NCBI GenBank assembly: GCA_963702845.1
Contig: OY969763.1
Span: 3,200,001-3,264,000, forward strand
Reading direction: 5' to 3'
DNA from: an uncultured Verrucomicrobiae bacterium
GTDB lineage: Bacteria; Verrucomicrobiota; Verrucomicrobiia; Limisphaerales; Palsa-1400
Length of the DNA stretch: 64,000 nt
Shown here: positions 1-64,000 of the stretch, piece by piece
How positions within the stretch are numbered: the stretch's first letter is position 1
How the letters are laid out: each line of letters begins with the position of its first letter
The notes under the pieces: generated by a model
What the model was told of the DNA's origin: nothing
Database searches by the model: none
The model's input: only the letters and a program-made list of their open reading frames with translations
Program-made: the position numbers and the translations under genes

Positions 1-2051
1 TGTCCGGCAACTGTCAGAGCGAGATCACCGGTTGTCGGCAACGGAATCGCTTGAACCAAACTACCCGTTGTATCGAATTCAACGATGGACAGCGGGTGGT
101 TGGAAGTGGTCAGGGAGGTTGCGCCATCACCTAAGCGCCAGACGACCAAGTGACCCTTGGTCAGGTTCTGGGTGAGGCTAAGCTGCGAAGTCGATGTCTT
201 AACAGTGACGACAGAAACCGAACTGGTGACGGAGTTACCATTGTAACCAGTCGCAATTAAAGTATAGGAACCGCTGTCGCTGATGGTCACGGGAACGCTA
301 AACGTACTCGCGGTCGCGCCAGGATAGTTGACGCCATTTTTCTGCCAACGATAGGTAATCGGAGCTGTACCAGTAGCGGCACCAATCAGGACGGGGATGT
401 GACCAGCGCGAACTTCCACTGCGGCAGCAGGGTTAGTGCTGATCAAGGGATCAGTCACGTTCAGGACAAATGCCGAGCTGGTTGTTGCGCCTGCATTGTT
501 GGTGGCGACGAGCGTATAAGAACCCGCATCAGCACCGAAGACGCCAGTCAAAGTCAACGTTGCCGTTGTCGAGCCTGCGATCGCCGCGCTGGTATTGGCG
601 ACGGCAGCGACATCGGTCAAATTGCCCGCGTTATGCTTCCACTGATAACCGCCAGTAGCACCGGCGAATGTGCCGGTGATGGTCACTGTTGAATTAGCAT
701 TCGAAGTTACAGGGCTGGCTGGGGTGAAGCTGGTAAATGTTGGCGGAATTGCCGAAACGTTGATGGTTCCGGAATCTACGGAAGTCAATCCACCGACAGC
801 GGCATCAATCACAGCAGAACCGACGTTATTCGGATGGAAAACAGCACTCTTATTGTTGCCGGCAGGAACGAGGTCGCCACTAACAACCGCACCGGAGAGG
901 CTAAGCAATGACCAGGTCGCATCCGGTGTATTTGTGAGGAAGTTATTACCGCCATCACGCTCGATCGCGTACACAGTCAAGTTTGCGCCGCCTTGAGAAA
1001 TCGTTTGGCCGGAAACGACGGTGCCGGAACCATCAGCCGCAGTCTCAACTCGAACCTGCGTCGGAGAACCAAGCTGAACCGTTACGGTTCCAGAATCAAC
1101 TGATGTCAAACTTCCGGCGGTGACACGGATCGTCGCCGTGCCGGTATGATTGCCAGTAAACACCGCACTGCGCCCGTTGCCAGCAGCGACGAGGTCGCCG
1201 TCCACAATGTTCCCGGTCTTATTGACCAACGACCATGTGGCGGTGTCATTGAGGAAGAAAGCATTACCGCTATCACGAACAATGGTGAAAAGAGTAACTG
1301 AACCGCCGACATTCATCGTCGTCCCCGCGTACGCACTGCCAGCAGAACCATCGGCGGCGGTTTCAGGCTGGATCGACGAACCGCAAGCGTTCAAGGTGCT
1401 GGTGCTGTTTTTGAGGGCACCTGCCACTGTTACAACAGCGAAATCGAGCTTGTTATTGTCCGTGTCAGTGCAACCGCCGTTCAAGCGCTGAATCTCCTGA
1501 GTGTTGGAGTTAATTGTTGCGTCGTTTGCCGAGCCGCCTTCAGCGGCATTGGCGGTAGCTCCATAGCCGATAAAATCAACGATGTTGGCGGCGCCCTGGG
1601 GATCTATGATAGCTCCGGGACCAGTGGCGCTGCTAAAAAGGCCGACTTTGGCCGCCGTTGCAGAAGAGTTAAATGTGCCGGTGGCATCAGCGGCCAGAGG
1701 CAGTGCTACGCCGCCACTCGCTGTCGTGCTGCCGGAAATCAGGTAATAACCATACCCTTGGATGGTAGCACCAGCTCCGCCAGTCCAGGCGGCTGCCCAA
1801 CTGGTGCCCGTGGCACTTGCGGCCTGGAGCGTATAGCCCTGAATGCTCTTCGCAGTTGCGCTGCGATTGAACAACACCACAAACTTCTGGTTGTAGGTTG
1901 AGCCAACGGAGCTCGAAGGACACACCTGAGCGATAACCACGTCAGGTGACAGAGGCGTCGCCCAAGCGCTGATTAGGGACAGGCAAGTTAAAATAAGGGT
2001 TACAACAGCGGCGCGACAACTGCGCCAAGCGAGGTTAGTTGAGGTGTTCAT
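1..2051 (-). CDS. Secreted lamin-tail-domain / Ig-like repeat protein (3' partial, runs off the window start)
   Basis: Manual translation from ATG at 2051: MNTSTNLAWRSCRAAVVTLILTCLSLISAWA (signal-like), then VVIAQVCP..YNQKFVVLFN..IVDFIGYG..DTDNNKLDF (LTD-like), PTQVRVETAADGSG modules and Ig-like YQWKHN/YRWQKNG..DSGSYTL. Not in the ORF track because the frame is open to the edge. Confidence 0.85.
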   Translation of the reverse strand, partial: MNTSTNLAWRSCRAAVVTLILTCLSLISAWATPLSPDVVIAQVCPSSSVGSTYNQKFVVLFNRSATAKSIQGYTLQAASATGTSWAAAWTGGAGATIQGYGYYLISGSTTASGGVALPLAADATGTFNSSATAAKVGLFSSATGPGAIIDPQGAANIVDFIGYGATANAAEGGSANDATINSNTQEIQRLNGGCTDTDNNKLDFAVVTVAGALKNSTSTLNACGSSIQPETAADGSAGSAYAGTTMNVGGSVTLFTIVRDSGNAFFLNDTATWSLVNKTGNIVDGDLVAAGNGRSAVFTGNHTGTATIRVTAGSLTSVDSGTVTVQLGSPTQVRVETAADGSGTVVSGQTISQGGANLTVYAIERDGGNNFLTNTPDATWSLLSLSGAVVSGDLVPAGNNKSAVFHPNNVGSAVIDAAVGGLTSVDSGTINVSAIPPTFTSFTPASPVTSNANSTVTITGTFAGATGGYQWKHNAGNLTDVAAVANTSAAIAGSTTATLTLTGVFGADAGSYTLVATNNAGATTSSAFVLNVTDPLISTNPAAAVEVRAGHIPVLIGAATGTAPITYRWQKNGVNYPGATASTFSVPVTISDSGSYTLIATGYNGNSVTSSVSVVTVKTSTSQLSLTQNLTKGHLVVWRLGDGATSLTTSNHPLSIVEFDTTGSLVQAIPLPTTGDLALTVAG

Positions 2052-2481
2052 AATGCGGGTGGAGGTTTACTATGGACTTTTTCTACTTACTGCTTCTTTC
2101 TTGGTTTTTGTTTGGAAATTTTTTCCAGCGCTTTATTACTCGAGTGATGCGCCGATCAAAGGACTAATGTGTAACAATTGCGCAACAAAGCTGCTGGTTA
2201 GCAGTGCGCGAGGCTGAAGGGAAAGTGCGAAACTTCCTTTTACCATCAAAGTCATATCAATTCTAGCGGTCGGGGCGAATGCGTAATACTTCTCTTCTGT
2301 GTAGTGCGCCTATCTTTCCAGCTTTTCCCTGACGAGGTCAATAGAAAAAGTTACTTATTGACTGATTTTTGAAGAAAGAACGAAAACTAATGACTTAAGT
2401 CATAAGTATTACCATATCTAGTGGTAGCGAGGCGCACTTACACAAAATTGTGACTGCAGTGACTCCGCGAAACCTAGGCAT

Positions 2482-4497
2482 TTAAGGCACCCCTTGATCG
2501 AGCAACTTAAGAGCTTCCTTGGCTTCTTGGGATTTGGGGTCGAGTCGTAACGCTTCGTTAACGTGCTTTCGCGCTTCTTCGTTCTTTCCGTGCATCGCAA
2601 GAAGCAGGCCCAACTGCAACTGCGTATCGGCATCTCCGGCGAACAACTCAACGGAGCGCTCGTAGTGCGCAAGGGCACCATCAATATCTTGTAACGTTAC
2701 GAGTGCCTTTCCCAGATTCGCGTGTGCGATCGCACTTGCGGGATTTAATTGGAGAGCCTTCCGATAAGCCTGCGCCGCGCGCTCCATTTGTCCAGTCTTG
2801 TCGTAGCAAACCCCCATATCGAGATAGATAGCAAATGACTTTGGATTAGAGTTCGCCGCCTGTTCGTAATGTGACATAGCTTCGTCGTAGCGCTTCAGTC
2901 GGCAAAGGGCGTCAGCAAATCGGTATTCCGCCCTCCATAAATCAACCTTCTCCATGTGACCGGGATTCTGAAGGCCCAGACGAAACTGTTCGACAGCTTC
3001 CGGTAATTGCCCCACTTCCACAAGCTCTTCGGCAACTGCCGCTCTCGCAAAAAAATTATCAGGTTCCTTAGCAAGGGCAGCTCGGTATTGCTCGATCGAG
3101 TCCTTGTGATGGCCTAACAACGAATCGATCGTCCCCATATTGACGTGTGCCATCACGTAATCCGGCTTGAGATTGAGCGCCTGAGTGCATTGCTCTTTCG
3201 CTTTTGGAAGATTTTGATGTAGCACGTAATAGTGGGCGAGGTTGTTATGCGCGAGAGCGGAGGCCGGCGAAATCTTCAACACGCGGATAAACACCACCTC
3301 AGTATCCTTCCAGTATAGGATTTGCGCGCGGGTCATAATGGCAAGGAGAACAACGGCGGCGAGAATTGCGAAACCGGAAATCCAACGCGCTCCAGCAACC
3401 CGCGCCAGTATTTCGGAAAAACCCCAAACCACCAGCATTGCGATTCCGATCGACGGCACATACGAATAACGATCAGCCATGCACTGGTCACCCACCTGAA
3501 CCAGGCCGATGACAGGAACCAGCGTCCCTAAATACCAGAGCCAACCAACCAAGAGATAACGTTTTGACCGGCCGTAGAACACGAGCATCCATGTAACAGC
3601 AGCTAGAAATAATATCGCGAGCAGCACTTGCCAAACAGGCCATGGTGTCAGACGCAAATACAGAGGGGCAAGGCTGTCAGGCCAAAACATCTTTCCCAGA
3701 TAACGGACGTACGACACCAGCGCATTTCCAATTCGATATCCGAACGATAATCGAAATGTTCCTTCCATCGCGCCGATGTTTCGTTGAGCAAGAAAAGTTG
3801 CAATGCTGAGTCCCGCGCTCAGAGCGAATAATGGGATTTTTTCGCGCAGCCGTTTCGGAAAATTATCCAGGCGGCGCAACGGCCAGTGATCCAGCAGAAG
3901 CAAGACGAACGGCAAGGTGACCACCATCGGCTTGGACATGACTGCAAGGCAGTAAAGCACAATGATAAGCGAATATTTCCAGAACCCGGGCCTTTTCACC
4001 CATTCGAAGTACGCTCCTATTGTCAGCAAAAAGAACAGCGTGCTTAAAACATCTTTTCTTTCGGCAACCCAGGCGACGGATTCAACTCTTAACGGGTGGA
4101 TCGCAAACAACACAGCGACGGCTGCGCTTCTCCAGATGTTTCCGGTTGCGTCGCGCAATAAAAAGAAAAGCACCAGGGTGTTGGCAGTGTGGATCAATAA
4201 ATTGGTGAAGTGGTGCATCGACGGATTCAGCCCGAACCACGTGCAGTCCAACATATGAGATAACATTGTGACTGGATGCCAATTTCCCAAGACACTGTGC
4301 GTAAAGGCCCACTGAATGTTTGCCAACGTCAACCCTGTGAAAACGTGACGATTTTCAATCACCAAAAAACTGTCGTCGTAATTCAGAAACTGGCACTGCA
4401 TCACGCGCCAAAAGGTCATCCAGATAACCAGCGCCAACCCGGCAGCAATCCCACAACTGAGCCAATCGAGGGCGCGACCTTTTTCAACGCTGTGCAT
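2482..4497 (-). CDS. TMTC-like multi-pass GT-C membrane protein with C-terminal TPR repeats
   Basis: 671 aa. N-terminal loop [28 protein letters not shown], many hydrophobic segments, then TPR units (AHNNLA, AHVNMG, ALQLNP). Confidence 0.85.
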   Translation of the reverse strand: MHSVEKGRALDWLSCGIAAGLALVIWMTFWRVMQCQFLNYDDSFLVIENRHVFTGLTLANIQWAFTHSVLGNWHPVTMLSHMLDCTWFGLNPSMHHFTNLLIHTANTLVLFFLLRDATGNIWRSAAVAVLFAIHPLRVESVAWVAERKDVLSTLFFLLTIGAYFEWVKRPGFWKYSLIIVLYCLAVMSKPMVVTLPFVLLLLDHWPLRRLDNFPKRLREKIPLFALSAGLSIATFLAQRNIGAMEGTFRLSFGYRIGNALVSYVRYLGKMFWPDSLAPLYLRLTPWPVWQVLLAILFLAAVTWMLVFYGRSKRYLLVGWLWYLGTLVPVIGLVQVGDQCMADRYSYVPSIGIAMLVVWGFSEILARVAGARWISGFAILAAVVLLAIMTRAQILYWKDTEVVFIRVLKISPASALAHNNLAHYYVLHQNLPKAKEQCTQALNLKPDYVMAHVNMGTIDSLLGHHKDSIEQYRAALAKEPDNFFARAAVAEELVEVGQLPEAVEQFRLGLQNPGHMEKVDLWRAEYRFADALCRLKRYDEAMSHYEQAANSNPKSFAIYLDMGVCYDKTGQMERAAQAYRKALQLNPASAIAHANLGKALVTLQDIDGALAHYERSVELFAGDADTQLQLGLLLAMHGKNEEARKHVNEALRLDPKSQEAKEALKLLDQGVP

Positions 4498-4578
4498 TTG
4501 AGCCTATAAAGTAGGGATGGATTTTTTCGCTAACAAGCTTAACCGTGAACATCTGGTTTCCCGATGTCTTGCTTGGAG

Positions 4579-6160
4579 TTATTTCTCTTCGTGATATCCA
4601 GTCTCGGTATTGATCGACCAGAGATTATCTTTGGTCGAGATATTCTGGATGATATTGTCGACTGCCGTCATCGCTGTGAGCATTGAGTGGTCTTGATTGT
4701 TGTAGCGATGCATGCCATTGCGCCCGATCAGGAAAAGGTTTTCGAATCTGTCGGTGAAAGCGCGAATCTCGTGGAACCGATCATACTGTACCCCAATACG
4801 CCGGATACGTTTTAGGAACCCTTACAACTGTGCCGTCGAGGAAATCTTCCGCATCGATAAAACCTAGTTGGACCAACTCGCGCTTCGCGAACTCAATCAT
4901 CTTATCCCGGGGCAACTCCCACAAACTATCACCTTCGTTGCAGAAGTATTCCAAACCGATCCAAATCGTTTCTGCATTTTTCACCAGATATGGGCTCCAG
5001 TTATTGAAGACCTGTATCCGTCCTACTTTGACGTCTGGTTCCTGCACATAGATCCAGTTATCGGGAATCAGGTCTCCCCCATTATGGGTGGTTGTGTTCT
5101 TAACCTTCAGTTTTTTTAGCAGCAGACCAACAGTGATGAAGTCTCGATACACCAGGCCATTGGCAATCGTCTGGATTTCTCGAGGAGCCGAGTCCTCCAT
5201 GCATTGGATAAGATCCCGGACCGGCATCGACGAAAAAAAATAATCTCCCGCAACGGAATTTTGTGTCCCGTTGACGATATCAGTGACTTGCAGCGAACCG
5301 ACGCGTGCGCCATTGCATTCAATGTGAGATGCTTTCTGGTTAAAATGAATCTCGCCGCCGCGCTTTATCACCTCGTTAGCTACTTCTTCCCAAAGTTGCC
5401 CGGGGCCGAACTTCGGATATAGAAAACGCTCGATGAGACTCGTCTCCGTTGACGATTGCGCGATGGAACTGTCGCGAGTGAACGATTTTTTTGATGCATC
5501 TTTCAATGTCGACCAGACGGACAAACCTTTGATGCGTTGGGCCCCCCACTCTGCTTTTATCTGATGGCAAGGCACCCCCCAGACTTTTTCGGTGTAATCC
5601 TTGAAGAACGTTTCGTAAAGAACGCGACCAAAGCGGTTGATGAAGAAGTCTTCCAATGAGCGCTCTGGCCTGATCGGCACCAGGCGTGCACGGATGTAGC
5701 TGGCAAGGATACGGAATACTCGAACTACCCCGAGGAGCCTCAATGTTTCGAAACTCAATGAGATGGGATATTTGAAAAATTTCCGCAGATAAAAGATTCG
5801 CGAAAACCTGCGACGCACCAGCATAACTTTGTCCGTCTGCTCCGGGTCAGGCCCGTTTTGGTTCAGGACAACGTCATGTTGCTGTTGTTGATACCTGATT
5901 GAGACGTTGCCATCCTCAATGCCGCCCTGTAGAGGCAAAATCTGGTCCCACCATTTCATCACGCGTTCGGATTTGGAAAAAAAACGGTGCCCGCCGATGT
6001 CCATTCGATTGCCTTTGTATTGAATTGTCCGCGCCAACCCCCCGACCCCTTCACCTGCTTCGAAAATGATCGGAATAATGTCTGTTCGTTGGACCAATTC
6101 ATAAGCCGCAGTCAAACCCGCCGGGCCCGCCCCAATGATGATTGCTCGCCGACGGCTCAT
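4579..6160 (-). CDS. NAD(P)/FAD-dependent oxidoreductase (HemY/UDP-galactopyranose-mutase-like superfamily), frameshifted near 4786
   Basis: GAGPAG dinucleotide-binding motif and [10 protein letters not shown]. The ORF stops at PAYWGTV* (4781), but removing one base continues as [38 protein letters not shown] to 4579. The ATG overlaps the upstream gene's TGA (6157-6160). Confidence 0.85.
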
Positions 6161-8175
6161 TTCGATTGAACTCCAGATTTTTGTTCGTGCCGTGAAGCAG
6201 CGATCTCTTCGAGAGCTTCCTTTGCTTCTGATGCGCTCGGATTCAACCGTAACGCTTCGCGCAAATGTTTTTCGGCCTCTGGAAAGTTGTTATTCAATGC
6301 TAGCAATAACCCAAACTGCGTTTGTATATCCGGATTCCCAGGAAAGAGCTCAATGGAACGCGAGTAGTGGCCGATACCTTCATTAACGTGATTTAGGACC
6401 ACCAAAACCTTGCCCAGACACGCGTGGGCCAAAGCATTGTTCGGATTAATACGCAATGCCTCCCTAAACGCCTGGGCTGCGTCATCATTTTTACCTAACT
6501 TCTCATAGCAAACCCCCAACCCCGTCCGTGTGTCCGAGATTTCAGGGCCAAGTTCTACCGCGCGCAGGTAATGCGTCAACGCTTCCTCAAACCTACCTGC
6601 ATCCGCCAGTGAATGCGCCCAGTTGATTTCAGGGTTTGCCCAACGAGGTTTCAGTCGCAACGCGGCTTCAAATTCAGCTGCTGCCTCAGACATATGCCCC
6701 TTGAGCGCGAGTTCTGCCCCAAGATTGTTATGCGCATCGGGGTACGACGGAACAACACGCAATGCATGTTCAAAATGCTCTATAGCGTCTTTGTGCTGTC
6801 CTCGACGAGATTCGATAGACCCGAGCAAGTTGTGACCAATGTAGTTGTCGGAGCATGCCGTCACCATGCTGGTGTACAGTCGTTCACTATTTTCCCAAAT
6901 TCCTACCTGCTGCCTGCTCAATACGATCAATCCTGCCGTTACGGTAGCTACGATGGCGCCGGCAAAACTTGCGATCCACCGCCCCCCCGCGAGGAATGCA
7001 CCCGCACCCCAAATCATGGCGATAAGAAACCCGATGCATGGAATATAGGTGAAGCGATCGGCCTGAGCCTGCACGCCGACAGGAACAAATCCGATCACCG
7101 GCACTAGGGTTCCTAGAAACCAAAACCATCCAACCGCGATGAATGGTTTCCGGCGCAATCGCACCGCGACCAGTGTAACAGCTACCAGCAACGCAAACGC
7201 CATCCCAATATGGAACCAATTGAGAACTTTTGGCAAATCGACGCGAGGCGCAAGTTCGAACGGCCAAACTAACTCCCGCAAGTAAAGAACGTACGATGTT
7301 GCTACATCGCCAAGTCGCCCAAGATAGGAATAGGTTTGGACAGAATAAATATTTCCCTGCGTCCGTCCCAAACTCGATGCCACCACTGAGGTTACGGCAC
7401 TCATCACGAACAACGGGATCTTCTCGACTATCAGTCGTCCGAGAAGGCGTACAGCGTCTTTGCTCCCTCCTACAGACGTGTCAGAAGTTGTCGCCAAATT
7501 TCCGGGGAATCTTCGAAGAGGCCAATAATCCAATAAGAGTAAGACGAATGGAGCCGTCACCGCCATTGGCTTAGACATCAATGCTCCCGCATATAAAAGC
7601 AGCGTTGCGACGTAGTAAACCAACTTCGACTTCTTTACCCATGCTGCGTAACTCCAAATCGTCAGGAGATAGAAAAGAGCACACAGCAAGTCTTTGCGCT
7701 CTGCTACCCAAGCCACGGACTCAACGCGAAGCGGATGGACTGCGAAAAGTAGTGCCACAAACGCACTCCGCCATATCGCCCCAGTGAGAGACCGTAATAG
7801 AAAAAATAAAACAATGCTGTTGATTGCGTGCAAAACAACATTTACGAGATGATGGGGGCCGGCATTCAACCCAAACAGCTGCACATCCAAGGCGTGTGAC
7901 AGCATGCTCAGGGGATGCCAATTCGATGCAGCCGTGCCGGTAAAGGTCCACTTCACGGTTTCCCACGTCAGCCCCTGCTGGATATGCGGATTCGAGTAGA
8001 CGTATTCAGGATCATCGATTGAAACGAAATCGAAGTGAATGGTCGGCCAATAGATCACCCAAGTGCAACCAATCAATACCGCAACGATAAAAATGGGGGT
8101 AAAGACCGATGAACTGAAGATAGTCGGTTTGCGGTTCAAGCCGTGAAAAGCAAGGCTAGCAACAGCGTGTCTCAA
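6157..8175 (-). CDS. TMTC-like GT-C membrane protein with TPR repeats (paralogue of 2482-4497)
   Basis: [35 protein letters not shown] tail. Start codon uncertain. Confidence 0.85.
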
Positions 8176-8217
8176 ATCAAAGGTGATAATTAGGTTGCAC
8201 GTTACGCTGCCGTTCTA

Positions 8218-10056
8218 CTATCGCTTAATGCCCGCATTCTTCGATTGCTGCGCTTGCTCCAAACTCGCTTGCGCTTGCGCGTTCTGCGGATCGAGGCGCA
8301 ATGCTTCTTTAAATTGCGCGATCGACTCATCGTGCCGGCCCACCCGGCCATAGGCATTTCCAAGGTTGATGTGCGTTTGCGAATTATCGGGCGCGATCTT
8401 CAGCGCGGCTTGATATTCGGCGACGGCTTCAGGCAGTCGGCCGGTCGCGAATAGCAGTGTGCCTATATTATTATGGACGTGCGCGCTGTTGGGTTGCCGT
8501 TGGAGCACGGCCCTTAACTCAGCCTCGGCGTCATCCGGTCGGCCCACCGCGTTCAAGAGTTGAGCGAAATCTTCGTGCACGTTGCTGTTACCGGGATCCA
8601 GCTTGATCGATTCGCGATATAAACGAATGGCTTCGTCATAATCGCCGCGACGCATCACCGCATCGGCCAGGTTCGCCCAGGCCATCGGCGCGGCCGGATT
8701 TTTCCGCGCGTTGTCGCGCCAGAGCATTTCAGGATTTGCAAACAATCGTGCGCGCGCAAACGAGCCCGCGGCCAGCGCGCAGGTCAAACACACGGTCACA
8801 ACACCGAGATTGAACGCATCCCCCTGCCCTTTCGCCGACCGGGCCGATGAACAAGCGCGAACCAGCTGATGCACGACAAGGCCTATCACCGCCACAAGCC
8901 CGATCATCGGAAAATATTGTAAATGATCCGCAACTTGAGTTTGCAGCAGGTAGGAAATCGGTATGACGCCCAGCACCGGGATCGCCATCACGGTAAAAAA
9001 TAGAAAGCCGTAAAATGGAATTTTCCCGACGACCGTGTTTCGTCGCAACCCCCACAAAACCGCTAACCACACCAGCCACAGCAACAGTGGCAACCACGTG
9101 AGGAAATTTTTCAGGTCAATCTCCCAGTGCGGATAAATTGGCATCAGGTTGATCGGCAGCAAAATTTTGCCGGTATAGAACCAAAGCGCATATCCGCCAC
9201 CAAGCACCCTCGTCATGAAGGGCGCGATCTCGCCGGCCTCAACCGACACCATCGCGCGATGGTGTTGAAACCAAATGCCCGCCAATCCCGCCGCCAGCGA
9301 TAACAGAAAAAACGGAGCCATGCGCGCCAGGTCCGCTCTCTTTCGCCAGCCGACCATCGCCAGCAAACCAAACGGCAGCATGACCACGGAGATCTTGCTT
9401 AACAACGCACCTGCAAATGCCAGCAGCGCGCATGTATATATGGCATTATCCCATCCGACTGCTTTTGGACCATTCAGCACCGGACGCGCGCGCAAAAACA
9501 GCAACACCGAGGCGAGCGCAAGAAAGGTCGATAACGTGTTCTTCAATTCCGCGACCCACGCGACCGTCCCGACGCAGACCGGATGGACGCAGAAGATGGC
9601 AGCGGCGATTCCTGCGCCAGGAAGTTTCAATCGCCGCAGTATCCGCCAGATCAAGAAAGACGAGCCGGCGTGCAATAATAAATTCAACACTCGATATCCG
9701 CCCGGATTGTCGCCGAAGAAACGCCACTCGAACCAAAATACTGTCGACGTCAGCGGAAGATAATCCACGTCTTTGCCCGACCAAATCCCCAACAGACCAT
9801 CCGGGGCGCGCACCAGGGAGTTGTTCGAAACCATGATCGCATCGTCCCAGATGAACGGCCCCTTGATCGCCGGCGCGTAAATGATAAACGCCAGCGCAGC
9901 CAAAGCCGCGAGCGCGAACATCATTCCGGGAAATTCTGATTTGGCGGTTGTCTGGCGGGAAGCCACGGGCAGCCAAAGTAAGAACTTAGCTAATCGGCGG
10001 CAAGCAAATGCCGAGGCAATGCTCACCATCCGCAACCGGCGCAGGATTGCGACCAC
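8218..10056 (-). CDS. TMTC-like GT-C membrane protein with TPR repeats (more divergent paralogue)
   Basis: FIWDD, HPVCVGTVAWVAELKN, ADHLQYFP, TPR tail. True start may be downstream (MMFALAAL...). Confidence 0.8.
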   Translation of the reverse strand: MVAILRRLRMVSIASAFACRRLAKFLLWLPVASRQTTAKSEFPGMMFALAALAALAFIIYAPAIKGPFIWDDAIMVSNNSLVRAPDGLLGIWSGKDVDYLPLTSTVFWFEWRFFGDNPGGYRVLNLLLHAGSSFLIWRILRRLKLPGAGIAAAIFCVHPVCVGTVAWVAELKNTLSTFLALASVLLFLRARPVLNGPKAVGWDNAIYTCALLAFAGALLSKISVVMLPFGLLAMVGWRKRADLARMAPFFLLSLAAGLAGIWFQHHRAMVSVEAGEIAPFMTRVLGGGYALWFYTGKILLPINLMPIYPHWEIDLKNFLTWLPLLLWLVWLAVLWGLRRNTVVGKIPFYGFLFFTVMAIPVLGVIPISYLLQTQVADHLQYFPMIGLVAVIGLVVHQLVRACSSARSAKGQGDAFNLGVVTVCLTCALAAGSFARARLFANPEMLWRDNARKNPAAPMAWANLADAVMRRGDYDEAIRLYRESIKLDPGNSNVHEDFAQLLNAVGRPDDAEAELRAVLQRQPNSAHVHNNIGTLLFATGRLPEAVAEYQAALKIAPDNSQTHINLGNAYGRVGRHDESIAQFKEALRLDPQNAQAQASLEQAQQSKNAGIKR

Positions 10057-10244
10057 TTATCGCCGACGCACTTCTATTTAGTCACTTGATCGCCCGCCGG
10101 TAGCTCCAGCCAAAAACGGCTGCCGCGATCAGGAGCTAGTTACTGTTGAGCTTTCAACCGTTTAGTGTCTTCGAGAATCGTGACACTGATCATTGTCATC
10201 ATAGCTCTCGTTGGCGCTTTCTGAGGGAACGGCCTTATGGGTTC

Positions 10245-10331
10245 GCGCCCCCGCCACTCGGGCCTTTCTCGGTGGAGAAAGGGTTTATGCAATGCGTGAA
10301 AACGCGCCGCTATATAACTCAAAACCTCAAA
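10245..10331 (+). repeat. Dispersed intergenic repeat fragment (3' part of consensus)
   Basis: GCGCCCCCGCCACTCGGGCCTTTCTCGGTGGAGAAAGGGTTTATGCAATGCGTGAAAACGCGCCGCTATATAACTC aligns to 60352-60430 and 55177-55252. Confidence 0.9.
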
Positions 10332-10358
10332 CAATTTGTGTGGGACAGAGGATGACGA

Positions 10359-12362
10359 TCACGCCCGTTCGCTCGACGGTCGACACAGGTTTCGTTGCAA
10401 CTGCTCGAGCACACAATGCATCTCTCGCGCTGAACCATACCGCTCCGCCGCATCCGGATGGCAGGCTTTCAATACGACGTTGTTCAACAGGAAAAAATCT
10501 GCCGGATCTTTCTCACTTAGTAATGTGGCAGATAATTCGGGAAACAACGCCGGGCTGCGCCCTGTGCTGATCACATAAAGGACCATTCCCAGAGCATAAA
10601 TGTCTGCTTGCGGTGTCCCCGGCCGTTCGGGTGCAGGCGGCATATAGCCGGGCGTTCCGACGAGCGTGTGTTCCTCGTTTGGCGACCGGATATAGGCGAT
10701 AAGTCCCAAATCAGCGAGTTTCGGTCGTCCATTCGCAAAGACAATGTTCTGCGGCTTGATGTCACGATGCGTCATCCCCGAGCGATGAATGAAATCGAGC
10801 GTATCAGTCAGAATTAATCCGATACGCAGGCACTCCTCAATCGGCAGCCGCCGCTGTGGTGCGCGCGCGCATTCCCGGCTCAAATCACGCGGCTTATAGG
10901 CATTGGGAAACTTCTCCCAGCTGGCTTCGAGCGAGTCTCCGAGTTCCATGACGTAGTAGAAATGGCTGTCGAATTTTTTACTAACGAACTCGACTCGCAA
11001 GAGACCGGAATGTTTATCGCAAATGTCGCGATAACGCGTGACGCCCTCAAACTCGCGGTCATAAGGTCCGGAATCGTTGTCGAACTTATCGAGACTAACG
11101 ACTTTGACCGCTCGCCATTCCCCCCGTTTATTTTGCGCCAGCCAAACGGTGCCATAAGCGCCTCGACCAAATGGCGGTTCCACCAACCGATAGCCGGGGA
11201 TCTCCGGAGCTTCAACAACTGGCGCGCGTTGATTTTCCGGCTGGATTGGTGTCGTCGCATCCGTGCGCGATGCGACCAATGTCCAGACAAAGGCGACGGG
11301 CAATTGTCCTGCAACCACCAGCAGCCACGGGAACCAATAATTTGTGGCAGAACTGAGCGCGATCGACAGAACGGTCACCAGCGCGGCGATGCAAATTGCA
11401 GAAACGCAGGCGAATCGTGTTCGCAGCTTCGGCAGACCCGCGCCGATCGCTAACGCAGCGAGCAGCAGGCCGATCCATTCCAAATACGCGGAACGACGCA
11501 GCCACTCGTGGTTCGTGAGGTTCAGAAACGATGCGATAACGATTTCTGTTCCGGCCGAAGATTCACCTGTCCAACGGCTATAAGGCGTCCGGAATTTATC
11601 GGGTTCATTGTCGGCAACGGACGTTTTCACTTGTGTGCCGATGAAAACGATTTGGCCACGAAAGAAATTCGCCGGCTGCTTGAGCGCGACACTGTAACTG
11701 AGGTGAGTCCATGGCGGTTCCTTCCCATAATAACGGAGCCAACGCTCATTTGTCGTATCGGGCAGTTTGGCGCCCAGCGCCCGAGCCGCCGTTTCTGCAA
11801 GACTCGGGTATGGGCCGGGCGCGGGGAATGGCCAATGATGTCGGACGATGTTGTCTGGATCAGGATCAAGCCATGCGACGCCCCAATTTGTCCCGGAAGC
11901 GCTGTAGAAAGGCTCCGTGGGAAGGACGGGGCGCACGCCGGCAAACTCGGAATGTGCCACCAGCGCTTGCTCGGCCATGAGCACGATATGCTGCTGCCGT
12001 CGCATCGCACGCGCGAGCGCTTCGTCTTTTTGCGCGTCGCGCGGCTGCCTAAAAAAGGAATCCATGACAACCATCGCGCAATGATCGTCCGCCAATTTGT
12101 TGAGCAGTTGTGCGTGTAACGCGCGGTCCCACGGTTCACCCCGCGTTTGATGGAGCGCGTCGTAAGACTCGTTGTCCATCATGATGAACGTGACGTTGTT
12201 GGTTGCGCCACGGTTGCCGAAGAAAAATGAGTAGTCGTAGCTGGCGTTAACGAGAGGATCGGCAAACGGAGCTTTCCAAAGCAGCAGGCCGCAAAGCGCA
12301 GTCAGCGCCAGTCCGATCAGCGATCGGACAGTTTTATTGCGCATCAAGCCGTGCGAATTCAC
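10359..12362 (-). CDS. CHASE2-domain membrane sensor fused to a Ser/Thr protein kinase
   Basis: PWDRALHAQLL..D..DPDPDNIVR (CHASE2-like), 3 TM segments, then GRGAYG, AVK, HRDIKPQN, DLG, GTPGYM kinase motifs. Confidence 0.88.
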   Translation of the reverse strand: MNSHGLMRNKTVRSLIGLALTALCGLLLWKAPFADPLVNASYDYSFFFGNRGATNNVTFIMMDNESYDALHQTRGEPWDRALHAQLLNKLADDHCAMVVMDSFFRQPRDAQKDEALARAMRRQQHIVLMAEQALVAHSEFAGVRPVLPTEPFYSASGTNWGVAWLDPDPDNIVRHHWPFPAPGPYPSLAETAARALGAKLPDTTNERWLRYYGKEPPWTHLSYSVALKQPANFFRGQIVFIGTQVKTSVADNEPDKFRTPYSRWTGESSAGTEIVIASFLNLTNHEWLRRSAYLEWIGLLLAALAIGAGLPKLRTRFACVSAICIAALVTVLSIALSSATNYWFPWLLVVAGQLPVAFVWTLVASRTDATTPIQPENQRAPVVEAPEIPGYRLVEPPFGRGAYGTVWLAQNKRGEWRAVKVVSLDKFDNDSGPYDREFEGVTRYRDICDKHSGLLRVEFVSKKFDSHFYYVMELGDSLEASWEKFPNAYKPRDLSRECARAPQRRLPIEECLRIGLILTDTLDFIHRSGMTHRDIKPQNIVFANGRPKLADLGLIAYIRSPNEEHTLVGTPGYMPPAPERPGTPQADIYALGMVLYVISTGRSPALFPELSATLLSEKDPADFFLLNNVVLKACHPDAAERYGSAREMHCVLEQLQRNLCRPSSERA

Positions 12363-12500
12363 CGTTGGTTGCGCGCATCATACCGGGGCATTCGAAAAAC
12401 GCATATTATAAATTCGACAATTTAGTTGAAAGAAAGAGCAGTTTTCCAACGTATATCCCTCCTGAGGCCATCTAACAACCCGGCCTCAGGCAAAACAACA

Positions 12501-13214
12501 ATGAACAACCGAACAAAAATAATGATGGGAATCGCCGCAACAACAGCATTGCTGGTGTCATGCTCGAGCGATCAAACAACGACCAAAGCACCCGCCACCA
12601 ACAAGACAAAGGCGCCCGTTGCGCAGGTCAATAATGTTGAAACAGTCCATGTAGGTCAGAACGTCACCTTGCAGACGAAAACATCCGGAGGGGTGCAGTT
12701 CCAATGGCTTAAGAACGGCAATCCTATTCCGGGTGCAACGGACAAAACCCTGACGTTGACAGATGTTCAACCTGCAGATGGCGGCTTCTATTCTGCTGAC
12801 TACAAAAATAGCGGCGGCAAAAGATTTATGTCGCCGACAACAACTGTGCAGGTAATAGCATTGGACTCTGGTGTTCTTACCATCTATGCACCTCCGACCC
12901 CCGGTATGGGAGGCTCTGGGACAGGTTGTCCAGGCACCTACGTCGGCCTGGTCAACTACACGAAAACTATCGCCAACGGCTGGGGGTGGAAGCCCGACTT
13001 GACCACTAACATTCATACCGCCTGCGATCCTTATATGAGCGGCACGAAAGTTGAATATCTCGGGAAATCAGCTGATCGCGGTTGCGACACGAATTGCGTC
13101 ACGATCACGAGCAGTCCTCCTTCGAGCACCGCTTATCGTTTTACGATCTATTTTCGGACGGGACCTGTCCCCACCACGAACTACCCGATCCAGTTGCACG
13201 GTTTTCTCCCGTAA
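12501..13214 (+). CDS. Putative lipoprotein with an Ig-like domain and a Cys-containing C-terminal domain
   Basis: MNNRTKIMMGIAATTALLVSC lipobox-like sequence; FQWLKNGNPIPGAT..LTLTDVQPADGGFYS Ig-like motif. Confidence 0.75.
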   Translation: MNNRTKIMMGIAATTALLVSCSSDQTTTKAPATNKTKAPVAQVNNVETVHVGQNVTLQTKTSGGVQFQWLKNGNPIPGATDKTLTLTDVQPADGGFYSADYKNSGGKRFMSPTTTVQVIALDSGVLTIYAPPTPGMGGSGTGCPGTYVGLVNYTKTIANGWGWKPDLTTNIHTACDPYMSGTKVEYLGKSADRGCDTNCVTITSSPPSSTAYRFTIYFRTGPVPTTNYPIQLHGFLP

Positions 13215-13230
13215 TGGTTCAGAATTTCGG

Positions 13231-13303
13231 CCCGCGCCCCAGCGCGAAAGGCGCGTTGGGGTTCGGGTTGTTCAGGAGTGGGGATAGTTTACTCTCCCCA
13301 CTC
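13231..13303. terminator. Two hairpins between convergent genes (possible bidirectional terminator)
   Basis: CCCCAGCGCG/CGCGTTGGGG and GAGTGGGGA/TCCCCACTC stems between stops at 13214 and 13307. No strong U-tract. Confidence 0.45.
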
Positions 13304-13306
13304 TCA

Positions 13307-16300
13307 CTAAAATGACAGGCGCAGCTGAGTCATAAGCGTGCGACGATGAGGGAATTCTTCGTGTAGGTTCAGCGGATTCAAATGATAATCCTGATCCGCC
13401 ACGTTAAGCAGTGCTAACGTAACTTCCGCACGACGATGTAAGAAGCGATAACCTCCAAATATATTCATCTGCCAAAAATCGTCACCGGGTAGATCAGGAA
13501 CATATCCCTCGTTGTTTTGACTGTTCCAAATGCCTTCGGCCAAGGCGAAAAACCCGCTCGGATGATTGAAATTACTGCTCAAACGGACTTGATGAAGCAC
13601 GGCTTCGTTTCGATGTCTTGGTTGAAAATTACCGAACGTGGTGTGATCGGGCATCTGATAGAAATTTTCCTGAAACGTTGCATCGCTGACCCGATATTGG
13701 GCACCGAACGACCAAAGCGTTCCGACCAACTGGTTCGCCGTGAACTGAAGACTATCTTCGGTATAGTCGACTTTGTCGCGCATGCCTGATGGCCTGGCGA
13801 AGTCGAACTCATCGATCAAATAATCGTAAGTGTTGACCAGCTTGCGGACATTCGAATTCAGGATAGTTCCATAAATCGCCAGATAGGTCCCCGTCGGCAG
13901 TTTCTGCTCGAGGGAGAGGTTAAATGTCTCGAACGTCGCTCCCGCGCTTTCAGATGCTACAGATTCCGGGATGATGCTGCGAAAGGCCTGGGGGAAACCA
14001 GCCACCTGCGAGGGCTCTATTTGCAGGCTTTGGTCAAGCTGACTCCCTGCAACTGATGTCGTGTAAGCGAAGCGAACCGTCGTCAACTTCAGTGGTGTCC
14101 AGATCAAGCCAGCCTTGGGCGAGAATCGCTCGATCGAACGCTCAATACTGAGCAGCGGGCTGCCTTGGACCGCTTCCGGGAACTTCATCACGTCATACGC
14201 CAGGCCCCCGTCCAACTGTAGGCACTCAAGAACATTCCAGTTGTGATATGCATAAAGGCTCAGCCGATCGAAATGGGTGTGAATATCCTGATCAGCGACT
14301 GGAATGACGAAGGCGGATGCTAACATTGAAGGATACTGCTCGAAGTTTTTCGTTTCCTGTTCCCCATGCTGAACACGGCAACCCAACACTGTGTTGTGCT
14401 CGGCTGTCTGCCAGATCTGTTGAAGCTCGCCAGAATACAGCGTCAGCCTGTTTGTGAAAATCACCGGAAAAAGCGAAATATTGTCAGCCGACACCAGCGT
14501 TGGTTTTCCAGACGGGTCGTCGGGAAAAATGCGAAGGTAAGAGTTAATGCCACCTGACAAGAGGCCAAAATCATCATCCGTGCGACTGGCCAGAAAAAGG
14601 GTGTGAACGCCAGGACTCCATTCGTGATGGTAACCCAGATACGCCGTCGGATGCTGCGTCTCAAACGTTTGATAACGCAATGGATTTTTCGGATATGTAT
14701 AGTATTGAAACAGGTTGCCGGTGCCAATGTCAGCATCAACGACCTGGCCAAACAGAGAATCTTTGGGAGTAATCTGTTCCTTCAATGTCAGATATAGGAT
14801 ACGCTGTTCGTTCTGTTGGTTGGATTGCTGACCGCGATCTGAAAGATAATCGGCTCCCACGTTGTAGCTGAACTTTTCAGAGATGCCATATTGCTCCCCG
14901 CGCTGTATCCACGCCCCGCGACTCAGGTATGTCGTGTCGGATGTGACCCCAAGCCTGTTCTGTTCAAAAAACCGCGAGTTTTGATTCTCAGCCAATTCTG
15001 GCGTGAGCGTTCCGGCGGATGCAGGCGAAAGCAAATTAGCGAGCAGATACTCGATTCGCTTGGGCGTCTCATAGCGGCGAGCTAGCGTGTCAGGGTCAAT
15101 CAATTCGGCGTAACTGTTCGCCAGAAACAAATGCGCCGAATAATTCCCGTAGTCGTAGTTGACGCTGCGTGAGGCTTCACGATAGGCCACGTCATTCATC
15201 CCGGCATCCCGATAAATCGATGCCAGGTTCGCGCTGCGCACCGCCTGGTCCTGGTCCAGCAGCAATTGCGAACGGTAAACGCTCAGGTTGTTGTTCAGCG
15301 CTTGCGATGTTTCCAGATCGCGGATGGCGTCGTTGATTTCGTTCTTGTTGCGTTTGACCAACGCCGAATACAGCCACGCCGTCGGATCATTTGGGTCAAG
15401 CTTCTTTGCCAAACGCAGTTCTTTTTCGGCGCGCGGATAATCGTTCACCGTCGCGTAAGCCTTGCCTAAATAACTGCGCAATTCAGCGCGTTGCGGTTCC
15501 AGCGCAGCCGCGACTAACAAGTCATCCTTACCTGCTTTGATGTCGTTCATCTGGATCTTGCACAAGCCGCGTCCGAGCCACGCGTTGGCCATCGCGCCAT
15601 CAACGGCAATCGCACGATCAAACCAATCGATTGCTTCGCATGGCTTATTTTGGCCCGCGAGAATAAAACCTTTCAGTGACAATGCTTCCGGATTGCGCGG
15701 CGTGAACTCGAAGCTCTTGTTCAAGGCTTCGAGGGCTTTATCCGTCCGGCCAAAGCTAAATTCCAACTCGGCCACGCGCGCCCATGCGAAACCGGACTCT
15801 GGCGACTGTTGTGCCGCGCGCTTTGCCAAATCCAATGCCGCTTTCAGTGAAACGTCCGGAATGGCGCGAGACTGTTCGTAATAAGAACGCGCCAGCAGTT
15901 CAGACGTGAGCTTCGTCTCGCCAGAAGCCGGCGGAGCCTGCCGCTTGACCGCTGCGACGAGTGTTCGCAATGAGACAGCCCGCGCATCCGCGCCTTGCAG
16001 GGAGGCCAAATCTACTTGTGCTTTTTCAACCTGTCCGACCCCAAGCAACAAAGCCGCATGATAAATCGACGCGCTATCGGACGCAGGGGGTTGGCTTGGA
16101 AAATTTGCCAGCGCCTGAAGCACGTCGCCGCGCCGATATTCAATCAACGAATCAGAAAACGTTTTCTGTTCGTCATTACTGAAGTTCAAATCTGCCGGGT
16201 CCAGCACGACAGGATAATACAACGCCCATTGCAAAAGATTGTTCGCGATGAATCCCGTGCCGCGCACCGGCTCCTGGCCGACAGCGGCAGTTGCTTGCTC

Positions 16301-16942
16301 GCCGTTGGTCAGCACCAAAGTCGAATGTTCGTTCCCAAAACTCACCTTGCCATCGATCACTGACACCGTGCTTCGCTCCGTCTCATTCACTGCCAGCACA
16401 AACTCTGTGCCTTCAACCCCCGCGATCGCACCGCGCGTGATCACACGGATGCGCCCGGGACGGTCGCGATGAAAGAACGACGTGATTCCTTTCAGCAAAT
16501 GCAGACCGTTGTCGGCTCCAGTCTCATGCGGCTCCAACACCTCCACTTCGGTCGACGCACCAAACGACATGACGCTTTGACCCGACCATCGTAGGGCGAC
16601 GCGGCTGTCCGGTCCGGTCCGCAAACGATCAAACGCATGCAGCCATTGGTTCGTTTGTGCCACCCGCCAGTCCGCGGTGTTTCGCGCCAGCACCTGGACC
16701 TTGCCTTGAATCTCGACGATCCGAATTTGATTGGTTGCTGGCGACTCTTTCGCCAGAGCGGTTGTGACGGTTGATAAAATCAATGCAGCCGCCGCGTACA
16801 ATAAAACACATCTGCGATTGTTGGTTGTCAATCGATGCCTGTTGGTTGTCGCATGCAAAACACATGCGGGGTTGAGCGGCGTAATTTGCCGACCCGCGAA
16901 GTTTTTGCAATCCAAACCTGCCCAACCGTTCTTTGACTGCAC
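13307..16942 (-). CDS. FecR-domain + TPR + TonB-dependent-receptor-like outer-membrane beta-barrel protein
   Basis: DRLRTGPDSRVAL..AGVEGTEF..VSVIDGKV (FecR), TPR block, aromatic beta-strand-rich C-terminal half ending in LRLSF. Start uncertain. Confidence 0.8.
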   Translation of the reverse strand: MQSKNGWAGLDCKNFAGRQITPLNPACVLHATTNRHRLTTNNRRCVLLYAAAALILSTVTTALAKESPATNQIRIVEIQGKVQVLARNTADWRVAQTNQWLHAFDRLRTGPDSRVALRWSGQSVMSFGASTEVEVLEPHETGADNGLHLLKGITSFFHRDRPGRIRVITRGAIAGVEGTEFVLAVNETERSTVSVIDGKVSFGNEHSTLVLTNGEQATAAVGQEPVRGTGFIANNLLQWALYYPVVLDPADLNFSNDEQKTFSDSLIEYRRGDVLQALANFPSQPPASDSASIYHAALLLGVGQVEKAQVDLASLQGADARAVSLRTLVAAVKRQAPPASGETKLTSELLARSYYEQSRAIPDVSLKAALDLAKRAAQQSPESGFAWARVAELEFSFGRTDKALEALNKSFEFTPRNPEALSLKGFILAGQNKPCEAIDWFDRAIAVDGAMANAWLGRGLCKIQMNDIKAGKDDLLVAAALEPQRAELRSYLGKAYATVNDYPRAEKELRLAKKLDPNDPTAWLYSALVKRNKNEINDAIRDLETSQALNNNLSVYRSQLLLDQDQAVRSANLASIYRDAGMNDVAYREASRSVNYDYGNYSAHLFLANSYAELIDPDTLARRYETPKRIEYLLANLLSPASAGTLTPELAENQNSRFFEQNRLGVTSDTTYLSRGAWIQRGEQYGISEKFSYNVGADYLSDRGQQSNQQNEQRILYLTLKEQITPKDSLFGQVVDADIGTGNLFQYYTYPKNPLRYQTFETQHPTAYLGYHHEWSPGVHTLFLASRTDDDFGLLSGGINSYLRIFPDDPSGKPTLVSADNISLFPVIFTNRLTLYSGELQQIWQTAEHNTVLGCRVQHGEQETKNFEQYPSMLASAFVIPVADQDIHTHFDRLSLYAYHNWNVLECLQLDGGLAYDVMKFPEAVQGSPLLSIERSIERFSPKAGLIWTPLKLTTVRFAYTTSVAGSQLDQSLQIEPSQVAGFPQAFRSIIPESVASESAGATFETFNLSLEQKLPTGTYLAIYGTILNSNVRKLVNTYDYLIDEFDFARPSGMRDKVDYTEDSLQFTANQLVGTLWSFGAQYRVSDATFQENFYQMPDHTTFGNFQPRHRNEAVLHQVRLSSNFNHPSGFFALAEGIWNSQNNEGYVPDLPGDDFWQMNIFGGYRFLHRRAEVTLALLNVADQDYHLNPLNLHEEFPHRRTLMTQLRLSF

Positions 16943-16988
16943 TAGTCAATAAAATTGCAAAACACCGTGGGGTTGCGATACATAGTCC

Positions 16989-17612
16989 ATGCCCAATCAT
17001 CGAGACGAGTTAATTCCTACGCGCGCGTCGCTCCTGGCGCGTCTCAAGAATCTCGAAGACCACGACAGTTGGCAGGATTTCTTTGATACCTATTGGAAGC
17101 TCATCTACGGCATCTGCGTAAATCGCGGGCTGACCCCAACCGAGGCCGAAGATGTCGTCCAGGAAACCATGTGCACCGCGATGAAGTCGATGCCTGGCTT
17201 CAAGTATGATCGAAGCGTCGGCTCTTTTAAGTCGTGGCTGTTGAATATGGTCCGTTGGCGCATCGCTGACCAATTCCGAAAACGATCGGTCGTTCGAAAT
17301 TTACCCCAGGATACTGGAATTGATGGTTCCGATGGCCTTGACGAACTTGTCGATAAACAAACCGAAGATTTCCAGGCGGTTTGGGATCAACAGTGGGAAC
17401 AGGCGCTTTTCGATGCCGCCGTCGACAAAACCAGGCGTGCGATCGACCCGGAAAAATATCGGGTGTTTGATCTCCTGGTGAACCATCAATGGCCCGCCGC
17501 CAAAGTAGCCGAAAACCTCAAAGTCTCTGTTGACCACGTTTATCTCGTCAAACACCGCGTGACTCAGCTCGTCAAAGCGGAAGTCGAGAGGCTCAAGCAG
17601 CATGTGACTTAG
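16989..17612 (+). CDS. ECF-family RNA polymerase sigma-70 factor
   Basis: TRASLLARL..WQDFFDTY..AEDVVQE..GSFKSWL (region 2) and C-terminal HTH KVAENLKVSVDHVYLVKHR. Confidence 0.92.
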   Translation: MPNHRDELIPTRASLLARLKNLEDHDSWQDFFDTYWKLIYGICVNRGLTPTEAEDVVQETMCTAMKSMPGFKYDRSVGSFKSWLLNMVRWRIADQFRKRSVVRNLPQDTGIDGSDGLDELVDKQTEDFQAVWDQQWEQALFDAAVDKTRRAIDPEKYRVFDLLVNHQWPAAKVAENLKVSVDHVYLVKHRVTQLVKAEVERLKQHVT

Positions 17613-18235
17613 CCACAGGGGCTTGAGGTCGCGACATTAGATTTTCCAGATTTTTTGAAAGATTCTTTGGAAGTCAGCCGTATCCATGGTGTGGGCGATC
17701 GCTGTGCGAGGCCGCATCGGTGCGAGCCCTGCTAACGGGAAGCGCGTTATCCACAAATTCGCAACCTCGGGTTGGCGTTTGCGGAGAACGTCTTATGTGT
17801 TGCAAATGGGGCTGGGGAAACTGTTGTGCTTCGGCACAACAGCTCCCTCGGCATGGCTTTTGATCCATGCTACTTGGACAACGCCGCTGCCAGCGGCTCC
17901 GGTTGGAGAATACGTGAAGCGTCGTACGGCATGCGAGGCCGACGTTCGGCTCCTCTGCCGCTTTGGATTTCTTCAAACGCCCTATTAAATCGAAAAAACC
18001 AACAACCCGATAAAACGCCTGTTTCCACTACCCACCCGCTACCCCTCCACTATTTCTCGGAACCCAGATGTAACTCTGCCTGAATAAAACGGCGATAGTT
18101 CCCGCTTGCATAACGACCCAGCCTGTCGCGTCGAACCGGACGGGAGCCCGTCGAGGCGTCCGTGGGAAGGAAATCAGCAGTTGGTTGTTTCAGTCGGGCG
18201 GAATCAGTGCGAGAATCGCGGGCTGGATTGCCATT

Positions 18236-18946
18236 ATGAAAATTTCATCCGCCATATTTGATCGTAGCGCTCCGGATCTGGATTCGTGTCCCGACGAGTC
18301 GCTGGCGGAATTCGCCTTTATCGGGAGGTCGAACGTGGGGAAGTCCTCGCTGCTGAACATGCTCGCGGGCAAAGACGGTTTGGCGCGCGTATCTCCCATG
18401 CCGGGCTTCACCAAGCTGATCAACATTTTCACGATCAACAAGAAATGGCGGTTGGTGGATTTGCCTGGCTACGGGTTCGCGCAGGTGGCGCGGCAGGACA
18501 GCGACCGGTTCAACCAAGCGGTGCTCCGCTACCTGGAACACCGGAAGAATCTTTCCGGCGTCTTCGTGCTCATCGACTCGAGCGTGCCTCCGCAGGAAAT
18601 TGATATCGACTTCCTGAAGTGGCTCACGGGCCGCTCAATCCCGTTGGTTCTGGTTTTTACCAAGACCGACCGGATGTCGCCCTCAAAAGTGCAGGCGAAC
18701 ATCGCGACGTTCACCGATCGCATCGCGACGTCGTTTGAAGCGCTGCCGGAGATTTTCACATGCTCAGCAAAGACCGGGGCGGGCCGGAATGAACTGCTGG
18801 AAATGATCGACCAGTCGCTGGCCGCAGAGCCGCTCGAAAGTTCCGCGGAGACGGAGTCGGTGACAGACGGCGAGTCAGCCGTTCCCGAGAAAATAATCGC
18901 GCCCGTGAATCACCCCGAGCATCTGAAGCGCACGCGCCCGTGGTGA
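18236..18946 (+). CDS. engB: Ribosome biogenesis GTP-binding protein YihA/YsxC
   Basis: EFAFIGRSNVGKSSLLN, DLPGYGFA, TKTD motifs. Confidence 0.92.
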   Translation: MKISSAIFDRSAPDLDSCPDESLAEFAFIGRSNVGKSSLLNMLAGKDGLARVSPMPGFTKLINIFTINKKWRLVDLPGYGFAQVARQDSDRFNQAVLRYLEHRKNLSGVFVLIDSSVPPQEIDIDFLKWLTGRSIPLVLVFTKTDRMSPSKVQANIATFTDRIATSFEALPEIFTCSAKTGAGRNELLEMIDQSLAAEPLESSAETESVTDGESAVPEKIIAPVNHPEHLKRTRPW

Positions 18947-19045
18947 GATTGCAAAGTGGGCGGTTAAAAACGACGTCGTATTGACAAATTGACTCCCCGT
19001 TGCAACCCGACGAGTCATCCGAACTGACGCCGATTGTTCTGCTTT

Positions 19046-20767
19046 TCACAACCGATGCGATCGCCTTTTTTGCTGCGGATGCAGAAACTTTTCCGCCTCC
19101 TCGGCGGCCTGTTGTTTTTGGTCCCCACTCATTTCAAATTCCAGCCGTTCTCGTACGGCGCGAACCCTTTTGTCGTTGCTTCCACTCACAATGAACCATT
19201 TAAGAGCTTCGACCTGGTTCGTTTCGACTCCTTCGCCCATAGCGTTCATCACTCCGAACAGGACCTGGGACGAAGCGTCCCCCTGGTTTGCCGCCTTCAG
19301 ATACCATTTCGCCGCTTCGACCTTGTTCTGTTCCACACCCTCGCCCTTGTAATAGGTGGCAGCCAGCGCCTGTTGGAACTTTACGTCACCGTGTTCTGCT
19401 GCCCTGCGCGTCCAGTAAACACCTTTGCTTGTATCCTTTATTATAACATCACCAGCGAAATACAGCGTCGCGAGCAGCTTCTCGGCTTCGATATCGCCGT
19501 GGTCGGCGAGCATCGTCAACCATCTCACACCCTCTTCTTTATTCGTTTTTACCCCCTCCCCTCGAAAATACAGGCCGGCCAGGACTTTCTGGGCTTGCGG
19601 ATCCCCTTGTTCTGCCGCTGTCGTAAACCAACGCAGACCCTTTTCAATGTTAGTGGCAACCCCCTCGCCTTGAAAATACATAGAGCCAAGCAATTTCTGC
19701 GAAGTCAGATCGCCTTGCTCCGCCGCTTGTGTGATCCAATCCGCAGCGAGACTTCTATTCCGGCCCACTCCTCCCTCGCCGTGAAAGTACATCGCGCCCA
19801 AAAGCGTGTACCTTGTAAGATCGGGTCGGTTGGAATTTAACGCGGGTTTTAACAAAAAAACCATAACGGCACAGATTCCCGATGAAAGAGCCCATCCGCG
19901 AATGCGAGTTAAGGCGTTCCGCTCGACATCCTGCAATGGCCGCGCCCCCAGATAGCCGAATATCAGGCCCGCAATCAGCCCGCCCGCGTGCGCAGCGATA
20001 TCAATCCCGCCGCCACCGGCGTGAGAATTGGAACCATTCACCGAATTGATGATGTTATTCGCCGCTTGATTTACGGCGGACAACAGGCCGTACAACACGT
20101 TATAAGCAATGAACACGGTGGCTCCTTTACTTACTGACGCAACCGTGCCGCTCGGCAGACCACCCTTCTCTCTCGCCATATATCCGAGCAGAGCACCATA
20201 AACTCCGAAGATAGCTCCCGATGCACCCGCTGACACTATCATCGGATTAAACCACAATGAGGTGAGGCTGGCCGCCAAACCGGACGCCAGATAAATCAGC
20301 AGGAAAAACCAGTTGCCGAAAAGTCTTTCCGTTAGCTTTCCAGCTTGAAGCAAAGCGTACAGGTTGCACGCCAGATGGACCACGCCTATATGAAGGAAGC
20401 AACTGCTCAACAAACGCCACCACTGATGGTTCGTCACTGTCAGGGGACCAAAATCTGCCCCCCATGCTATCAATTTTGCTATCGACGGACTGAATATCGT
20501 TTGAGCATCCACCGATACGAGCAGGAACAAGATCACATTAAGCCCGACTATCGCGGGTGTAACCCATGCCCTTGGGGTGACGGCCGCGAGCGAGCGCATG
20601 AACTCAACCTTGCTCTCATCGATAGCGATGATCTCGGGTGGGGAATCAGAACCTTTGGCACCTTTGTTCGAGACCGGCGCTTCGGACTTAAACTCGCTCG
20701 TGCCGCACTCGCGGCAACTCAGAGTTGAATCGTCATTCTCTTTCCCGCACCACGTACAGATCTTCAT
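19046..20767 (-). CDS. Rhomboid intramembrane serine protease with N-terminal zinc ribbon and C-terminal Sel1-like repeats
   Basis: CTWC..CREC; WWRL..FLHIG..HL..N; GASG and AHAGG catalytic motifs; about 6 Sel1 units (AAEQGD..LG.MY..GEGV). Confidence 0.9.
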   Translation of the reverse strand: MKICTWCGKENDDSTLSCRECGTSEFKSEAPVSNKGAKGSDSPPEIIAIDESKVEFMRSLAAVTPRAWVTPAIVGLNVILFLLVSVDAQTIFSPSIAKLIAWGADFGPLTVTNHQWWRLLSSCFLHIGVVHLACNLYALLQAGKLTERLFGNWFFLLIYLASGLAASLTSLWFNPMIVSAGASGAIFGVYGALLGYMAREKGGLPSGTVASVSKGATVFIAYNVLYGLLSAVNQAANNIINSVNGSNSHAGGGGIDIAAHAGGLIAGLIFGYLGARPLQDVERNALTRIRGWALSSGICAVMVFLLKPALNSNRPDLTRYTLLGAMYFHGEGGVGRNRSLAADWITQAAEQGDLTSQKLLGSMYFQGEGVATNIEKGLRWFTTAAEQGDPQAQKVLAGLYFRGEGVKTNKEEGVRWLTMLADHGDIEAEKLLATLYFAGDVIIKDTSKGVYWTRRAAEHGDVKFQQALAATYYKGEGVEQNKVEAAKWYLKAANQGDASSQVLFGVMNAMGEGVETNQVEALKWFIVSGSNDKRVRAVRERLEFEMSGDQKQQAAEEAEKFLHPQQKRRSHRL

Positions 20768-20891
20768 AAATACCGGTATACACAGCCCCCGGCGGTTGGC
20801 GATTGGTAATGGAAAGACCGATAACAGTCCGTCCCGCCGAGATCAAGGCTCAACCGTTTTCCGATAACCAAGCGTCTTATTGATGCGCCAC

Positions 20892-21195
20892 AAAAATGAT
20901 AGATGGCATGAATGTTCGCGGGCGTGGAACGAAAGCTCTGCGACCACCAGCCTATGGGTAACCACAAGGAAAGTCCTGACTTTCAAGTTTGCGCGGAGCC
21001 AGTCGCAAGCAAGCTTTCACCCAAGCTTCAACACTAGCAGATCAAACTGGCCTTCACGAGCAATGAGCGAGCAGCGACAGAATTGTGGGCGAATCCGCGG
21101 AAACTGTGTAGCTACGTCTTGCAATTTTATCTGAAATATCCAAATCTCTTCCTGTCAATCAGCTCTGCGGTGCAGGGTTCGTACGACCGACCCAC
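20892..21195 (+). repeat. Dispersed intergenic repeat fragment (5' half of consensus)
   Basis: Starts AAAAATGATAGATGGCATGAATG, contains CAGAATTGTGGGCGAATCCGCGGAAA and CTGCGGTGCAGGGTTCG. Colinear with 49828-50436. Confidence 0.9.
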
Positions 21196-21268
21196 TTGCT
21201 ACCACTTTCAACAATCATGCGGATTCGCCGACCAGAACCTGTTCCAACAATTTGCCTCTCGGCTGAGC

Positions 21269-24200
21269 TTACGGAGACTTCAGTCGAAAAAACCGCATCC
21301 CGTTTGTCGCGGGAATCGTCATTGAGAGTTCGCTCGCGTTGGTGGTTGTGGTTTGCGCTACCGAGGTCCAGGAATTCGTTTCAAGAGTAGTGCTTTCTTC
21401 CAGTGAATAGCAGCGCGCACTCGCTGGCCACGAGACGACTATGAATGCATTCGAGCCCACCACCTTGAGCAATGGCGAAGGAGTGAGAGGATCAACGTTG
21501 ACCACGCGGGTCGCGGTCGAGCTGTTGCCGGTAATGTCTTGCGCGCTATAGGTCAAGGTGTAGGCCCCAGCAACGCTGGTATCGACTGTTCCGGTGGTGG
21601 TCACGCTCACGATGCCAGTGCAGGCGTCATCGGCCGTTGCACCTGCGTCTGTGTAGACGGTGAACTGGCAGACGCTTTCAGGGCTGTTGCCAGCGACCGT
21701 AATCACAGGAGTGGTCGTGTCGTTGACCGTCACAGCGCGGGTCGCGCTGGAGGTGTTACCGGAGGCATCCGTTGCGGAATAGGTCAAGGTGTAAACACCA
21801 GGCGTATTGGCGTTCACTGAACCGGTCAAGGTCGCGGTCGTCAGTGTCTCGTCGCAACTGTCGGACGCGGTCGCTCCTGGATTGCTGAAGCTTCCATGGC
21901 ATTCGACCGTGCTCGGCCCAGCGTTGATCGTCACCACGGGTGCTGTCGTATCGGACACGGTCACCACGCGAGTCGCCGTGCCTGTGTTGCTTGAGGCGTC
22001 AGTCGCTGAATAGGTCAACGTGTATGTGCCAGGTGTATTGACGTTCACTGAACCGCCGGACAACGTGGCGGTCGTTACACCAGCGTCACAAGTATCCGAC
22101 GCCGTTGCGCCAGGATTGCTGAAGCTCGTATGGCACTCCACAGTTGTAGGGCCGTCGTTGATCGTAACGACCGGAGCGGTGCTATCCGAAACTGTGATCG
22201 CGCGAGTAGCGGAACCACTGTTGCCGGACGCGTCGGTTGCCGTGTAGGTCAACGTGTATGTGCCGGGAGTATTGGCGTCGACTGAACCGGTGAGGGTCGC
22301 ATTAGTGACACCAGCGTCACAAGTATCCGACGCGGTCGCACCGGGGTTGCTGAAGCTGGTATGGCATTCCACTGTGGTTGCACCGGCGTTGATGGTGATT
22401 TCCGGCGCGGTTGTGTCCGTGACTTGAACAGTGCGAAGAGCGGAGGCGGTGTTAACGTTGTCCGAGGCAGTGTAAGTCAACGTATATGTACCAACCGTAT
22501 TCGTGTCGAATGAGCCGGTGATCACGATGCTGGCGGTCACATCGCCCGCGCATGCGTCTGACGCCGTCGCGCCCAATTCAGTATAAGCAGTGTGACATTC
22601 AACCGTTACCAAACTTGCGCCGGTAAGAGCGATGCTCGGAGGAGTTGTATCGACGACATTGACAACGAGCGTGGCCGAGCCGGTGTTGCCGGACGCATCC
22701 GTGGCGGAGTAGGTCAACGTATAGGCGCCGACGACGTTTGGATTCACTGAACCGCTCGTAACAGTCGCCGTCGTAACAGCCGCGTCGCAAGCGTCAGACG
22801 CCGTCGCTCCAGGTGCGCTAAACGAATCATGACAATTTAGCGTCAGCGGATTGGAACCAGAGATGGAAACAACCGGCGCGATAGAATCAGACACTGTCAC
22901 CACGCGAGTAGCTGTCCCTGTGTTGCCGGATGCATCGGTGGCCGAGTAGATCAGGGTGTAGTTGCCGGGCGTATTGACGTTGACCGAACCAGAAAGAGTC
23001 GCGGTCGTCACGCCAGCATCGCAAGCGTCAGACGCCGTTGCGCCAGGATTGGTGAAACTGGTATGGCATTCGACCGTGGTCGGGCCAGCGTTGATTGTAA
23101 CCACAGGCGCGGTGTGATCCGACACTGTCACGACGCGAGTAGCCGTGCTTGTATTGCCGGTCGCATCGGTCGCCGAGTACGTGAGGGTGTAAGTCCCAGG
23201 TGTGTTGGCGTCCACTGAACCGGACAGGGTCGCGGTGGTCAGAGCGGTATCGCAGTCGTCAGAAACGGTTGCACCAGGATTGGTGAAACTGCTGTGGCAT
23301 TCGACCGTTGTCGCACCGGGGTTGATTGTAACCACAGGAGCAACGTTATCCGAAACGGTAACAACCCTTATCGCCGAGCCAGTGTGCCCGGAGGCATCGG
23401 TCGCCGAGTAAGTCAACGTGTAGGTGCCCGGCAGATTAACGTTCACTGAACCGGAGAGACTGGCAGTGACGCCAGGATCGCACGCATCAGAGGCGGTTGC
23501 GCCAGGATTGCTGAAGCTGCTATGGCATTCGACGGTGGTCGCACCTGGGTTGATCGTAACAACGGGAGCGATGTTATCGGAAACTGTCACCAAGCGGAAC
23601 GATGTCGCGGTATTGGGAACCGAGTCGCTTGCTGTGTAGGTAATCGTGTAAGTCCCGGGAGTGTTCGCGTCAACAGCACCAGTGGTTGTGACACTGATCG
23701 ATCCCTCACAAGCATCCGTCGCTGCAGCGCCAGCATCGGTATATGAGGTGTGACATTCAACAGTCGAAACCCCCGCGTTCTGGGTAATGACTGGCGCCAA
23801 CGTGTCAACCACGGTAACGGTCGCAACGAAACTGGTAATGGAATTGCCAAAGGCGTTTGTGGCGATAACGAAGTAAGAACCGGCGTTTAGGGCGCGCGAA
23901 TCAGGGAAAGGCAGCGCGGCATTGGTGGCGTCAGTGATCACCGTAGAAGCATTTGTATCACCTTGATACCATTGGTAGGCGATGTTCGTGGTTCCAGCAA
24001 CGACAACACTCAACGCGTTCGACGTGCCGCAATTGAATGCCTGATTGGTCAAGTCAGTTGTGAACACAGGGTCAACAACTTGCAATGTCGTCCCCGCTGC
24101 ATCGGTGTTGGCGCTGCCATCGGTGGTTGTCAAATCGACAGTGTAAACACCTGCATCAGCGGCCATGACGGCGGCGAGGGTCAGGTTCGCGCTCTGGGAT

Positions 24201-27200
24201 CCTGCCACTGTGGCGGCATTATCGAACGCTCCGTTGGCAAGATTAACTCCGCCTTTTTTCCATTGGTAAGTGCCAGTGCGGCCGGTTGAAATCACAGAAA
24301 GATGAATCGTTGAACCAGCGTTTGTCGTAATCGTGCTGGCTGCGACAGGGCTGGTGATGACAGGCGGGTCAGTTACGGTCAAGCTGGCAGCAGTCGAGGT
24401 TGCCGCCGCACCATAAGTGCCGGTTGCAACGAGTGTATACGCACCTTCATCCTGATAGGTGACGCCTGAAACAGTGAGGTTGGCAGTGGTCGCACCGGAA
24501 ACAACCGAACCGCCCGCTTGTGCGCCGTTGGAAAGAGCAGTCGCACCTTTTTTCCACTGATACGAGACGGTGCCCGAACTGGTCGCGCTACCAGCGAAAT
24601 TAGCGGTTTGTCCGGCATTGAGGTTCAACGAGGTCGGATTGCTGGTGATAAATGCCGCACGGCGATAGGAGAGCACCAGATCACTGCCGCTGACGGTTAC
24701 AAACCAGAACCCGCCAGTACCTACAGTGTTTTGGAAGGCGGAACTATCGACATTGATTGCCGTTGCGCCGTTGCCAGTGATGGCCCCGCTCGCATGCAGG
24801 ATGACAAAGTCATAGTCTGTGTTGCCGTCGAAGTTTGCAGCCGAACCAGCAGCAGTGCCGTTAAGTGAAGTGACCTTGATGTTGAACTTGCTGCCAGTCG
24901 TAGCCGTGATGTTGGCCGAAGTGGCGTTAATCGTGTCGTAGGCCGAACCGATCGAGCCAGTCAAATTGTTAATTTCCCAAACGTAACTACCGCCGCCAGC
25001 CAGGGTGGCCGCGCCGGTTGTCAGTGTGCCCGGGCCCGCGCCGGGCGAAATCGTTCCGTTGACAGTCACTGCGGGAACCGTTCCATTACCGGCCAACGTT
25101 CCAGCCGCGCTCACCGTAACAGCCGAACTTGCCATGGTGCCGTCGACCCGAAGTGTGCCACCGCTAACCGTGGTCGCCCCCAAATAGGTGCTTGCGGTGC
25201 CGCTTGCCAAAACTAATGTTCCGTTGCCGGCCTTTGTTAGTGTGCGCGACCCGCTGTCCTGACCGACGCCGCCAGTCCCGGATAGCGTAAGCGTTCCGGC
25301 ATTCACAGTGACGGTGCGATTCGCGGCGCTGATCGTCACCGGTCCGGAGATCGTCATATCAGAGGTTCCAATGAAGGTCGGACTGCCGTTATTAAATAGG
25401 AAGGCGTTGGTCATGGTCATTGCGGAGCCCGATGCATTGTCGATCGCACTGTTCGCAGCCTGCACATAAGTACCGAAACCAAGAGCGGCTGCGTTACCAA
25501 AGGCCAAGGTGCCGTTGCCGCCGGAACTTAAATTGGTGGTGTTGCCGCTGTAGGTATTAACACCGCTGATGGTCCATGTGCCGGTGCCTGAGTGTGCCAA
25601 CGACGTGATGTTTTTCACGCCGGGAATGGTTATCGTTGCACCAGAGCTAATTGTTGCGGTGATAGCCGCGCTGATTGTGATTTTCAACGTGCTGTTCGTA
25701 ATTCCTAGAACCGTTGTACCCGCCGGAATGCTCGTGCCGGTTACAGCAGCTCCCACTGATATGCCGTTCACCGAGGCGAGCGTCAGTGAGGCAGCGCCGC
25801 TCGAGGCACTGGCCGTAGTCACCGTCGATCCAGTCGGGCCGTCGGGAATCGAACCGGAAATTTCGCCTGTGCCCGCGGTCGAACCTTGGAGAGTCAAAAC
25901 CTTGGGTGCATTGCCACTGGCTGTGTTAGCTGCAGTGAATTTTAACAAACCGGTTCCTGATTGATCGATCACTGCTCCACCGGTGGTGCCAGCGAGGTCA
26001 ACGATGCGATCAGTTGTTTCACCCGTGCCGGTGTAAAGCAACGTTCCAGCGACAGTGGTAGAACCGATTGACACCGTGCCGTTAGCCGAAGTGGTGGGAT
26101 GGCCAAGGCTGCTGCTGGCAGATCCGGAAGTGACTTTGTTCAGCGAAGTCACGTTTAACGTGCCGCCACTGATTGTCGTCTTGCCGCTATAAGTATTGGC
26201 GCCAGTCAACACGAGCGATCCGGTGGCGCTGCTCTTCGTAAGATTGCCCGTGCCGCTGATGACACCGGCAATCGTGCCAGTGACACTTGCAATGCAAGCA
26301 ATGATGGAACTGGAGCCGTTCCCCAACGTGATTCCACGGTTTGCGGCGAGAGTCGCGCCAGTTTGGTTAAATGCCAAAAACGCACCGTTCGTCAGCGTGA
26401 TAGCATCGGGGGTCGCGCTGGCGGGAACTGCTCCGAGGTTGCTATCGGTGTTGAAGTTCAACCCGCCCCCCTTGACAAAGAGTTTGCCTGTTATAGTGGA
26501 GCTGTTATCGGCGGTGAAGAAAACGGCACCGGAATCCTGCGATGTCGCATTTGCGTTGATCGTCAGCAAACCTGGCGAGGTGATTTGGCCTGGCACGGTA
26601 AGCGTGAAGCCTGATACCGCACCGATGGAACCGCCATTGTTGATCGTGATACCACGATTAGCGCTCAGGCTGAAACTATAGGAATTGCCGCGGATTTTTC
26701 CGCCATTTTTGAGCGTAACCGCGTCAGCCAGAAAGCTGCCCGGAGTTGCGCCTAAACATTCGTCGACCCCACCGACGGTGCTCTGGCCGATTGTCACCAA
26801 TGCAGTATCGACGACCAACTTAGAGAACGTGTTATGGCCGTAAGTAGCATTGACCGAATTTGTTTGCAGTCGGATGTCACCGGCTCCGCTCACTGTGAGA
26901 GTATTCCCGGCGCCTTGGATCAAGCCGTTGTAAATTAGAATTGCGGCAGAACTTGGAATGTTAAGCGCGCCACCGCTCGCTCCGATGTTGAACAAGCGGT
27001 TCGCTGTCAAACTATCAACGGTCGTAGTATCATCTTGATACGTTCCGTTGTTCAGCGTGATATTACCAGCACCTGCACTTGTGCCGCCGATAGCGCCGCT
27101 AAGGCTCAATTCGAGCACAGCGCCGCTCGTCACGGACGTCGGTCCGGTAATGGCACCCAGCACGTTGTTGGTAAGCTTGAGGGTGCCGGGCCCAACAACA

Positions 27201-27622
27201 CTGTAACCAACTGTACCAGCCAGTCCGGAGGTGATCAGTGTGGTTCCACTACCGGGAAGAGTAATTACACCTTTGCCCGCTCCTGCAAGAGTCAGGGTGG
27301 TGTTGGTAATCGTGTAACCAGCAGTTTGGAAGGTAAGATTGCCTGCAGTGCGAGGACCGGAAAGGGAAACTAAGCCAGCCGTGCCCCAGAAAAATGCATC
27401 GTTGCCTTCAGTCCATACGACATCTGCGTCTGTGCCGCAGTCGCTGGCCGTCCACAATGCGGTAGCGGTGCTCCAGCTACCGCTTCCCCCCAGCCCTACG
27501 CCAGTCGCGCAGATGTTGTTCGCGCCGCTACCATCAGAGTCATAATATTGGATAGCGCCGTGTGCCGGTTGGGCCAACGCAAGGCAAAGAGCAGAGAAAG
27601 CGATTACAGTATTTTTTGTCAT
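21269..27622 (-). CDS. Giant secreted surface protein: autotransporter-associated beta-strand repeats, Ig-like domains and 10 DUF5011-like repeats
   Basis: Signal peptide MTKNTVIAFSALCLALAQPAHG; LTGANTYSGKTTISGGTL repeats; YQWKKG Ig domains; DxxAPV..VECH..PGATASDxC..GTYTLTYSATD repeats; ends RFFRLKSP. Confidence 0.88.
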   Translation of the reverse strand: MTKNTVIAFSALCLALAQPAHGAIQYYDSDGSGANNICATGVGLGGSGSWSTATALWTASDCGTDADVVWTEGNDAFFWGTAGLVSLSGPRTAGNLTFQTAGYTITNTTLTLAGAGKGVITLPGSGTTLITSGLAGTVGYSVVGPGTLKLTNNVLGAITGPTSVTSGAVLELSLSGAIGGTSAGAGNITLNNGTYQDDTTTVDSLTANRLFNIGASGGALNIPSSAAILIYNGLIQGAGNTLTVSGAGDIRLQTNSVNATYGHNTFSKLVVDTALVTIGQSTVGGVDECLGATPGSFLADAVTLKNGGKIRGNSYSFSLSANRGITINNGGSIGAVSGFTLTVPGQITSPGLLTINANATSQDSGAVFFTADNSSTITGKLFVKGGGLNFNTDSNLGAVPASATPDAITLTNGAFLAFNQTGATLAANRGITLGNGSSSIIACIASVTGTIAGVISGTGNLTKSSATGSLVLTGANTYSGKTTISGGTLNVTSLNKVTSGSASSSLGHPTTSANGTVSIGSTTVAGTLLYTGTGETTDRIVDLAGTTGGAVIDQSGTGLLKFTAANTASGNAPKVLTLQGSTAGTGEISGSIPDGPTGSTVTTASASSGAASLTLASVNGISVGAAVTGTSIPAGTTVLGITNSTLKITISAAITATISSGATITIPGVKNITSLAHSGTGTWTISGVNTYSGNTTNLSSGGNGTLAFGNAAALGFGTYVQAANSAIDNASGSAMTMTNAFLFNNGSPTFIGTSDMTISGPVTISAANRTVTVNAGTLTLSGTGGVGQDSGSRTLTKAGNGTLVLASGTASTYLGATTVSGGTLRVDGTMASSAVTVSAAGTLAGNGTVPAVTVNGTISPGAGPGTLTTGAATLAGGGSYVWEINNLTGSIGSAYDTINATSANITATTGSKFNIKVTSLNGTAAGSAANFDGNTDYDFVILHASGAITGNGATAINVDSSAFQNTVGTGGFWFVTVSGSDLVLSYRRAAFITSNPTSLNLNAGQTANFAGSATSSGTVSYQWKKGATALSNGAQAGGSVVSGATTANLTVSGVTYQDEGAYTLVATGTYGAAATSTAASLTVTDPPVITSPVAASTITTNAGSTIHLSVISTGRTGTYQWKKGGVNLANGAFDNAATVAGSQSANLTLAAVMAADAGVYTVDLTTTDGSANTDAAGTTLQVVDPVFTTDLTNQAFNCGTSNALSVVVAGTTNIAYQWYQGDTNASTVITDATNAALPFPDSRALNAGSYFVIATNAFGNSITSFVATVTVVDTLAPVITQNAGVSTVECHTSYTDAGAAATDACEGSISVTTTGAVDANTPGTYTITYTASDSVPNTATSFRLVTVSDNIAPVVTINPGATTVECHSSFSNPGATASDACDPGVTASLSGSVNVNLPGTYTLTYSATDASGHTGSAIRVVTVSDNVAPVVTINPGATTVECHSSFTNPGATVSDDCDTALTTATLSGSVDANTPGTYTLTYSATDATGNTSTATRVVTVSDHTAPVVTINAGPTTVECHTSFTNPGATASDACDAGVTTATLSGSVNVNTPGNYTLIYSATDASGNTGTATRVVTVSDSIAPVVSISGSNPLTLNCHDSFSAPGATASDACDAAVTTATVTSGSVNPNVVGAYTLTYSATDASGNTGSATLVVNVVDTTPPSIALTGASLVTVECHTAYTELGATASDACAGDVTASIVITGSFDTNTVGTYTLTYTASDNVNTASALRTVQVTDTTAPEITINAGATTVECHTSFSNPGATASDTCDAGVTNATLTGSVDANTPGTYTLTYTATDASGNSGSATRAITVSDSTAPVVTINDGPTTVECHTSFSNPGATASDTCDAGVTTATLSGGSVNVNTPGTYTLTYSATDASSNTGTATRVVTVSDTTAPVVTINAGPSTVECHGSFSNPGATASDSCDETLTTATLTGSVNANTPGVYTLTYSATDASGNTSSATRAVTVNDTTTPVITVAGNSPESVCQFTVYTDAGATADDACTGIVSVTTTGTVDTSVAGAYTLTYSAQDITGNSSTATRVVNVDPLTPSPLLKVVGSNAFIVVSWPASARCYSLEESTTLETNSWTSVAQTTTTNASELSMTIPATNGMRFFRLKSP

Positions 27623-28064
27623 AAGATTGGGGACACGGCGAGAGCGAACGCTTCGCAGCGGCTTAAAAAGGAACCTTTGGCGAATGATTTTACAGGGCAC
27701 ACCAGTAACAGTCTAACAATTGCAGTAGTATGTTGGTCCTCGGTGACCTCCTACAGTAACACGTTATTGCCGTGGCGTCAAATAAGCTACACGGATTTCT
27801 CGCAACAATCGTCCATTTTTAGTTCTAATCGCACTAACGAGGCTCCGAAGCGGCGCTCGACGTTTGAGGTTATCTTGACAGGGAGGCTCTAATTACAAAC
27901 TCGTCAAACATGCTCTGTCACGTTGTTGACCTCGACGGCCCTGCGGCCGCCAGCGGACACTATGCATTGTTCATTCACGGCCACGACGGCAATTACAAAG
28001 GGTTGACTCCGCGCGACACGCAAATGCATCGACGGCCCGTTTGAAAGTTATCGGCCATTTTCAA

Positions 28065-28125
28065 ATCACTGCCATGAACCGCGCCATCCGCGCCCATCGC
28101 CGCCTTTGCCGTCTGGCTCCTGAAA
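28065..28125 (+). repeat. Fragment of the 61116-61943 ORF
   Basis: ATCACTGCCATGAACCGCGCCATCCGCGCCCATCGCCG is identical to 61269-61306, and the match continues to CTGGCTCCTGAAA. Confidence 0.9.
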
Positions 28126-28407
28126 GTTCGACAAAATCAAAGAAACACGTCGACCCTCCTCATTGCAGGAGTTTGCCTTTGACGTCCGCCCCTTCCAATG
28201 TCAGCGGAATATCCGACGACGACCAAGTCTAATCTAGATCACCACTCTGAATACCGAGTCAATTCACTTCTCCAGCGTCCGCAAACTCACTTCGCCGAAA
28301 ACCAAGCTGAATTTATGTTGACAACGTCCGTACCGCGGGAATCTACTCATTAAACATCCGTTACTGACCCCCTGGGCTGGACAGCGCTACCAAAAACCAA
28401 TTCTTGT

Positions 28408-30657
28408 ATGAGATCATCACCTCAAAACAAAACGCCGTTCGGTTTTGCCATCTCGATGGCAGCGGTGATCTGTTTCGGCATAGTCGCGGTATGGAGCGCC
28501 TCCAGGAACATCGAAACATTTCGTCAAGTTAACGAAATTCGCCAGACCGTAGAGTGTTGCGACCGCATCTTCGTGCAAATGCTCGATATCGAAACAGGGA
28601 TGCGGGAATTTGTCGGCTCCGGTGATGAAAAACTCCTTGATCGGTATTTGGAGGGTGTTACATCAATTCACGAGTCGTTCGCGATGGCGCAACGCCTGAC
28701 CCACCAAAATCCCAAACAGCGAGTCCAGTTGCAAACCCTTGAGCCGCTCATCGAACAGAAACTCGCGTTTGTAGACGAAACAGTCCAACTCTGCCGAAAG
28801 GGAGACCTCAGCGGCGCTCGCCAACGCATTGCATCAGGTCAGGGCAGACGGATGATGGATCAAATCCGAAAAGTCATAGCCCAGGTGGAAACCGAAGAGA
28901 GTGTGGAGCTGCGCACGCGTGTGGCAGACGAAGAGACGGCAACGCATACCACCATTGTGATCATAATTGTGAGCGGGCTGATTTCCCTGGCACTCGTGGG
29001 ACTTGCCGGCCTCATCGTCCGGCATGACTTTTGGAAACGGAAAGACGTTGAAGCCGATCTCCATGTCGCATCTGAACGGCTGGCACTGGCCACGCGCGCG
29101 ACGAACGTTGGCATATGGGACTGGAATATCGCCGACGCCAAATTGTTTTGGGACGACGCGACGTATGATATATACGGTGTTACACGAGGCCAATTTGTTC
29201 CGTCCTACGAGGCATTTGAGGCCATGATTCATCCTGATGATCGCCAGCGGGTGCGTGAAGATGTCCAGAGCGCTGTGCGGGGTGAGAAGGAATATGCCCT
29301 CGAGTTCCGCGTTGTATGGCCGGACAAATCGGTCCGCTATCTGGAAACGAAGGCTACCATTCTGCGCGATGATTCGGGCAAGCCCATTCGCATGCTGGGG
29401 ACGAACTGGGACGTCACTGAGCGCAAACAGGTAGAAGACGCTCTGCGCCAAAGCGAAGAAACCATGCGGATGATGACAGAGTCAGTTCCACAAATGGTCT
29501 GGATGTGTCGGCCCGACGGCTGGAACATTTTCATTAATCAAAAGTGGGTCGATTACACCGGACAAAGCGTCGAGGAGTGCAACGGCCACGGCTGGAACAA
29601 ACCCTTTCATCCCGATGACCAGTTGCGGGCCTGGAATGCCTGGAAGCTCGCCATCAAAACGGGCGGGCCTTACGACCTCGAATGCCGGTTGCGGCGGACC
29701 GACGGTGCCTATCACTGGTTTCTCATCAGAGGATTGCCAGTGCGAGATGCGCAAGGCGCAATCCTGAAGTGGTTCGGCACCTGCACGGACATTGACGACA
29801 GGAAAAAGGCCGAAGAGCAAATCGAAGCGCTCAATGCGAGGCTCGCCCAACAGGCTGCCAGCCTTGAAAAGGAAGTCTGCAAACGCACGGCCAAATTAAG
29901 CGAATCGATGAAATCGTTGGAGACGTTGACTTACTCCATGGCGCACGACTTGCGCACTCCTGTCCGCGCCATGTCCAGCATCACCGTTGCGTTGCTTGAA
30001 GACGTTCCCTTGGATAAAACCGGAAAAGACTACGCGCAACGAATTCATAATGCCGCCAGACGTATGGACAAGCTTCTCAGCGATTTGCTCGATTATGGTC
30101 GATTGACTCACATCCAATTCTGTACCCGCCCGGTCAACCTGAAACATCAAATCGATAATGTCCTGACGCACTTTGCTGAAGATATCTCGAAAACAAATGC
30201 CGCCATCCGCATCCATGAACCGATGCCCCTTGTTTTGGCCAATGAAAGGCTGCTCGAACAGACCCTGTCGAATCTGCTTTCCAACGCGCTTAAATTCGTC
30301 GCGCCCGGCATGGCTCCGAAAATATTTTTTCACGCCGAAACACGCGGCTCCGCCGTGCGCTTGTGGGTGGAAGACAACGGTATTGGCATCGCGCCGGAGT
30401 ATCGCGAAAAGATTTTTCAGCTCTTTCAACGTCTTCACCCGACCGAAGTGTTTCCCGGCACCGGGGTCGGTCTCGCCATCGTCCATCGAGCCGTCGAAGA
30501 CATGGGAGGTCACGTGGGCGTCGAATCAGAAAAGGGTTGGGGCAGCAGGTTTTGGATCGAACTCCCCGCAGCGGAAAACGCGGATGACACGACAACGTTT
30601 ATTTCGATTGGAGATCATGCCCCCACAACGAATCGTGCGTTGAAAACTGTTGCGTGA
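28408..30657 (+). CDS. CHASE3-PAS-PAS sensor histidine kinase
   Basis: DIETGMREF (CHASE3), two PAS/PAC domains (HPDD), HDLRTP, NLLSNALKF, DNGIGI, GTGVGL. Confidence 0.92.
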   Translation: MRSSPQNKTPFGFAISMAAVICFGIVAVWSASRNIETFRQVNEIRQTVECCDRIFVQMLDIETGMREFVGSGDEKLLDRYLEGVTSIHESFAMAQRLTHQNPKQRVQLQTLEPLIEQKLAFVDETVQLCRKGDLSGARQRIASGQGRRMMDQIRKVIAQVETEESVELRTRVADEETATHTTIVIIIVSGLISLALVGLAGLIVRHDFWKRKDVEADLHVASERLALATRATNVGIWDWNIADAKLFWDDATYDIYGVTRGQFVPSYEAFEAMIHPDDRQRVREDVQSAVRGEKEYALEFRVVWPDKSVRYLETKATILRDDSGKPIRMLGTNWDVTERKQVEDALRQSEETMRMMTESVPQMVWMCRPDGWNIFINQKWVDYTGQSVEECNGHGWNKPFHPDDQLRAWNAWKLAIKTGGPYDLECRLRRTDGAYHWFLIRGLPVRDAQGAILKWFGTCTDIDDRKKAEEQIEALNARLAQQAASLEKEVCKRTAKLSESMKSLETLTYSMAHDLRTPVRAMSSITVALLEDVPLDKTGKDYAQRIHNAARRMDKLLSDLLDYGRLTHIQFCTRPVNLKHQIDNVLTHFAEDISKTNAAIRIHEPMPLVLANERLLEQTLSNLLSNALKFVAPGMAPKIFFHAETRGSAVRLWVEDNGIGIAPEYREKIFQLFQRLHPTEVFPGTGVGLAIVHRAVEDMGGHVGVESEKGWGSRFWIELPAAENADDTTTFISIGDHAPTTNRALKTVA

Positions 30658-30866
30658 AGTGACAGCCACTGGGCAGGAACTGAAACTTCACCCTCTCCTC
30701 ACGCCGCAGGGAAACTAACCTAAACCAAAAGCAAACAAGTTGACGTCCCTCATGCTCAGAGCACTGCCGCACTCCACTTCGTGCGGGCGTTGGTGCAAGT
30801 GACATGGCACTCCTGCCGGAGCTTGGGGCAGTGGCTTGTTGCTGGCCTAACTATTAGGTTTCACTT

Positions 30867-32348
30867 TTACTGATCCGAATTGCCCAGGACTTTTGCGCGT
30901 TTTTTGCCTGCGCCCTTGCCCGGTCGCTTCCTATCCCCGGCGGGTGCGCTGATGTCGTCCGCATAATCCGGAACGCGGAAGTCCACTAGCTTGGACTGAC
31001 GCTCGAACTCGGTTTGAAGCTGTGCGCGGAGGTCTTTCTGGGCGGGATTCGCGGCCAGGTTATCGGTTTCGTAAGGATCCGCTTTCAAGTTGAACATTTC
31101 GGTCCAATCCACGTGCCCAGGATATTGCACCAGCTTGCTGGCATCGGTCCGTACCGCATAGATGGTTGGCACGGCAAAGTTGCGTTCGAAAAAGTATTCG
31201 TAGAAGAAAGCTGTGCGCCAATCCGGCGGCGTAGCGCTTTTGTGTTCGAGCAATGGACGCCAGCTCCGGCCCTGCATCGGTTTGGGAACGGTCATCCCGG
31301 CGTAATCAAGCAATGTCGGCGCGAGGTCAATGTTCAACACCGTCTCGTCCACCAATGCACCGCGCACGCCGAGCCGTGGATAACGCAGCAACAGCGGAAT
31401 GCGCATGCTTTCTTCATAAGCGGAACGTTTGTCGCCCAGTCCGTGGTCGCCGAGGTAATATCCGTTGTCGCTGGTGTAGATCACCATCGTGTTGTCGGCA
31501 ATGCCTAGTTCGTCGAGCGTCGCCAACAGTTTGCCGAGGTCTTCATCTGCTGCCGCGATGCAGCGGAAGTAATTCATCCGGCCCTTGGTCTTTTTCCATT
31601 TGGCGTCCAGCCCAGCGGGCTTGTTCACCTTTGCGCGCATCTCGGCCAGGTAGGGCGGTTTGGCGTCTTCGTTGACGGCGGGATGCCATACCGCATCGGT
31701 AAAGGCATTTTTCCAACGGTCCGGTGGCGTGCGCGGATCGTGCGGCGACTTGAACCCGACAACCAGCGAGAAGGGCCGCGACTTATTCGTGCGAATGAAG
31801 CTAATGGCGAATTCTGTTGTGACATCGTCCACCCATCCGTGCGTGGGTTGGGAGACGCCGTTGATTTCGAAGGGGCAATCTTCGTAACGGCCGTGGCCGA
31901 TGTAGCTGGCCGAAAAATCGAATCCGGGCCGTTGCCCACTCTGACTGCCCATATGCCATTTGCCGATGTAACCGGTCTTGTAACCATTGGCGCGCATGAC
32001 GGACGCGTGAGTGACGCTGTTGATCGGGAACGGCGTGTGATTGTTGGCGACGCCGTTGAGATGGTTGTAGCGTCCGGTGAGGAACGCGGCACGGCTGGGC
32101 GCACACAGCGAACTGGTGACAAAGGCGTTGCGAAAGCGCACTCCCTCCGCCGCAAGTCGGTCCATATTGGGCGTCTTAAACCATGGAAAGCGCCCATGCT
32201 CACCTTGTTCGCGTTGCACAACGCTCATCGCATCGTAACGCTGGTCATCAGTGTAAATGAACAGGAAATTAGGCCGCGCATCGGCGGCGGGAGCGGCCTG
32301 AAGCATCGGCGCAAGCAGTGAGCAAAGGAGCAGAATAGTTATTCTCAT
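30867..32348 (-). CDS. Formylglycine-dependent sulfatase (secreted)
   Basis: Signal peptide, RPNFLFIYTDDQ, CAPSRA motif, GKWH, SDNG. Confidence 0.93.
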   Translation of the reverse strand: MRITILLLCSLLAPMLQAAPAADARPNFLFIYTDDQRYDAMSVVQREQGEHGRFPWFKTPNMDRLAAEGVRFRNAFVTSSLCAPSRAAFLTGRYNHLNGVANNHTPFPINSVTHASVMRANGYKTGYIGKWHMGSQSGQRPGFDFSASYIGHGRYEDCPFEINGVSQPTHGWVDDVTTEFAISFIRTNKSRPFSLVVGFKSPHDPRTPPDRWKNAFTDAVWHPAVNEDAKPPYLAEMRAKVNKPAGLDAKWKKTKGRMNYFRCIAAADEDLGKLLATLDELGIADNTMVIYTSDNGYYLGDHGLGDKRSAYEESMRIPLLLRYPRLGVRGALVDETVLNIDLAPTLLDYAGMTVPKPMQGRSWRPLLEHKSATPPDWRTAFFYEYFFERNFAVPTIYAVRTDASKLVQYPGHVDWTEMFNLKADPYETDNLAANPAQKDLRAQLQTEFERQSKLVDFRVPDYADDISAPAGDRKRPGKGAGKKRAKVLGNSDQ

Positions 32349-32464
32349 TACGTTGTCGGTTAACGATACAAAGATGGACATGGAGACGGTGTTGGACGGG
32401 CAAAGGTAACTGACTGCGTCGAATAGCTGCTTGCCATTCGGATCTCTCGATCTTTTTTTACATT

Positions 32465-32578
32465 GGTGAGAGAAGGTTTATGCGATGCGTGAAAACGCGC
32501 CGCCATATCGACTCGTAAACTCAAAGAATCCTAAGAATCCGTTAGCGAACTGTTGTCGTTCGCTTACATATGTGCCGG
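32465..32578 (+). repeat. Dispersed intergenic repeat fragment (3' part of consensus)
   Basis: GGTGAGAGAAGGTTTATGCGATGCGTGAAAACGCGCCGCC..CTCAAAGAATCCTAAGAATCCGT..CGAACTGTTGTCGTTCGC aligns to 60378-60502. Confidence 0.9.
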
Positions 32579-32808
32579 TCGTGTTGACCGACCACGCGAT
32601 AAAAACGCGTGCCGGGACTTGGATCACAAGTTGACGTCCCTCATAGCAGGAATTTGCTGTTTGTCCGCTAGCGTGAGCAGAAAATTCGCCTCCAAATGCG
32701 GAAAAGCGTAGAAAAAATTAAAACGAACGTTTACACTCGCGCCCATGCCCAGTCCTGCACCGATTGCGAGCGGTTGTTATCTTGCATTAGCTATGCCCTG
32801 ACCTCTCC

Positions 32809-35800
32809 ATGACGGGTTCCAACCAAAACCCATTTCAATCGCCCGTTCCAGGCCCTCGCAGGAAAGTCCGGCCCGGGTTATTTTTCATACTCACCATCGT
32901 CGGGTTGGCGTTGCTTATTGCTGGGGGCGGCTGGCTTTACTATGGGCATCAAAGCGACAAGGCGCGACGGATGGCTCACGAGGTGGTCTCGATGGTTTCG
33001 GCGATGCGAGCGTCTGACCTGTCGCATTGGTATGGGGAACGCGTCGGGGACATGGAAGTCGCGCGCATGGGCCTGGATCCACAACTGGTCCTGACCAAGA
33101 CTCCCCGCAGCAAGCCGGAGAACGTTGCCCTGCGGTTGGAGAATTTTCGGCGGGTTTACGATTACGCGGCCGTGATTCTCGTCGATACCAACAACGTGAT
33201 CCAGGCAATCGCGCCAACGAATTTTTCGCTAAACTGTTCTATTCTGGACCGCAGCGTGCAAGCGGCTTTGCAGAGCGATGGATTGGTGCGTTCGGACTTG
33301 CGTGATATTGAAAACGGAAAACCATCGCCGTTCTTTTGGTGGTCGCACCCGGTCTACGCGTTAATGAAAACAAACGGGACGCAGGTCGGCACGATTTCGC
33401 TGGTCATTGATCTGGAAAAGTTCGTGTTTCCGAGATTGTCGAGCTGGCCGGTGCCGACTCAAACGGGACGGTCGGTGCTGGTGTGGCGGACCAACGATCT
33501 CGTCGTATATCGTACGGCGACGGATTGCCAGACGGTCAAACAAACCAGCCGCCATGTCAGCCACGAACGCCCGACCTTAACGGAGTTGGCCACGCAGGGC
33601 GCGAGCGGAATCTTCGACGCGCAGGATGCTCACGGCGTGCCGGTCATCGTGGCACAAACGCCGGTGGAAGGAACGCCATGGATGATCCAAAGCAGGATCA
33701 ATGAAAGTGAAGCCCTGGGATTTTTGCGGCGCGAATCATGGCAAGTCACCTTCATCATCGGCCTGTTGCTGATTACGGTTGGGTTGGGTGCCAGCTCCTA
33801 TTGGCGGCGCCAGATGCTTGCTTCGACACGAGAAAGCGAAGAAAGAATGCGCGTGTTGATCGACGACGCGCCAGAAGGCGTCGCAATCTGTCGCGATGGC
33901 AAAACGCTCTACGCCAACGCAACGTTCTTGCAGATGTTCGGTTATGGCGACCTCAATGAAGTCGCCGGAAAAGCGGTGGCCGAATTTTGGTGGACCGGCG
34001 ATAAAGCGACCGTTGCGGAGCGGGTCAAGCAGAAGGAATTTGAATTCCTCGCGGAATTCGATTTCGTGGAGGAATACGAAGGCACGGCCCAGCAAAAAGA
34101 CGGAACCGAGTTTCCAATTCGTGTTACGAAGAAGGGCGTCATGTTACGCGACGGCCGCGCGGAACTGGCATTCGTCCGCGATATCACCGACCGCAAAGCG
34201 GCCGAGGAAGGCGTTCAGCGCTTGAACCGCCTGTATGCCGTCTTGAGCGGCATCAACAATTTGATCGTCCGTGAGCGAGACCTGGATGTGATCTTTCAGC
34301 GCGCCTGCGAATTGGCAGTGAACGTTGGCGAGTTTCGCATGGCTTGGGTGAGCAAGCTTGATGGCGAAACGCGCCAGATCACACCGGTCGCCTGCGCCGG
34401 CGTCGTTGAAGGCTATCTCGATCGGGTTGACATCCATATGGACGACGCCTTACGTCGATCCGGGCCGGTGGGCCAGGCGTTTGTCACGGGCGAACACCAG
34501 ATCATCAACGACATCGAAAACGATCCGCGCATGGCGCCGTGGCGTGCCGACGCGTTGAAACGCGGCTACGGCTCCTCCGGCGTTTTTCCGCTGAAGGTCG
34601 CCGGCAAGTTGGTCGCTGCGATCGCGCTCTATGGGCCGGAGAAAAACTGGTTCGACGCCGAAGAGTTGCGTTTGTTGGATGGTTTGGCGGGCGACATCAG
34701 CTTCGCCATAGAAGTCTATCAAAAGGAACAAGTCCGGGAATTGGCCGAAACGAATTTGCGCGCCAGCGAAGAGCGGTTCCGGCGCTTGATCGAGAATGCT
34801 TCCGACATTATCACGGTGCTGAACAAAGATGGCGTGCAGCAATTTGTTGGGCCGTCCGTTAAACGCGTGCTGGGATGGGAGCCGGAAGAACTCTTGAACC
34901 GCAACGTGCTCGAATTCATCGAACCGCAGGACTGCGAAAAGACTCTGAGCGCGTTGCAACAGGCGTTAAGCGATCCTTCTGCGACCGTGCGCGTGGAATG
35001 TCGGTTTCGGCATCGCGACGGTTCCTGGCGCACGATGGAAACGGTCGGGCGCAACATTCCAGGCCTCTCCGCCGATGGCTACATGGTCATCAATTCGCGC
35101 GACATCACCGAGAGCCGCAAACTCGAAGAACTCTTTCGACAGGCGCAAAAGATGGACGGCATCGGGCAACTGGCCGGCGGCGTGGCGCATGACTTCAACA
35201 ACATTCTCGCCGCGATGATGATGCAGACCGAGTTGCTGCAAAATTCAAAGGATCTGCGGCCGGAAGTTGTCGAGGGCCTCAATCAAATCAACAGCTTTTC
35301 GGAGCGCGCCGCCAACCTGACGCGACAGCTTCTGTTGTTCAGCCGCAGGCAGGTCTTGCAACCGCGCGACCTTGATTTGAACGGGCTGATTTCGAACATG
35401 ACCCGCATGTTGGAGAGGATCATTGGCGAACAATATTCACTGCGACTAAAATTATCCCCGCAACCGGTTGTGACCTGCGCCGACCCGGGAATGGTCGACC
35501 AGGTGCTGTTGAACCTCGTCAACAACGCGCGCGACGCCATGAGTGGCGGCGGAGAAATAGTCGTGGAGACCGGCGAAACAACCTTGAACGCGGCGCAGGC
35601 TAAATCGATACCCGACGCGGTCGAGGGCCGGTATGTTTACTTGAGCGTCACCGACCGTGGCACAGGCATTTCACCGCAAAACTTGAAACACGTTTTCGAA
35701 CCGTTCTTCACGACGAAAGCTCCCGGCAAAGGAACTGGCCTCGGTTTAGCCACGGTCTTTGGCATCGTGCAATCGCATCGCGGCTTCATCACCGTGAAAA

Positions 35801-36273
35801 GCGATGTCGGTCGCGGCACAACGTTCCAGATCAATTTGCCACTGGTTTTAACCAAGCCAGGCCCGAAAATCGACACATCACTTATCAACAAAACCAACGG
35901 CGGCACGGAAACCATTTTCGTCGTCGAAGACGAAGGAGCAGTGCGTGAACTGACGCGCACGATTTTGGAAGCGTCCGGCTACAAGGTGATCGAAGCCGTC
36001 AACGGCGTGGAAGCCCAGCGCATTTGGAGGGAGATCAAGGGAGAAGTTCATCTGCTCTTTACCGACATGGTGATGCCAGAGGGCGTGAGCGGTTGGGAGT
36101 TGGCGAACAAATTCCTGATGCAAAAACCCAATTTGAGAGTGGTTTTCGCCAGCGGTTACAGCGCTGAATACGCCAGCCGCGAGTTGAATTTGAAGAAGGG
36201 CCAGATATTCCTGCAAAAGCCATACTCCTCGAAACAAATCCTCAACGTCGTCCGGAAATGTTTGGAGACCTGA
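32809..36273 (+). CDS. Hybrid sensor histidine kinase (periplasmic sensor-PAS-GAF-PAS-HisKA-HATPase-REC)
   Basis: GQLAGGVAHDFNN, NARDAM, EPFFTTK, GTGLGL, C-terminal receiver (VVEDE, TDMVMP, KP). Confidence 0.92.
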   Translation: MTGSNQNPFQSPVPGPRRKVRPGLFFILTIVGLALLIAGGGWLYYGHQSDKARRMAHEVVSMVSAMRASDLSHWYGERVGDMEVARMGLDPQLVLTKTPRSKPENVALRLENFRRVYDYAAVILVDTNNVIQAIAPTNFSLNCSILDRSVQAALQSDGLVRSDLRDIENGKPSPFFWWSHPVYALMKTNGTQVGTISLVIDLEKFVFPRLSSWPVPTQTGRSVLVWRTNDLVVYRTATDCQTVKQTSRHVSHERPTLTELATQGASGIFDAQDAHGVPVIVAQTPVEGTPWMIQSRINESEALGFLRRESWQVTFIIGLLLITVGLGASSYWRRQMLASTRESEERMRVLIDDAPEGVAICRDGKTLYANATFLQMFGYGDLNEVAGKAVAEFWWTGDKATVAERVKQKEFEFLAEFDFVEEYEGTAQQKDGTEFPIRVTKKGVMLRDGRAELAFVRDITDRKAAEEGVQRLNRLYAVLSGINNLIVRERDLDVIFQRACELAVNVGEFRMAWVSKLDGETRQITPVACAGVVEGYLDRVDIHMDDALRRSGPVGQAFVTGEHQIINDIENDPRMAPWRADALKRGYGSSGVFPLKVAGKLVAAIALYGPEKNWFDAEELRLLDGLAGDISFAIEVYQKEQVRELAETNLRASEERFRRLIENASDIITVLNKDGVQQFVGPSVKRVLGWEPEELLNRNVLEFIEPQDCEKTLSALQQALSDPSATVRVECRFRHRDGSWRTMETVGRNIPGLSADGYMVINSRDITESRKLEELFRQAQKMDGIGQLAGGVAHDFNNILAAMMMQTELLQNSKDLRPEVVEGLNQINSFSERAANLTRQLLLFSRRQVLQPRDLDLNGLISNMTRMLERIIGEQYSLRLKLSPQPVVTCADPGMVDQVLLNLVNNARDAMSGGGEIVVETGETTLNAAQAKSIPDAVEGRYVYLSVTDRGTGISPQNLKHVFEPFFTTKAPGKGTGLGLATVFGIVQSHRGFITVKSDVGRGTTFQINLPLVLTKPGPKIDTSLINKTNGGTETIFVVEDEGAVRELTRTILEASGYKVIEAVNGVEAQRIWREIKGEVHLLFTDMVMPEGVSGWELANKFLMQKPNLRVVFASGYSAEYASRELNLKKGQIFLQKPYSSKQILNVVRKCLET

Positions 36274-36296
36274 GGTGTGATCCTAAAGAGTAACTA

Positions 36297-36331
36297 ATAG
36301 ATGGCATGAATGCTGGCTGGCGGCAACGAAG
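36297..36331 (+). repeat. Dispersed intergenic repeat fragment (extreme 5' end of consensus)
   Basis: ATAGATGGCATGAATGCTGGCTGGCGGCAACGAAG, ending exactly at the stop codon (36332-36334) of the kinase gene. Confidence 0.75.
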
Positions 36332-39040
36332 CTACGCTTTGTACATTCCCATTTTTTGCTTCCAGTAAAGGAGTTGTCTTGCCGCCTCGGCGTGATTTTG
36401 TTGCTGCGCTTTCTCCAGCGAGGTGAGTCCTTCAGCATGGCGCTGAAGCACAAGCGATGCTATCCCGTGGCGATACCACGCCTCGCCACTCTGCGGATTT
36501 AGCGCCAAAGCTCGGTTGAACAATTGCACCGCCTCATCAAACCGCTGGCCTTGCATTGCAGTCGAGCCACGTGACATTAAGTCTTCAACTGTAGAAGGTG
36601 ATCCGTCCTCGGATCTGAGGACATGCTTTCGCACGTCCGCTGACGTCCACGAGGCCTTGACTGTGACCATTTTCTCGGGAGGACGTTGCGGCTGACACGA
36701 ACGAATGCCTTGGTCCGCCTGCCCATGCCCGAGTTTCTTCGCCTGTTCAAAGCACGGCAAAGCCTCCGCCGGACGCTTCAATGTTTGCAACAGGAATACA
36801 CCTTTATTGAACCAGCCGTTGCGCGGATTGATTGGAATGTGCGCATCGCAAGCCGCAAGGGCTTCGTCATTACGTCCAAGTTTAGTAAATAGAACAATTT
36901 TGTTGGTCCACGCATCTTCAATGCCGGGGTGAATCGACAGTGCCATGTCAAAGCACAAAAGCGCCTCACCGTCTCGGCCAAGCTCGACCAGTATTGTGCC
37001 TTTTCTAGCCCAGCCAAGAGCATAACGAGGATTCAAAGATACTGCGCGTTCTGAAGCCGCCAGTGCTTCTTCGCATCGCCCCAATGCGTGAAGCGCCTCT
37101 CCTTTACTGGACCAAAGCTGTTCGGAACGGTCGTTGATGCGCAAACCAGTCTCGAAAGATGTCAATGCACCTTCGGGTCGAGCCGACGCCTTCAGTGCCG
37201 TGCCATGTAAACCCCAAACGTCCCAGCGTTGTTGATTCAGCTCAAGGGTCCGCTCGAACCATGCTCCAGCCTCTTCCCACCTTCCGCTCTGGGCCGCTTC
37301 GACACCTCGATTAAAAAATTCCTCAATGGTACCCTCAACTTTTTCAGGCAGAAGACCGTCATCATCGATCGACGGGTTGATGGTCACGGCTAATCCGGGG
37401 TTCGCATTTTCCGATGGGTTGGGATAAAAAGTTTTGCCCGGTTGCAAATTCGCCTCATAGCTCAGACGATTTATAACATCAAACCCATTGCCGCTCGCCC
37501 TGTCATGACAAGCAATGAGTTGAACGCCCAGGGCGAATTCGCTGTTCGTAGGATTGAGCCGCAGAGCGTATTCGAAATGGGCCAACGCATCGTTCCTTCG
37601 ACCCAAGGCAGCCAGTCTCCAGCCTTTCCCTACAAGCGCCGCGCGATGCCGCGGACTGAGCTTTAACGCCTGTTCATAACACTCCAATGCTTCCTGCTGG
37701 CGATTAACGTAAGCTAGCATGCATCCCTTGTTCACCCAGGCATTAACATTTGCCGGATTGAGATTTAGCGTGGTATTGAAACACTCGAGCGCTTTCTCGC
37801 GCTCATTATACCGCACAAGGGCATGTCCCTTTTTAAGCCAGACGTAGTCGTTCGAAACCGTCATGCCCAACGCCTTGTCAAAAAGAGGCATCACCTCAGC
37901 CATCGGTATCCTGAGCTGAACGAGATTCGCCGCGCGGTCCGCCAGCGCCATAGGATCGGGTGGTGACGTCAATTCTGGCAACGCCCCCTCTCGCCCCGTT
38001 AGTTCAAGGTAAAGGTCACAAAGTCGCTCTCGCAGGATGCCGAAGTTTCCAATGCGGTCCTTCGCTCGTTTAGCTAGACAACCGGCGACAATGCCGTTCA
38101 ACTTTTTTACAACATCCGCAGAAACATTGGCGTGAGTTTGTAATGGTGGCGGCGGTTTCGTTGCGTGCAGTTTGAAATACTCCTCCGGCCTTGAACCGAC
38201 AAATGGCAAACGTCCGCACACCATTTGAAACAACATCACGCCAAAAGAGTAAACGTCCGCCGTTACATCCACATGTTTGGCATCTATGAATTGCTCGGGT
38301 GCCATATACGGCGTCGTCCCGGCGGCAGTCCCTGTGCGGCTCAGACTTGCGTGTAAGTTTTGTTCTCGCGCAACGACGCGCTCCTCAGAACTGCCAGACT
38401 CCTTGCCGTCAGAATTGACATTCGGTCGAAACACAGAATCATCGAACGCCTTGGCTAATCCGAAATCAGTCACCTTTAACACACCCTCCTTTGTGACAAG
38501 GCAATTCCCCGGCTTAATATCGCGATGTGCCACGATCCCTTTGGCCAGGATATGTTGCATACCATCGCAAAACTGGATCGCGAGTTGAAGCACTCGCGCC
38601 AGATCGTGAATTAGAGCCGGCGTCCCGATCCATTTCCCGAGGTCACCGCCTTCTATAAATTCCAAAAAGAGAAATGGCAGATAAAGGCCACCGAGGGTTT
38701 TACCCGCCCTCGGATGAGCGGGGCCGAATCGGTGAATGACGCCGACATTTGAAACAAAGAGTGCTTGGACAACATTGGGATGCGGATCGAGTTTCACCCA
38801 GGTGAGCGCCTCCTTTTCAAATTTAGCTTGGACATCGGCCGTTCGGGAGTCCCACATCTCCCACTGAAATCCCTTCATCGCCAGCCGCCGCTGCAATTGG
38901 TGATCGAAAACAATGTAAACGCGCCCCATGCCGCCCTGTAACACATCTAGGACTTCCCAACGCCCCTGCTCATGACCTTCGTCAATACGCGTTCCTTTTA
39001 TCCAGTCGTTCCAACATCGCGTGATTTTCATGGTGAACAA
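36332..39040 (-). CDS. Ser/Thr protein kinase with TPR repeats
   Basis: GGMGRVY, HRDIKPGN, DFG, YMAPE, DVYSFG; multiple TPR units (AWVNKG). Confidence 0.9.
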   Translation of the reverse strand: MFTMKITRCWNDWIKGTRIDEGHEQGRWEVLDVLQGGMGRVYIVFDHQLQRRLAMKGFQWEMWDSRTADVQAKFEKEALTWVKLDPHPNVVQALFVSNVGVIHRFGPAHPRAGKTLGGLYLPFLFLEFIEGGDLGKWIGTPALIHDLARVLQLAIQFCDGMQHILAKGIVAHRDIKPGNCLVTKEGVLKVTDFGLAKAFDDSVFRPNVNSDGKESGSSEERVVAREQNLHASLSRTGTAAGTTPYMAPEQFIDAKHVDVTADVYSFGVMLFQMVCGRLPFVGSRPEEYFKLHATKPPPPLQTHANVSADVVKKLNGIVAGCLAKRAKDRIGNFGILRERLCDLYLELTGREGALPELTSPPDPMALADRAANLVQLRIPMAEVMPLFDKALGMTVSNDYVWLKKGHALVRYNEREKALECFNTTLNLNPANVNAWVNKGCMLAYVNRQQEALECYEQALKLSPRHRAALVGKGWRLAALGRRNDALAHFEYALRLNPTNSEFALGVQLIACHDRASGNGFDVINRLSYEANLQPGKTFYPNPSENANPGLAVTINPSIDDDGLLPEKVEGTIEEFFNRGVEAAQSGRWEEAGAWFERTLELNQQRWDVWGLHGTALKASARPEGALTSFETGLRINDRSEQLWSSKGEALHALGRCEEALAASERAVSLNPRYALGWARKGTILVELGRDGEALLCFDMALSIHPGIEDAWTNKIVLFTKLGRNDEALAACDAHIPINPRNGWFNKGVFLLQTLKRPAEALPCFEQAKKLGHGQADQGIRSCQPQRPPEKMVTVKASWTSADVRKHVLRSEDGSPSTVEDLMSRGSTAMQGQRFDEAVQLFNRALALNPQSGEAWYRHGIASLVLQRHAEGLTSLEKAQQQNHAEAARQLLYWKQKMGMYKA

Positions 39041-39167
39041 TTCCAGTTAGTTGACCGCGTCTTTTATAAAAACAGCACTTTGTTTTTTGTCCGATGGTGC
39101 GGCAGAACTCATTCAGCCCGACCGGCCCTGAAGCTGAATGTTTTTAGCCAACTGCAGAATATTCCGG

Positions 39168-39893
39168 CTATTGCTGTTCTTTGTTTACGATATTGACCAT
39201 TTGGAACCCGGTCCGTCCGCCGGCTCGCAAGTGAGCGATGCATTGCAATTCGTGCAGCGCATTTTGGTCCCGCGGGTCGATTTCAAGGCACTTCTTGTAA
39301 AGATGCTCGGCGTCGTCGATCTTGCCGAGTTCCACCAATACGAATGCCTGGCCTCTCAAAGCGCGCCGCCTGGCGATATTACCATTGCGGTCATCTTCGG
39401 GCGTATTGCTCAGCGCTCGAGCGAAACACTCAAGGGCTTTGTCCCAAACGCGTGTGCTTTGGTAACTGTAACCAAGTTCGCATAAGAAATCGGTATTCAT
39501 CGGTGAAAGCGTCACCGCCTTACTCATATGTTCAATTGCCTGATTGAGGTCTCGTTGTTCGACAGCGATGAAACCCTTGAGGAAGTAGGCGTGGGCGTAG
39601 CCGAAGGAGACCACAATTGCAGTCACCTTATCTTTGACGGCCAAACCTAGACAGCAAAGCGTGTCCATGGGCCCGTTGGCACAGTAAACTCGCTCTGTTC
39701 TGCTTCCGTATTGTTGTTCGAACTCACGAATTACCGGATTGATGAAGTTATCGAGAACGGCCTGAAAGTTGCCTTCGTGCACCATCTGCCAGATCTGCTC
39801 GTGGCACGCGCTGTATCGATCGAGATGAGGGGATTCAGACGGTGAGGCAGGCGTCTCATTATCGTTTCGACCGGAAGGGTTCGATAAACTCAT
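39168..39893 (-). CDS. TPR-repeat protein
   Basis: AYFLKG..AVTLSP..ELGY..ALRGQA..CLEIDP. Confidence 0.8.
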   Translation of the reverse strand: MSLSNPSGRNDNETPASPSESPHLDRYSACHEQIWQMVHEGNFQAVLDNFINPVIREFEQQYGSRTERVYCANGPMDTLCCLGLAVKDKVTAIVVSFGYAHAYFLKGFIAVEQRDLNQAIEHMSKAVTLSPMNTDFLCELGYSYQSTRVWDKALECFARALSNTPEDDRNGNIARRRALRGQAFVLVELGKIDDAEHLYKKCLEIDPRDQNALHELQCIAHLRAGGRTGFQMVNIVNKEQQ

Positions 39894-40048
39894 ATACTTC
39901 CTTTTGCTAGATCAAACATCGAGGTCATATGGTTTTGGCGTGTCCGCCCGGAGCACTCACTGCCAACCGCGAAAAGAGGTAATCCGTCAAATGCACAGAC
40001 CGCCATGTTGTCAGCATACTCTTTTCCACAATAGGAACATTTTTTCAT
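39890..40048 (-). CDS. Small zinc-ribbon peptide (52 aa)
   Basis: MKKCSYCGKEYADNMAVCAFDG. Its TGA overlaps the ATG of the TPR gene (ATGA). Similar N-termini at 20767 and 62060. Confidence 0.55.
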   Translation of the reverse strand: MKKCSYCGKEYADNMAVCAFDGLPLFAVGSECSGRTRQNHMTSMFDLAKGSI

Positions 40049-40225
40049 TTCGTTGCCGAGGTGTTCAACCATGTTGGGGACGTTGGGTTTGGCTTCTTGT
40101 TTTCCATATCTGATTGGCTTAGTCAACTCAGCATTCTGCTCTGCCCTCGCACAAAATCGATTTTCCGCCATTGTCGGGAATTCGCGCGGCACATTCTTGC
40201 GATTTCTTTCCCGGCCTCATATCTT

Positions 40226-40269
40226 AATCAACTCTGCAGTGCAGGGTTCGATCGACCGGCCCAACTCAT
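40226..40269 (+). repeat. Dispersed intergenic repeat fragment (central part)
   Basis: AATCAACTCTGCAGTGCAGGGTTCGATCGACCGGCCCAACTCAT matches 50409-50433 and 60295-60337. Confidence 0.85.
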
Positions 40270-40595
40270 GGCATATCTAAGTGCCGTTCAGGTCTGACAC
40301 CTGCCTTTAATTTTGCATCAACCACGCAAAATGACCGTGCCGGTTGGGCTGACCTGGAAGCTGTTGCCGTCGGTAAGATCGAAGAGGCGTCCGTCTGCAA
40401 AAGCAGTCAGTATTAAGCACTCCCCGACAACTCATTACGAAGGAATTTTGACAATCACTGCTTGACATAGCTCATGCCTATCAGTAAAACGCCGTTACTC
40501 AAAAATTCACCCGTAAACAAATACCGCAGACGATATTTTTGATTTCAAATTAAATCAGGTGATTAGCTCGGTGCCACATCCATCACAAACGCTCC

Positions 40596-43500
40596 ATGAA
40601 ATCTAACTTCTTTGCGAAAGCACTTACTCTACTCGCCGGCATTTCGCTCGTGCTTGCCGCACGAGCAGACATCACCACCGGCCTGATTGGCTATTGGAGC
40701 CTGAGTGACGGCCCCGGCGCGTCGACCGTCACTGATCTCACCGGCAACGGCAATAACGGTACATTAACGAATTTTACCGATGGCACGTATAACAACATGT
40801 GGACGAGTTCCAGCGACACGAATGATGGCTGGCCGTTTGCCATGCTCTTCAATCAAAGCGGTGAAGGCGCCAACACCTATATCAACGTCCCCGATTCCTC
40901 CGTTTTGAATACGCCCAGCGCCAACCGAACATGGACTTTGTCGGCCTGGGTCAAATGTAGCGAAGCCGGCACGGCCGAACCAAGATACGCGGGCATCATC
41001 GCCAAAGGCAACCAGGGTGCCGAAGCTTATGCGCTTTACATGAACGACACTGCCGGAACCGGAAAGTTCTCGGGCATTTTTCACAATGCATCTCTCGGCA
41101 GTGCCGAGGTCGCCACTTCGACCACAGTTGCGCAGAACGGCGTCTGGTATCATGTGGCTGTCACTGTTTTGGAACCAAAGAGCAGCAGCGCGAACGCCGA
41201 AGCGATTTTGTATGTCAATGGCGTGGCCGAAAGCGGGGCTAACGCCAACACTTATACCACTGTCTATAGCACCAACCTGCCGGTGACCATCGGCTGTCGT
41301 CGTCTCAGCAGTGGAGACATCGGCGCGGCGTTTGCGGGCACCATCGATGACGTGCGCATTTATTCGCGGGCGCTCTCCGCCAACGACATCGCTCAATTGT
41401 ACGCCAACAAAGCTTTCGCCCCCAACAATAGTGGGATCGGCTACTGGAACGGATCGGCGGGAAACGGCGGAAATGCCACGCTGGACACCGCATCGCTCAA
41501 TTTCTGCACGAACATTTATTCTGCGCCGGTGGGAACGGCTGCCAGCCTGGGCAATGTATTGACACTGGACAACGGCAGCGCATTGCCGCCGAGTGTTACT
41601 TTTGCCAGCACTTACTATAGCAACTCACTGCCGATTGCTGTTGCCGCGACAAATCTGACGATCGCCCCGGGCGGCCTGGCGGTAGCCACAGCCAATGCTC
41701 CTGGAACGATCAATTTCGCCAATAATTTAGCCACAACTTTTATTCTCAACAGCAGCGACAGCATTGGTATCAAGGACGGTGCCAACCCGACCTCATTGGT
41801 CCAATCTGGTAACGGCACGGCTATTCTGACAGGGGTGAACACATTCAGCGGCGGCGTCACGATCAACTGGGGCACAGTGCAAGTGGGTAACGGCGGCACG
41901 ATCACCGGACAGGAACTGGGAACGGGCAGTGTGACGGACAATAGCACTCTGGCGTTCAGCGGGAATAACAGCGCGATCTTTAACTCTGCCATAAGCGGCA
42001 CCGGCGTGGTGATTCAGAAAGGCTCCGGCACGACTACTTTGACTGGTGCCAATACTTACACCGGCGGCACGACAATCACCAGCGGCGCTCTAACTGTAAA
42101 CTCCCTCAGTGATTCGGGCAGTCCGGCTGGCACTGGTTCTGTTACACTCGGCGGAGGAACATTGAATTACACGGGAGCAAGTGATTCAACAGCGCGTCAA
42201 TTTACCGGCATCGCTGGCACCACCAATACGATTGACGTCACGTCAGGGGCCAACTTGGAAATAACCGGGCGCGTCACAGGCAGCGCCGCGTGGGTGGTGA
42301 ACAAGGTTGACAGCGGAACGCTGACCCTCAGCGGCAGCACCGACAATTCATTTCTCGGGATGAACGTCAACGGGGGCACGGTCATTTTGAACAAGAACAG
42401 CACCACCGCCATTCATGCAATCGGTAATCCCCTTACAGTAAACAGTGGTGGGACAGTGCAGTTGTCCGGCAGCTCTAATTATCAAATTGCCAACAATGCC
42501 AACTCGCCTGTGACGATCAACAGCGGCGGTGTTTTTGACGCGAACAGTCAGAGTCAAACGTTTAACAAATTGGCCCTCTCCGGAACCGGCAGTGGCAGCG
42601 GCGCGCTGATCAACAGCGCGGCCAGCACAACCTCCACCATGACGGCGTTAGTCGTCCTGGCTGGCGGTGCGACTATTGGTGGCGCGGGCAGCATCACGTT
42701 GCCAAGCGTGGTGAGCGGCACGGGCGGTTTGACCTACGCTGGAACGGGCACATTGACGTTAAGCGCAGCCAACACTTATTCCGGCGCGACGGTCGTCAGC
42801 TCGGGGTTACTTGATGGCATTTTCAATGGCGCAATTCCCGGAAACGTCGCTGTCACTGGCACGGGCACATTGTCGCTCGATACTGCTGCTATATTGTCCC
42901 CGACCGCCATCCTTACGCTGCCTGCCTCGCCTGGCACCGGCATTGTGAATCTTAACTTCTCCGGAACTCAAACCATCAGCGCTCTGTTTATCGGTACAAC
43001 TTCAATGCCCGGTGGCACCTACGGCGCGCCCGGTTCAGGTGCGACACACGAGAACGCCGCGTTTCAAAACGTCGGTATTTTGTATGTTGCGCAAACCTTC
43101 TGGGATGCAAATCACACCGATGCCGGTTCGCAAAGCAGCGCGAACGGCGGCGGCAGTGGAAATTGGAACAACGCCACCGCCAGCTGGTGGGTCAGCGGCA
43201 ACGCGGATACGATTTGGAGCCCAGGAAACGTCGCCTATTTTGCCGGAACGGCTGGCACGGTGACGCTGAATGATAACGTCACCGCCGCCGGACTGACAGT
43301 TACCGCGCCGAACTATAACCTTAATAATACCGACGGCACTTCCGCTCTTACCTTAAGTGGCACCGCGCCGACAGTTACGATTCCCCAGGGCACCACAACC
43401 ATTGGCTGTGCCATTGCCGGCTCAGGCACCGTGACTGTCAGCGGTCCCGGCACGCTGAATTTAAGCGGAGCAAACACCTATAGCGGCGGCACAACGATCG

Positions 43501-46049
43501 CAGGCGGGACCACGGTCAACGCCAACACGATCAGCGATTCGGGGAGCAGTTCTTTAGGCGTGGGCGGCGCGAACGTGATGTTGGGAACTGTAGGAGGCCA
43601 GGGCGCGAATCTTAATTTCACCGGAAGCTCTGGTCTCACCGCCAGCCAGGTCACACTCAATGGCACAAATAGCTCCGTCCTAAACGTCCCTTCAGGCAGC
43701 AGTCTCGAGTTGGACGGCCAGGTCAGAAGCGGAACAACTACCGCGGCTCCGCTGCTGACGTTGACTGGCGGCGGCACATTGACCCTCGGCGGCTCCGGCG
43801 ACAACGCCGCGTTAACCATGGCGATCCAAAAAGGCAACGTGATCATCACCAAGAACAGCGCTTCCACCGCGCATGGGTTGGGCGGCGGCTCCAGCTCCAT
43901 CGGCACCGGCACCGTCGGCAACAGCGCCATCCTCCAATTGAGCGGGTCGGGCGGCTTCGACCTGTTCAACACCTGCGTCCTGACGGTCAACAGCCCGGAC
44001 GGCATGCTCGACTTGAACGGACAGAACGACAGCATGAGCACGCTCACCTTGTCCGGTTCCGGCCCAACTGGCGTCGGTGCCCTCATTAACAGTGCCGCTT
44101 CTACACTCAGCTTGCTGAACAACACCGGCAGCGGAATGGTGCTCGCTGGCCCGACGACTATTGGCGGTGTCGGCGACATTGGTCTCCAGGGCAAAGTTAC
44201 CGGCAGCGGCCCGTTGACCTATATTGGCTCGGGCACATTGAGTTTGAGCAACGCGAACACTTTCAGTGCTGGAACCGTAGTCAGCGCGGGCAGCACCGTC
44301 GCATTCGCAAACAACGCCGGCGCAGCGGGCAGCGGAGCAGTCACCGTCAACGCCAACGGCACATTGGTCGTGGCCCTGGTTGGCAACAACGTCATTTTCC
44401 CCAACACGATCACAGGCACTGGAACAGTGAACCTGCAGGAAACATCGGCCAACAACCTGCAATTGGGCGGTTCGATGTCCACCTTTACCGGCGTGCTCAA
44501 TTGTCCGACCAGTCCCGGCGGCGCGGCCAAGGCGCAGATCCTCACGACGGCTGTCAATATCAACAGCGCGGCTACCATCAATGTCGCTGCTGGCGGGACA
44601 TTTTACGTCGCCAATAGCGGGGTCACTATCGCTTGCACCGTCAATCTGTACGGGACTGGCAACAGTGAGACTTACGGTGCATTACGAATCGAAAATGGCG
44701 CGTTGATCAGCGGGCCGGTGACATTGTTCGGCAACACGACGATGGGCAACGGTGCAGCCGGACCTGCCAAATTGGCAACGATCAGCGGAGCGATTCACGA
44801 ATCCGGCGGTTCTTACGGCATCACGTTTACATCGGAACCGGGCACGATCGTGCTTTCGGGTGTAAATACTTATAGCGGTCCGACGACGATCAATAAAGGC
44901 GTGCTGATCATCAGCGGAGCCGGCCAATTGGGGAGTGGCAATTATGCGGGCGATATTCTTAATAACGCCAGCAACCTTACTTACGCGAGCACCGCGCCGC
45001 AGACTTTATCAGGCGTCATCTCCGGCAGTGGCATGTTGATCGAAGGTGGTCCTGGCACGCTGACATTGACTGGCGCCAACGCTTACACTGGCGACACATG
45101 GGTGACAAACGGCAGCACGCTGGTCGTGGCCGGTTCGGGTTCTTTGGGCGCAGCCAATGCGAACAATTATGCAGGCAATATATTAGACAACGGCACTTTC
45201 ACTGACGCCAGCTCGACTGCACAGACGTTATCCGGGACTATTTCCGGGACCGGCGGAGTGACCGCAACCGGCTCAAGCATCCTCACATTGGCCGGAGCTA
45301 ATTCGTATACGGGCAATACCCTTATCACCAACGGCGCTACCCTCGTCTTGACCGGCTCGATCGACACAACGCCATCTATTGCGATCGCGGCTGGCTCAAC
45401 CCTTGATGCTTCTGCCATCGACCCGTATACGATGAACGCCAATACGACTTTGCAAGCCAGCGGCACCGGAACCGCTGTCACTGCGGCGATGATCAAAGGC
45501 GGTTCGAGTGTCACGCTTGGGTCAATGGCATTGAACTTCAAACCGCAAAGTTTTTCGGGCGACGCTTCCCATCCGGCGCTATACGTCTCTGCCGGATCGT
45601 TGACCCTCAACGGACCTGGACTCACCGTCAACAATGCGACCGGAACACCTCTGGGCGTGGGGACATATAGTATAATTCAAGCAAGCGGTTCGCTAACCCT
45701 CGCGAACAACAGCGTCACGGTTACCGGCGCGGGCCTGGCCGCTGGCACGACAGCCTCGCTTTCTATGGGCGGTGTCAATCTGAACCTGGTCGTCACATCG
45801 GGTGGAGCAATTCCTCAACCGAAGATCACCAATATTACGTACTTGAACGGCAACGTGATGTTCGGCGGCACCAATGGTCCGAAAAACGGCACTTACTATG
45901 TACTGGCCTCCACCAACGTTGGGCTGTCTCTGACGAACTGGACATCCATCGCTACAAATAACTTTGACTCCGCAGGAGCCTTCGCAGTCACTAACACTCC
46001 GCAAGGCACAGCTCAGAGATTCTACCTCATCGATATCCGCACTCCGTAA
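40596..46049 (+). CDS. Giant secreted protein: LamG/concanavalin-like domain plus autotransporter-associated beta-strand repeats
   Basis: Signal peptide; GLIGYW..TLSAWVK..WYHVAVT..GTIDDVRIYSRALS (LamG); many LTGANTYTGGTTI repeats; ends QRFYLIDIRTP; no autotransporter barrel. Confidence 0.88.
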   Translation: MKSNFFAKALTLLAGISLVLAARADITTGLIGYWSLSDGPGASTVTDLTGNGNNGTLTNFTDGTYNNMWTSSSDTNDGWPFAMLFNQSGEGANTYINVPDSSVLNTPSANRTWTLSAWVKCSEAGTAEPRYAGIIAKGNQGAEAYALYMNDTAGTGKFSGIFHNASLGSAEVATSTTVAQNGVWYHVAVTVLEPKSSSANAEAILYVNGVAESGANANTYTTVYSTNLPVTIGCRRLSSGDIGAAFAGTIDDVRIYSRALSANDIAQLYANKAFAPNNSGIGYWNGSAGNGGNATLDTASLNFCTNIYSAPVGTAASLGNVLTLDNGSALPPSVTFASTYYSNSLPIAVAATNLTIAPGGLAVATANAPGTINFANNLATTFILNSSDSIGIKDGANPTSLVQSGNGTAILTGVNTFSGGVTINWGTVQVGNGGTITGQELGTGSVTDNSTLAFSGNNSAIFNSAISGTGVVIQKGSGTTTLTGANTYTGGTTITSGALTVNSLSDSGSPAGTGSVTLGGGTLNYTGASDSTARQFTGIAGTTNTIDVTSGANLEITGRVTGSAAWVVNKVDSGTLTLSGSTDNSFLGMNVNGGTVILNKNSTTAIHAIGNPLTVNSGGTVQLSGSSNYQIANNANSPVTINSGGVFDANSQSQTFNKLALSGTGSGSGALINSAASTTSTMTALVVLAGGATIGGAGSITLPSVVSGTGGLTYAGTGTLTLSAANTYSGATVVSSGLLDGIFNGAIPGNVAVTGTGTLSLDTAAILSPTAILTLPASPGTGIVNLNFSGTQTISALFIGTTSMPGGTYGAPGSGATHENAAFQNVGILYVAQTFWDANHTDAGSQSSANGGGSGNWNNATASWWVSGNADTIWSPGNVAYFAGTAGTVTLNDNVTAAGLTVTAPNYNLNNTDGTSALTLSGTAPTVTIPQGTTTIGCAIAGSGTVTVSGPGTLNLSGANTYSGGTTIAGGTTVNANTISDSGSSSLGVGGANVMLGTVGGQGANLNFTGSSGLTASQVTLNGTNSSVLNVPSGSSLELDGQVRSGTTTAAPLLTLTGGGTLTLGGSGDNAALTMAIQKGNVIITKNSASTAHGLGGGSSSIGTGTVGNSAILQLSGSGGFDLFNTCVLTVNSPDGMLDLNGQNDSMSTLTLSGSGPTGVGALINSAASTLSLLNNTGSGMVLAGPTTIGGVGDIGLQGKVTGSGPLTYIGSGTLSLSNANTFSAGTVVSAGSTVAFANNAGAAGSGAVTVNANGTLVVALVGNNVIFPNTITGTGTVNLQETSANNLQLGGSMSTFTGVLNCPTSPGGAAKAQILTTAVNINSAATINVAAGGTFYVANSGVTIACTVNLYGTGNSETYGALRIENGALISGPVTLFGNTTMGNGAAGPAKLATISGAIHESGGSYGITFTSEPGTIVLSGVNTYSGPTTINKGVLIISGAGQLGSGNYAGDILNNASNLTYASTAPQTLSGVISGSGMLIEGGPGTLTLTGANAYTGDTWVTNGSTLVVAGSGSLGAANANNYAGNILDNGTFTDASSTAQTLSGTISGTGGVTATGSSILTLAGANSYTGNTLITNGATLVLTGSIDTTPSIAIAAGSTLDASAIDPYTMNANTTLQASGTGTAVTAAMIKGGSSVTLGSMALNFKPQSFSGDASHPALYVSAGSLTLNGPGLTVNNATGTPLGVGTYSIIQASGSLTLANNSVTVTGAGLAAGTTASLSMGGVNLNLVVTSGGAIPQPKITNITYLNGNVMFGGTNGPKNGTYYVLASTNVGLSLTNWTSIATNNFDSAGAFAVTNTPQGTAQRFYLIDIRTP

Positions 46050-46108
46050 GGACCTGACGAAGAGGAATGATATCAGCATTTGTGGCGGTTCCGCGTGGCT
46101 GCGGCCGG

Positions 46109-46192
46109 AAAAATGATAGATGGGATGAATGCTGGCGGGTGTGCAACGAAGTTGCTACGTCCACCAGCATATGAATAACTACAAGGTCCTAA
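46109..46192 (+). repeat. Dispersed intergenic repeat fragment (5' end of consensus)
   Basis: AAAAATGATAGATGGGATGAATGCTGGCGGGTGTGCAACGAAGTTGCTACGTCCACCAGCATATGAATAAC. Confidence 0.92.
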
Positions 46193-46255
46193 CACTTTGC
46201 TTTTTCTACGCTGGCGCGGTGACACCGGCTACCGCTCGCAATTGACATCCAGCGA

Positions 46256-46861
46256 ATGAACGCAAAGATGCGACGTATGAATTGGGAAGAAACTTACCAA
46301 AAAGGCGAAGCGTTCTGGAACAAGGGTGAGCCGTCGCCGCCGATGAAACAATATCTCGATCGGCACGCCGTGCGCGGTCGCGCACTCGTGCCGGGCTGCG
46401 GCCACGGTCATGAGGTGGCCCTGGCGGTGGAGCATGGGTTGGATGCGACTGGGCTGGACATTGCGCCGGCCGGGGTGGCAGAGGCGCGCGCGCTGTATCC
46501 TCAGTTGGCCGAGCGCTTCGTGGTCGGGGATTTGTTTAACCCGCCGGAGGAAATGCGCGGCGCGTTTGATGTAGTGCTGGAGCACACCTGTTTGAGCGGG
46601 CTGCATCCGACGCTGCGCGCCGACTACCGGCGGGGCATTGACCTGACGCTGCGACGCGGGGGGTTGCTCATCGGGGTGTGGTTCATCAATCCGGATCTCG
46701 ATCCTGGAGAAGAGGGGCCTCCCTTCCCTTTCAGCGTGGCTGACCTGACAGCGCTCTTTGCAAAGGGCTACGAACTCGTGGATGATTACGTGCCGGATCT
46801 GTCCTTTGACACGCGCGTGGGCCGGGAGCGGATGCGCGTGCTGCGCCGCGTGGCATGTTGA
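46256..46861 (+). CDS. SAM-dependent methyltransferase, thiopurine S-methyltransferase-like
   Basis: WEETYQKG..W..LVPGCGHG..GLDIA..GDLF..EHTCL..GPPF. Confidence 0.88.
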   Translation: MNAKMRRMNWEETYQKGEAFWNKGEPSPPMKQYLDRHAVRGRALVPGCGHGHEVALAVEHGLDATGLDIAPAGVAEARALYPQLAERFVVGDLFNPPEEMRGAFDVVLEHTCLSGLHPTLRADYRRGIDLTLRRGGLLIGVWFINPDLDPGEEGPPFPFSVADLTALFAKGYELVDDYVPDLSFDTRVGRERMRVLRRVAC

Positions 46862-47163
46862 GGCGACACAAGTGTCGATTCTCACTATTTACACAACTCC
46901 GTTTTGGTGGTTTCTGGGCAAGTCGATTTGACACGTAAGTCCGACCGCAGGGAGTTCATTTGACAACATCAGGCGAGTCAGTTTGTTTACCACATAAAAC
47001 CGGTAACGTGAGATAGGGCACTTCTGTAAGGCCGCCACTGCTGGAGGCTCTACCCCTGTTTTAGGGAATTTTCCTGATGACTATTTCGCGTATTGCGTTC
47101 CGAAGCCATTATCGAGGGATGCACCACTCGCGTATCGGCGCTCTTCCGCTTGAGGTTCAGCTT

Positions 47164-48855
47164 CTACGCCATCCGTTGCAGTTCCTGCTGCGCGTGTGCC
47201 ACCACCCGCTCCAGGCACCCGTCTTCAAATGGCGAAACCAGCCCCACCGACTGCACTAACTCACCAAACGCCAGTTCCCCTCCGCGGCGGCAAAGCTCGA
47301 AAAACTTCTCCATCGCTGCCCGCCGATCTCGCGCCGCCAGCTCCCAAAGCTGCAGCGCCACCGTCAGCGCCAGTGCATAGTCAATGTAATAAAACGGATA
47401 CCGATAGATGTGCAGCTGGCCCTGCCAGAATCGGCCGCTCGCCGGATGGGCCAGGTCGCCATACGTCCGCCACGGCAAATACGTCCGCTCCAACTCCTGC
47501 CACATCGCCGCCCGCTCATCCGGCGTCGCCGTCGGGTTCGCATAAATCGAATGCTGAAAGTGATCGACCGCCGCTCCGTATGGCAAGAAAAGCAGCCGGT
47601 CCAGCAGATGTTGCTGCCGGTATCGCTCCGTATCCTCCCCGAAGAACAATTCCATCTGCGGCCACGTCAAAAACTCCAGCGCGGTCGCATGAATCTCGCA
47701 CGTCTCTATCGTCGGATAAATATTTTCCCACAGCGGCTGTTCGAGTCCCAAATAACCTTGAAACGCATGCCCCATCTCGTGCGTAAACAACAGCGCGTCG
47801 ATCTTCGTGCCCGTACAGCTGCCGAAGATGAACGGCAGCCCAAAGCCCGGCACCACCTCACAGAATCCGCCCCCACCTTTCCCTTCGCGCGATTCGAAGT
47901 CGATGGTGTTTCTCGCACGCATTTTCGCAAAGAACGATTCCAACCGTGGATCCACCCGGGCAAACATTTCACTCGCCCGCTCCGCCATCCACTCATGACC
48001 GCCCAGCGGCCGTGGACACCCCGTCGAATCCTGCACCGATTCGTCCCACCACATCAGCTGCTCGATGCCCAGCCTTTCCGCCTGTCGCGCGCGAATATTA
48101 ACCGCCAACGGCACGACCAGGTCGCGCACCTGAACACGAAATCGCTCCACGTCCGCCTGCGCGTAACCGACGCGCTGCATCCGCTCGTAGCCAACGCTGA
48201 CAAAATTGTCCCGGCCGAGCTTTTCCGCCATTGCCTGTCGTCGCGTCACGAGGCCGTCGAAAATCGAATCGAGCTGCGCTTGATGCGTAGCAAACCAGCC
48301 CCATCGCAACTGGCCCGCCTCGTGGCGCACCTGGCGATCCTGGTGATCATTGAGAGCCTTCATATCCTCGAGCGTTTGTGTCTTGCCCTGAAATTCAAAC
48401 TTCGCCGACGCCAACAGCTCCGTGTAACTCGCCTCCAGCTTCGCTTGCTCGACGAGGTCCCCCTCAATCGCCGGATCAAAGGACGCGATGTCACATCGCC
48501 AAAGTTCAAATGCATGCGCCCCAAAATGCTCTACCAGTGCCTCCCGATGCGGGCTCGCCACCAGCTTTCGCTTCATCCCCACCGCCAAATTCGTCAGCTT
48601 CGGCTCCAGCTCATCGCGCATCTCACGCGCCCGCTTGTAATCCTCATTCCGCGTATCCTGCTGGAAGCGGATATAAGCCAATACACTCCAACTCCCCAAC
48701 CGACGCCGCAACGCATCCCATTGCTCGACGGCCGCAATCGCCCCACAAGCGGACGCAGTAGCGTCCAGCGCCGCCCCAATCCGCGCATACTCCGCAGCCA
48801 CCTCCTCATAAACCGGTGCCGGCAATTCGTACTCCTTGAAGTCTGTGTTGCTCAT
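47164..48855 (-). CDS. M3 family oligoendopeptidase
   Basis: HEMGHAFQ zinc motif, CEIH, KGGGGFC, PFYYIDY. Confidence 0.9.
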   Translation of the reverse strand: MSNTDFKEYELPAPVYEEVAAEYARIGAALDATASACGAIAAVEQWDALRRRLGSWSVLAYIRFQQDTRNEDYKRAREMRDELEPKLTNLAVGMKRKLVASPHREALVEHFGAHAFELWRCDIASFDPAIEGDLVEQAKLEASYTELLASAKFEFQGKTQTLEDMKALNDHQDRQVRHEAGQLRWGWFATHQAQLDSIFDGLVTRRQAMAEKLGRDNFVSVGYERMQRVGYAQADVERFRVQVRDLVVPLAVNIRARQAERLGIEQLMWWDESVQDSTGCPRPLGGHEWMAERASEMFARVDPRLESFFAKMRARNTIDFESREGKGGGGFCEVVPGFGLPFIFGSCTGTKIDALLFTHEMGHAFQGYLGLEQPLWENIYPTIETCEIHATALEFLTWPQMELFFGEDTERYRQQHLLDRLLFLPYGAAVDHFQHSIYANPTATPDERAAMWQELERTYLPWRTYGDLAHPASGRFWQGQLHIYRYPFYYIDYALALTVALQLWELAARDRRAAMEKFFELCRRGGELAFGELVQSVGLVSPFEDGCLERVVAHAQQELQRMA

Positions 48856-49120
48856 GTTCGTGGATACGGTTAATCGGCACCGGGACGACCCCGAAATTAC
48901 GCCTCAGTTAGCAAGTTCATCAGCTAGCACAGCTCAATTCTCCATCGCGCCGGCCTACAAAAAGCAGATTCACTTCATTTCGCTCATCGTAGGATGAGGG
49001 TTTTACCGAGCAATTTCCCCAGCCCTGTCAATCATAAGAAATTGCTTTTTGTACGCTGGCGCGTCAATGGGTTTTTAGGCCCAGTTCGGGTCGGAGTAGG
49101 ATGTGAGGCTATCGTTCGGG

Positions 49121-49240
49121 CAAAAATGATAGCTGGCATGAATGCTGGCGGGCGTGCAACAAAGTTACTGCGTCCACCAGCATATGAATAACCATCAGGA
49201 AAGTTCTAGCTCTCAAGTTTGCGGGGAGCAATTCGCATGC
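49121..49240 (+). repeat. Dispersed intergenic repeat fragment (5' end); empty site for the 49914 MITE
   Basis: CAAAAATGATAGCTGGCATGAATGCTGGCGGGCGTGCAAC..CAGGAAAGTTCTAGCTCTCAAGTTTG. Confidence 0.92.
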
Positions 49241-49271
49241 GTATCGTCCAACCCTGAAAGTAAAACGACAA

Positions 49272-49715
49272 CTACCCGCCCAGCAGAGTCGCCAACGCCG
49301 TCTGGCCTATACAGGTGTTTTTTGGTGATTTCTCGAGATGATCGAGGGCCTTCTTAAGCACTTCCGCCGAGAATGGCTTCGTCAAAATAGTGCCGTCCAC
49401 GTATTTGATGAATGCGTCAATCTTGGGGTTGTCGCGATGGCCGCTCATGAACAGGAATCGCCTGCATAACGCCGGCCGAACGCGAAACACCGCCAGATAG
49501 AACAAGTCTCCGGCGAAATTCGGCATCACCATGTCGCAAAGAATGAAGGTAAAATCGCGTGCAACGATCCTCTTAAGGGCTTGAGCGCCGTCCGGTTCAA
49601 ACTCCACTTCGAAGCCCCAATTCACCAGATGCTCGCGTATCAACGCAGCCAGCGGCAAATCATCATCCACAATGAGAACACTGCGCGCCGCACCGCCGTT
49701 TGCCGGAGAACTCAT
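49272..49715 (-). CDS. Single-domain response regulator (receiver)
   Basis: VLIVDDD..CDMVMP..FMSG..KPF. Confidence 0.88.
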   Translation of the reverse strand: MSSPANGGAARSVLIVDDDLPLAALIREHLVNWGFEVEFEPDGAQALKRIVARDFTFILCDMVMPNFAGDLFYLAVFRVRPALCRRFLFMSGHRDNPKIDAFIKYVDGTILTKPFSAEVLKKALDHLEKSPKNTCIGQTALATLLGG

Positions 49716-49827
49716 AATAGGACGATTAAACTGGTTGTCTTGGCGGGCGGCAAGAAAAACGTAGGGAGAACACTGACATTCACTGTGAATTATTAGTCTA
49801 AGCGTTGCAGCTGCAGTCCAAAAAAAT

Positions 49828-50436
49828 AAATGATAGACGGCATGAATGCCGGCGGGGGTGCAACGAACTTGCTCCGTCCATCAACATATGAACCTACCAC
49901 CAGGAAAGTTCTAGAGTGATTGCCAAAAGTAATTTCGGGAAAGGTGAAGCGGGGAACCCGGCAGTGCTAGGCGCGAGTAGCATCCGCGAAGCGGTGCAGC
50001 GACTATACAGTTCTGACTGCGCGCATGTCCTCATGGACCTGTAAGGAACGAGCAACAACGCAATGCCGGGTTCCCCGCTTCAGCCGTAGGCCGGGGGGCT
50101 TTTGTCTTTTGGCTTCCTTGTCGGTCTCGGCAAGATCCACCAGGGATATTGACTTCGATCTCCGCCTCGCCAAAAACCAAAATCCCTCCCGCCATTCCGG
50201 AAATTAAATTTGGCAATCGCTCTAACTCTCAAGTTTGAGCAAGTCGCAAGCAAGCTTTCAACCCAACCCAACACACCAGCAGATCAAGCTCGCCTCCACC
50301 AGTTACGTCTAGCACTGAGCGGGCAGCGACAGAATTGTGGGCGAATACGCGGAAATTGTGCAGCTACGTCTTGAAATTCTTTCTGAAAGATCCGAATCTC
50401 TTCCTGTCAATCAACTCTGCAGTGCAGGGTTCGGTT
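49828..50436 (+). repeat. Dispersed intergenic repeat (5' half) interrupted by a MITE
   Basis: Colinear with 20892-21195 once 49914-50224 is removed. Confidence 0.9.
49914..50222. mobile_element. 309-bp MITE with imperfect terminal inverted repeats and TA target duplication
   Basis: Left end GAGTGATTGCCAAAAGTAATTTCGGGA; reverse complement of right end GAGCGATTGCCAAATTTAATTTCCGGA; TA on both flanks; empty site at 49201-49220; internal perfect 19-bp IR 49945-49963/50064-50082. Confidence 0.88.
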
Positions 50437-50608
50437 TATCAAGCATACCCCACCCCTCAGTCGATAAGGGCGAAACGTTTCCCACCGAGAAGGCACTGCA
50501 TAAGCGCTGCCCGATTGGAAAGCGATTCGCCTCGGCAGATAGAAATCACTTGTAAAACATTCCTCTCTTGTAAAGTATTCACCCACCCCAGATATCGGGA
50601 AAACCATT

Positions 50609-53600
50609 ATGCACAATTGTCTCCGCAGTCGAACTGCCTTTGCATCTATCTTGTTATTGGCCTGGTGTGCTCTCGGGTCAAATTTACGCGGCGATTGCCC
50701 TTATATTGCGCTCACGCCATCCATTTTGGCGGATCAAACCAACGGCGTTCCGGTAGACATCACGTTTTCGGCCAGCAGTCCGACGTCTCAGCTTACGACG
50801 AGTCTGTCGGCAGCCCATTACCAGCATCAGGCCACGCTGCTTAATGATGGTAGAGTCCTGGTCGTTGGTGGCTTGGACGAGAACGCTAACGTCACCGCTG
50901 ATGCTGAGATTTATGATCCGACGACGGCGCTCTGGTCGACCGTGCCCCTGAGCCCCGCTGCTTATGAAAATGTGCAGGCGCTGCTGCCAAACGGGAAAGT
51001 GCTGGTGGCGGGCGGATACGATAACGATTTTAATGATGTATTAAGCGCTTATCTTTTCGACCCGACAAATAATACATGGTCCACGACAACGCCTCTGCCA
51101 TCAGGGCATCTTGGACCAGCTATAGTTCTGAAGGATGGGAGGGTCCTGGCCGTCGGAAATGATACGCTGCTCTACGATCCGGTTGCGCAAACCTGGACAC
51201 CATCGGGCTCACTCAATGAGCCGCGAGAAGATTTCACTTTCACCGCGACCTTGCTGGCTGATGGCAGGGTACTCGTCGTAGGCGGCCAAGGTGACATAGA
51301 CAATGTTTACGACTCCGAGATATACGATCCCTCCACTGGCACATGGATGGTGAGTGGCACGACCCACTACGGTTTTTACGATGCGACTGCGACGCTCTTG
51401 CCGAACGGTAAGGTGCTCGCTATCGGCGGCCTCAGCGACGCACCTCAAGCTGAAGTGTATGATCCGGCGACCGGACAATGGACCGTAGTGTCCGCTCCTG
51501 CGACAACCCGCTACGGTCATACGGCGACACTTTTATCGAATGGCCGAGTTATGATCCAGGGCGGAGTTAGTCGCGACGGCGAACTCCTCCAAACTGCCGA
51601 ACTATACGATTATGCGACGGACACCTGGTCGACGGCGGTACCAATGCAGGCGCATCACTTGGTAGGAAGCGCCACGTTACTTGGCGACGGCACAGTCCTT
51701 GTTGTCGGCGGCAGAGCGGATGACGATTATGTCGGCACGACGGCCGCCGAGATTTTCCATCCGAATATTCCGGTAACGGGAGCGACGTTCGCCGTGACGA
51801 GCGGAACATTGCCGAGCGGTTTGTCACTTGCGGCGAACGGTTTGCTAACGGGCACGCCAAATGAGTCCGGGACCAGCGCCTTTACGATCGCCGCAACAGA
51901 TACGAATGGGTGCATGGGTTCTCAGGATTATTCGGTTTCCATGACATGCTCGACGATTACGCTGACTCCCGCCTCACTTCCTGATGGACAGGCTGGGACT
52001 GTTTACCATCAGTCAATGTTAGGTTTCGGTGGAACGGCTCCTTACTCTTTTGCAGTGACGAGCGGCTCGCTGCCAAATGGCCTAAGCCTCGACTCCGGCA
52101 CAGGGGCCGTTTCCGGCACTCCAACTGCGACGGGCAGCGACACATTCACAATCACAGCGACGGATACCAACGGCTGTACCGGGAGCAGCAATTACACAGT
52201 CAATGTGGTTTGTCCGACCATTACGCTCGGAGGCTTGCCAAATCTCTTTACGACCCTGCACAGCTTCACGGCACTACGAGGTCTTGTGGGCACGAACAGC
52301 GACGGAGAGTATCCGAACGGATTGATTTTATCGGGCAACACCCTGTATGGGACGGCGCGAGTAGGCGGCAGTTCGGACAATGGCACGGTGTTCGCCGTCA
52401 ACACCGATGGCACGGGTTTTACGACCCTGCACAGTTTCACTGGCGGCAGCGACGGAGCTTTTCTGGTAACCGGCTTGATTTTATCGGGCAACACATTGTA
52501 TGGGACGACAGGGGATGGCGGCAGTTCGGGCGCTGGAACGGTGTTCGCCGTCAACACCGATGGCACGGGTTTTACGACCCTGCACAGCTTCACGGCACTA
52601 GGAGTTTTTACGGACACGAACAGCGACGGAGCTTATCCGAAGCGGCTTGATTTTATCGGGCAACACCCTGTATGGGACGGCGAACGTTGGCGGCAGTTCG
52701 GGCGGTGGCACGGTGTTCGCCGTCAACACCGATGGCACGGGTTTTACGACACTTCATAGTTTCACTCGCGGCAGCGACGGAGCTTATCCGAAGCGGCTTG
52801 ATTTTATCGGGCAACACCCTGTATGGGACGGCACCGCAGGGCGGCAGTTCCGACCAGTGGCACGGTGTTCGCCGTCAACACCGATGGCACCGGTTTTACG
52901 ACCCTGCACAGTTTCACAGGCACCATTAGGTCCGTTACTGGATTTGATACCAACAGCGACGGAGCTGGTCCGCAAGGCGGCTTGATTTTATCGGGCAACA
53001 CCCTGTATGGGACGGCGACCGTAGGCGGCAGTTCGGGCGCTGGAACGGTGTTCGCCGTCAACACCGATGGCACGGGTTTTACGACCCTGCATAGTTTCAC
53101 TGCAGCGACGGAGCTTATCCGACGTGCCGGCTTGATTTTATCGGGCAACACCCTGTATGGGACGGCGAACGGTGGCGACAGTTCGGGCGGTGGCACGGTG
53201 TTCGCCGTCAACACCGATGGCACGGGTTTTACGACCCTGCACAATTTCACTTTCGGCAGTGACGGAGAGTAATCCGAATGCCGGCTTGATTTTATCGGGC
53301 AACACCCTGTACGGGACGGCGACCGGAGGCGGCAGTTCGGGCGGTGGCACGGTGTTCAGTTTGGGTCCGAATTGCAATCTTGGAGTCAGCTACAACACAA
53401 TGATTGCGGCCAGTGGTGGCGTGCCGCCTTACGCCTATGCCATGACCAGCGGTTCATTGCCGAGCGGCTTGTCCCTAGGCACGAATGGTTCTCTGACCGG
53501 CATCCCGCTTGCCGTGGGCACGAGCACGTTCACTGTAACGGCAACGGAAACGAACGGCTGCACCGGCAGCACCGATTACACCGTGGCCGTTTTGCCCAGC

Positions 53601-54959
53601 GGCTCGCTCCTGGATACAACCAAGCCGACAATTAGTATCACTTCGCCCGCGAACAAAGGCGCATTCAGCTCGCCCTTGATCCAAATCTTGGGATCGGCGC
53701 ACGATTCACTGGGAACGGTAAAAAGCGGAGTTGTGCTGGTACGGTATTCGTTGAATGGCGGATCACAACAACTGGCGGGAACAATAAACAAATTCACCAA
53801 TTGGATGGAGAGCGTCACTTTGCAGCCAGGTTGGAACTCGTTTGTCGCGCAGGCACTGGACTTCCGCGGCAATGGGTCGCTCCTGGCCAGCAACATTTAT
53901 TTCTATGGCGCGACGGCAAATGCAGTCGGTAAATACAACGGTTTATTCTATGAAACCAATGGGTCTGGTGCGCCAGTCATCACCGAGCTAAGCGCGGGTG
54001 CTGTTCTGAACGTGAACGTCACAATCAGTCGCACCTATAGCGGCAGAATTTATCTGGCTGGGACGAATTATGCATTGGCAGGAAGTTTTGATCTCGCCGG
54101 AAACAGCGCCGCGACCGTCAGCCGGGCGCATTCAGGCAAGCCGGATTTGGCCGTGAACCTGCACGTTGATTGGACCGGCGCGACCAAGCAGATGACGGGG
54201 ACCGTTTCATGCCTGGCCGAAGGATGGTCCTCATCCTTGCTCGCCGATCTCGCCGTTTATAGCAGGGCGAATCCGTATCCTTCACCGGCTCGTTACACCA
54301 TGGCCATTCCACCTGCGACCAACGCGCCGACGGATTCACCCGGCGGCTACGGTTATGGGCTGGTTACGAATACGCCAGCTGGAATGATCTCGCTGACGGG
54401 CGCACTGGCGGATTCCACGCCGCTTTTGCAATCGGTGCCGATTGCACAGGGCGGTCGTTGGCCGTTGTATGTGAATTTATATAAAGGTCAGGGATTGCTG
54501 GAAGGTTGGCTGGATTTTAGCAGCGGTGTGCCTGCTGGTGAGGTGACTTGGATTAAACCAGCAAATCCTGCTGGAGTAAAACTGACGACTTACTTGGGCG
54601 GTTTCACCAACATGGTGACTGTCTTTGGATCTGTCTACGCACCAGTTGCACCTGCGATTACACCTGCCCACGGCCTGTTAGAGATTACTGATGGCTCGGG
54701 ATTGAGTTTGCCGCTCACGATCAATGCCGAGGTCAATAATAATAACACGATCGTATCATTGCCGGGCGCGACGAACACGTTGACCGGTTCGATTGCAGCC
54801 CCGACCGGATTGCTCAAGGTTAGTTTTCACCGGGTCGGCAAGGCTACAAAAAACGCCGTAGGTGTGGTGTTGCAGAGCAGTAATGCTGCATACGGGGCGT
54901 TTATCGGCAACAACGATGGAACGGGTAAGACCAACACGGGGGCAATTTATCTGCATTGA
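50609..54959 (+). CDS. Large secreted Kelch + putative-Ig + GloVer-type tandem repeat protein, broken by frameshifts within 52640-53275 (pseudogene or consensus error)
   Basis: ATLL.DGRVLVVGG..AEIYDP Kelch repeats; FAVTSGSLP.GLSL Ig units; 7 LILSGNTLYGT..GTVFAVNTDGTGFTTLHSF repeats spread over ORFs 50609-52759, 52647-52985, 52823-53272 and 53157-54959; C-terminal GKYNGLFYE domain. Confidence 0.8.
52245..53360 (+). repeat. Intragenic tandem repeat, 7 units of 150-184 bp
   Basis: TTGATTTTATCGGGCAACAC at 52322, 52475, 52647, 52798, 52982, 53132 and 53286. Confidence 0.95.
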
Positions 54960-55002
54960 GACACAACTTGGGAGCGGAAGTGGCTGCCAAAAATAACCAT
55001 AT

Positions 55003-55495
55003 CCTTCACGAGTTAAGTCTAGCCCCGGGCGAGTAGTGACAGAATTGTGGGTGAATCCGCGGAAATTGTGCAGCTACGTCTTGAAATTTTTTCTGAAATA
55101 TCCGAATCTCTTCCTGTCAACCGAACCCTGCGGTGCAGGGTTCGGTTGACCGGCCAACTCATTCCGGTGGAATGCAGCGCCACCGCCATTCGGGCCTTTC
55201 TCGGTGAGAGAGGGTTTATGCGATGCGTGAAAACGCGCCGCTCATATAACTCTTGAGCGTATAAAAAAATTCTGTGGCTGTTCGGAGCGAGGATTTTTGG
55301 AATTTGGCGAGGCTTTGACGAAGGATCATACCCGCAGCGGTCTGTGACTGAGTCGAAACGAAGCCAAAACTCAAAAAGACCGCTCTCCCCTCTGTTCAGC
55401 CGAATGGACACAGCATTTTTTTATACGCTCTGAAACTCAAAGAACCCTAAGAATCCGTCAGTGAACGGTTGACATTCGCCGACACAACATTCCGG
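55003..55495 (+). repeat. Dispersed intergenic repeat (central + 3' part) interrupted by a MITE
   Basis: Bridges the 5'-half copies (CAGAATTGTGGG..CAGCTACGTCTTGAAAT) and the 3' copies (TGCGTGAAAACGCG..AAGAATCCGTCA). Confidence 0.92.
55255..55430. mobile_element. 176-bp MITE
   Basis: Left end GAGCGTATAAAAAAATTCTGTGGCTGTTCGG; reverse complement of right end GAGCGTATAAAAAAATGCTGTGTCCATTCGG; absent from homologous sites at 32511 and 60425. No perfect target duplication seen. Confidence 0.85.
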
Positions 55496-55880
55496 TTTGG
55501 CACTTGCAGATATTTCGTCGCGATTGCTCTTGTCATAGAAAATGTCAAACATAAGATTCATTCATCCTAACTCTACTGCACATCGGAGCGGACTTGTATG
55601 CGTTCAACGCATCGGCACGGTAATAGGCATAGACAAAAGAATTAATCAATCGGAAGACATGGACGGGAATCAAATCCTTGGCCCTTCACATTATGAAAAC
55701 CATCACACTCCTCGCTTTAACGTTTCTGAGCGTCTGCTGTATTAACGCTTCCAGAACCATCTTCGCGGGCCGGGGTAACTATGGAAGCACCGGCAGCGCG
55801 GCGCGGTTCTAATTACCCGAGAACGTTACCACTGCCTCTACCGGACAATCCTCACCGTCGATATTCCTCCAAAAAAAGCT

Positions 55881-58800
55881 ATGAAAATCCAATCCATGTC
55901 TTCCTGTAAAATGTTCTTGGCCATACTGGCTCTAGCCATGCTCATCGGGATGCCGATGGCCGCCCGGGCGACCGTCACCATCAGCACCCAGCCGGTCAGC
56001 CTGGCGCTGACCCTCGGGGACCAGGCCGTCTTCAACGTCACCGCCTCCGGCGCCGGGACGCTTGCCTACCAGTGGAAAAAGAACGGGAACTCCATCGGCG
56101 GCGCCACCCTCGCGTATCTTCTGATCAACCCCGTGGCCTTCAGCGATGCGGGAAATTACACCGTGGACGTGACCGACACCGGCGGCACCGTGACCAGTAG
56201 CGCGGCTGGGCTGGGGGTCAATTCACCCAAGAGCGGCAGTCTGGATTTCTCCTTTGCCGGCGGCTCTGTTGTGGACGGCACGATCCAATCCGTGGCGGTG
56301 CAGAGCGATGGCAAGGTGCTCATCGGGGGAGGGTTCAGCACCGTCAACGGGACGTCGCGCAACTTCATCGCGCGTCTGAACAGTGACGGCACGTTGGACA
56401 CCGGATTTGGCAACGGCCTGGCCGGGGCCGACAGCACGGTCAATTCCGTGGCGGTGCAGAGCGATGGCAAGGTGCTCATCGGGGGAGCTTTCACCACCGT
56501 CAACGGGACGGCGCGCAACGGTATCGCGCGTTTGAACAGCGACGGCACGTTGGACACCGGATTTGGCAACGGCCTGGCCGGGGCCATCGCGGTCGTATCC
56601 GTGGCGGTGCAGAGCGATGGCAAGGTGCTCATCGGGGGAGGGTTCACCACCGTCAACGGGACGGCGCGCGGCAGTATCGCGCGTCTGAACAGCGACGGCA
56701 CTTTGGACACCACCTTTGGCAACGGCTTGGTCGGGGCCAACAACACGGTCAGATCCGTGGCGGTGCAGAGTGATGGCAAGGTGCTCATCGGAGGAGATTT
56801 CACCCTGGTCAACGGGACGGCGAGCGGGAGAATAGCGCGTCTGAACAGCGACGGCACTTTGGACACCACCTTTGGCAACGGCCTGGCCGGGGCCAACAAC
56901 ATGGTCTTTTCCGTGGCGGTGCAGAGTGATGGCAAGGTGCTCATCGGGGGAATTTTCCTCACCGTCAACGGGACGGTGCGAGCATACCTCGCCCGCCTCT
57001 ATAATGACTCCAGCGCAGATGCGGACCTCTCCGCTTTGACCCTTGGCTCGGGCTCGTTGTCGCCCACCTTTGCCTCGGGCACCATCACCTATTCCAACGC
57101 CATCGCTCTCAGCGCGAACAGCTTGACAGTCACACCCACCAGCAGCGCTGCAAGTGCCGTCATCCGCGTCCGCGTTAACGGAGGTGGCTACGCGACCGTG
57201 GCCTCGGCTACACCGAGCAGTGCCCTGCCGCTCAACGTCGGCCCCAACATCATCGAAGTGCAAGTCACTTCCGCTGGTTCCACTGTAGTCAAAACCTACA
57301 GCGTCACCGTGAATGCCGTTGATACTAACGCCCCGGTCATCACCCTCAGCGGCAACGCCTCAGTCACAGCGGAATGCCACACCTCCTATATCGATCTTGG
57401 CGCAACGGCTACCGACGACTTTGCCGGCAGTGTAGCCGTGACACCCGGCGGGAGCGTCGATATCAACAGCGTGGGCGACTATACTCTCAGCTATGTCGCT
57501 ACCGACCCAAGCGGCAATTCCGCCACCAACACCCGCGCCGTGCATGTGGTAGACACGACCGCGCCAAACATAACCGTCACCGGCAACGATCCGCTGATTG
57601 TCGAATGCCACGGCACGTTCTCCGATCCCGGTGCCACCGCGTCTGACACCTGCGCGGGCAACTTGACCGGCAGCATCAGCACCAGCGGTTCCGTCAATGC
57701 CAACGCGGTCGGTTCTTATACACTGACCTACAGCGTGTCGGATGGTTTCAACAGCACCTCTGCCACTCGCATTGTGACTGTGGGCGACTCGATTGCTCCG
57801 AGCGTTACCCTGAACGGTGCACCTGATGTCACCGTGGAATGTCATGGCGTCTACACCGAACTCGGTGCGACGGCCAGCGATTCCTGCGACGCCAGCGTTA
57901 CAACGGCCACCATCACCGGTGGATCGGTCAATGCGAACCTCGCTGGTGATTACACCTTGACCTATTCTGCGACCGATTCCGCGGGCAACAACAGCAGCTC
58001 GACCCGCGTGGTGACGGTGAGTGACGCTACGCCGCCGACGGTGGTGGCAAACGCGACCAATGTCATCGTTGAATGTCACGGGACGTTTACCGACGCCGGT
58101 GCAACGGTGGGAGATACCTGCGATTCTAATCCAGTGGTCGTAACCAATAACCCGGTCAACGACGATACAGTCGGTGTCTACACGGTCACTTACACCGCCA
58201 CCGACGCGGGCGGCAACAGCGCTTCGGCCACGACGCTAGTCACCGTCAGCGACACCCAGGCGCCAATCATTAGTGTTCTTCCTGGGGCCGTGACCACCGA
58301 ATGTCACGGCAGCTACACTGATCCCGGAGCGACGGCAAACGACGCATGCGAAGGCTCGGTCTCGGTCAATACCAGTGGCACGGTGGATGTGAATACGGTG
58401 GGTGATTACACCCTGACCTACAGCGCGACGGACAGCGCCAGCAACGCCTCAATCTCCTATCGCACTGTAACAGTCGCCGATACAACGGCTCCCCTTGTTA
58501 CCCTGAATGGTGGCGATTCTACCATTTGCCAGCTCAGTTCTTACTCGGAAGCCGGCGCGACGGCGAACGACAGTTGCGAAGGCAACCTAAGCGTGACGGT
58601 GACGGGTTCAGTCGATCCGGGCACCGTTGGTGCCTACACCTTGACCTACACCGCAACGGATTCGAGCAACAACTCAGGTTCACAAATCCGCGTCGTGAAC
58701 GTCATCGCTTGCACGCCGGTCATCAGCGTCCAACCGCAATCACAAAACCTCATCGCCAGCCAGACCCTGACCTTGAGTGTCACTGCTTCAGGCACGGGCA

Positions 58801-60095
58801 TCACCTATCAATGGAAGAAAGACGGTTCACCGATTGCCAACGCCACCGATTCGTCCTATTCCAAGGTGAACATCACCACGTCTGATGCTGGCTTTTACAG
58901 CGTCGATGTCACCGTCGGCGGTACCACTCCCAGCGATCCGGCGATGATCACCGTCAGCAATCTCGGCATCATCACTCAACCGCTCTCACAAAACGGCGTG
59001 GTCGGCACTACCAACACTTTCACGGTCGTTGCCGCAGGGACGCCGACGCTTCGCTATCAATGGCTGAAAAACGGCGTGAAGATTCCCAAAGCCACAAATT
59101 CCACGTGTGCCATCAAGGTCGCTGCGACCAGCGGAGCAATTTATTCGTGTGTGGTCAGCAATGGACCGGTTTCAACGGTGACCAGTTCTGGCGCCGCTCT
59201 CGCCATTTATGCGAAGACCACCATCACCAACCCGGCGAACAACAAGAACAAGACGCCAGGCAACAACGTGACCTTCAAAGCCGTTGGCCACGGGACCGGC
59301 ACGCTCAGCTACCAATGGGAATTCAATCCAGGCACGGGATTCGCAGGTCTGTCCGACAGCGCCCGCATCATCGGCTCCACTTCAAGTAACCTGACGATCA
59401 TCAACATTCAGTCAGGGGATATCGGAACCTACCGTTGCACTGCGGCTAATGTCGCCTCTTCCGCCACGTCGGACGGTATCGCGCATGGTATCTTGAGCGA
59501 GATTCCAGACGCCACCGCACCGGTCGTGACGATCCTGGCCCCGCTGAACAAGGCCAAAATGACTAATGGATTGGCTGTGACCGGCCAGACGAACGTCGCG
59601 CCCGAGGTTGATATCTCCGGCAAAGCGGTTGACAACGGATTGATCACCGACGTCACCCTGACACGAACAGTGCCGTTGAGTGCTGGCACGGCTGCCGTCA
59701 TGACTCACTCGAAACCCGGCAAAGTCACCTGGACCAACCATGTGACACTGGTGGATGGCACCAACACCTTTGTCGCCATGGCGACCGACTCAGCCGGCCT
59801 CATCGGGACCAGTGTCGCCCGGACCTACTACTTGCTCACACCGGCGACTCTTGCCGTCAACATCACCGGCAACGCCGGCAAGAGCAAAGTAGTTGGAAAA
59901 GCCTCAGCCTTTGGCACCCCGACCAACGGTGTGTCGTTGGACATCGGCATCGGCTACACGATCACAGCACAGCCGGCGGCGGGCAAAGTGTTCCTCAACT
60001 GGACCGACGCCTTCGACAATATTCTCACGACGAGCAAGACAAACAACTTCATCATGAGCAGTGGTTTGATGTTGAAAGCGAACTTCGCTCCGTAA
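55881..60095 (+). CDS. Large secreted protein: Ig, delta-60 repeats, cadherin-like beta-sandwich, 6 DUF5011-like repeats and further Ig domains
   Basis: Signal peptide; VAVQSDGKVLIGG.F..IARLNSDGTLDT repeats; ADLSALTL..LSPTF..LNVGPNII.VQVT; VECH..GATA.D.C repeats; YQWKKDG Ig domains. Confidence 0.88.
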   Translation: MKIQSMSSCKMFLAILALAMLIGMPMAARATVTISTQPVSLALTLGDQAVFNVTASGAGTLAYQWKKNGNSIGGATLAYLLINPVAFSDAGNYTVDVTDTGGTVTSSAAGLGVNSPKSGSLDFSFAGGSVVDGTIQSVAVQSDGKVLIGGGFSTVNGTSRNFIARLNSDGTLDTGFGNGLAGADSTVNSVAVQSDGKVLIGGAFTTVNGTARNGIARLNSDGTLDTGFGNGLAGAIAVVSVAVQSDGKVLIGGGFTTVNGTARGSIARLNSDGTLDTTFGNGLVGANNTVRSVAVQSDGKVLIGGDFTLVNGTASGRIARLNSDGTLDTTFGNGLAGANNMVFSVAVQSDGKVLIGGIFLTVNGTVRAYLARLYNDSSADADLSALTLGSGSLSPTFASGTITYSNAIALSANSLTVTPTSSAASAVIRVRVNGGGYATVASATPSSALPLNVGPNIIEVQVTSAGSTVVKTYSVTVNAVDTNAPVITLSGNASVTAECHTSYIDLGATATDDFAGSVAVTPGGSVDINSVGDYTLSYVATDPSGNSATNTRAVHVVDTTAPNITVTGNDPLIVECHGTFSDPGATASDTCAGNLTGSISTSGSVNANAVGSYTLTYSVSDGFNSTSATRIVTVGDSIAPSVTLNGAPDVTVECHGVYTELGATASDSCDASVTTATITGGSVNANLAGDYTLTYSATDSAGNNSSSTRVVTVSDATPPTVVANATNVIVECHGTFTDAGATVGDTCDSNPVVVTNNPVNDDTVGVYTVTYTATDAGGNSASATTLVTVSDTQAPIISVLPGAVTTECHGSYTDPGATANDACEGSVSVNTSGTVDVNTVGDYTLTYSATDSASNASISYRTVTVADTTAPLVTLNGGDSTICQLSSYSEAGATANDSCEGNLSVTVTGSVDPGTVGAYTLTYTATDSSNNSGSQIRVVNVIACTPVISVQPQSQNLIASQTLTLSVTASGTGITYQWKKDGSPIANATDSSYSKVNITTSDAGFYSVDVTVGGTTPSDPAMITVSNLGIITQPLSQNGVVGTTNTFTVVAAGTPTLRYQWLKNGVKIPKATNSTCAIKVAATSGAIYSCVVSNGPVSTVTSSGAALAIYAKTTITNPANNKNKTPGNNVTFKAVGHGTGTLSYQWEFNPGTGFAGLSDSARIIGSTSSNLTIINIQSGDIGTYRCTAANVASSATSDGIAHGILSEIPDATAPVVTILAPLNKAKMTNGLAVTGQTNVAPEVDISGKAVDNGLITDVTLTRTVPLSAGTAAVMTHSKPGKVTWTNHVTLVDGTNTFVAMATDSAGLIGTSVARTYYLLTPATLAVNITGNAGKSKVVGKASAFGTPTNGVSLDIGIGYTITAQPAAGKVFLNWTDAFDNILTTSKTNNFIMSSGLMLKANFAP
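56291..57000 (+). repeat. Intragenic tandem repeat (delta-60-like), 5 units of 153-156 bp
   Basis: CGTGGCGGTGCAGAG at 56291, 56447, 56600, 56756 and 56912, all in frame. Confidence 0.95.
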
Positions 60096-60115
60096 GCAGG
60101 CGGAAGAATATTTAA

Positions 60116-60149
60116 AGCGCCCTCGATGCAAATCGGGGGCGCTCTTTTT
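60116..60149 (+). terminator. Rho-independent terminator
   Basis: AGCGCCCTCGAT-GCAA-ATCGGGGGCGCT stem-loop followed by CTTTTT, 20 bp after the stop at 60095. Confidence 0.85.
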
Positions 60150-60286
60150 GTTGGTAACCCCATGTGCAGTGCCAAGGTGCAAGCAGTAGTAACGACCTGC
60201 TCGGAATTACTTCGACTTCTTACGACCGAATACGCCGCAATTCTCAAACATTTTCTTGCATTGTTTTTTAAGATTTATTAAATATT

Positions 60287-60532
60287 TTCCTGTCAATCAA
60301 CCCTGCGGTGCAGGGTTTGTGCGACCGGCCAACTCATTCCGGTGGAATGCAGCGCCCCCGCCACTCGGGCCTTTCTCGGTGAGAGAGGGTTTAAGCGAAT
60401 GCGTGAAAACGCGTCCGCCATATAACTCTAGAACTCTAAAACTCAAAGAATCCTAAGAATCCGTCAACGAACTGTTGTCGTTCGCTGACACCAACGTGCC
60501 GGCGTTTGTACCGGCTTTGAAAGATTGCAGCT
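60287..60532 (+). repeat. Dispersed repeat copy contiguous with the HTH gene (putative native context)
   Basis: TTCCTGTCAATCAACCCTGCGGTGCAGGG..AAGAATCCTAAGAATCCGTCAACGAACTGTTGTCGTTCGCTGAC leading to the ATG at 60533. Confidence 0.9.
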
Positions 60533-60943
60533 ATGCACACACCAGAGACCGTCCGTCGTTTTGTCGAACTCCGCGCCCGCGGTTGGACCTATGCGCGCCT
60601 GGAGACCGAACTCAATGTCACCAAACCCACCCTCATCGACTGGAGCCGCAAGCACCAGTTCGAGATCCAAAACCTTCACGCTATCGAGCTCGAAGCGATG
60701 CGCGCAAAGTGGCTCGCCTCGACATCGGAACATGTCGATGCCGTGGGCGAACAGTTGCGCCGTGTCGAAACCGAGCTCGCCACCCGCAATCTCACAGAAC
60801 TAACCACGCCTCAACTCATGAGCGCTGCCCGCAACCTGCGTCGCCAGATCGAGCAAGCCACCGGCCCGCTCCAGTTCAGCGTTCCCGTAAACGAAATTCC
60901 TTCCGCCGAATTCCATGAACAGGTCCAGGATTGGAAAGCCTGA
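60533..60943 (+). CDS. Small helix-turn-helix DNA-binding protein with a helical tail
   Basis: FVELRARGWTYARLETELNVTKPTLIDW is an HTH pattern like IS/terminase-small-subunit N-termini. No catalytic transposase domain visible. Confidence 0.75.
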   Translation: MHTPETVRRFVELRARGWTYARLETELNVTKPTLIDWSRKHQFEIQNLHAIELEAMRAKWLASTSEHVDAVGEQLRRVETELATRNLTELTTPQLMSAARNLRRQIEQATGPLQFSVPVNEIPSAEFHEQVQDWKA

Positions 60944-60959
60944 ACCACCAAATCGGTTG

Positions 60960-61126
60960 CCGGTAAAGAAAAGGTAAAGAAATGGTAAAGTTTTTATCGG
61001 TCGGGCGTGCGTGCGAACCGGACGTTCCGGACGCGCGCGCCGCTCTTCGGAGGTCAGGTGAGTAAACGTAAGTTGCGCTGTCGGACGTTCCGACCGGTAA
61101 AGAAAAAGTAAACAAATGGTAAAGTT
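60960..61126 (+). repeat. Two 33-bp direct repeats, each three phased 11-bp GGTAAAGAAAW units (iteron-like)
   Basis: CCGGTAAAGAAAAGGTAAAGAAATGGTAAAGTT (60960-60992) and CCGGTAAAGAAAAAGTAAACAAATGGTAAAGTT (61094-61126). Confidence 0.9.
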
Positions 61127-61943
61127 CCAGCCCATGCTCCGACGTCGACGCGATGCATCTCGCTCCGTTGTGCGACGGCACGTTCATTACCACATGCGTC
61201 GTCTCAACCGCCCGTGCCTTCGGAATCTGCCCGGCTACCGGCGCGGTCCCGACGACTTATCTAAAGCCATCACTGCCATGAACCGCGCCATCCGCGCCCA
61301 TCGCCGACTAGCCAAGCTGGCTCCTGAAATCTTCGACTCTACCGAAGTGAACCGCCTCGCTCACCGCCGCAGGCAAGACGCCGAATGGCAAGCCGTTTGG
61401 GAACCCGCACTGATCGAAGTCTACGGACCGTCTCCTCCCGAAGAGTCCCATCGTGACCCTTTAGCAGACCAACCACAGTTACCACGATGTGCTCGCACCC
61501 GACGTGTCATTGAGCGCGAATACGCCGAATGGAAATTCTGGATGGAAGCCAGCCACATCGCCCAAAAACGCTACCAACAACGTCGGCCTCATGCGCTGCC
61601 GTCACTCTGCCAACTGGCCCGACTCCTTGATGCCGCGATGACTCTCGGCCGTCTCGCCTGCGGATCGTTCAATCCCGCTTCAGAACCGCCCGCCCACGCG
61701 CAAGCGTTGACAGATCTCAAACGCGCCTACGGCCCCGAAGCTTTAGCCGCAAGAGAGGCCGAAGCTTTGGAGAGACAGAAGGCTGCGCCGCCCCCGCAAC
61801 CGCCTCCAGTTCCACCCCCACCTTACGCCGATACAAAAAGAGACATCATCCAGGTTCCTTTGCCACCACGCCCCCTTCCGCGAAATCGGGCCGACGAACA
61901 CCCGGTTGCGCGCCTGTTTAACGACCTGTTCGGAGTGCAATAA
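61116..61943 (+). CDS. Hypothetical Arg-rich helical protein with Pro-rich tail
   Basis: 275-aa ORF downstream of the HTH gene. No recognisable family; start uncertain. A fragment recurs at 28065. Confidence 0.55.
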   Translation: MVKFQPMLRRRRDASRSVVRRHVHYHMRRLNRPCLRNLPGYRRGPDDLSKAITAMNRAIRAHRRLAKLAPEIFDSTEVNRLAHRRRQDAEWQAVWEPALIEVYGPSPPEESHRDPLADQPQLPRCARTRRVIEREYAEWKFWMEASHIAQKRYQQRRPHALPSLCQLARLLDAAMTLGRLACGSFNPASEPPAHAQALTDLKRAYGPEALAAREAEALERQKAAPPPQPPPVPPPPYADTKRDIIQVPLPPRPLPRNRADEHPVARLFNDLFGVQ

Positions 61944-62059
61944 CAAATTCACGTGGTCCAGTCAGGAATGCCTCCTTCCGTCTGTGTCCATCTGCGGTGA
62001 CTCAATCAGATTGACTAACCCCCTGTGCATATTAATCTCCGCTCAATTCTCCAGAACGA

Positions 62060-62749
62060 TTGAAACAGTGCCCCTATTGCGGAAAAGAATATCCTGACGA
62101 GATCAGGGACTGTCCGATTGATGAAACGCGGCTCGTTGTCGCAAAGGAAAATCCGCGCGTCGAAACAGTCCAGACAGTCCTGACATACGATTCTCCTCCG
62201 TCGACGCCAAACAGCCGTCGTTATGATTACAACGGCAGAATGTATTTTCGCCGCAAGACCGCAGTGGGTTTGGGTGTCGTTGGATTGCTAAACTTATACT
62301 TCGCTGCCACGAACGACCGTGGCTTGATCATCAAAAATTTCGGCGCGCAATTCGACAAAGACGGAGCCACTGTTTTTTACCTGTTTGTAGGACTCGCATG
62401 CAGTCTGCCCGCGGTGCACTTTGCACTTGCCTGGTGGCGCAACAAACGTCATCCGCAATCCATAACGATGGATGAAGAAGCGATTTGGATTTCTGCCAAT
62501 CCAACCGGTTACCATAAGATAAATCTCTCGGACATTATCTCGCTGACGGACAAATTGAGCCCTCACGAGCATCGAAGTCATCGCGAAGCTCTCCATGGTG
62601 ACGCTATCAAACCTCGAGGCCTGGTCATTTGCACAGTGCATGGCGAATTTAGAATCGTTTACCTTGGCCTCTCGCCAACGGATTACGAAGAGATAAAAAC
62701 GCGACTCGAGCTCCACTTCGGAACCACCATCGCTAAAGTAATGGCATAG
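62060..62749 (+). CDS. Membrane protein with N-terminal zinc ribbon
   Basis: TTG start, KQCPYCGKEYPDEIRDCPIDE, two hydrophobic segments. Confidence 0.7.
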   Translation: MKQCPYCGKEYPDEIRDCPIDETRLVVAKENPRVETVQTVLTYDSPPSTPNSRRYDYNGRMYFRRKTAVGLGVVGLLNLYFAATNDRGLIIKNFGAQFDKDGATVFYLFVGLACSLPAVHFALAWWRNKRHPQSITMDEEAIWISANPTGYHKINLSDIISLTDKLSPHEHRSHREALHGDAIKPRGLVICTVHGEFRIVYLGLSPTDYEEIKTRLELHFGTTIAKVMA

Positions 62750-62986
62750 GATTTAAGTCATCGCGAAGCCGCTCCGAAATCGCGTTTGTTATGCTCGTGC
62801 CGTTTTTCGTTGTCAGCCGCCATCAAACGTATAGGATACAGATAACCAGCACAGAAAAAGCGTCTGACCGACTAACAACTTCGATGCCGCGTTTGCAAGA
62901 ATTTCGGGAAACCATGGTGAAACTCTATACTGACTCGCTCAGCGCCTGCCCTTTTGTCCCAACTAAGTAATCCGAACCAAGACACC

Positions 62987-64000
62987 ATGAAAACCTCATC
63001 CCACTCGCTCTGGGCGACGTGTATTCGCCTCACCCTCGTGTTCGTCACCGCACTGCTCGCCCTTTCGGCACATGCGACGGGGTCGTCAACCGTCGTCATC
63101 AGCCAGGTATATGGCGGTGGTGGTAACAGTGGCGCGACATACCAAAATGACTTTGTTGAACTGTTCAACAAAAGCGGAACGGCCGTAAGCCTGAACGGCT
63201 GGTCGATTCAATACGCTTCAGCAGCTGGCACCTTCGGAGCTAATGACTTGAATCTGCCAAACGTCAGCATTCAGCCCGGACAATATTATTTGATTCAGCT
63301 AGCCAGTGGCGGCGCCGTCGGCTTGGTGTTGCCGACGCCCGATGCGACCGGTACGATAAATATGTCTGGAACAGCGGGCAAGGTAGCTTTGGCGAATACG
63401 ACGACCGGGTTGGGCACGGTAACCCTGCCCGACGCACGAATCGTTGACTTGATTGGCTATGGATCCACGGCTAGCGTCAGTGAAGGCGGCACAAAAGCAC
63501 CCGCTCCGTCGAACACGACTTCGGACCAGCGCGGCAGTAGCGGTTGCTCTGATACAGACAATAACGCTAACGATTTTACCACTGGCACCCCGGCACCACG
63601 CAACTCTGCCACAGCCACGCATTCATGTGGAGCAGGAGCTCCCACCCAAGTACGCATTGAAACAGCGAACGACGGAACCGGCGCTGCCGTTGGCACAATC
63701 AATGTCGCAGCAGGCGCATCTCTTACTGTTTATGCAGTCGCGCGTGACGCGTCGTTAAACTTCATCAGTGCAACTAACGGCACCTGGTCGTTCGCCAGCA
63801 AAACTGGCGGTGTAGTTGACGGCGACCTCGTTGCCGCTGGAGGTGGATTCAGCGCCACATTGACAGGCCACGTTACCGGCACGGCAGTCATCGACGTCGC
63901 AACTGCAGGACTCACAAGTGTCGACTCAGGGACGATTACCGTCACCAATGGCACCCCAACTCAACTGAGCATCGAAACTCAAGCAAACGGCAACGGCAGC
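62987..64000 (+). CDS. Secreted lamin-tail-domain protein (3' partial)
   Basis: Manual translation: MKTSSHSLWATCIRLTLVFVTALLALSAHA, VVISQVYGGGGNSGATYQNDFVELFN..GWSIQYAS..IVDLIGYG..DTDNNANDF, then PTQVRIETANDGTG modules. Confidence 0.88.
   Translation, partial: MKTSSHSLWATCIRLTLVFVTALLALSAHATGSSTVVISQVYGGGGNSGATYQNDFVELFNKSGTAVSLNGWSIQYASAAGTFGANDLNLPNVSIQPGQYYLIQLASGGAVGLVLPTPDATGTINMSGTAGKVALANTTTGLGTVTLPDARIVDLIGYGSTASVSEGGTKAPAPSNTTSDQRGSSGCSDTDNNANDFTTGTPAPRNSATATHSCGAGAPTQVRIETANDGTGAAVGTINVAAGASLTVYAVARDASLNFISATNGTWSFASKTGGVVDGDLVAAGGGFSATLTGHVTGTAVIDVATAGLTSVDSGTITVTNGTPTQLSIETQANGNGS

What the first reader, a model, noticed from the sequence alone, without database searches (positions are those of the whole stretch)
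10245..61943. Cassette-like gene array punctuated by ten co-oriented fragments of one ~0.5-kb non-coding element, with no integrase in view
Seen: homologous fragments at 10245-10331, 20892-21195, 32465-32578, 36297-36331, 40226-40269, 46109-46192, 49121-49240, 49828-50436, 55003-55495 and 60287-60532. All are intergenic and on the + strand whatever the orientation of neighbouring genes. They overlap into one consensus that ends at the HTH gene start (60533). The 1-3-gene blocks between most copies are functionally unrelated (kinases, sulfatase, adhesins, methyltransferase, peptidase). Known: integrons and additive islands at tRNAs leave repeated attachment remnants, but these fragments resemble neither attC sites nor tRNA. 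Inference: this may be an undescribed gene-capture platform or recombination hotspot in which the element anchors serial cargo acquisition.
Basis: partly seen in the sequence, partly recalled or inferred. Interest (0 to 1): 0.88.

Follow-up and report, generated by a model that had tools for sequence, protein, structure and literature searches.

The report
Insertion-sequence stubs plus new leader RNA
The repeated pieces are leftover ends of an RNA-guided jumping gene (IS110 family) fused to a small two-gene unit with a previously uncatalogued folded RNA, and they lie scattered through a stretch of swapped-in genes rather than forming a new kind of integron.

Summary
The ten fragments are real, co-oriented and strongly clustered (16 of 24 genome copies in 140 kb). 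They are not one non-coding element. The 3' part is a promoter and a structured leader RNA (repeated C-GGN-G triloop hairpins; 33 of 61 pairs covary in 37 relatives; not in Rfam) heading an HTH gene and a 275-aa orphan gene. The chimera exists only in this region, where a second cluster faces the other way. Best reading: a transposase-less, expanded IS110 locus in an accessory-gene hotspot, built by repeated one-sided insertions and local duplication, possibly driven in trans by a resident six-copy IS110 whose donor ends match at 17 of 18 positions. Cassette gain or loss as units was not shown. The scan noted IS1111 left-end stubs before in another genome (e1-4544140), nothing on this element. 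The leader RNA is the newer result.

The parts
10245..10331 (+). Middle of the leader RNA (short hairpin, last GGN hairpin, next hairpin)
   Evidence: 89% to 60352-60439; G002 homology to the neighbouring kinase block begins 26 bp away
20892..21054 (+). IS110-family left end and dead 5' stub of its transposase (~33 codons, in-frame stop)
   Evidence: 70% over 158 bp to the element in L245; translation; NF033542 hits for L245 ORFs
21067..21196 (+). Upstream arm, sigma-70-like promoter and first GGN hairpin of the leader RNA, fused to the IS stub
28065..28132 (+). Scrap of the 275-aa gene (codons 52-71)
   Evidence: 87% to 61269-61337; tblastn
28120..28183 (+). IS110-family right-end stub, fused directly to the gene scrap
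   Evidence: found by a profile of two other copies, E 3e-5; alignment
30667..30762 (+). IS110-family right-end stub (decayed core)
   Evidence: (E 0.0097)
32465..32578 (+). 3' part of the leader
   Evidence: 82% to 60378-60502
32626..32668 (+). IS110-family right-end stub about 50 bp after the leader piece
   Evidence: strict motif match, one of 4 in the genome
36292..36335 (+). IS110 left end only
   Evidence: 89% over 36 bp to L245 element; sharp 5' boundary
40224..40269 (+). First GGN hairpin of the leader only
46107..46196 (+). IS110 left end with the hairpin that covers the transposase start
   Evidence: 91% over 64 bp to L245 element
49120..49254 (+). IS110 left end and first codons of the transposase
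   Evidence: 79% over 125 bp; tblastn 56% identity
49826..50435 (+). IS110 left end, ~300-bp insert of another palindromic repeat, transposase stub, arm, promoter and part of hairpin 1
55000..55510 (+). Tail of the stub, arm, promoter and leader RNA, interrupted at about 55266-55428 by a 160-bp MITE-like insert
   Evidence: RNA model hit E 1.4e-12; 94% over 344 bp to the copy at genome 3128 kb
60264..60532 (+). Promoter-like region and structured leader RNA (three C-GGU-G hairpins in this copy; four in most relatives)
   Evidence: RNA model hit E 1.4e-11; covariation in relatives
60533..60943 (+). 136-aa HTH plus long-helix protein (P0001)
   Evidence: 528 homologs; model pLDDT 79; HTH_23/Terminase_5 look-alikes
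60944..61115 (+). Spacer with short direct repeats of about 11-bp period
   Evidence: seen in the sequence
61116..61943 (+). 275-aa helical orphan protein with arginine-rich N-terminus (P0002), constant partner of the HTH gene
   Evidence: 75 of 125 HTH loci; 261 representatives; no family or fold match
10359..60095 (.). Accessory genes between the pieces: Ser/Thr and histidine kinases, TPR proteins, sulfatase, Ig-repeat surface proteins, methyltransferase, M3 peptidase, EngB-like GTPase
   Evidence: Pfam; mostly absent from G001/G002

Best explanation
An IS110-family element of IS1111-type build inserted next to a mobile promoter-RNA-HTH-orphan unit, lost its interior (transposase and guide RNA), and left a composite: left end, transposase stub, leader RNA, two genes, right end (the parts are shown; the single ancestral composite is inferred). 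Later rounds of one-sided IS110 recombination, local duplication and deletion multiplied pieces of this composite in one orientation and left accessory genes between them (inferred). The enzyme came in trans, from the now-lost cognate IS or from a resident intact IS110 with nearly the same donor ends (inferred). The leader RNA is a separate, older feature; most likely it is a multi-site operator in the 5' UTR bound by one of the unit's own proteins to control its expression (inferred by analogy with Aca2/Aca1).
For: All 9 genome copies of the left piece begin at the same base with unrelated left flanks and ragged 3' ends and match the start of an IS110 transposase gene; intact relatives pass the NF033542 cut-off and share the left-end motif and hairpin. 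A right-end motif found in 14 of 14 IS loci examined recurs 5 times in genome 3.129-3.233 Mb, always in the cluster's orientation, nowhere else below E 0.1, 0 hits on the reversed genome. L151, from another source, holds the same left and right ends about 200 bp apart. The stub-to-RNA junction is the same in four copies and found only in this region. Right ends follow RNA-unit pieces directly at 28065-28183, 32465-32668 and genome 3129 kb. Six resident IS110 copies are 95-100% identical; their donor junction equals the stubs' at 17 of 18 positions. One-sided donor boundaries, reuse of the left terminus and tandem non-coding units are described for expanded IS110 loci (bioRxiv 10.64898/2026.08.14.744561, sections 8-9). 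3' ends lengthen monotonically in all 5 co-oriented copies of the second cluster and the last 5 of the window.
Against: No complete composite survives, and no cognate transposase is in the genome (nearest 35% identical). Four of ten fragments hold no IS sequence and have ragged ends on both sides. Stubs are 80-90% alike, so the events are old. No empty target site was found at up to 4 mismatches. Left-end stubs are common elsewhere without arrays (4 in this genome; most of 27 loci). None of 125 HTH loci from other genomes has a strict IS end in a telling place, so the unit normally spreads by other means. The staircase is not significant over all ten window copies (tau 0.2, p 0.48) and the run of five was chosen afterwards. 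The right-end profile was built from the copies it scores. No strain-level comparison or reads were available.
Confidence: 0.55

Rival explanations
1. PeSL-like shuffling: after one fusion event, host homologous recombination between promoter-plus-hairpin repeats excised and inserted cargo circles; the IS ends are passive hitch-hikers.
For: Seven of ten fragments carry promoter/hairpin parts; breakpoints in the RNA part are scattered; copies are mosaics (the 55003 copy shares its insert with the 3128-kb copy but its upstream arm with the 3146-kb copy); neighbours overlap in the last five window copies. PeSL mini-circles are the precedent (PMC2839356, passages).
Against: Five copies start exactly at the IS left end and right ends recur, which homologous recombination does not require; the five left-hand neighbours share no overlap; several pieces are only 35-45 bp.
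Confidence: 0.25
2. Passive debris: repeats pile up in a dispensable region of a repeat-rich genome; a few local duplications give the shared orientation, and the pieces had no part in bringing the genes in.
Against: 14 pieces in the window share one orientation and 16 of 24 loci cluster; two breakpoints lie 1 bp and 26 bp from a piece.
Confidence: 0.15
3. An integron-like platform with its own unknown site-specific recombinase.
For: Co-orientation, 1-3 unrelated genes per block, clustering.
Against: No common crossover point in the RNA part; no recombinase nearby; the only fixed boundaries are IS110 ends; neither unit protein resembles a recombinase; relatives carry 1-5 dispersed copies, not arrays.
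Confidence: 0.05

Closest known systems
Expanded IS110 loci (Hu et al., bioRxiv 10.64898/2026.08.14.744561; abstract and sections 8-9 read)
   Same: Progressive local growth, tandem non-coding units, one-sided (left-only or right-only) donor boundaries, reuse of the left terminus, cargo between ends.
   Different: Their loci keep a transposase; here it is absent from the array and no cognate copy is in the genome. The unit carried is an RNA-HTH-orphan operon.
ISPpu9/ssr9 modular transposition (PMC12288879; abstract read)
   Same: A small RNA module that uses IS110 ends and a transposase in trans to spread.
   Different: Ssr9 regulates the transposase and lies in the IS; this RNA has no match in 17 IS110 loci and in other genomes occurs without IS ends.
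IS1111-type IS110-family elements (PMC11187229; passages read)
   Same: Short left end, long non-coding region downstream of the transposase, single orientation at target.
   Different: Only ends and a stub remain; no ISfinder name could be checked.
PeSL cassettes of T4-type phages (PMC2839356; passages read)
   Same: Repeated promoter-plus-stem-loop units between accessory genes in a plastic region.
   Different: Bacterial chromosome, kilobase cargo on either strand, fragments rather than whole units; circles not shown.
Aca2/Aca1 5'-UTR RNA motifs bound by HTH proteins (PMC13551039; abstract and passages read)
   Same: Covarying hairpins starting at the predicted transcription start of an HTH-encoding operon.
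   Different: Larger RNA with three to four identical triloops; no acr gene or phage context; binding untested.

Membership tests
IS110 family (IS1111 type), as remnant ends | Homology to a DEDD IS110 transposase | tested here: met
   Stub matches L245 ORF; NF033542 E 3.9e-21, under the cut-off because split; Pfam gave nothing; intact relatives L270 and resident L262 exceed the cut-off
IS110 family (IS1111 type), as remnant ends | Sharp left and right ends around a short core | tested here: met
   9 of 9 left copies share the boundary; right-end motif in 14 of 14 IS loci and 5 stubs
IS110 family (IS1111 type), as remnant ends | Long non-coding region downstream of the transposase | tested here: met
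   Seen in intact relatives and the resident IS; absent from the window
IS110 family (IS1111 type), as remnant ends | Intact transposase and guide RNA in cis | tested here: not met
   Only ~33 codons; no cognate copy in G000
IS110 family (IS1111 type), as remnant ends | Specific target site, empty copies identifiable | tested here: inconclusive
   Flanks are partly conserved but no empty site at up to 4 mismatches
IS110 family (IS1111 type), as remnant ends | Circular intermediates | not testable with these tools
   No sequencing run could be laid on the window
Integron / CALIN | Integron integrase next to the array | tested here: not met
Integron / CALIN | attC sites with one fixed crossover | tested here: not met
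   Ragged ends; the only fixed ends are IS ends; attC box rules recalled, no attC model run
Additive islands at tRNA | Repeats of a tRNA 3' end | tested here: not met
   No tRNA in window; no duplicate of the nearest tRNA-Ser end in the region
Known Rfam RNA family | Match at gathering score | tested here: not met
IS110 bridge/seek RNA | RNA lies in the IS non-coding region | tested here: not met
   0 hits of the leader model in 17 IS110 loci
Aca-type HTH/RNA operator | HTH protein binds the 5'-UTR hairpins | not testable with these tools
   Needs a binding assay
Phage small terminase | Fold or family match and a large terminase partner | tested here: inconclusive
   Atlas look-alikes with Terminase_5; best Foldseek row Sf6 gp1 at E 0.8; no large terminase among neighbours; none in viral contigs

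The most novel reading that the evidence does not exclude
The array is a live, enzyme-free gene-capture platform: scattered left and right ends are read in trans by the resident six-copy IS110, whose donor ends match at 17 of 18 positions, so any stretch between them, including a 2143-aa surface protein bracketed by the left end at 20892 and the right end at 28165, can be circularised and re-inserted, while the triloop RNA unit rides along as a selfish passenger and supplies promoters.
Probability: 0.2. Interest if true: 0.8.

Novelty: new variant of a known kind. Interest (0 to 1): 0.58.

Why it matters
It would extend IS110-driven locus growth to arrays with no transposase in cis, a form that transposase-anchored surveys would miss, and it gives a direct test (resident IS plus natural ends). 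Independently, it yields a strongly covarying RNA family with repeated identical triloops tied to an HTH gene across one Verrucomicrobiota order, a ready candidate for RNA-binding by an HTH or arginine-rich protein.

Tried and rejected
Rfam on the window, at E up to 10 on 54900-62100, and on 11 related loci: nothing real. A cobalamin-riboswitch resemblance (recalled) was dropped on these results. REP or attC reading of the left hairpin: dropped once it mapped to an IS110 start. Its orientation against the replication fork in 9 of 9 copies rests on about 5 independent loci and was not used. Prophage origin of the RNA unit: no match in IMG/VR by protein or two DNA patterns. Small-terminase/pac idea: no significant fold match. 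P0002 fold: only generic helical rows, best Z 8.0. Promoter scan of 60100-62100 found 0 sites. Sequencing runs: none was listed. One inversion does not explain the opposite polarity of the second cluster: the G002 join would flip only genome 3176-3210 kb. Literature searches for this RNA or array listed nothing describing it; the library lacks most subscription papers and no supplement was opened, so RNA-motif catalogues outside Rfam are unchecked. No complex prediction was run.
Full report
Setting. The window is 3,200,001-3,264,000 of a one-contig 6.03-Mb genome. Close protein relatives are labelled Limisphaerales or Verrucomicrobiales.

Observation. Self-BLASTN recovers all ten fragments on the + strand. 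Profiles of three parts (left piece 98 bp, linker 161 bp, right piece 274 bp) give 24 loci in the genome: 10 here, 6 at 3.125-3.152 Mb (5 on the minus strand), 8 elsewhere on both strands. 16 of 24 fall in 140 kb, against at most 6 in 5000 random placements. The genome is rich in such repeats: 860 intergenic intervals in 144 families.

The consensus is a chimera. The left piece was sought in other genomes (13 stretches; 12 of 301 genomes with only 2 candidates scored each). In L245 and L236 it runs straight into a transposase gene that hits the IS110 model NF033542 (E 3.9e-21 and 3.7e-7, below the cut-off; Pfam gave nothing). The L245 element matches window 20897-21054, 36297-36331, 46114-46177, 49117-49240 and 49825-49892; 20957-21100 translates to a decayed transposase start with a stop. 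All 9 genome copies begin at the same base. Intact relatives in 17 of 301 genomes share the left motif and hairpin and have a long downstream non-coding region; one of three tested and the resident IS exceed the cut-off, two fall just under. Their right-end motif appears in 14 of 14 loci examined (13 of the 22 new loci plus the resident). A profile from two genome copies found four more places; a profile of five copies plus L151 gives those five, two weak places at E 0.19 and 0.49, and none on the reversed genome. Three are in the window on +, two at genome 3129 and 3180 kb on minus. L151 carries the same left and right ends about 200 bp apart, tying them to one family.

The right piece is a structured leader RNA. 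Of 112 HTH loci with upstream sequence, 58 show the first-hairpin motif; 50 distinct leaders were extracted and 37 aligned (near-duplicates and shorter variants left out). 33 of 61 predicted pairs change on both sides; 97% of cells pair against 87% in shuffles (0 of 500) and 42-47% in slid controls (relatedness can inflate such counts). G-U pairs outnumber A-C 413 to 14 and the + strand folds better in 37 of 37 (the structure was derived on +). Four hairpins end in C-GGN-G in 36, 35, 37 and 36 of 37 sequences. 29 of 48 leaders have a sigma-70-like pair of boxes just upstream (no chance control). The window's copies are a shorter three-hairpin variant, hit at E 1e-11 to 1e-12. Against: the 60292-60535 copy folds better on the minus strand (z -4.4 versus -1.8), because of its 3' half. 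The model finds the RNA in 8 of 151 genomes of the order and 3 of 31 of the family; the HTH gene in 32 of 301. Of 17 model hits inspected, 7 are followed by the HTH gene or its start, 6 are RNA without it, 3 look like chance and 1 was printed in the wrong orientation. The 275-aa gene accompanies 75 of 125 HTH loci; no other neighbour recurs in more than 5 of 107 loci apart from spurious frames over the unit. Sibling copies are alike from just upstream of the promoter to the second gene's stop. No Rfam match, no viral contig, no match in 17 IS110 loci. Neither protein has a family or fold match that names a function.

How the array looks. Left to right: RNA piece; left end+stub+RNA; gene scrap+right end; right end; RNA+right end; left end; RNA; left end; left end+stub; left end+stub+RNA; stub+RNA; whole unit. 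The stub-to-RNA junction is identical in four copies and confined to genome 3.146-3.255 Mb, so one fusion was copied locally. RNA-side breakpoints are scattered. 3' ends lengthen in order in the second cluster (5 of 5) and in the last five window copies, but not over all ten (p 0.48).

Cargo. G002 (67% complete) shares 3.5 kb at 83% and 0.8 kb at 90% of 60 kb, G001 (73%) nothing comparable; three control regions share 8-14 of 20 kb with G002, mostly at 77-81%. Shared patches at 3.125-3.175 Mb are 84-92% alike, which suggests recent exchange. Two of four assessable breakpoints lie 26 bp and 1 bp from a piece; the G002 contigs hold no piece there. In G002 other RNA-unit pieces sit at synteny breaks where G000 has none (L164-L166). 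Gain or loss as units is therefore not shown.

Mechanism. Shown: IS110 ends, stub, RNA, fusion, clustering, polarity, absence of a cognate transposase (nearest families 35% and 30%) and of a nearby recombinase. Inferred: repeated one-sided IS110 events plus duplication, as described for expanded IS110 loci (bioRxiv 10.64898/2026.08.14.744561, sections 8-9) and for ssr9 (PMC12288879, abstract). Six resident IS110 copies, 95-100% identical, have a donor junction equal at 17 of 18 positions. The PeSL route (PMC2839356, passages) and IS26 translocatable units (PMC4196232, search listing only) are the homologous-recombination analogues. For the RNA, the Aca precedent (PMC13551039, abstract and passages) makes an autoregulatory operator the most likely role (about 0.5; alternatives are a protein-titrating RNA or an antitermination signal).

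Verdict. A real feature, simpler in its recombination part than proposed and with an unexpected RNA. New variant of a known kind; interest 0.58.

Noticed in passing
G000 3125388-3180110 (L186, L228, L229, L188): Second cluster of the same pieces on the minus strand, with two right-end stubs; polarity switches between genome 3180 and 3210 kb.
   Followed up: yes
G000 2550889-2552612: Second complete promoter-RNA-HTH-orphan unit, 88% identical, with no IS ends found.
   Followed up: partly
L262; G000 443, 1729, 2187, 3667, 4072, 4308 kb: Six intact IS110 copies, five nearly identical; four are preceded by similar sequences that by recall resemble attC ends.
   Followed up: partly
G000 812, 877, 1163, 1556, 2104 kb (L008, L010, L012, L014): Five more distant HTH paralogs (33% to P0001) with a different shared upstream region; no hit of the RNA model in the four loci tested.
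   Followed up: partly
L227:3012-3530 and 12 other places: Family of dispersed small genes that by recall resemble Mu gp27-type small terminases; no Pfam hit at 1e-5 for this copy.
   Followed up: no
window 55266-55428: 160-bp insert with long terminal inverted repeats, shared with the 3128-kb copy and found in G003 (L171, L172).
   Followed up: partly
window 49916-50221: Insert with a palindromic repeat that recurs at genome 845, 3164, 3854 and 3861 kb.
   Followed up: no
L188:8617-9261: Y1_Tnp (IS200/RAYT-like) gene between the two clusters.
   Followed up: no
L231-L259: Left-end-only stubs of this IS are common across the order; few of 27 loci keep a transposase and several end at contig breaks (the search selects for left ends).
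   Followed up: partly
L214-L217 (G130): Four RNA copies that have lost the HTH gene, two of them 97% identical over 485 bp, suggesting RNA-only derivatives still spread.
   Followed up: partly
window 50609-54959: Kelch/Ig surface-protein ORFs overlap in different frames across a 160-bp tandem repeat, possibly one frameshifted gene.
   Followed up: no
L161 (G002:C38): The gene at genome 3176-3178 kb lies inverted next to the kinase at window 10359, 70 bp apart.
   Followed up: partly
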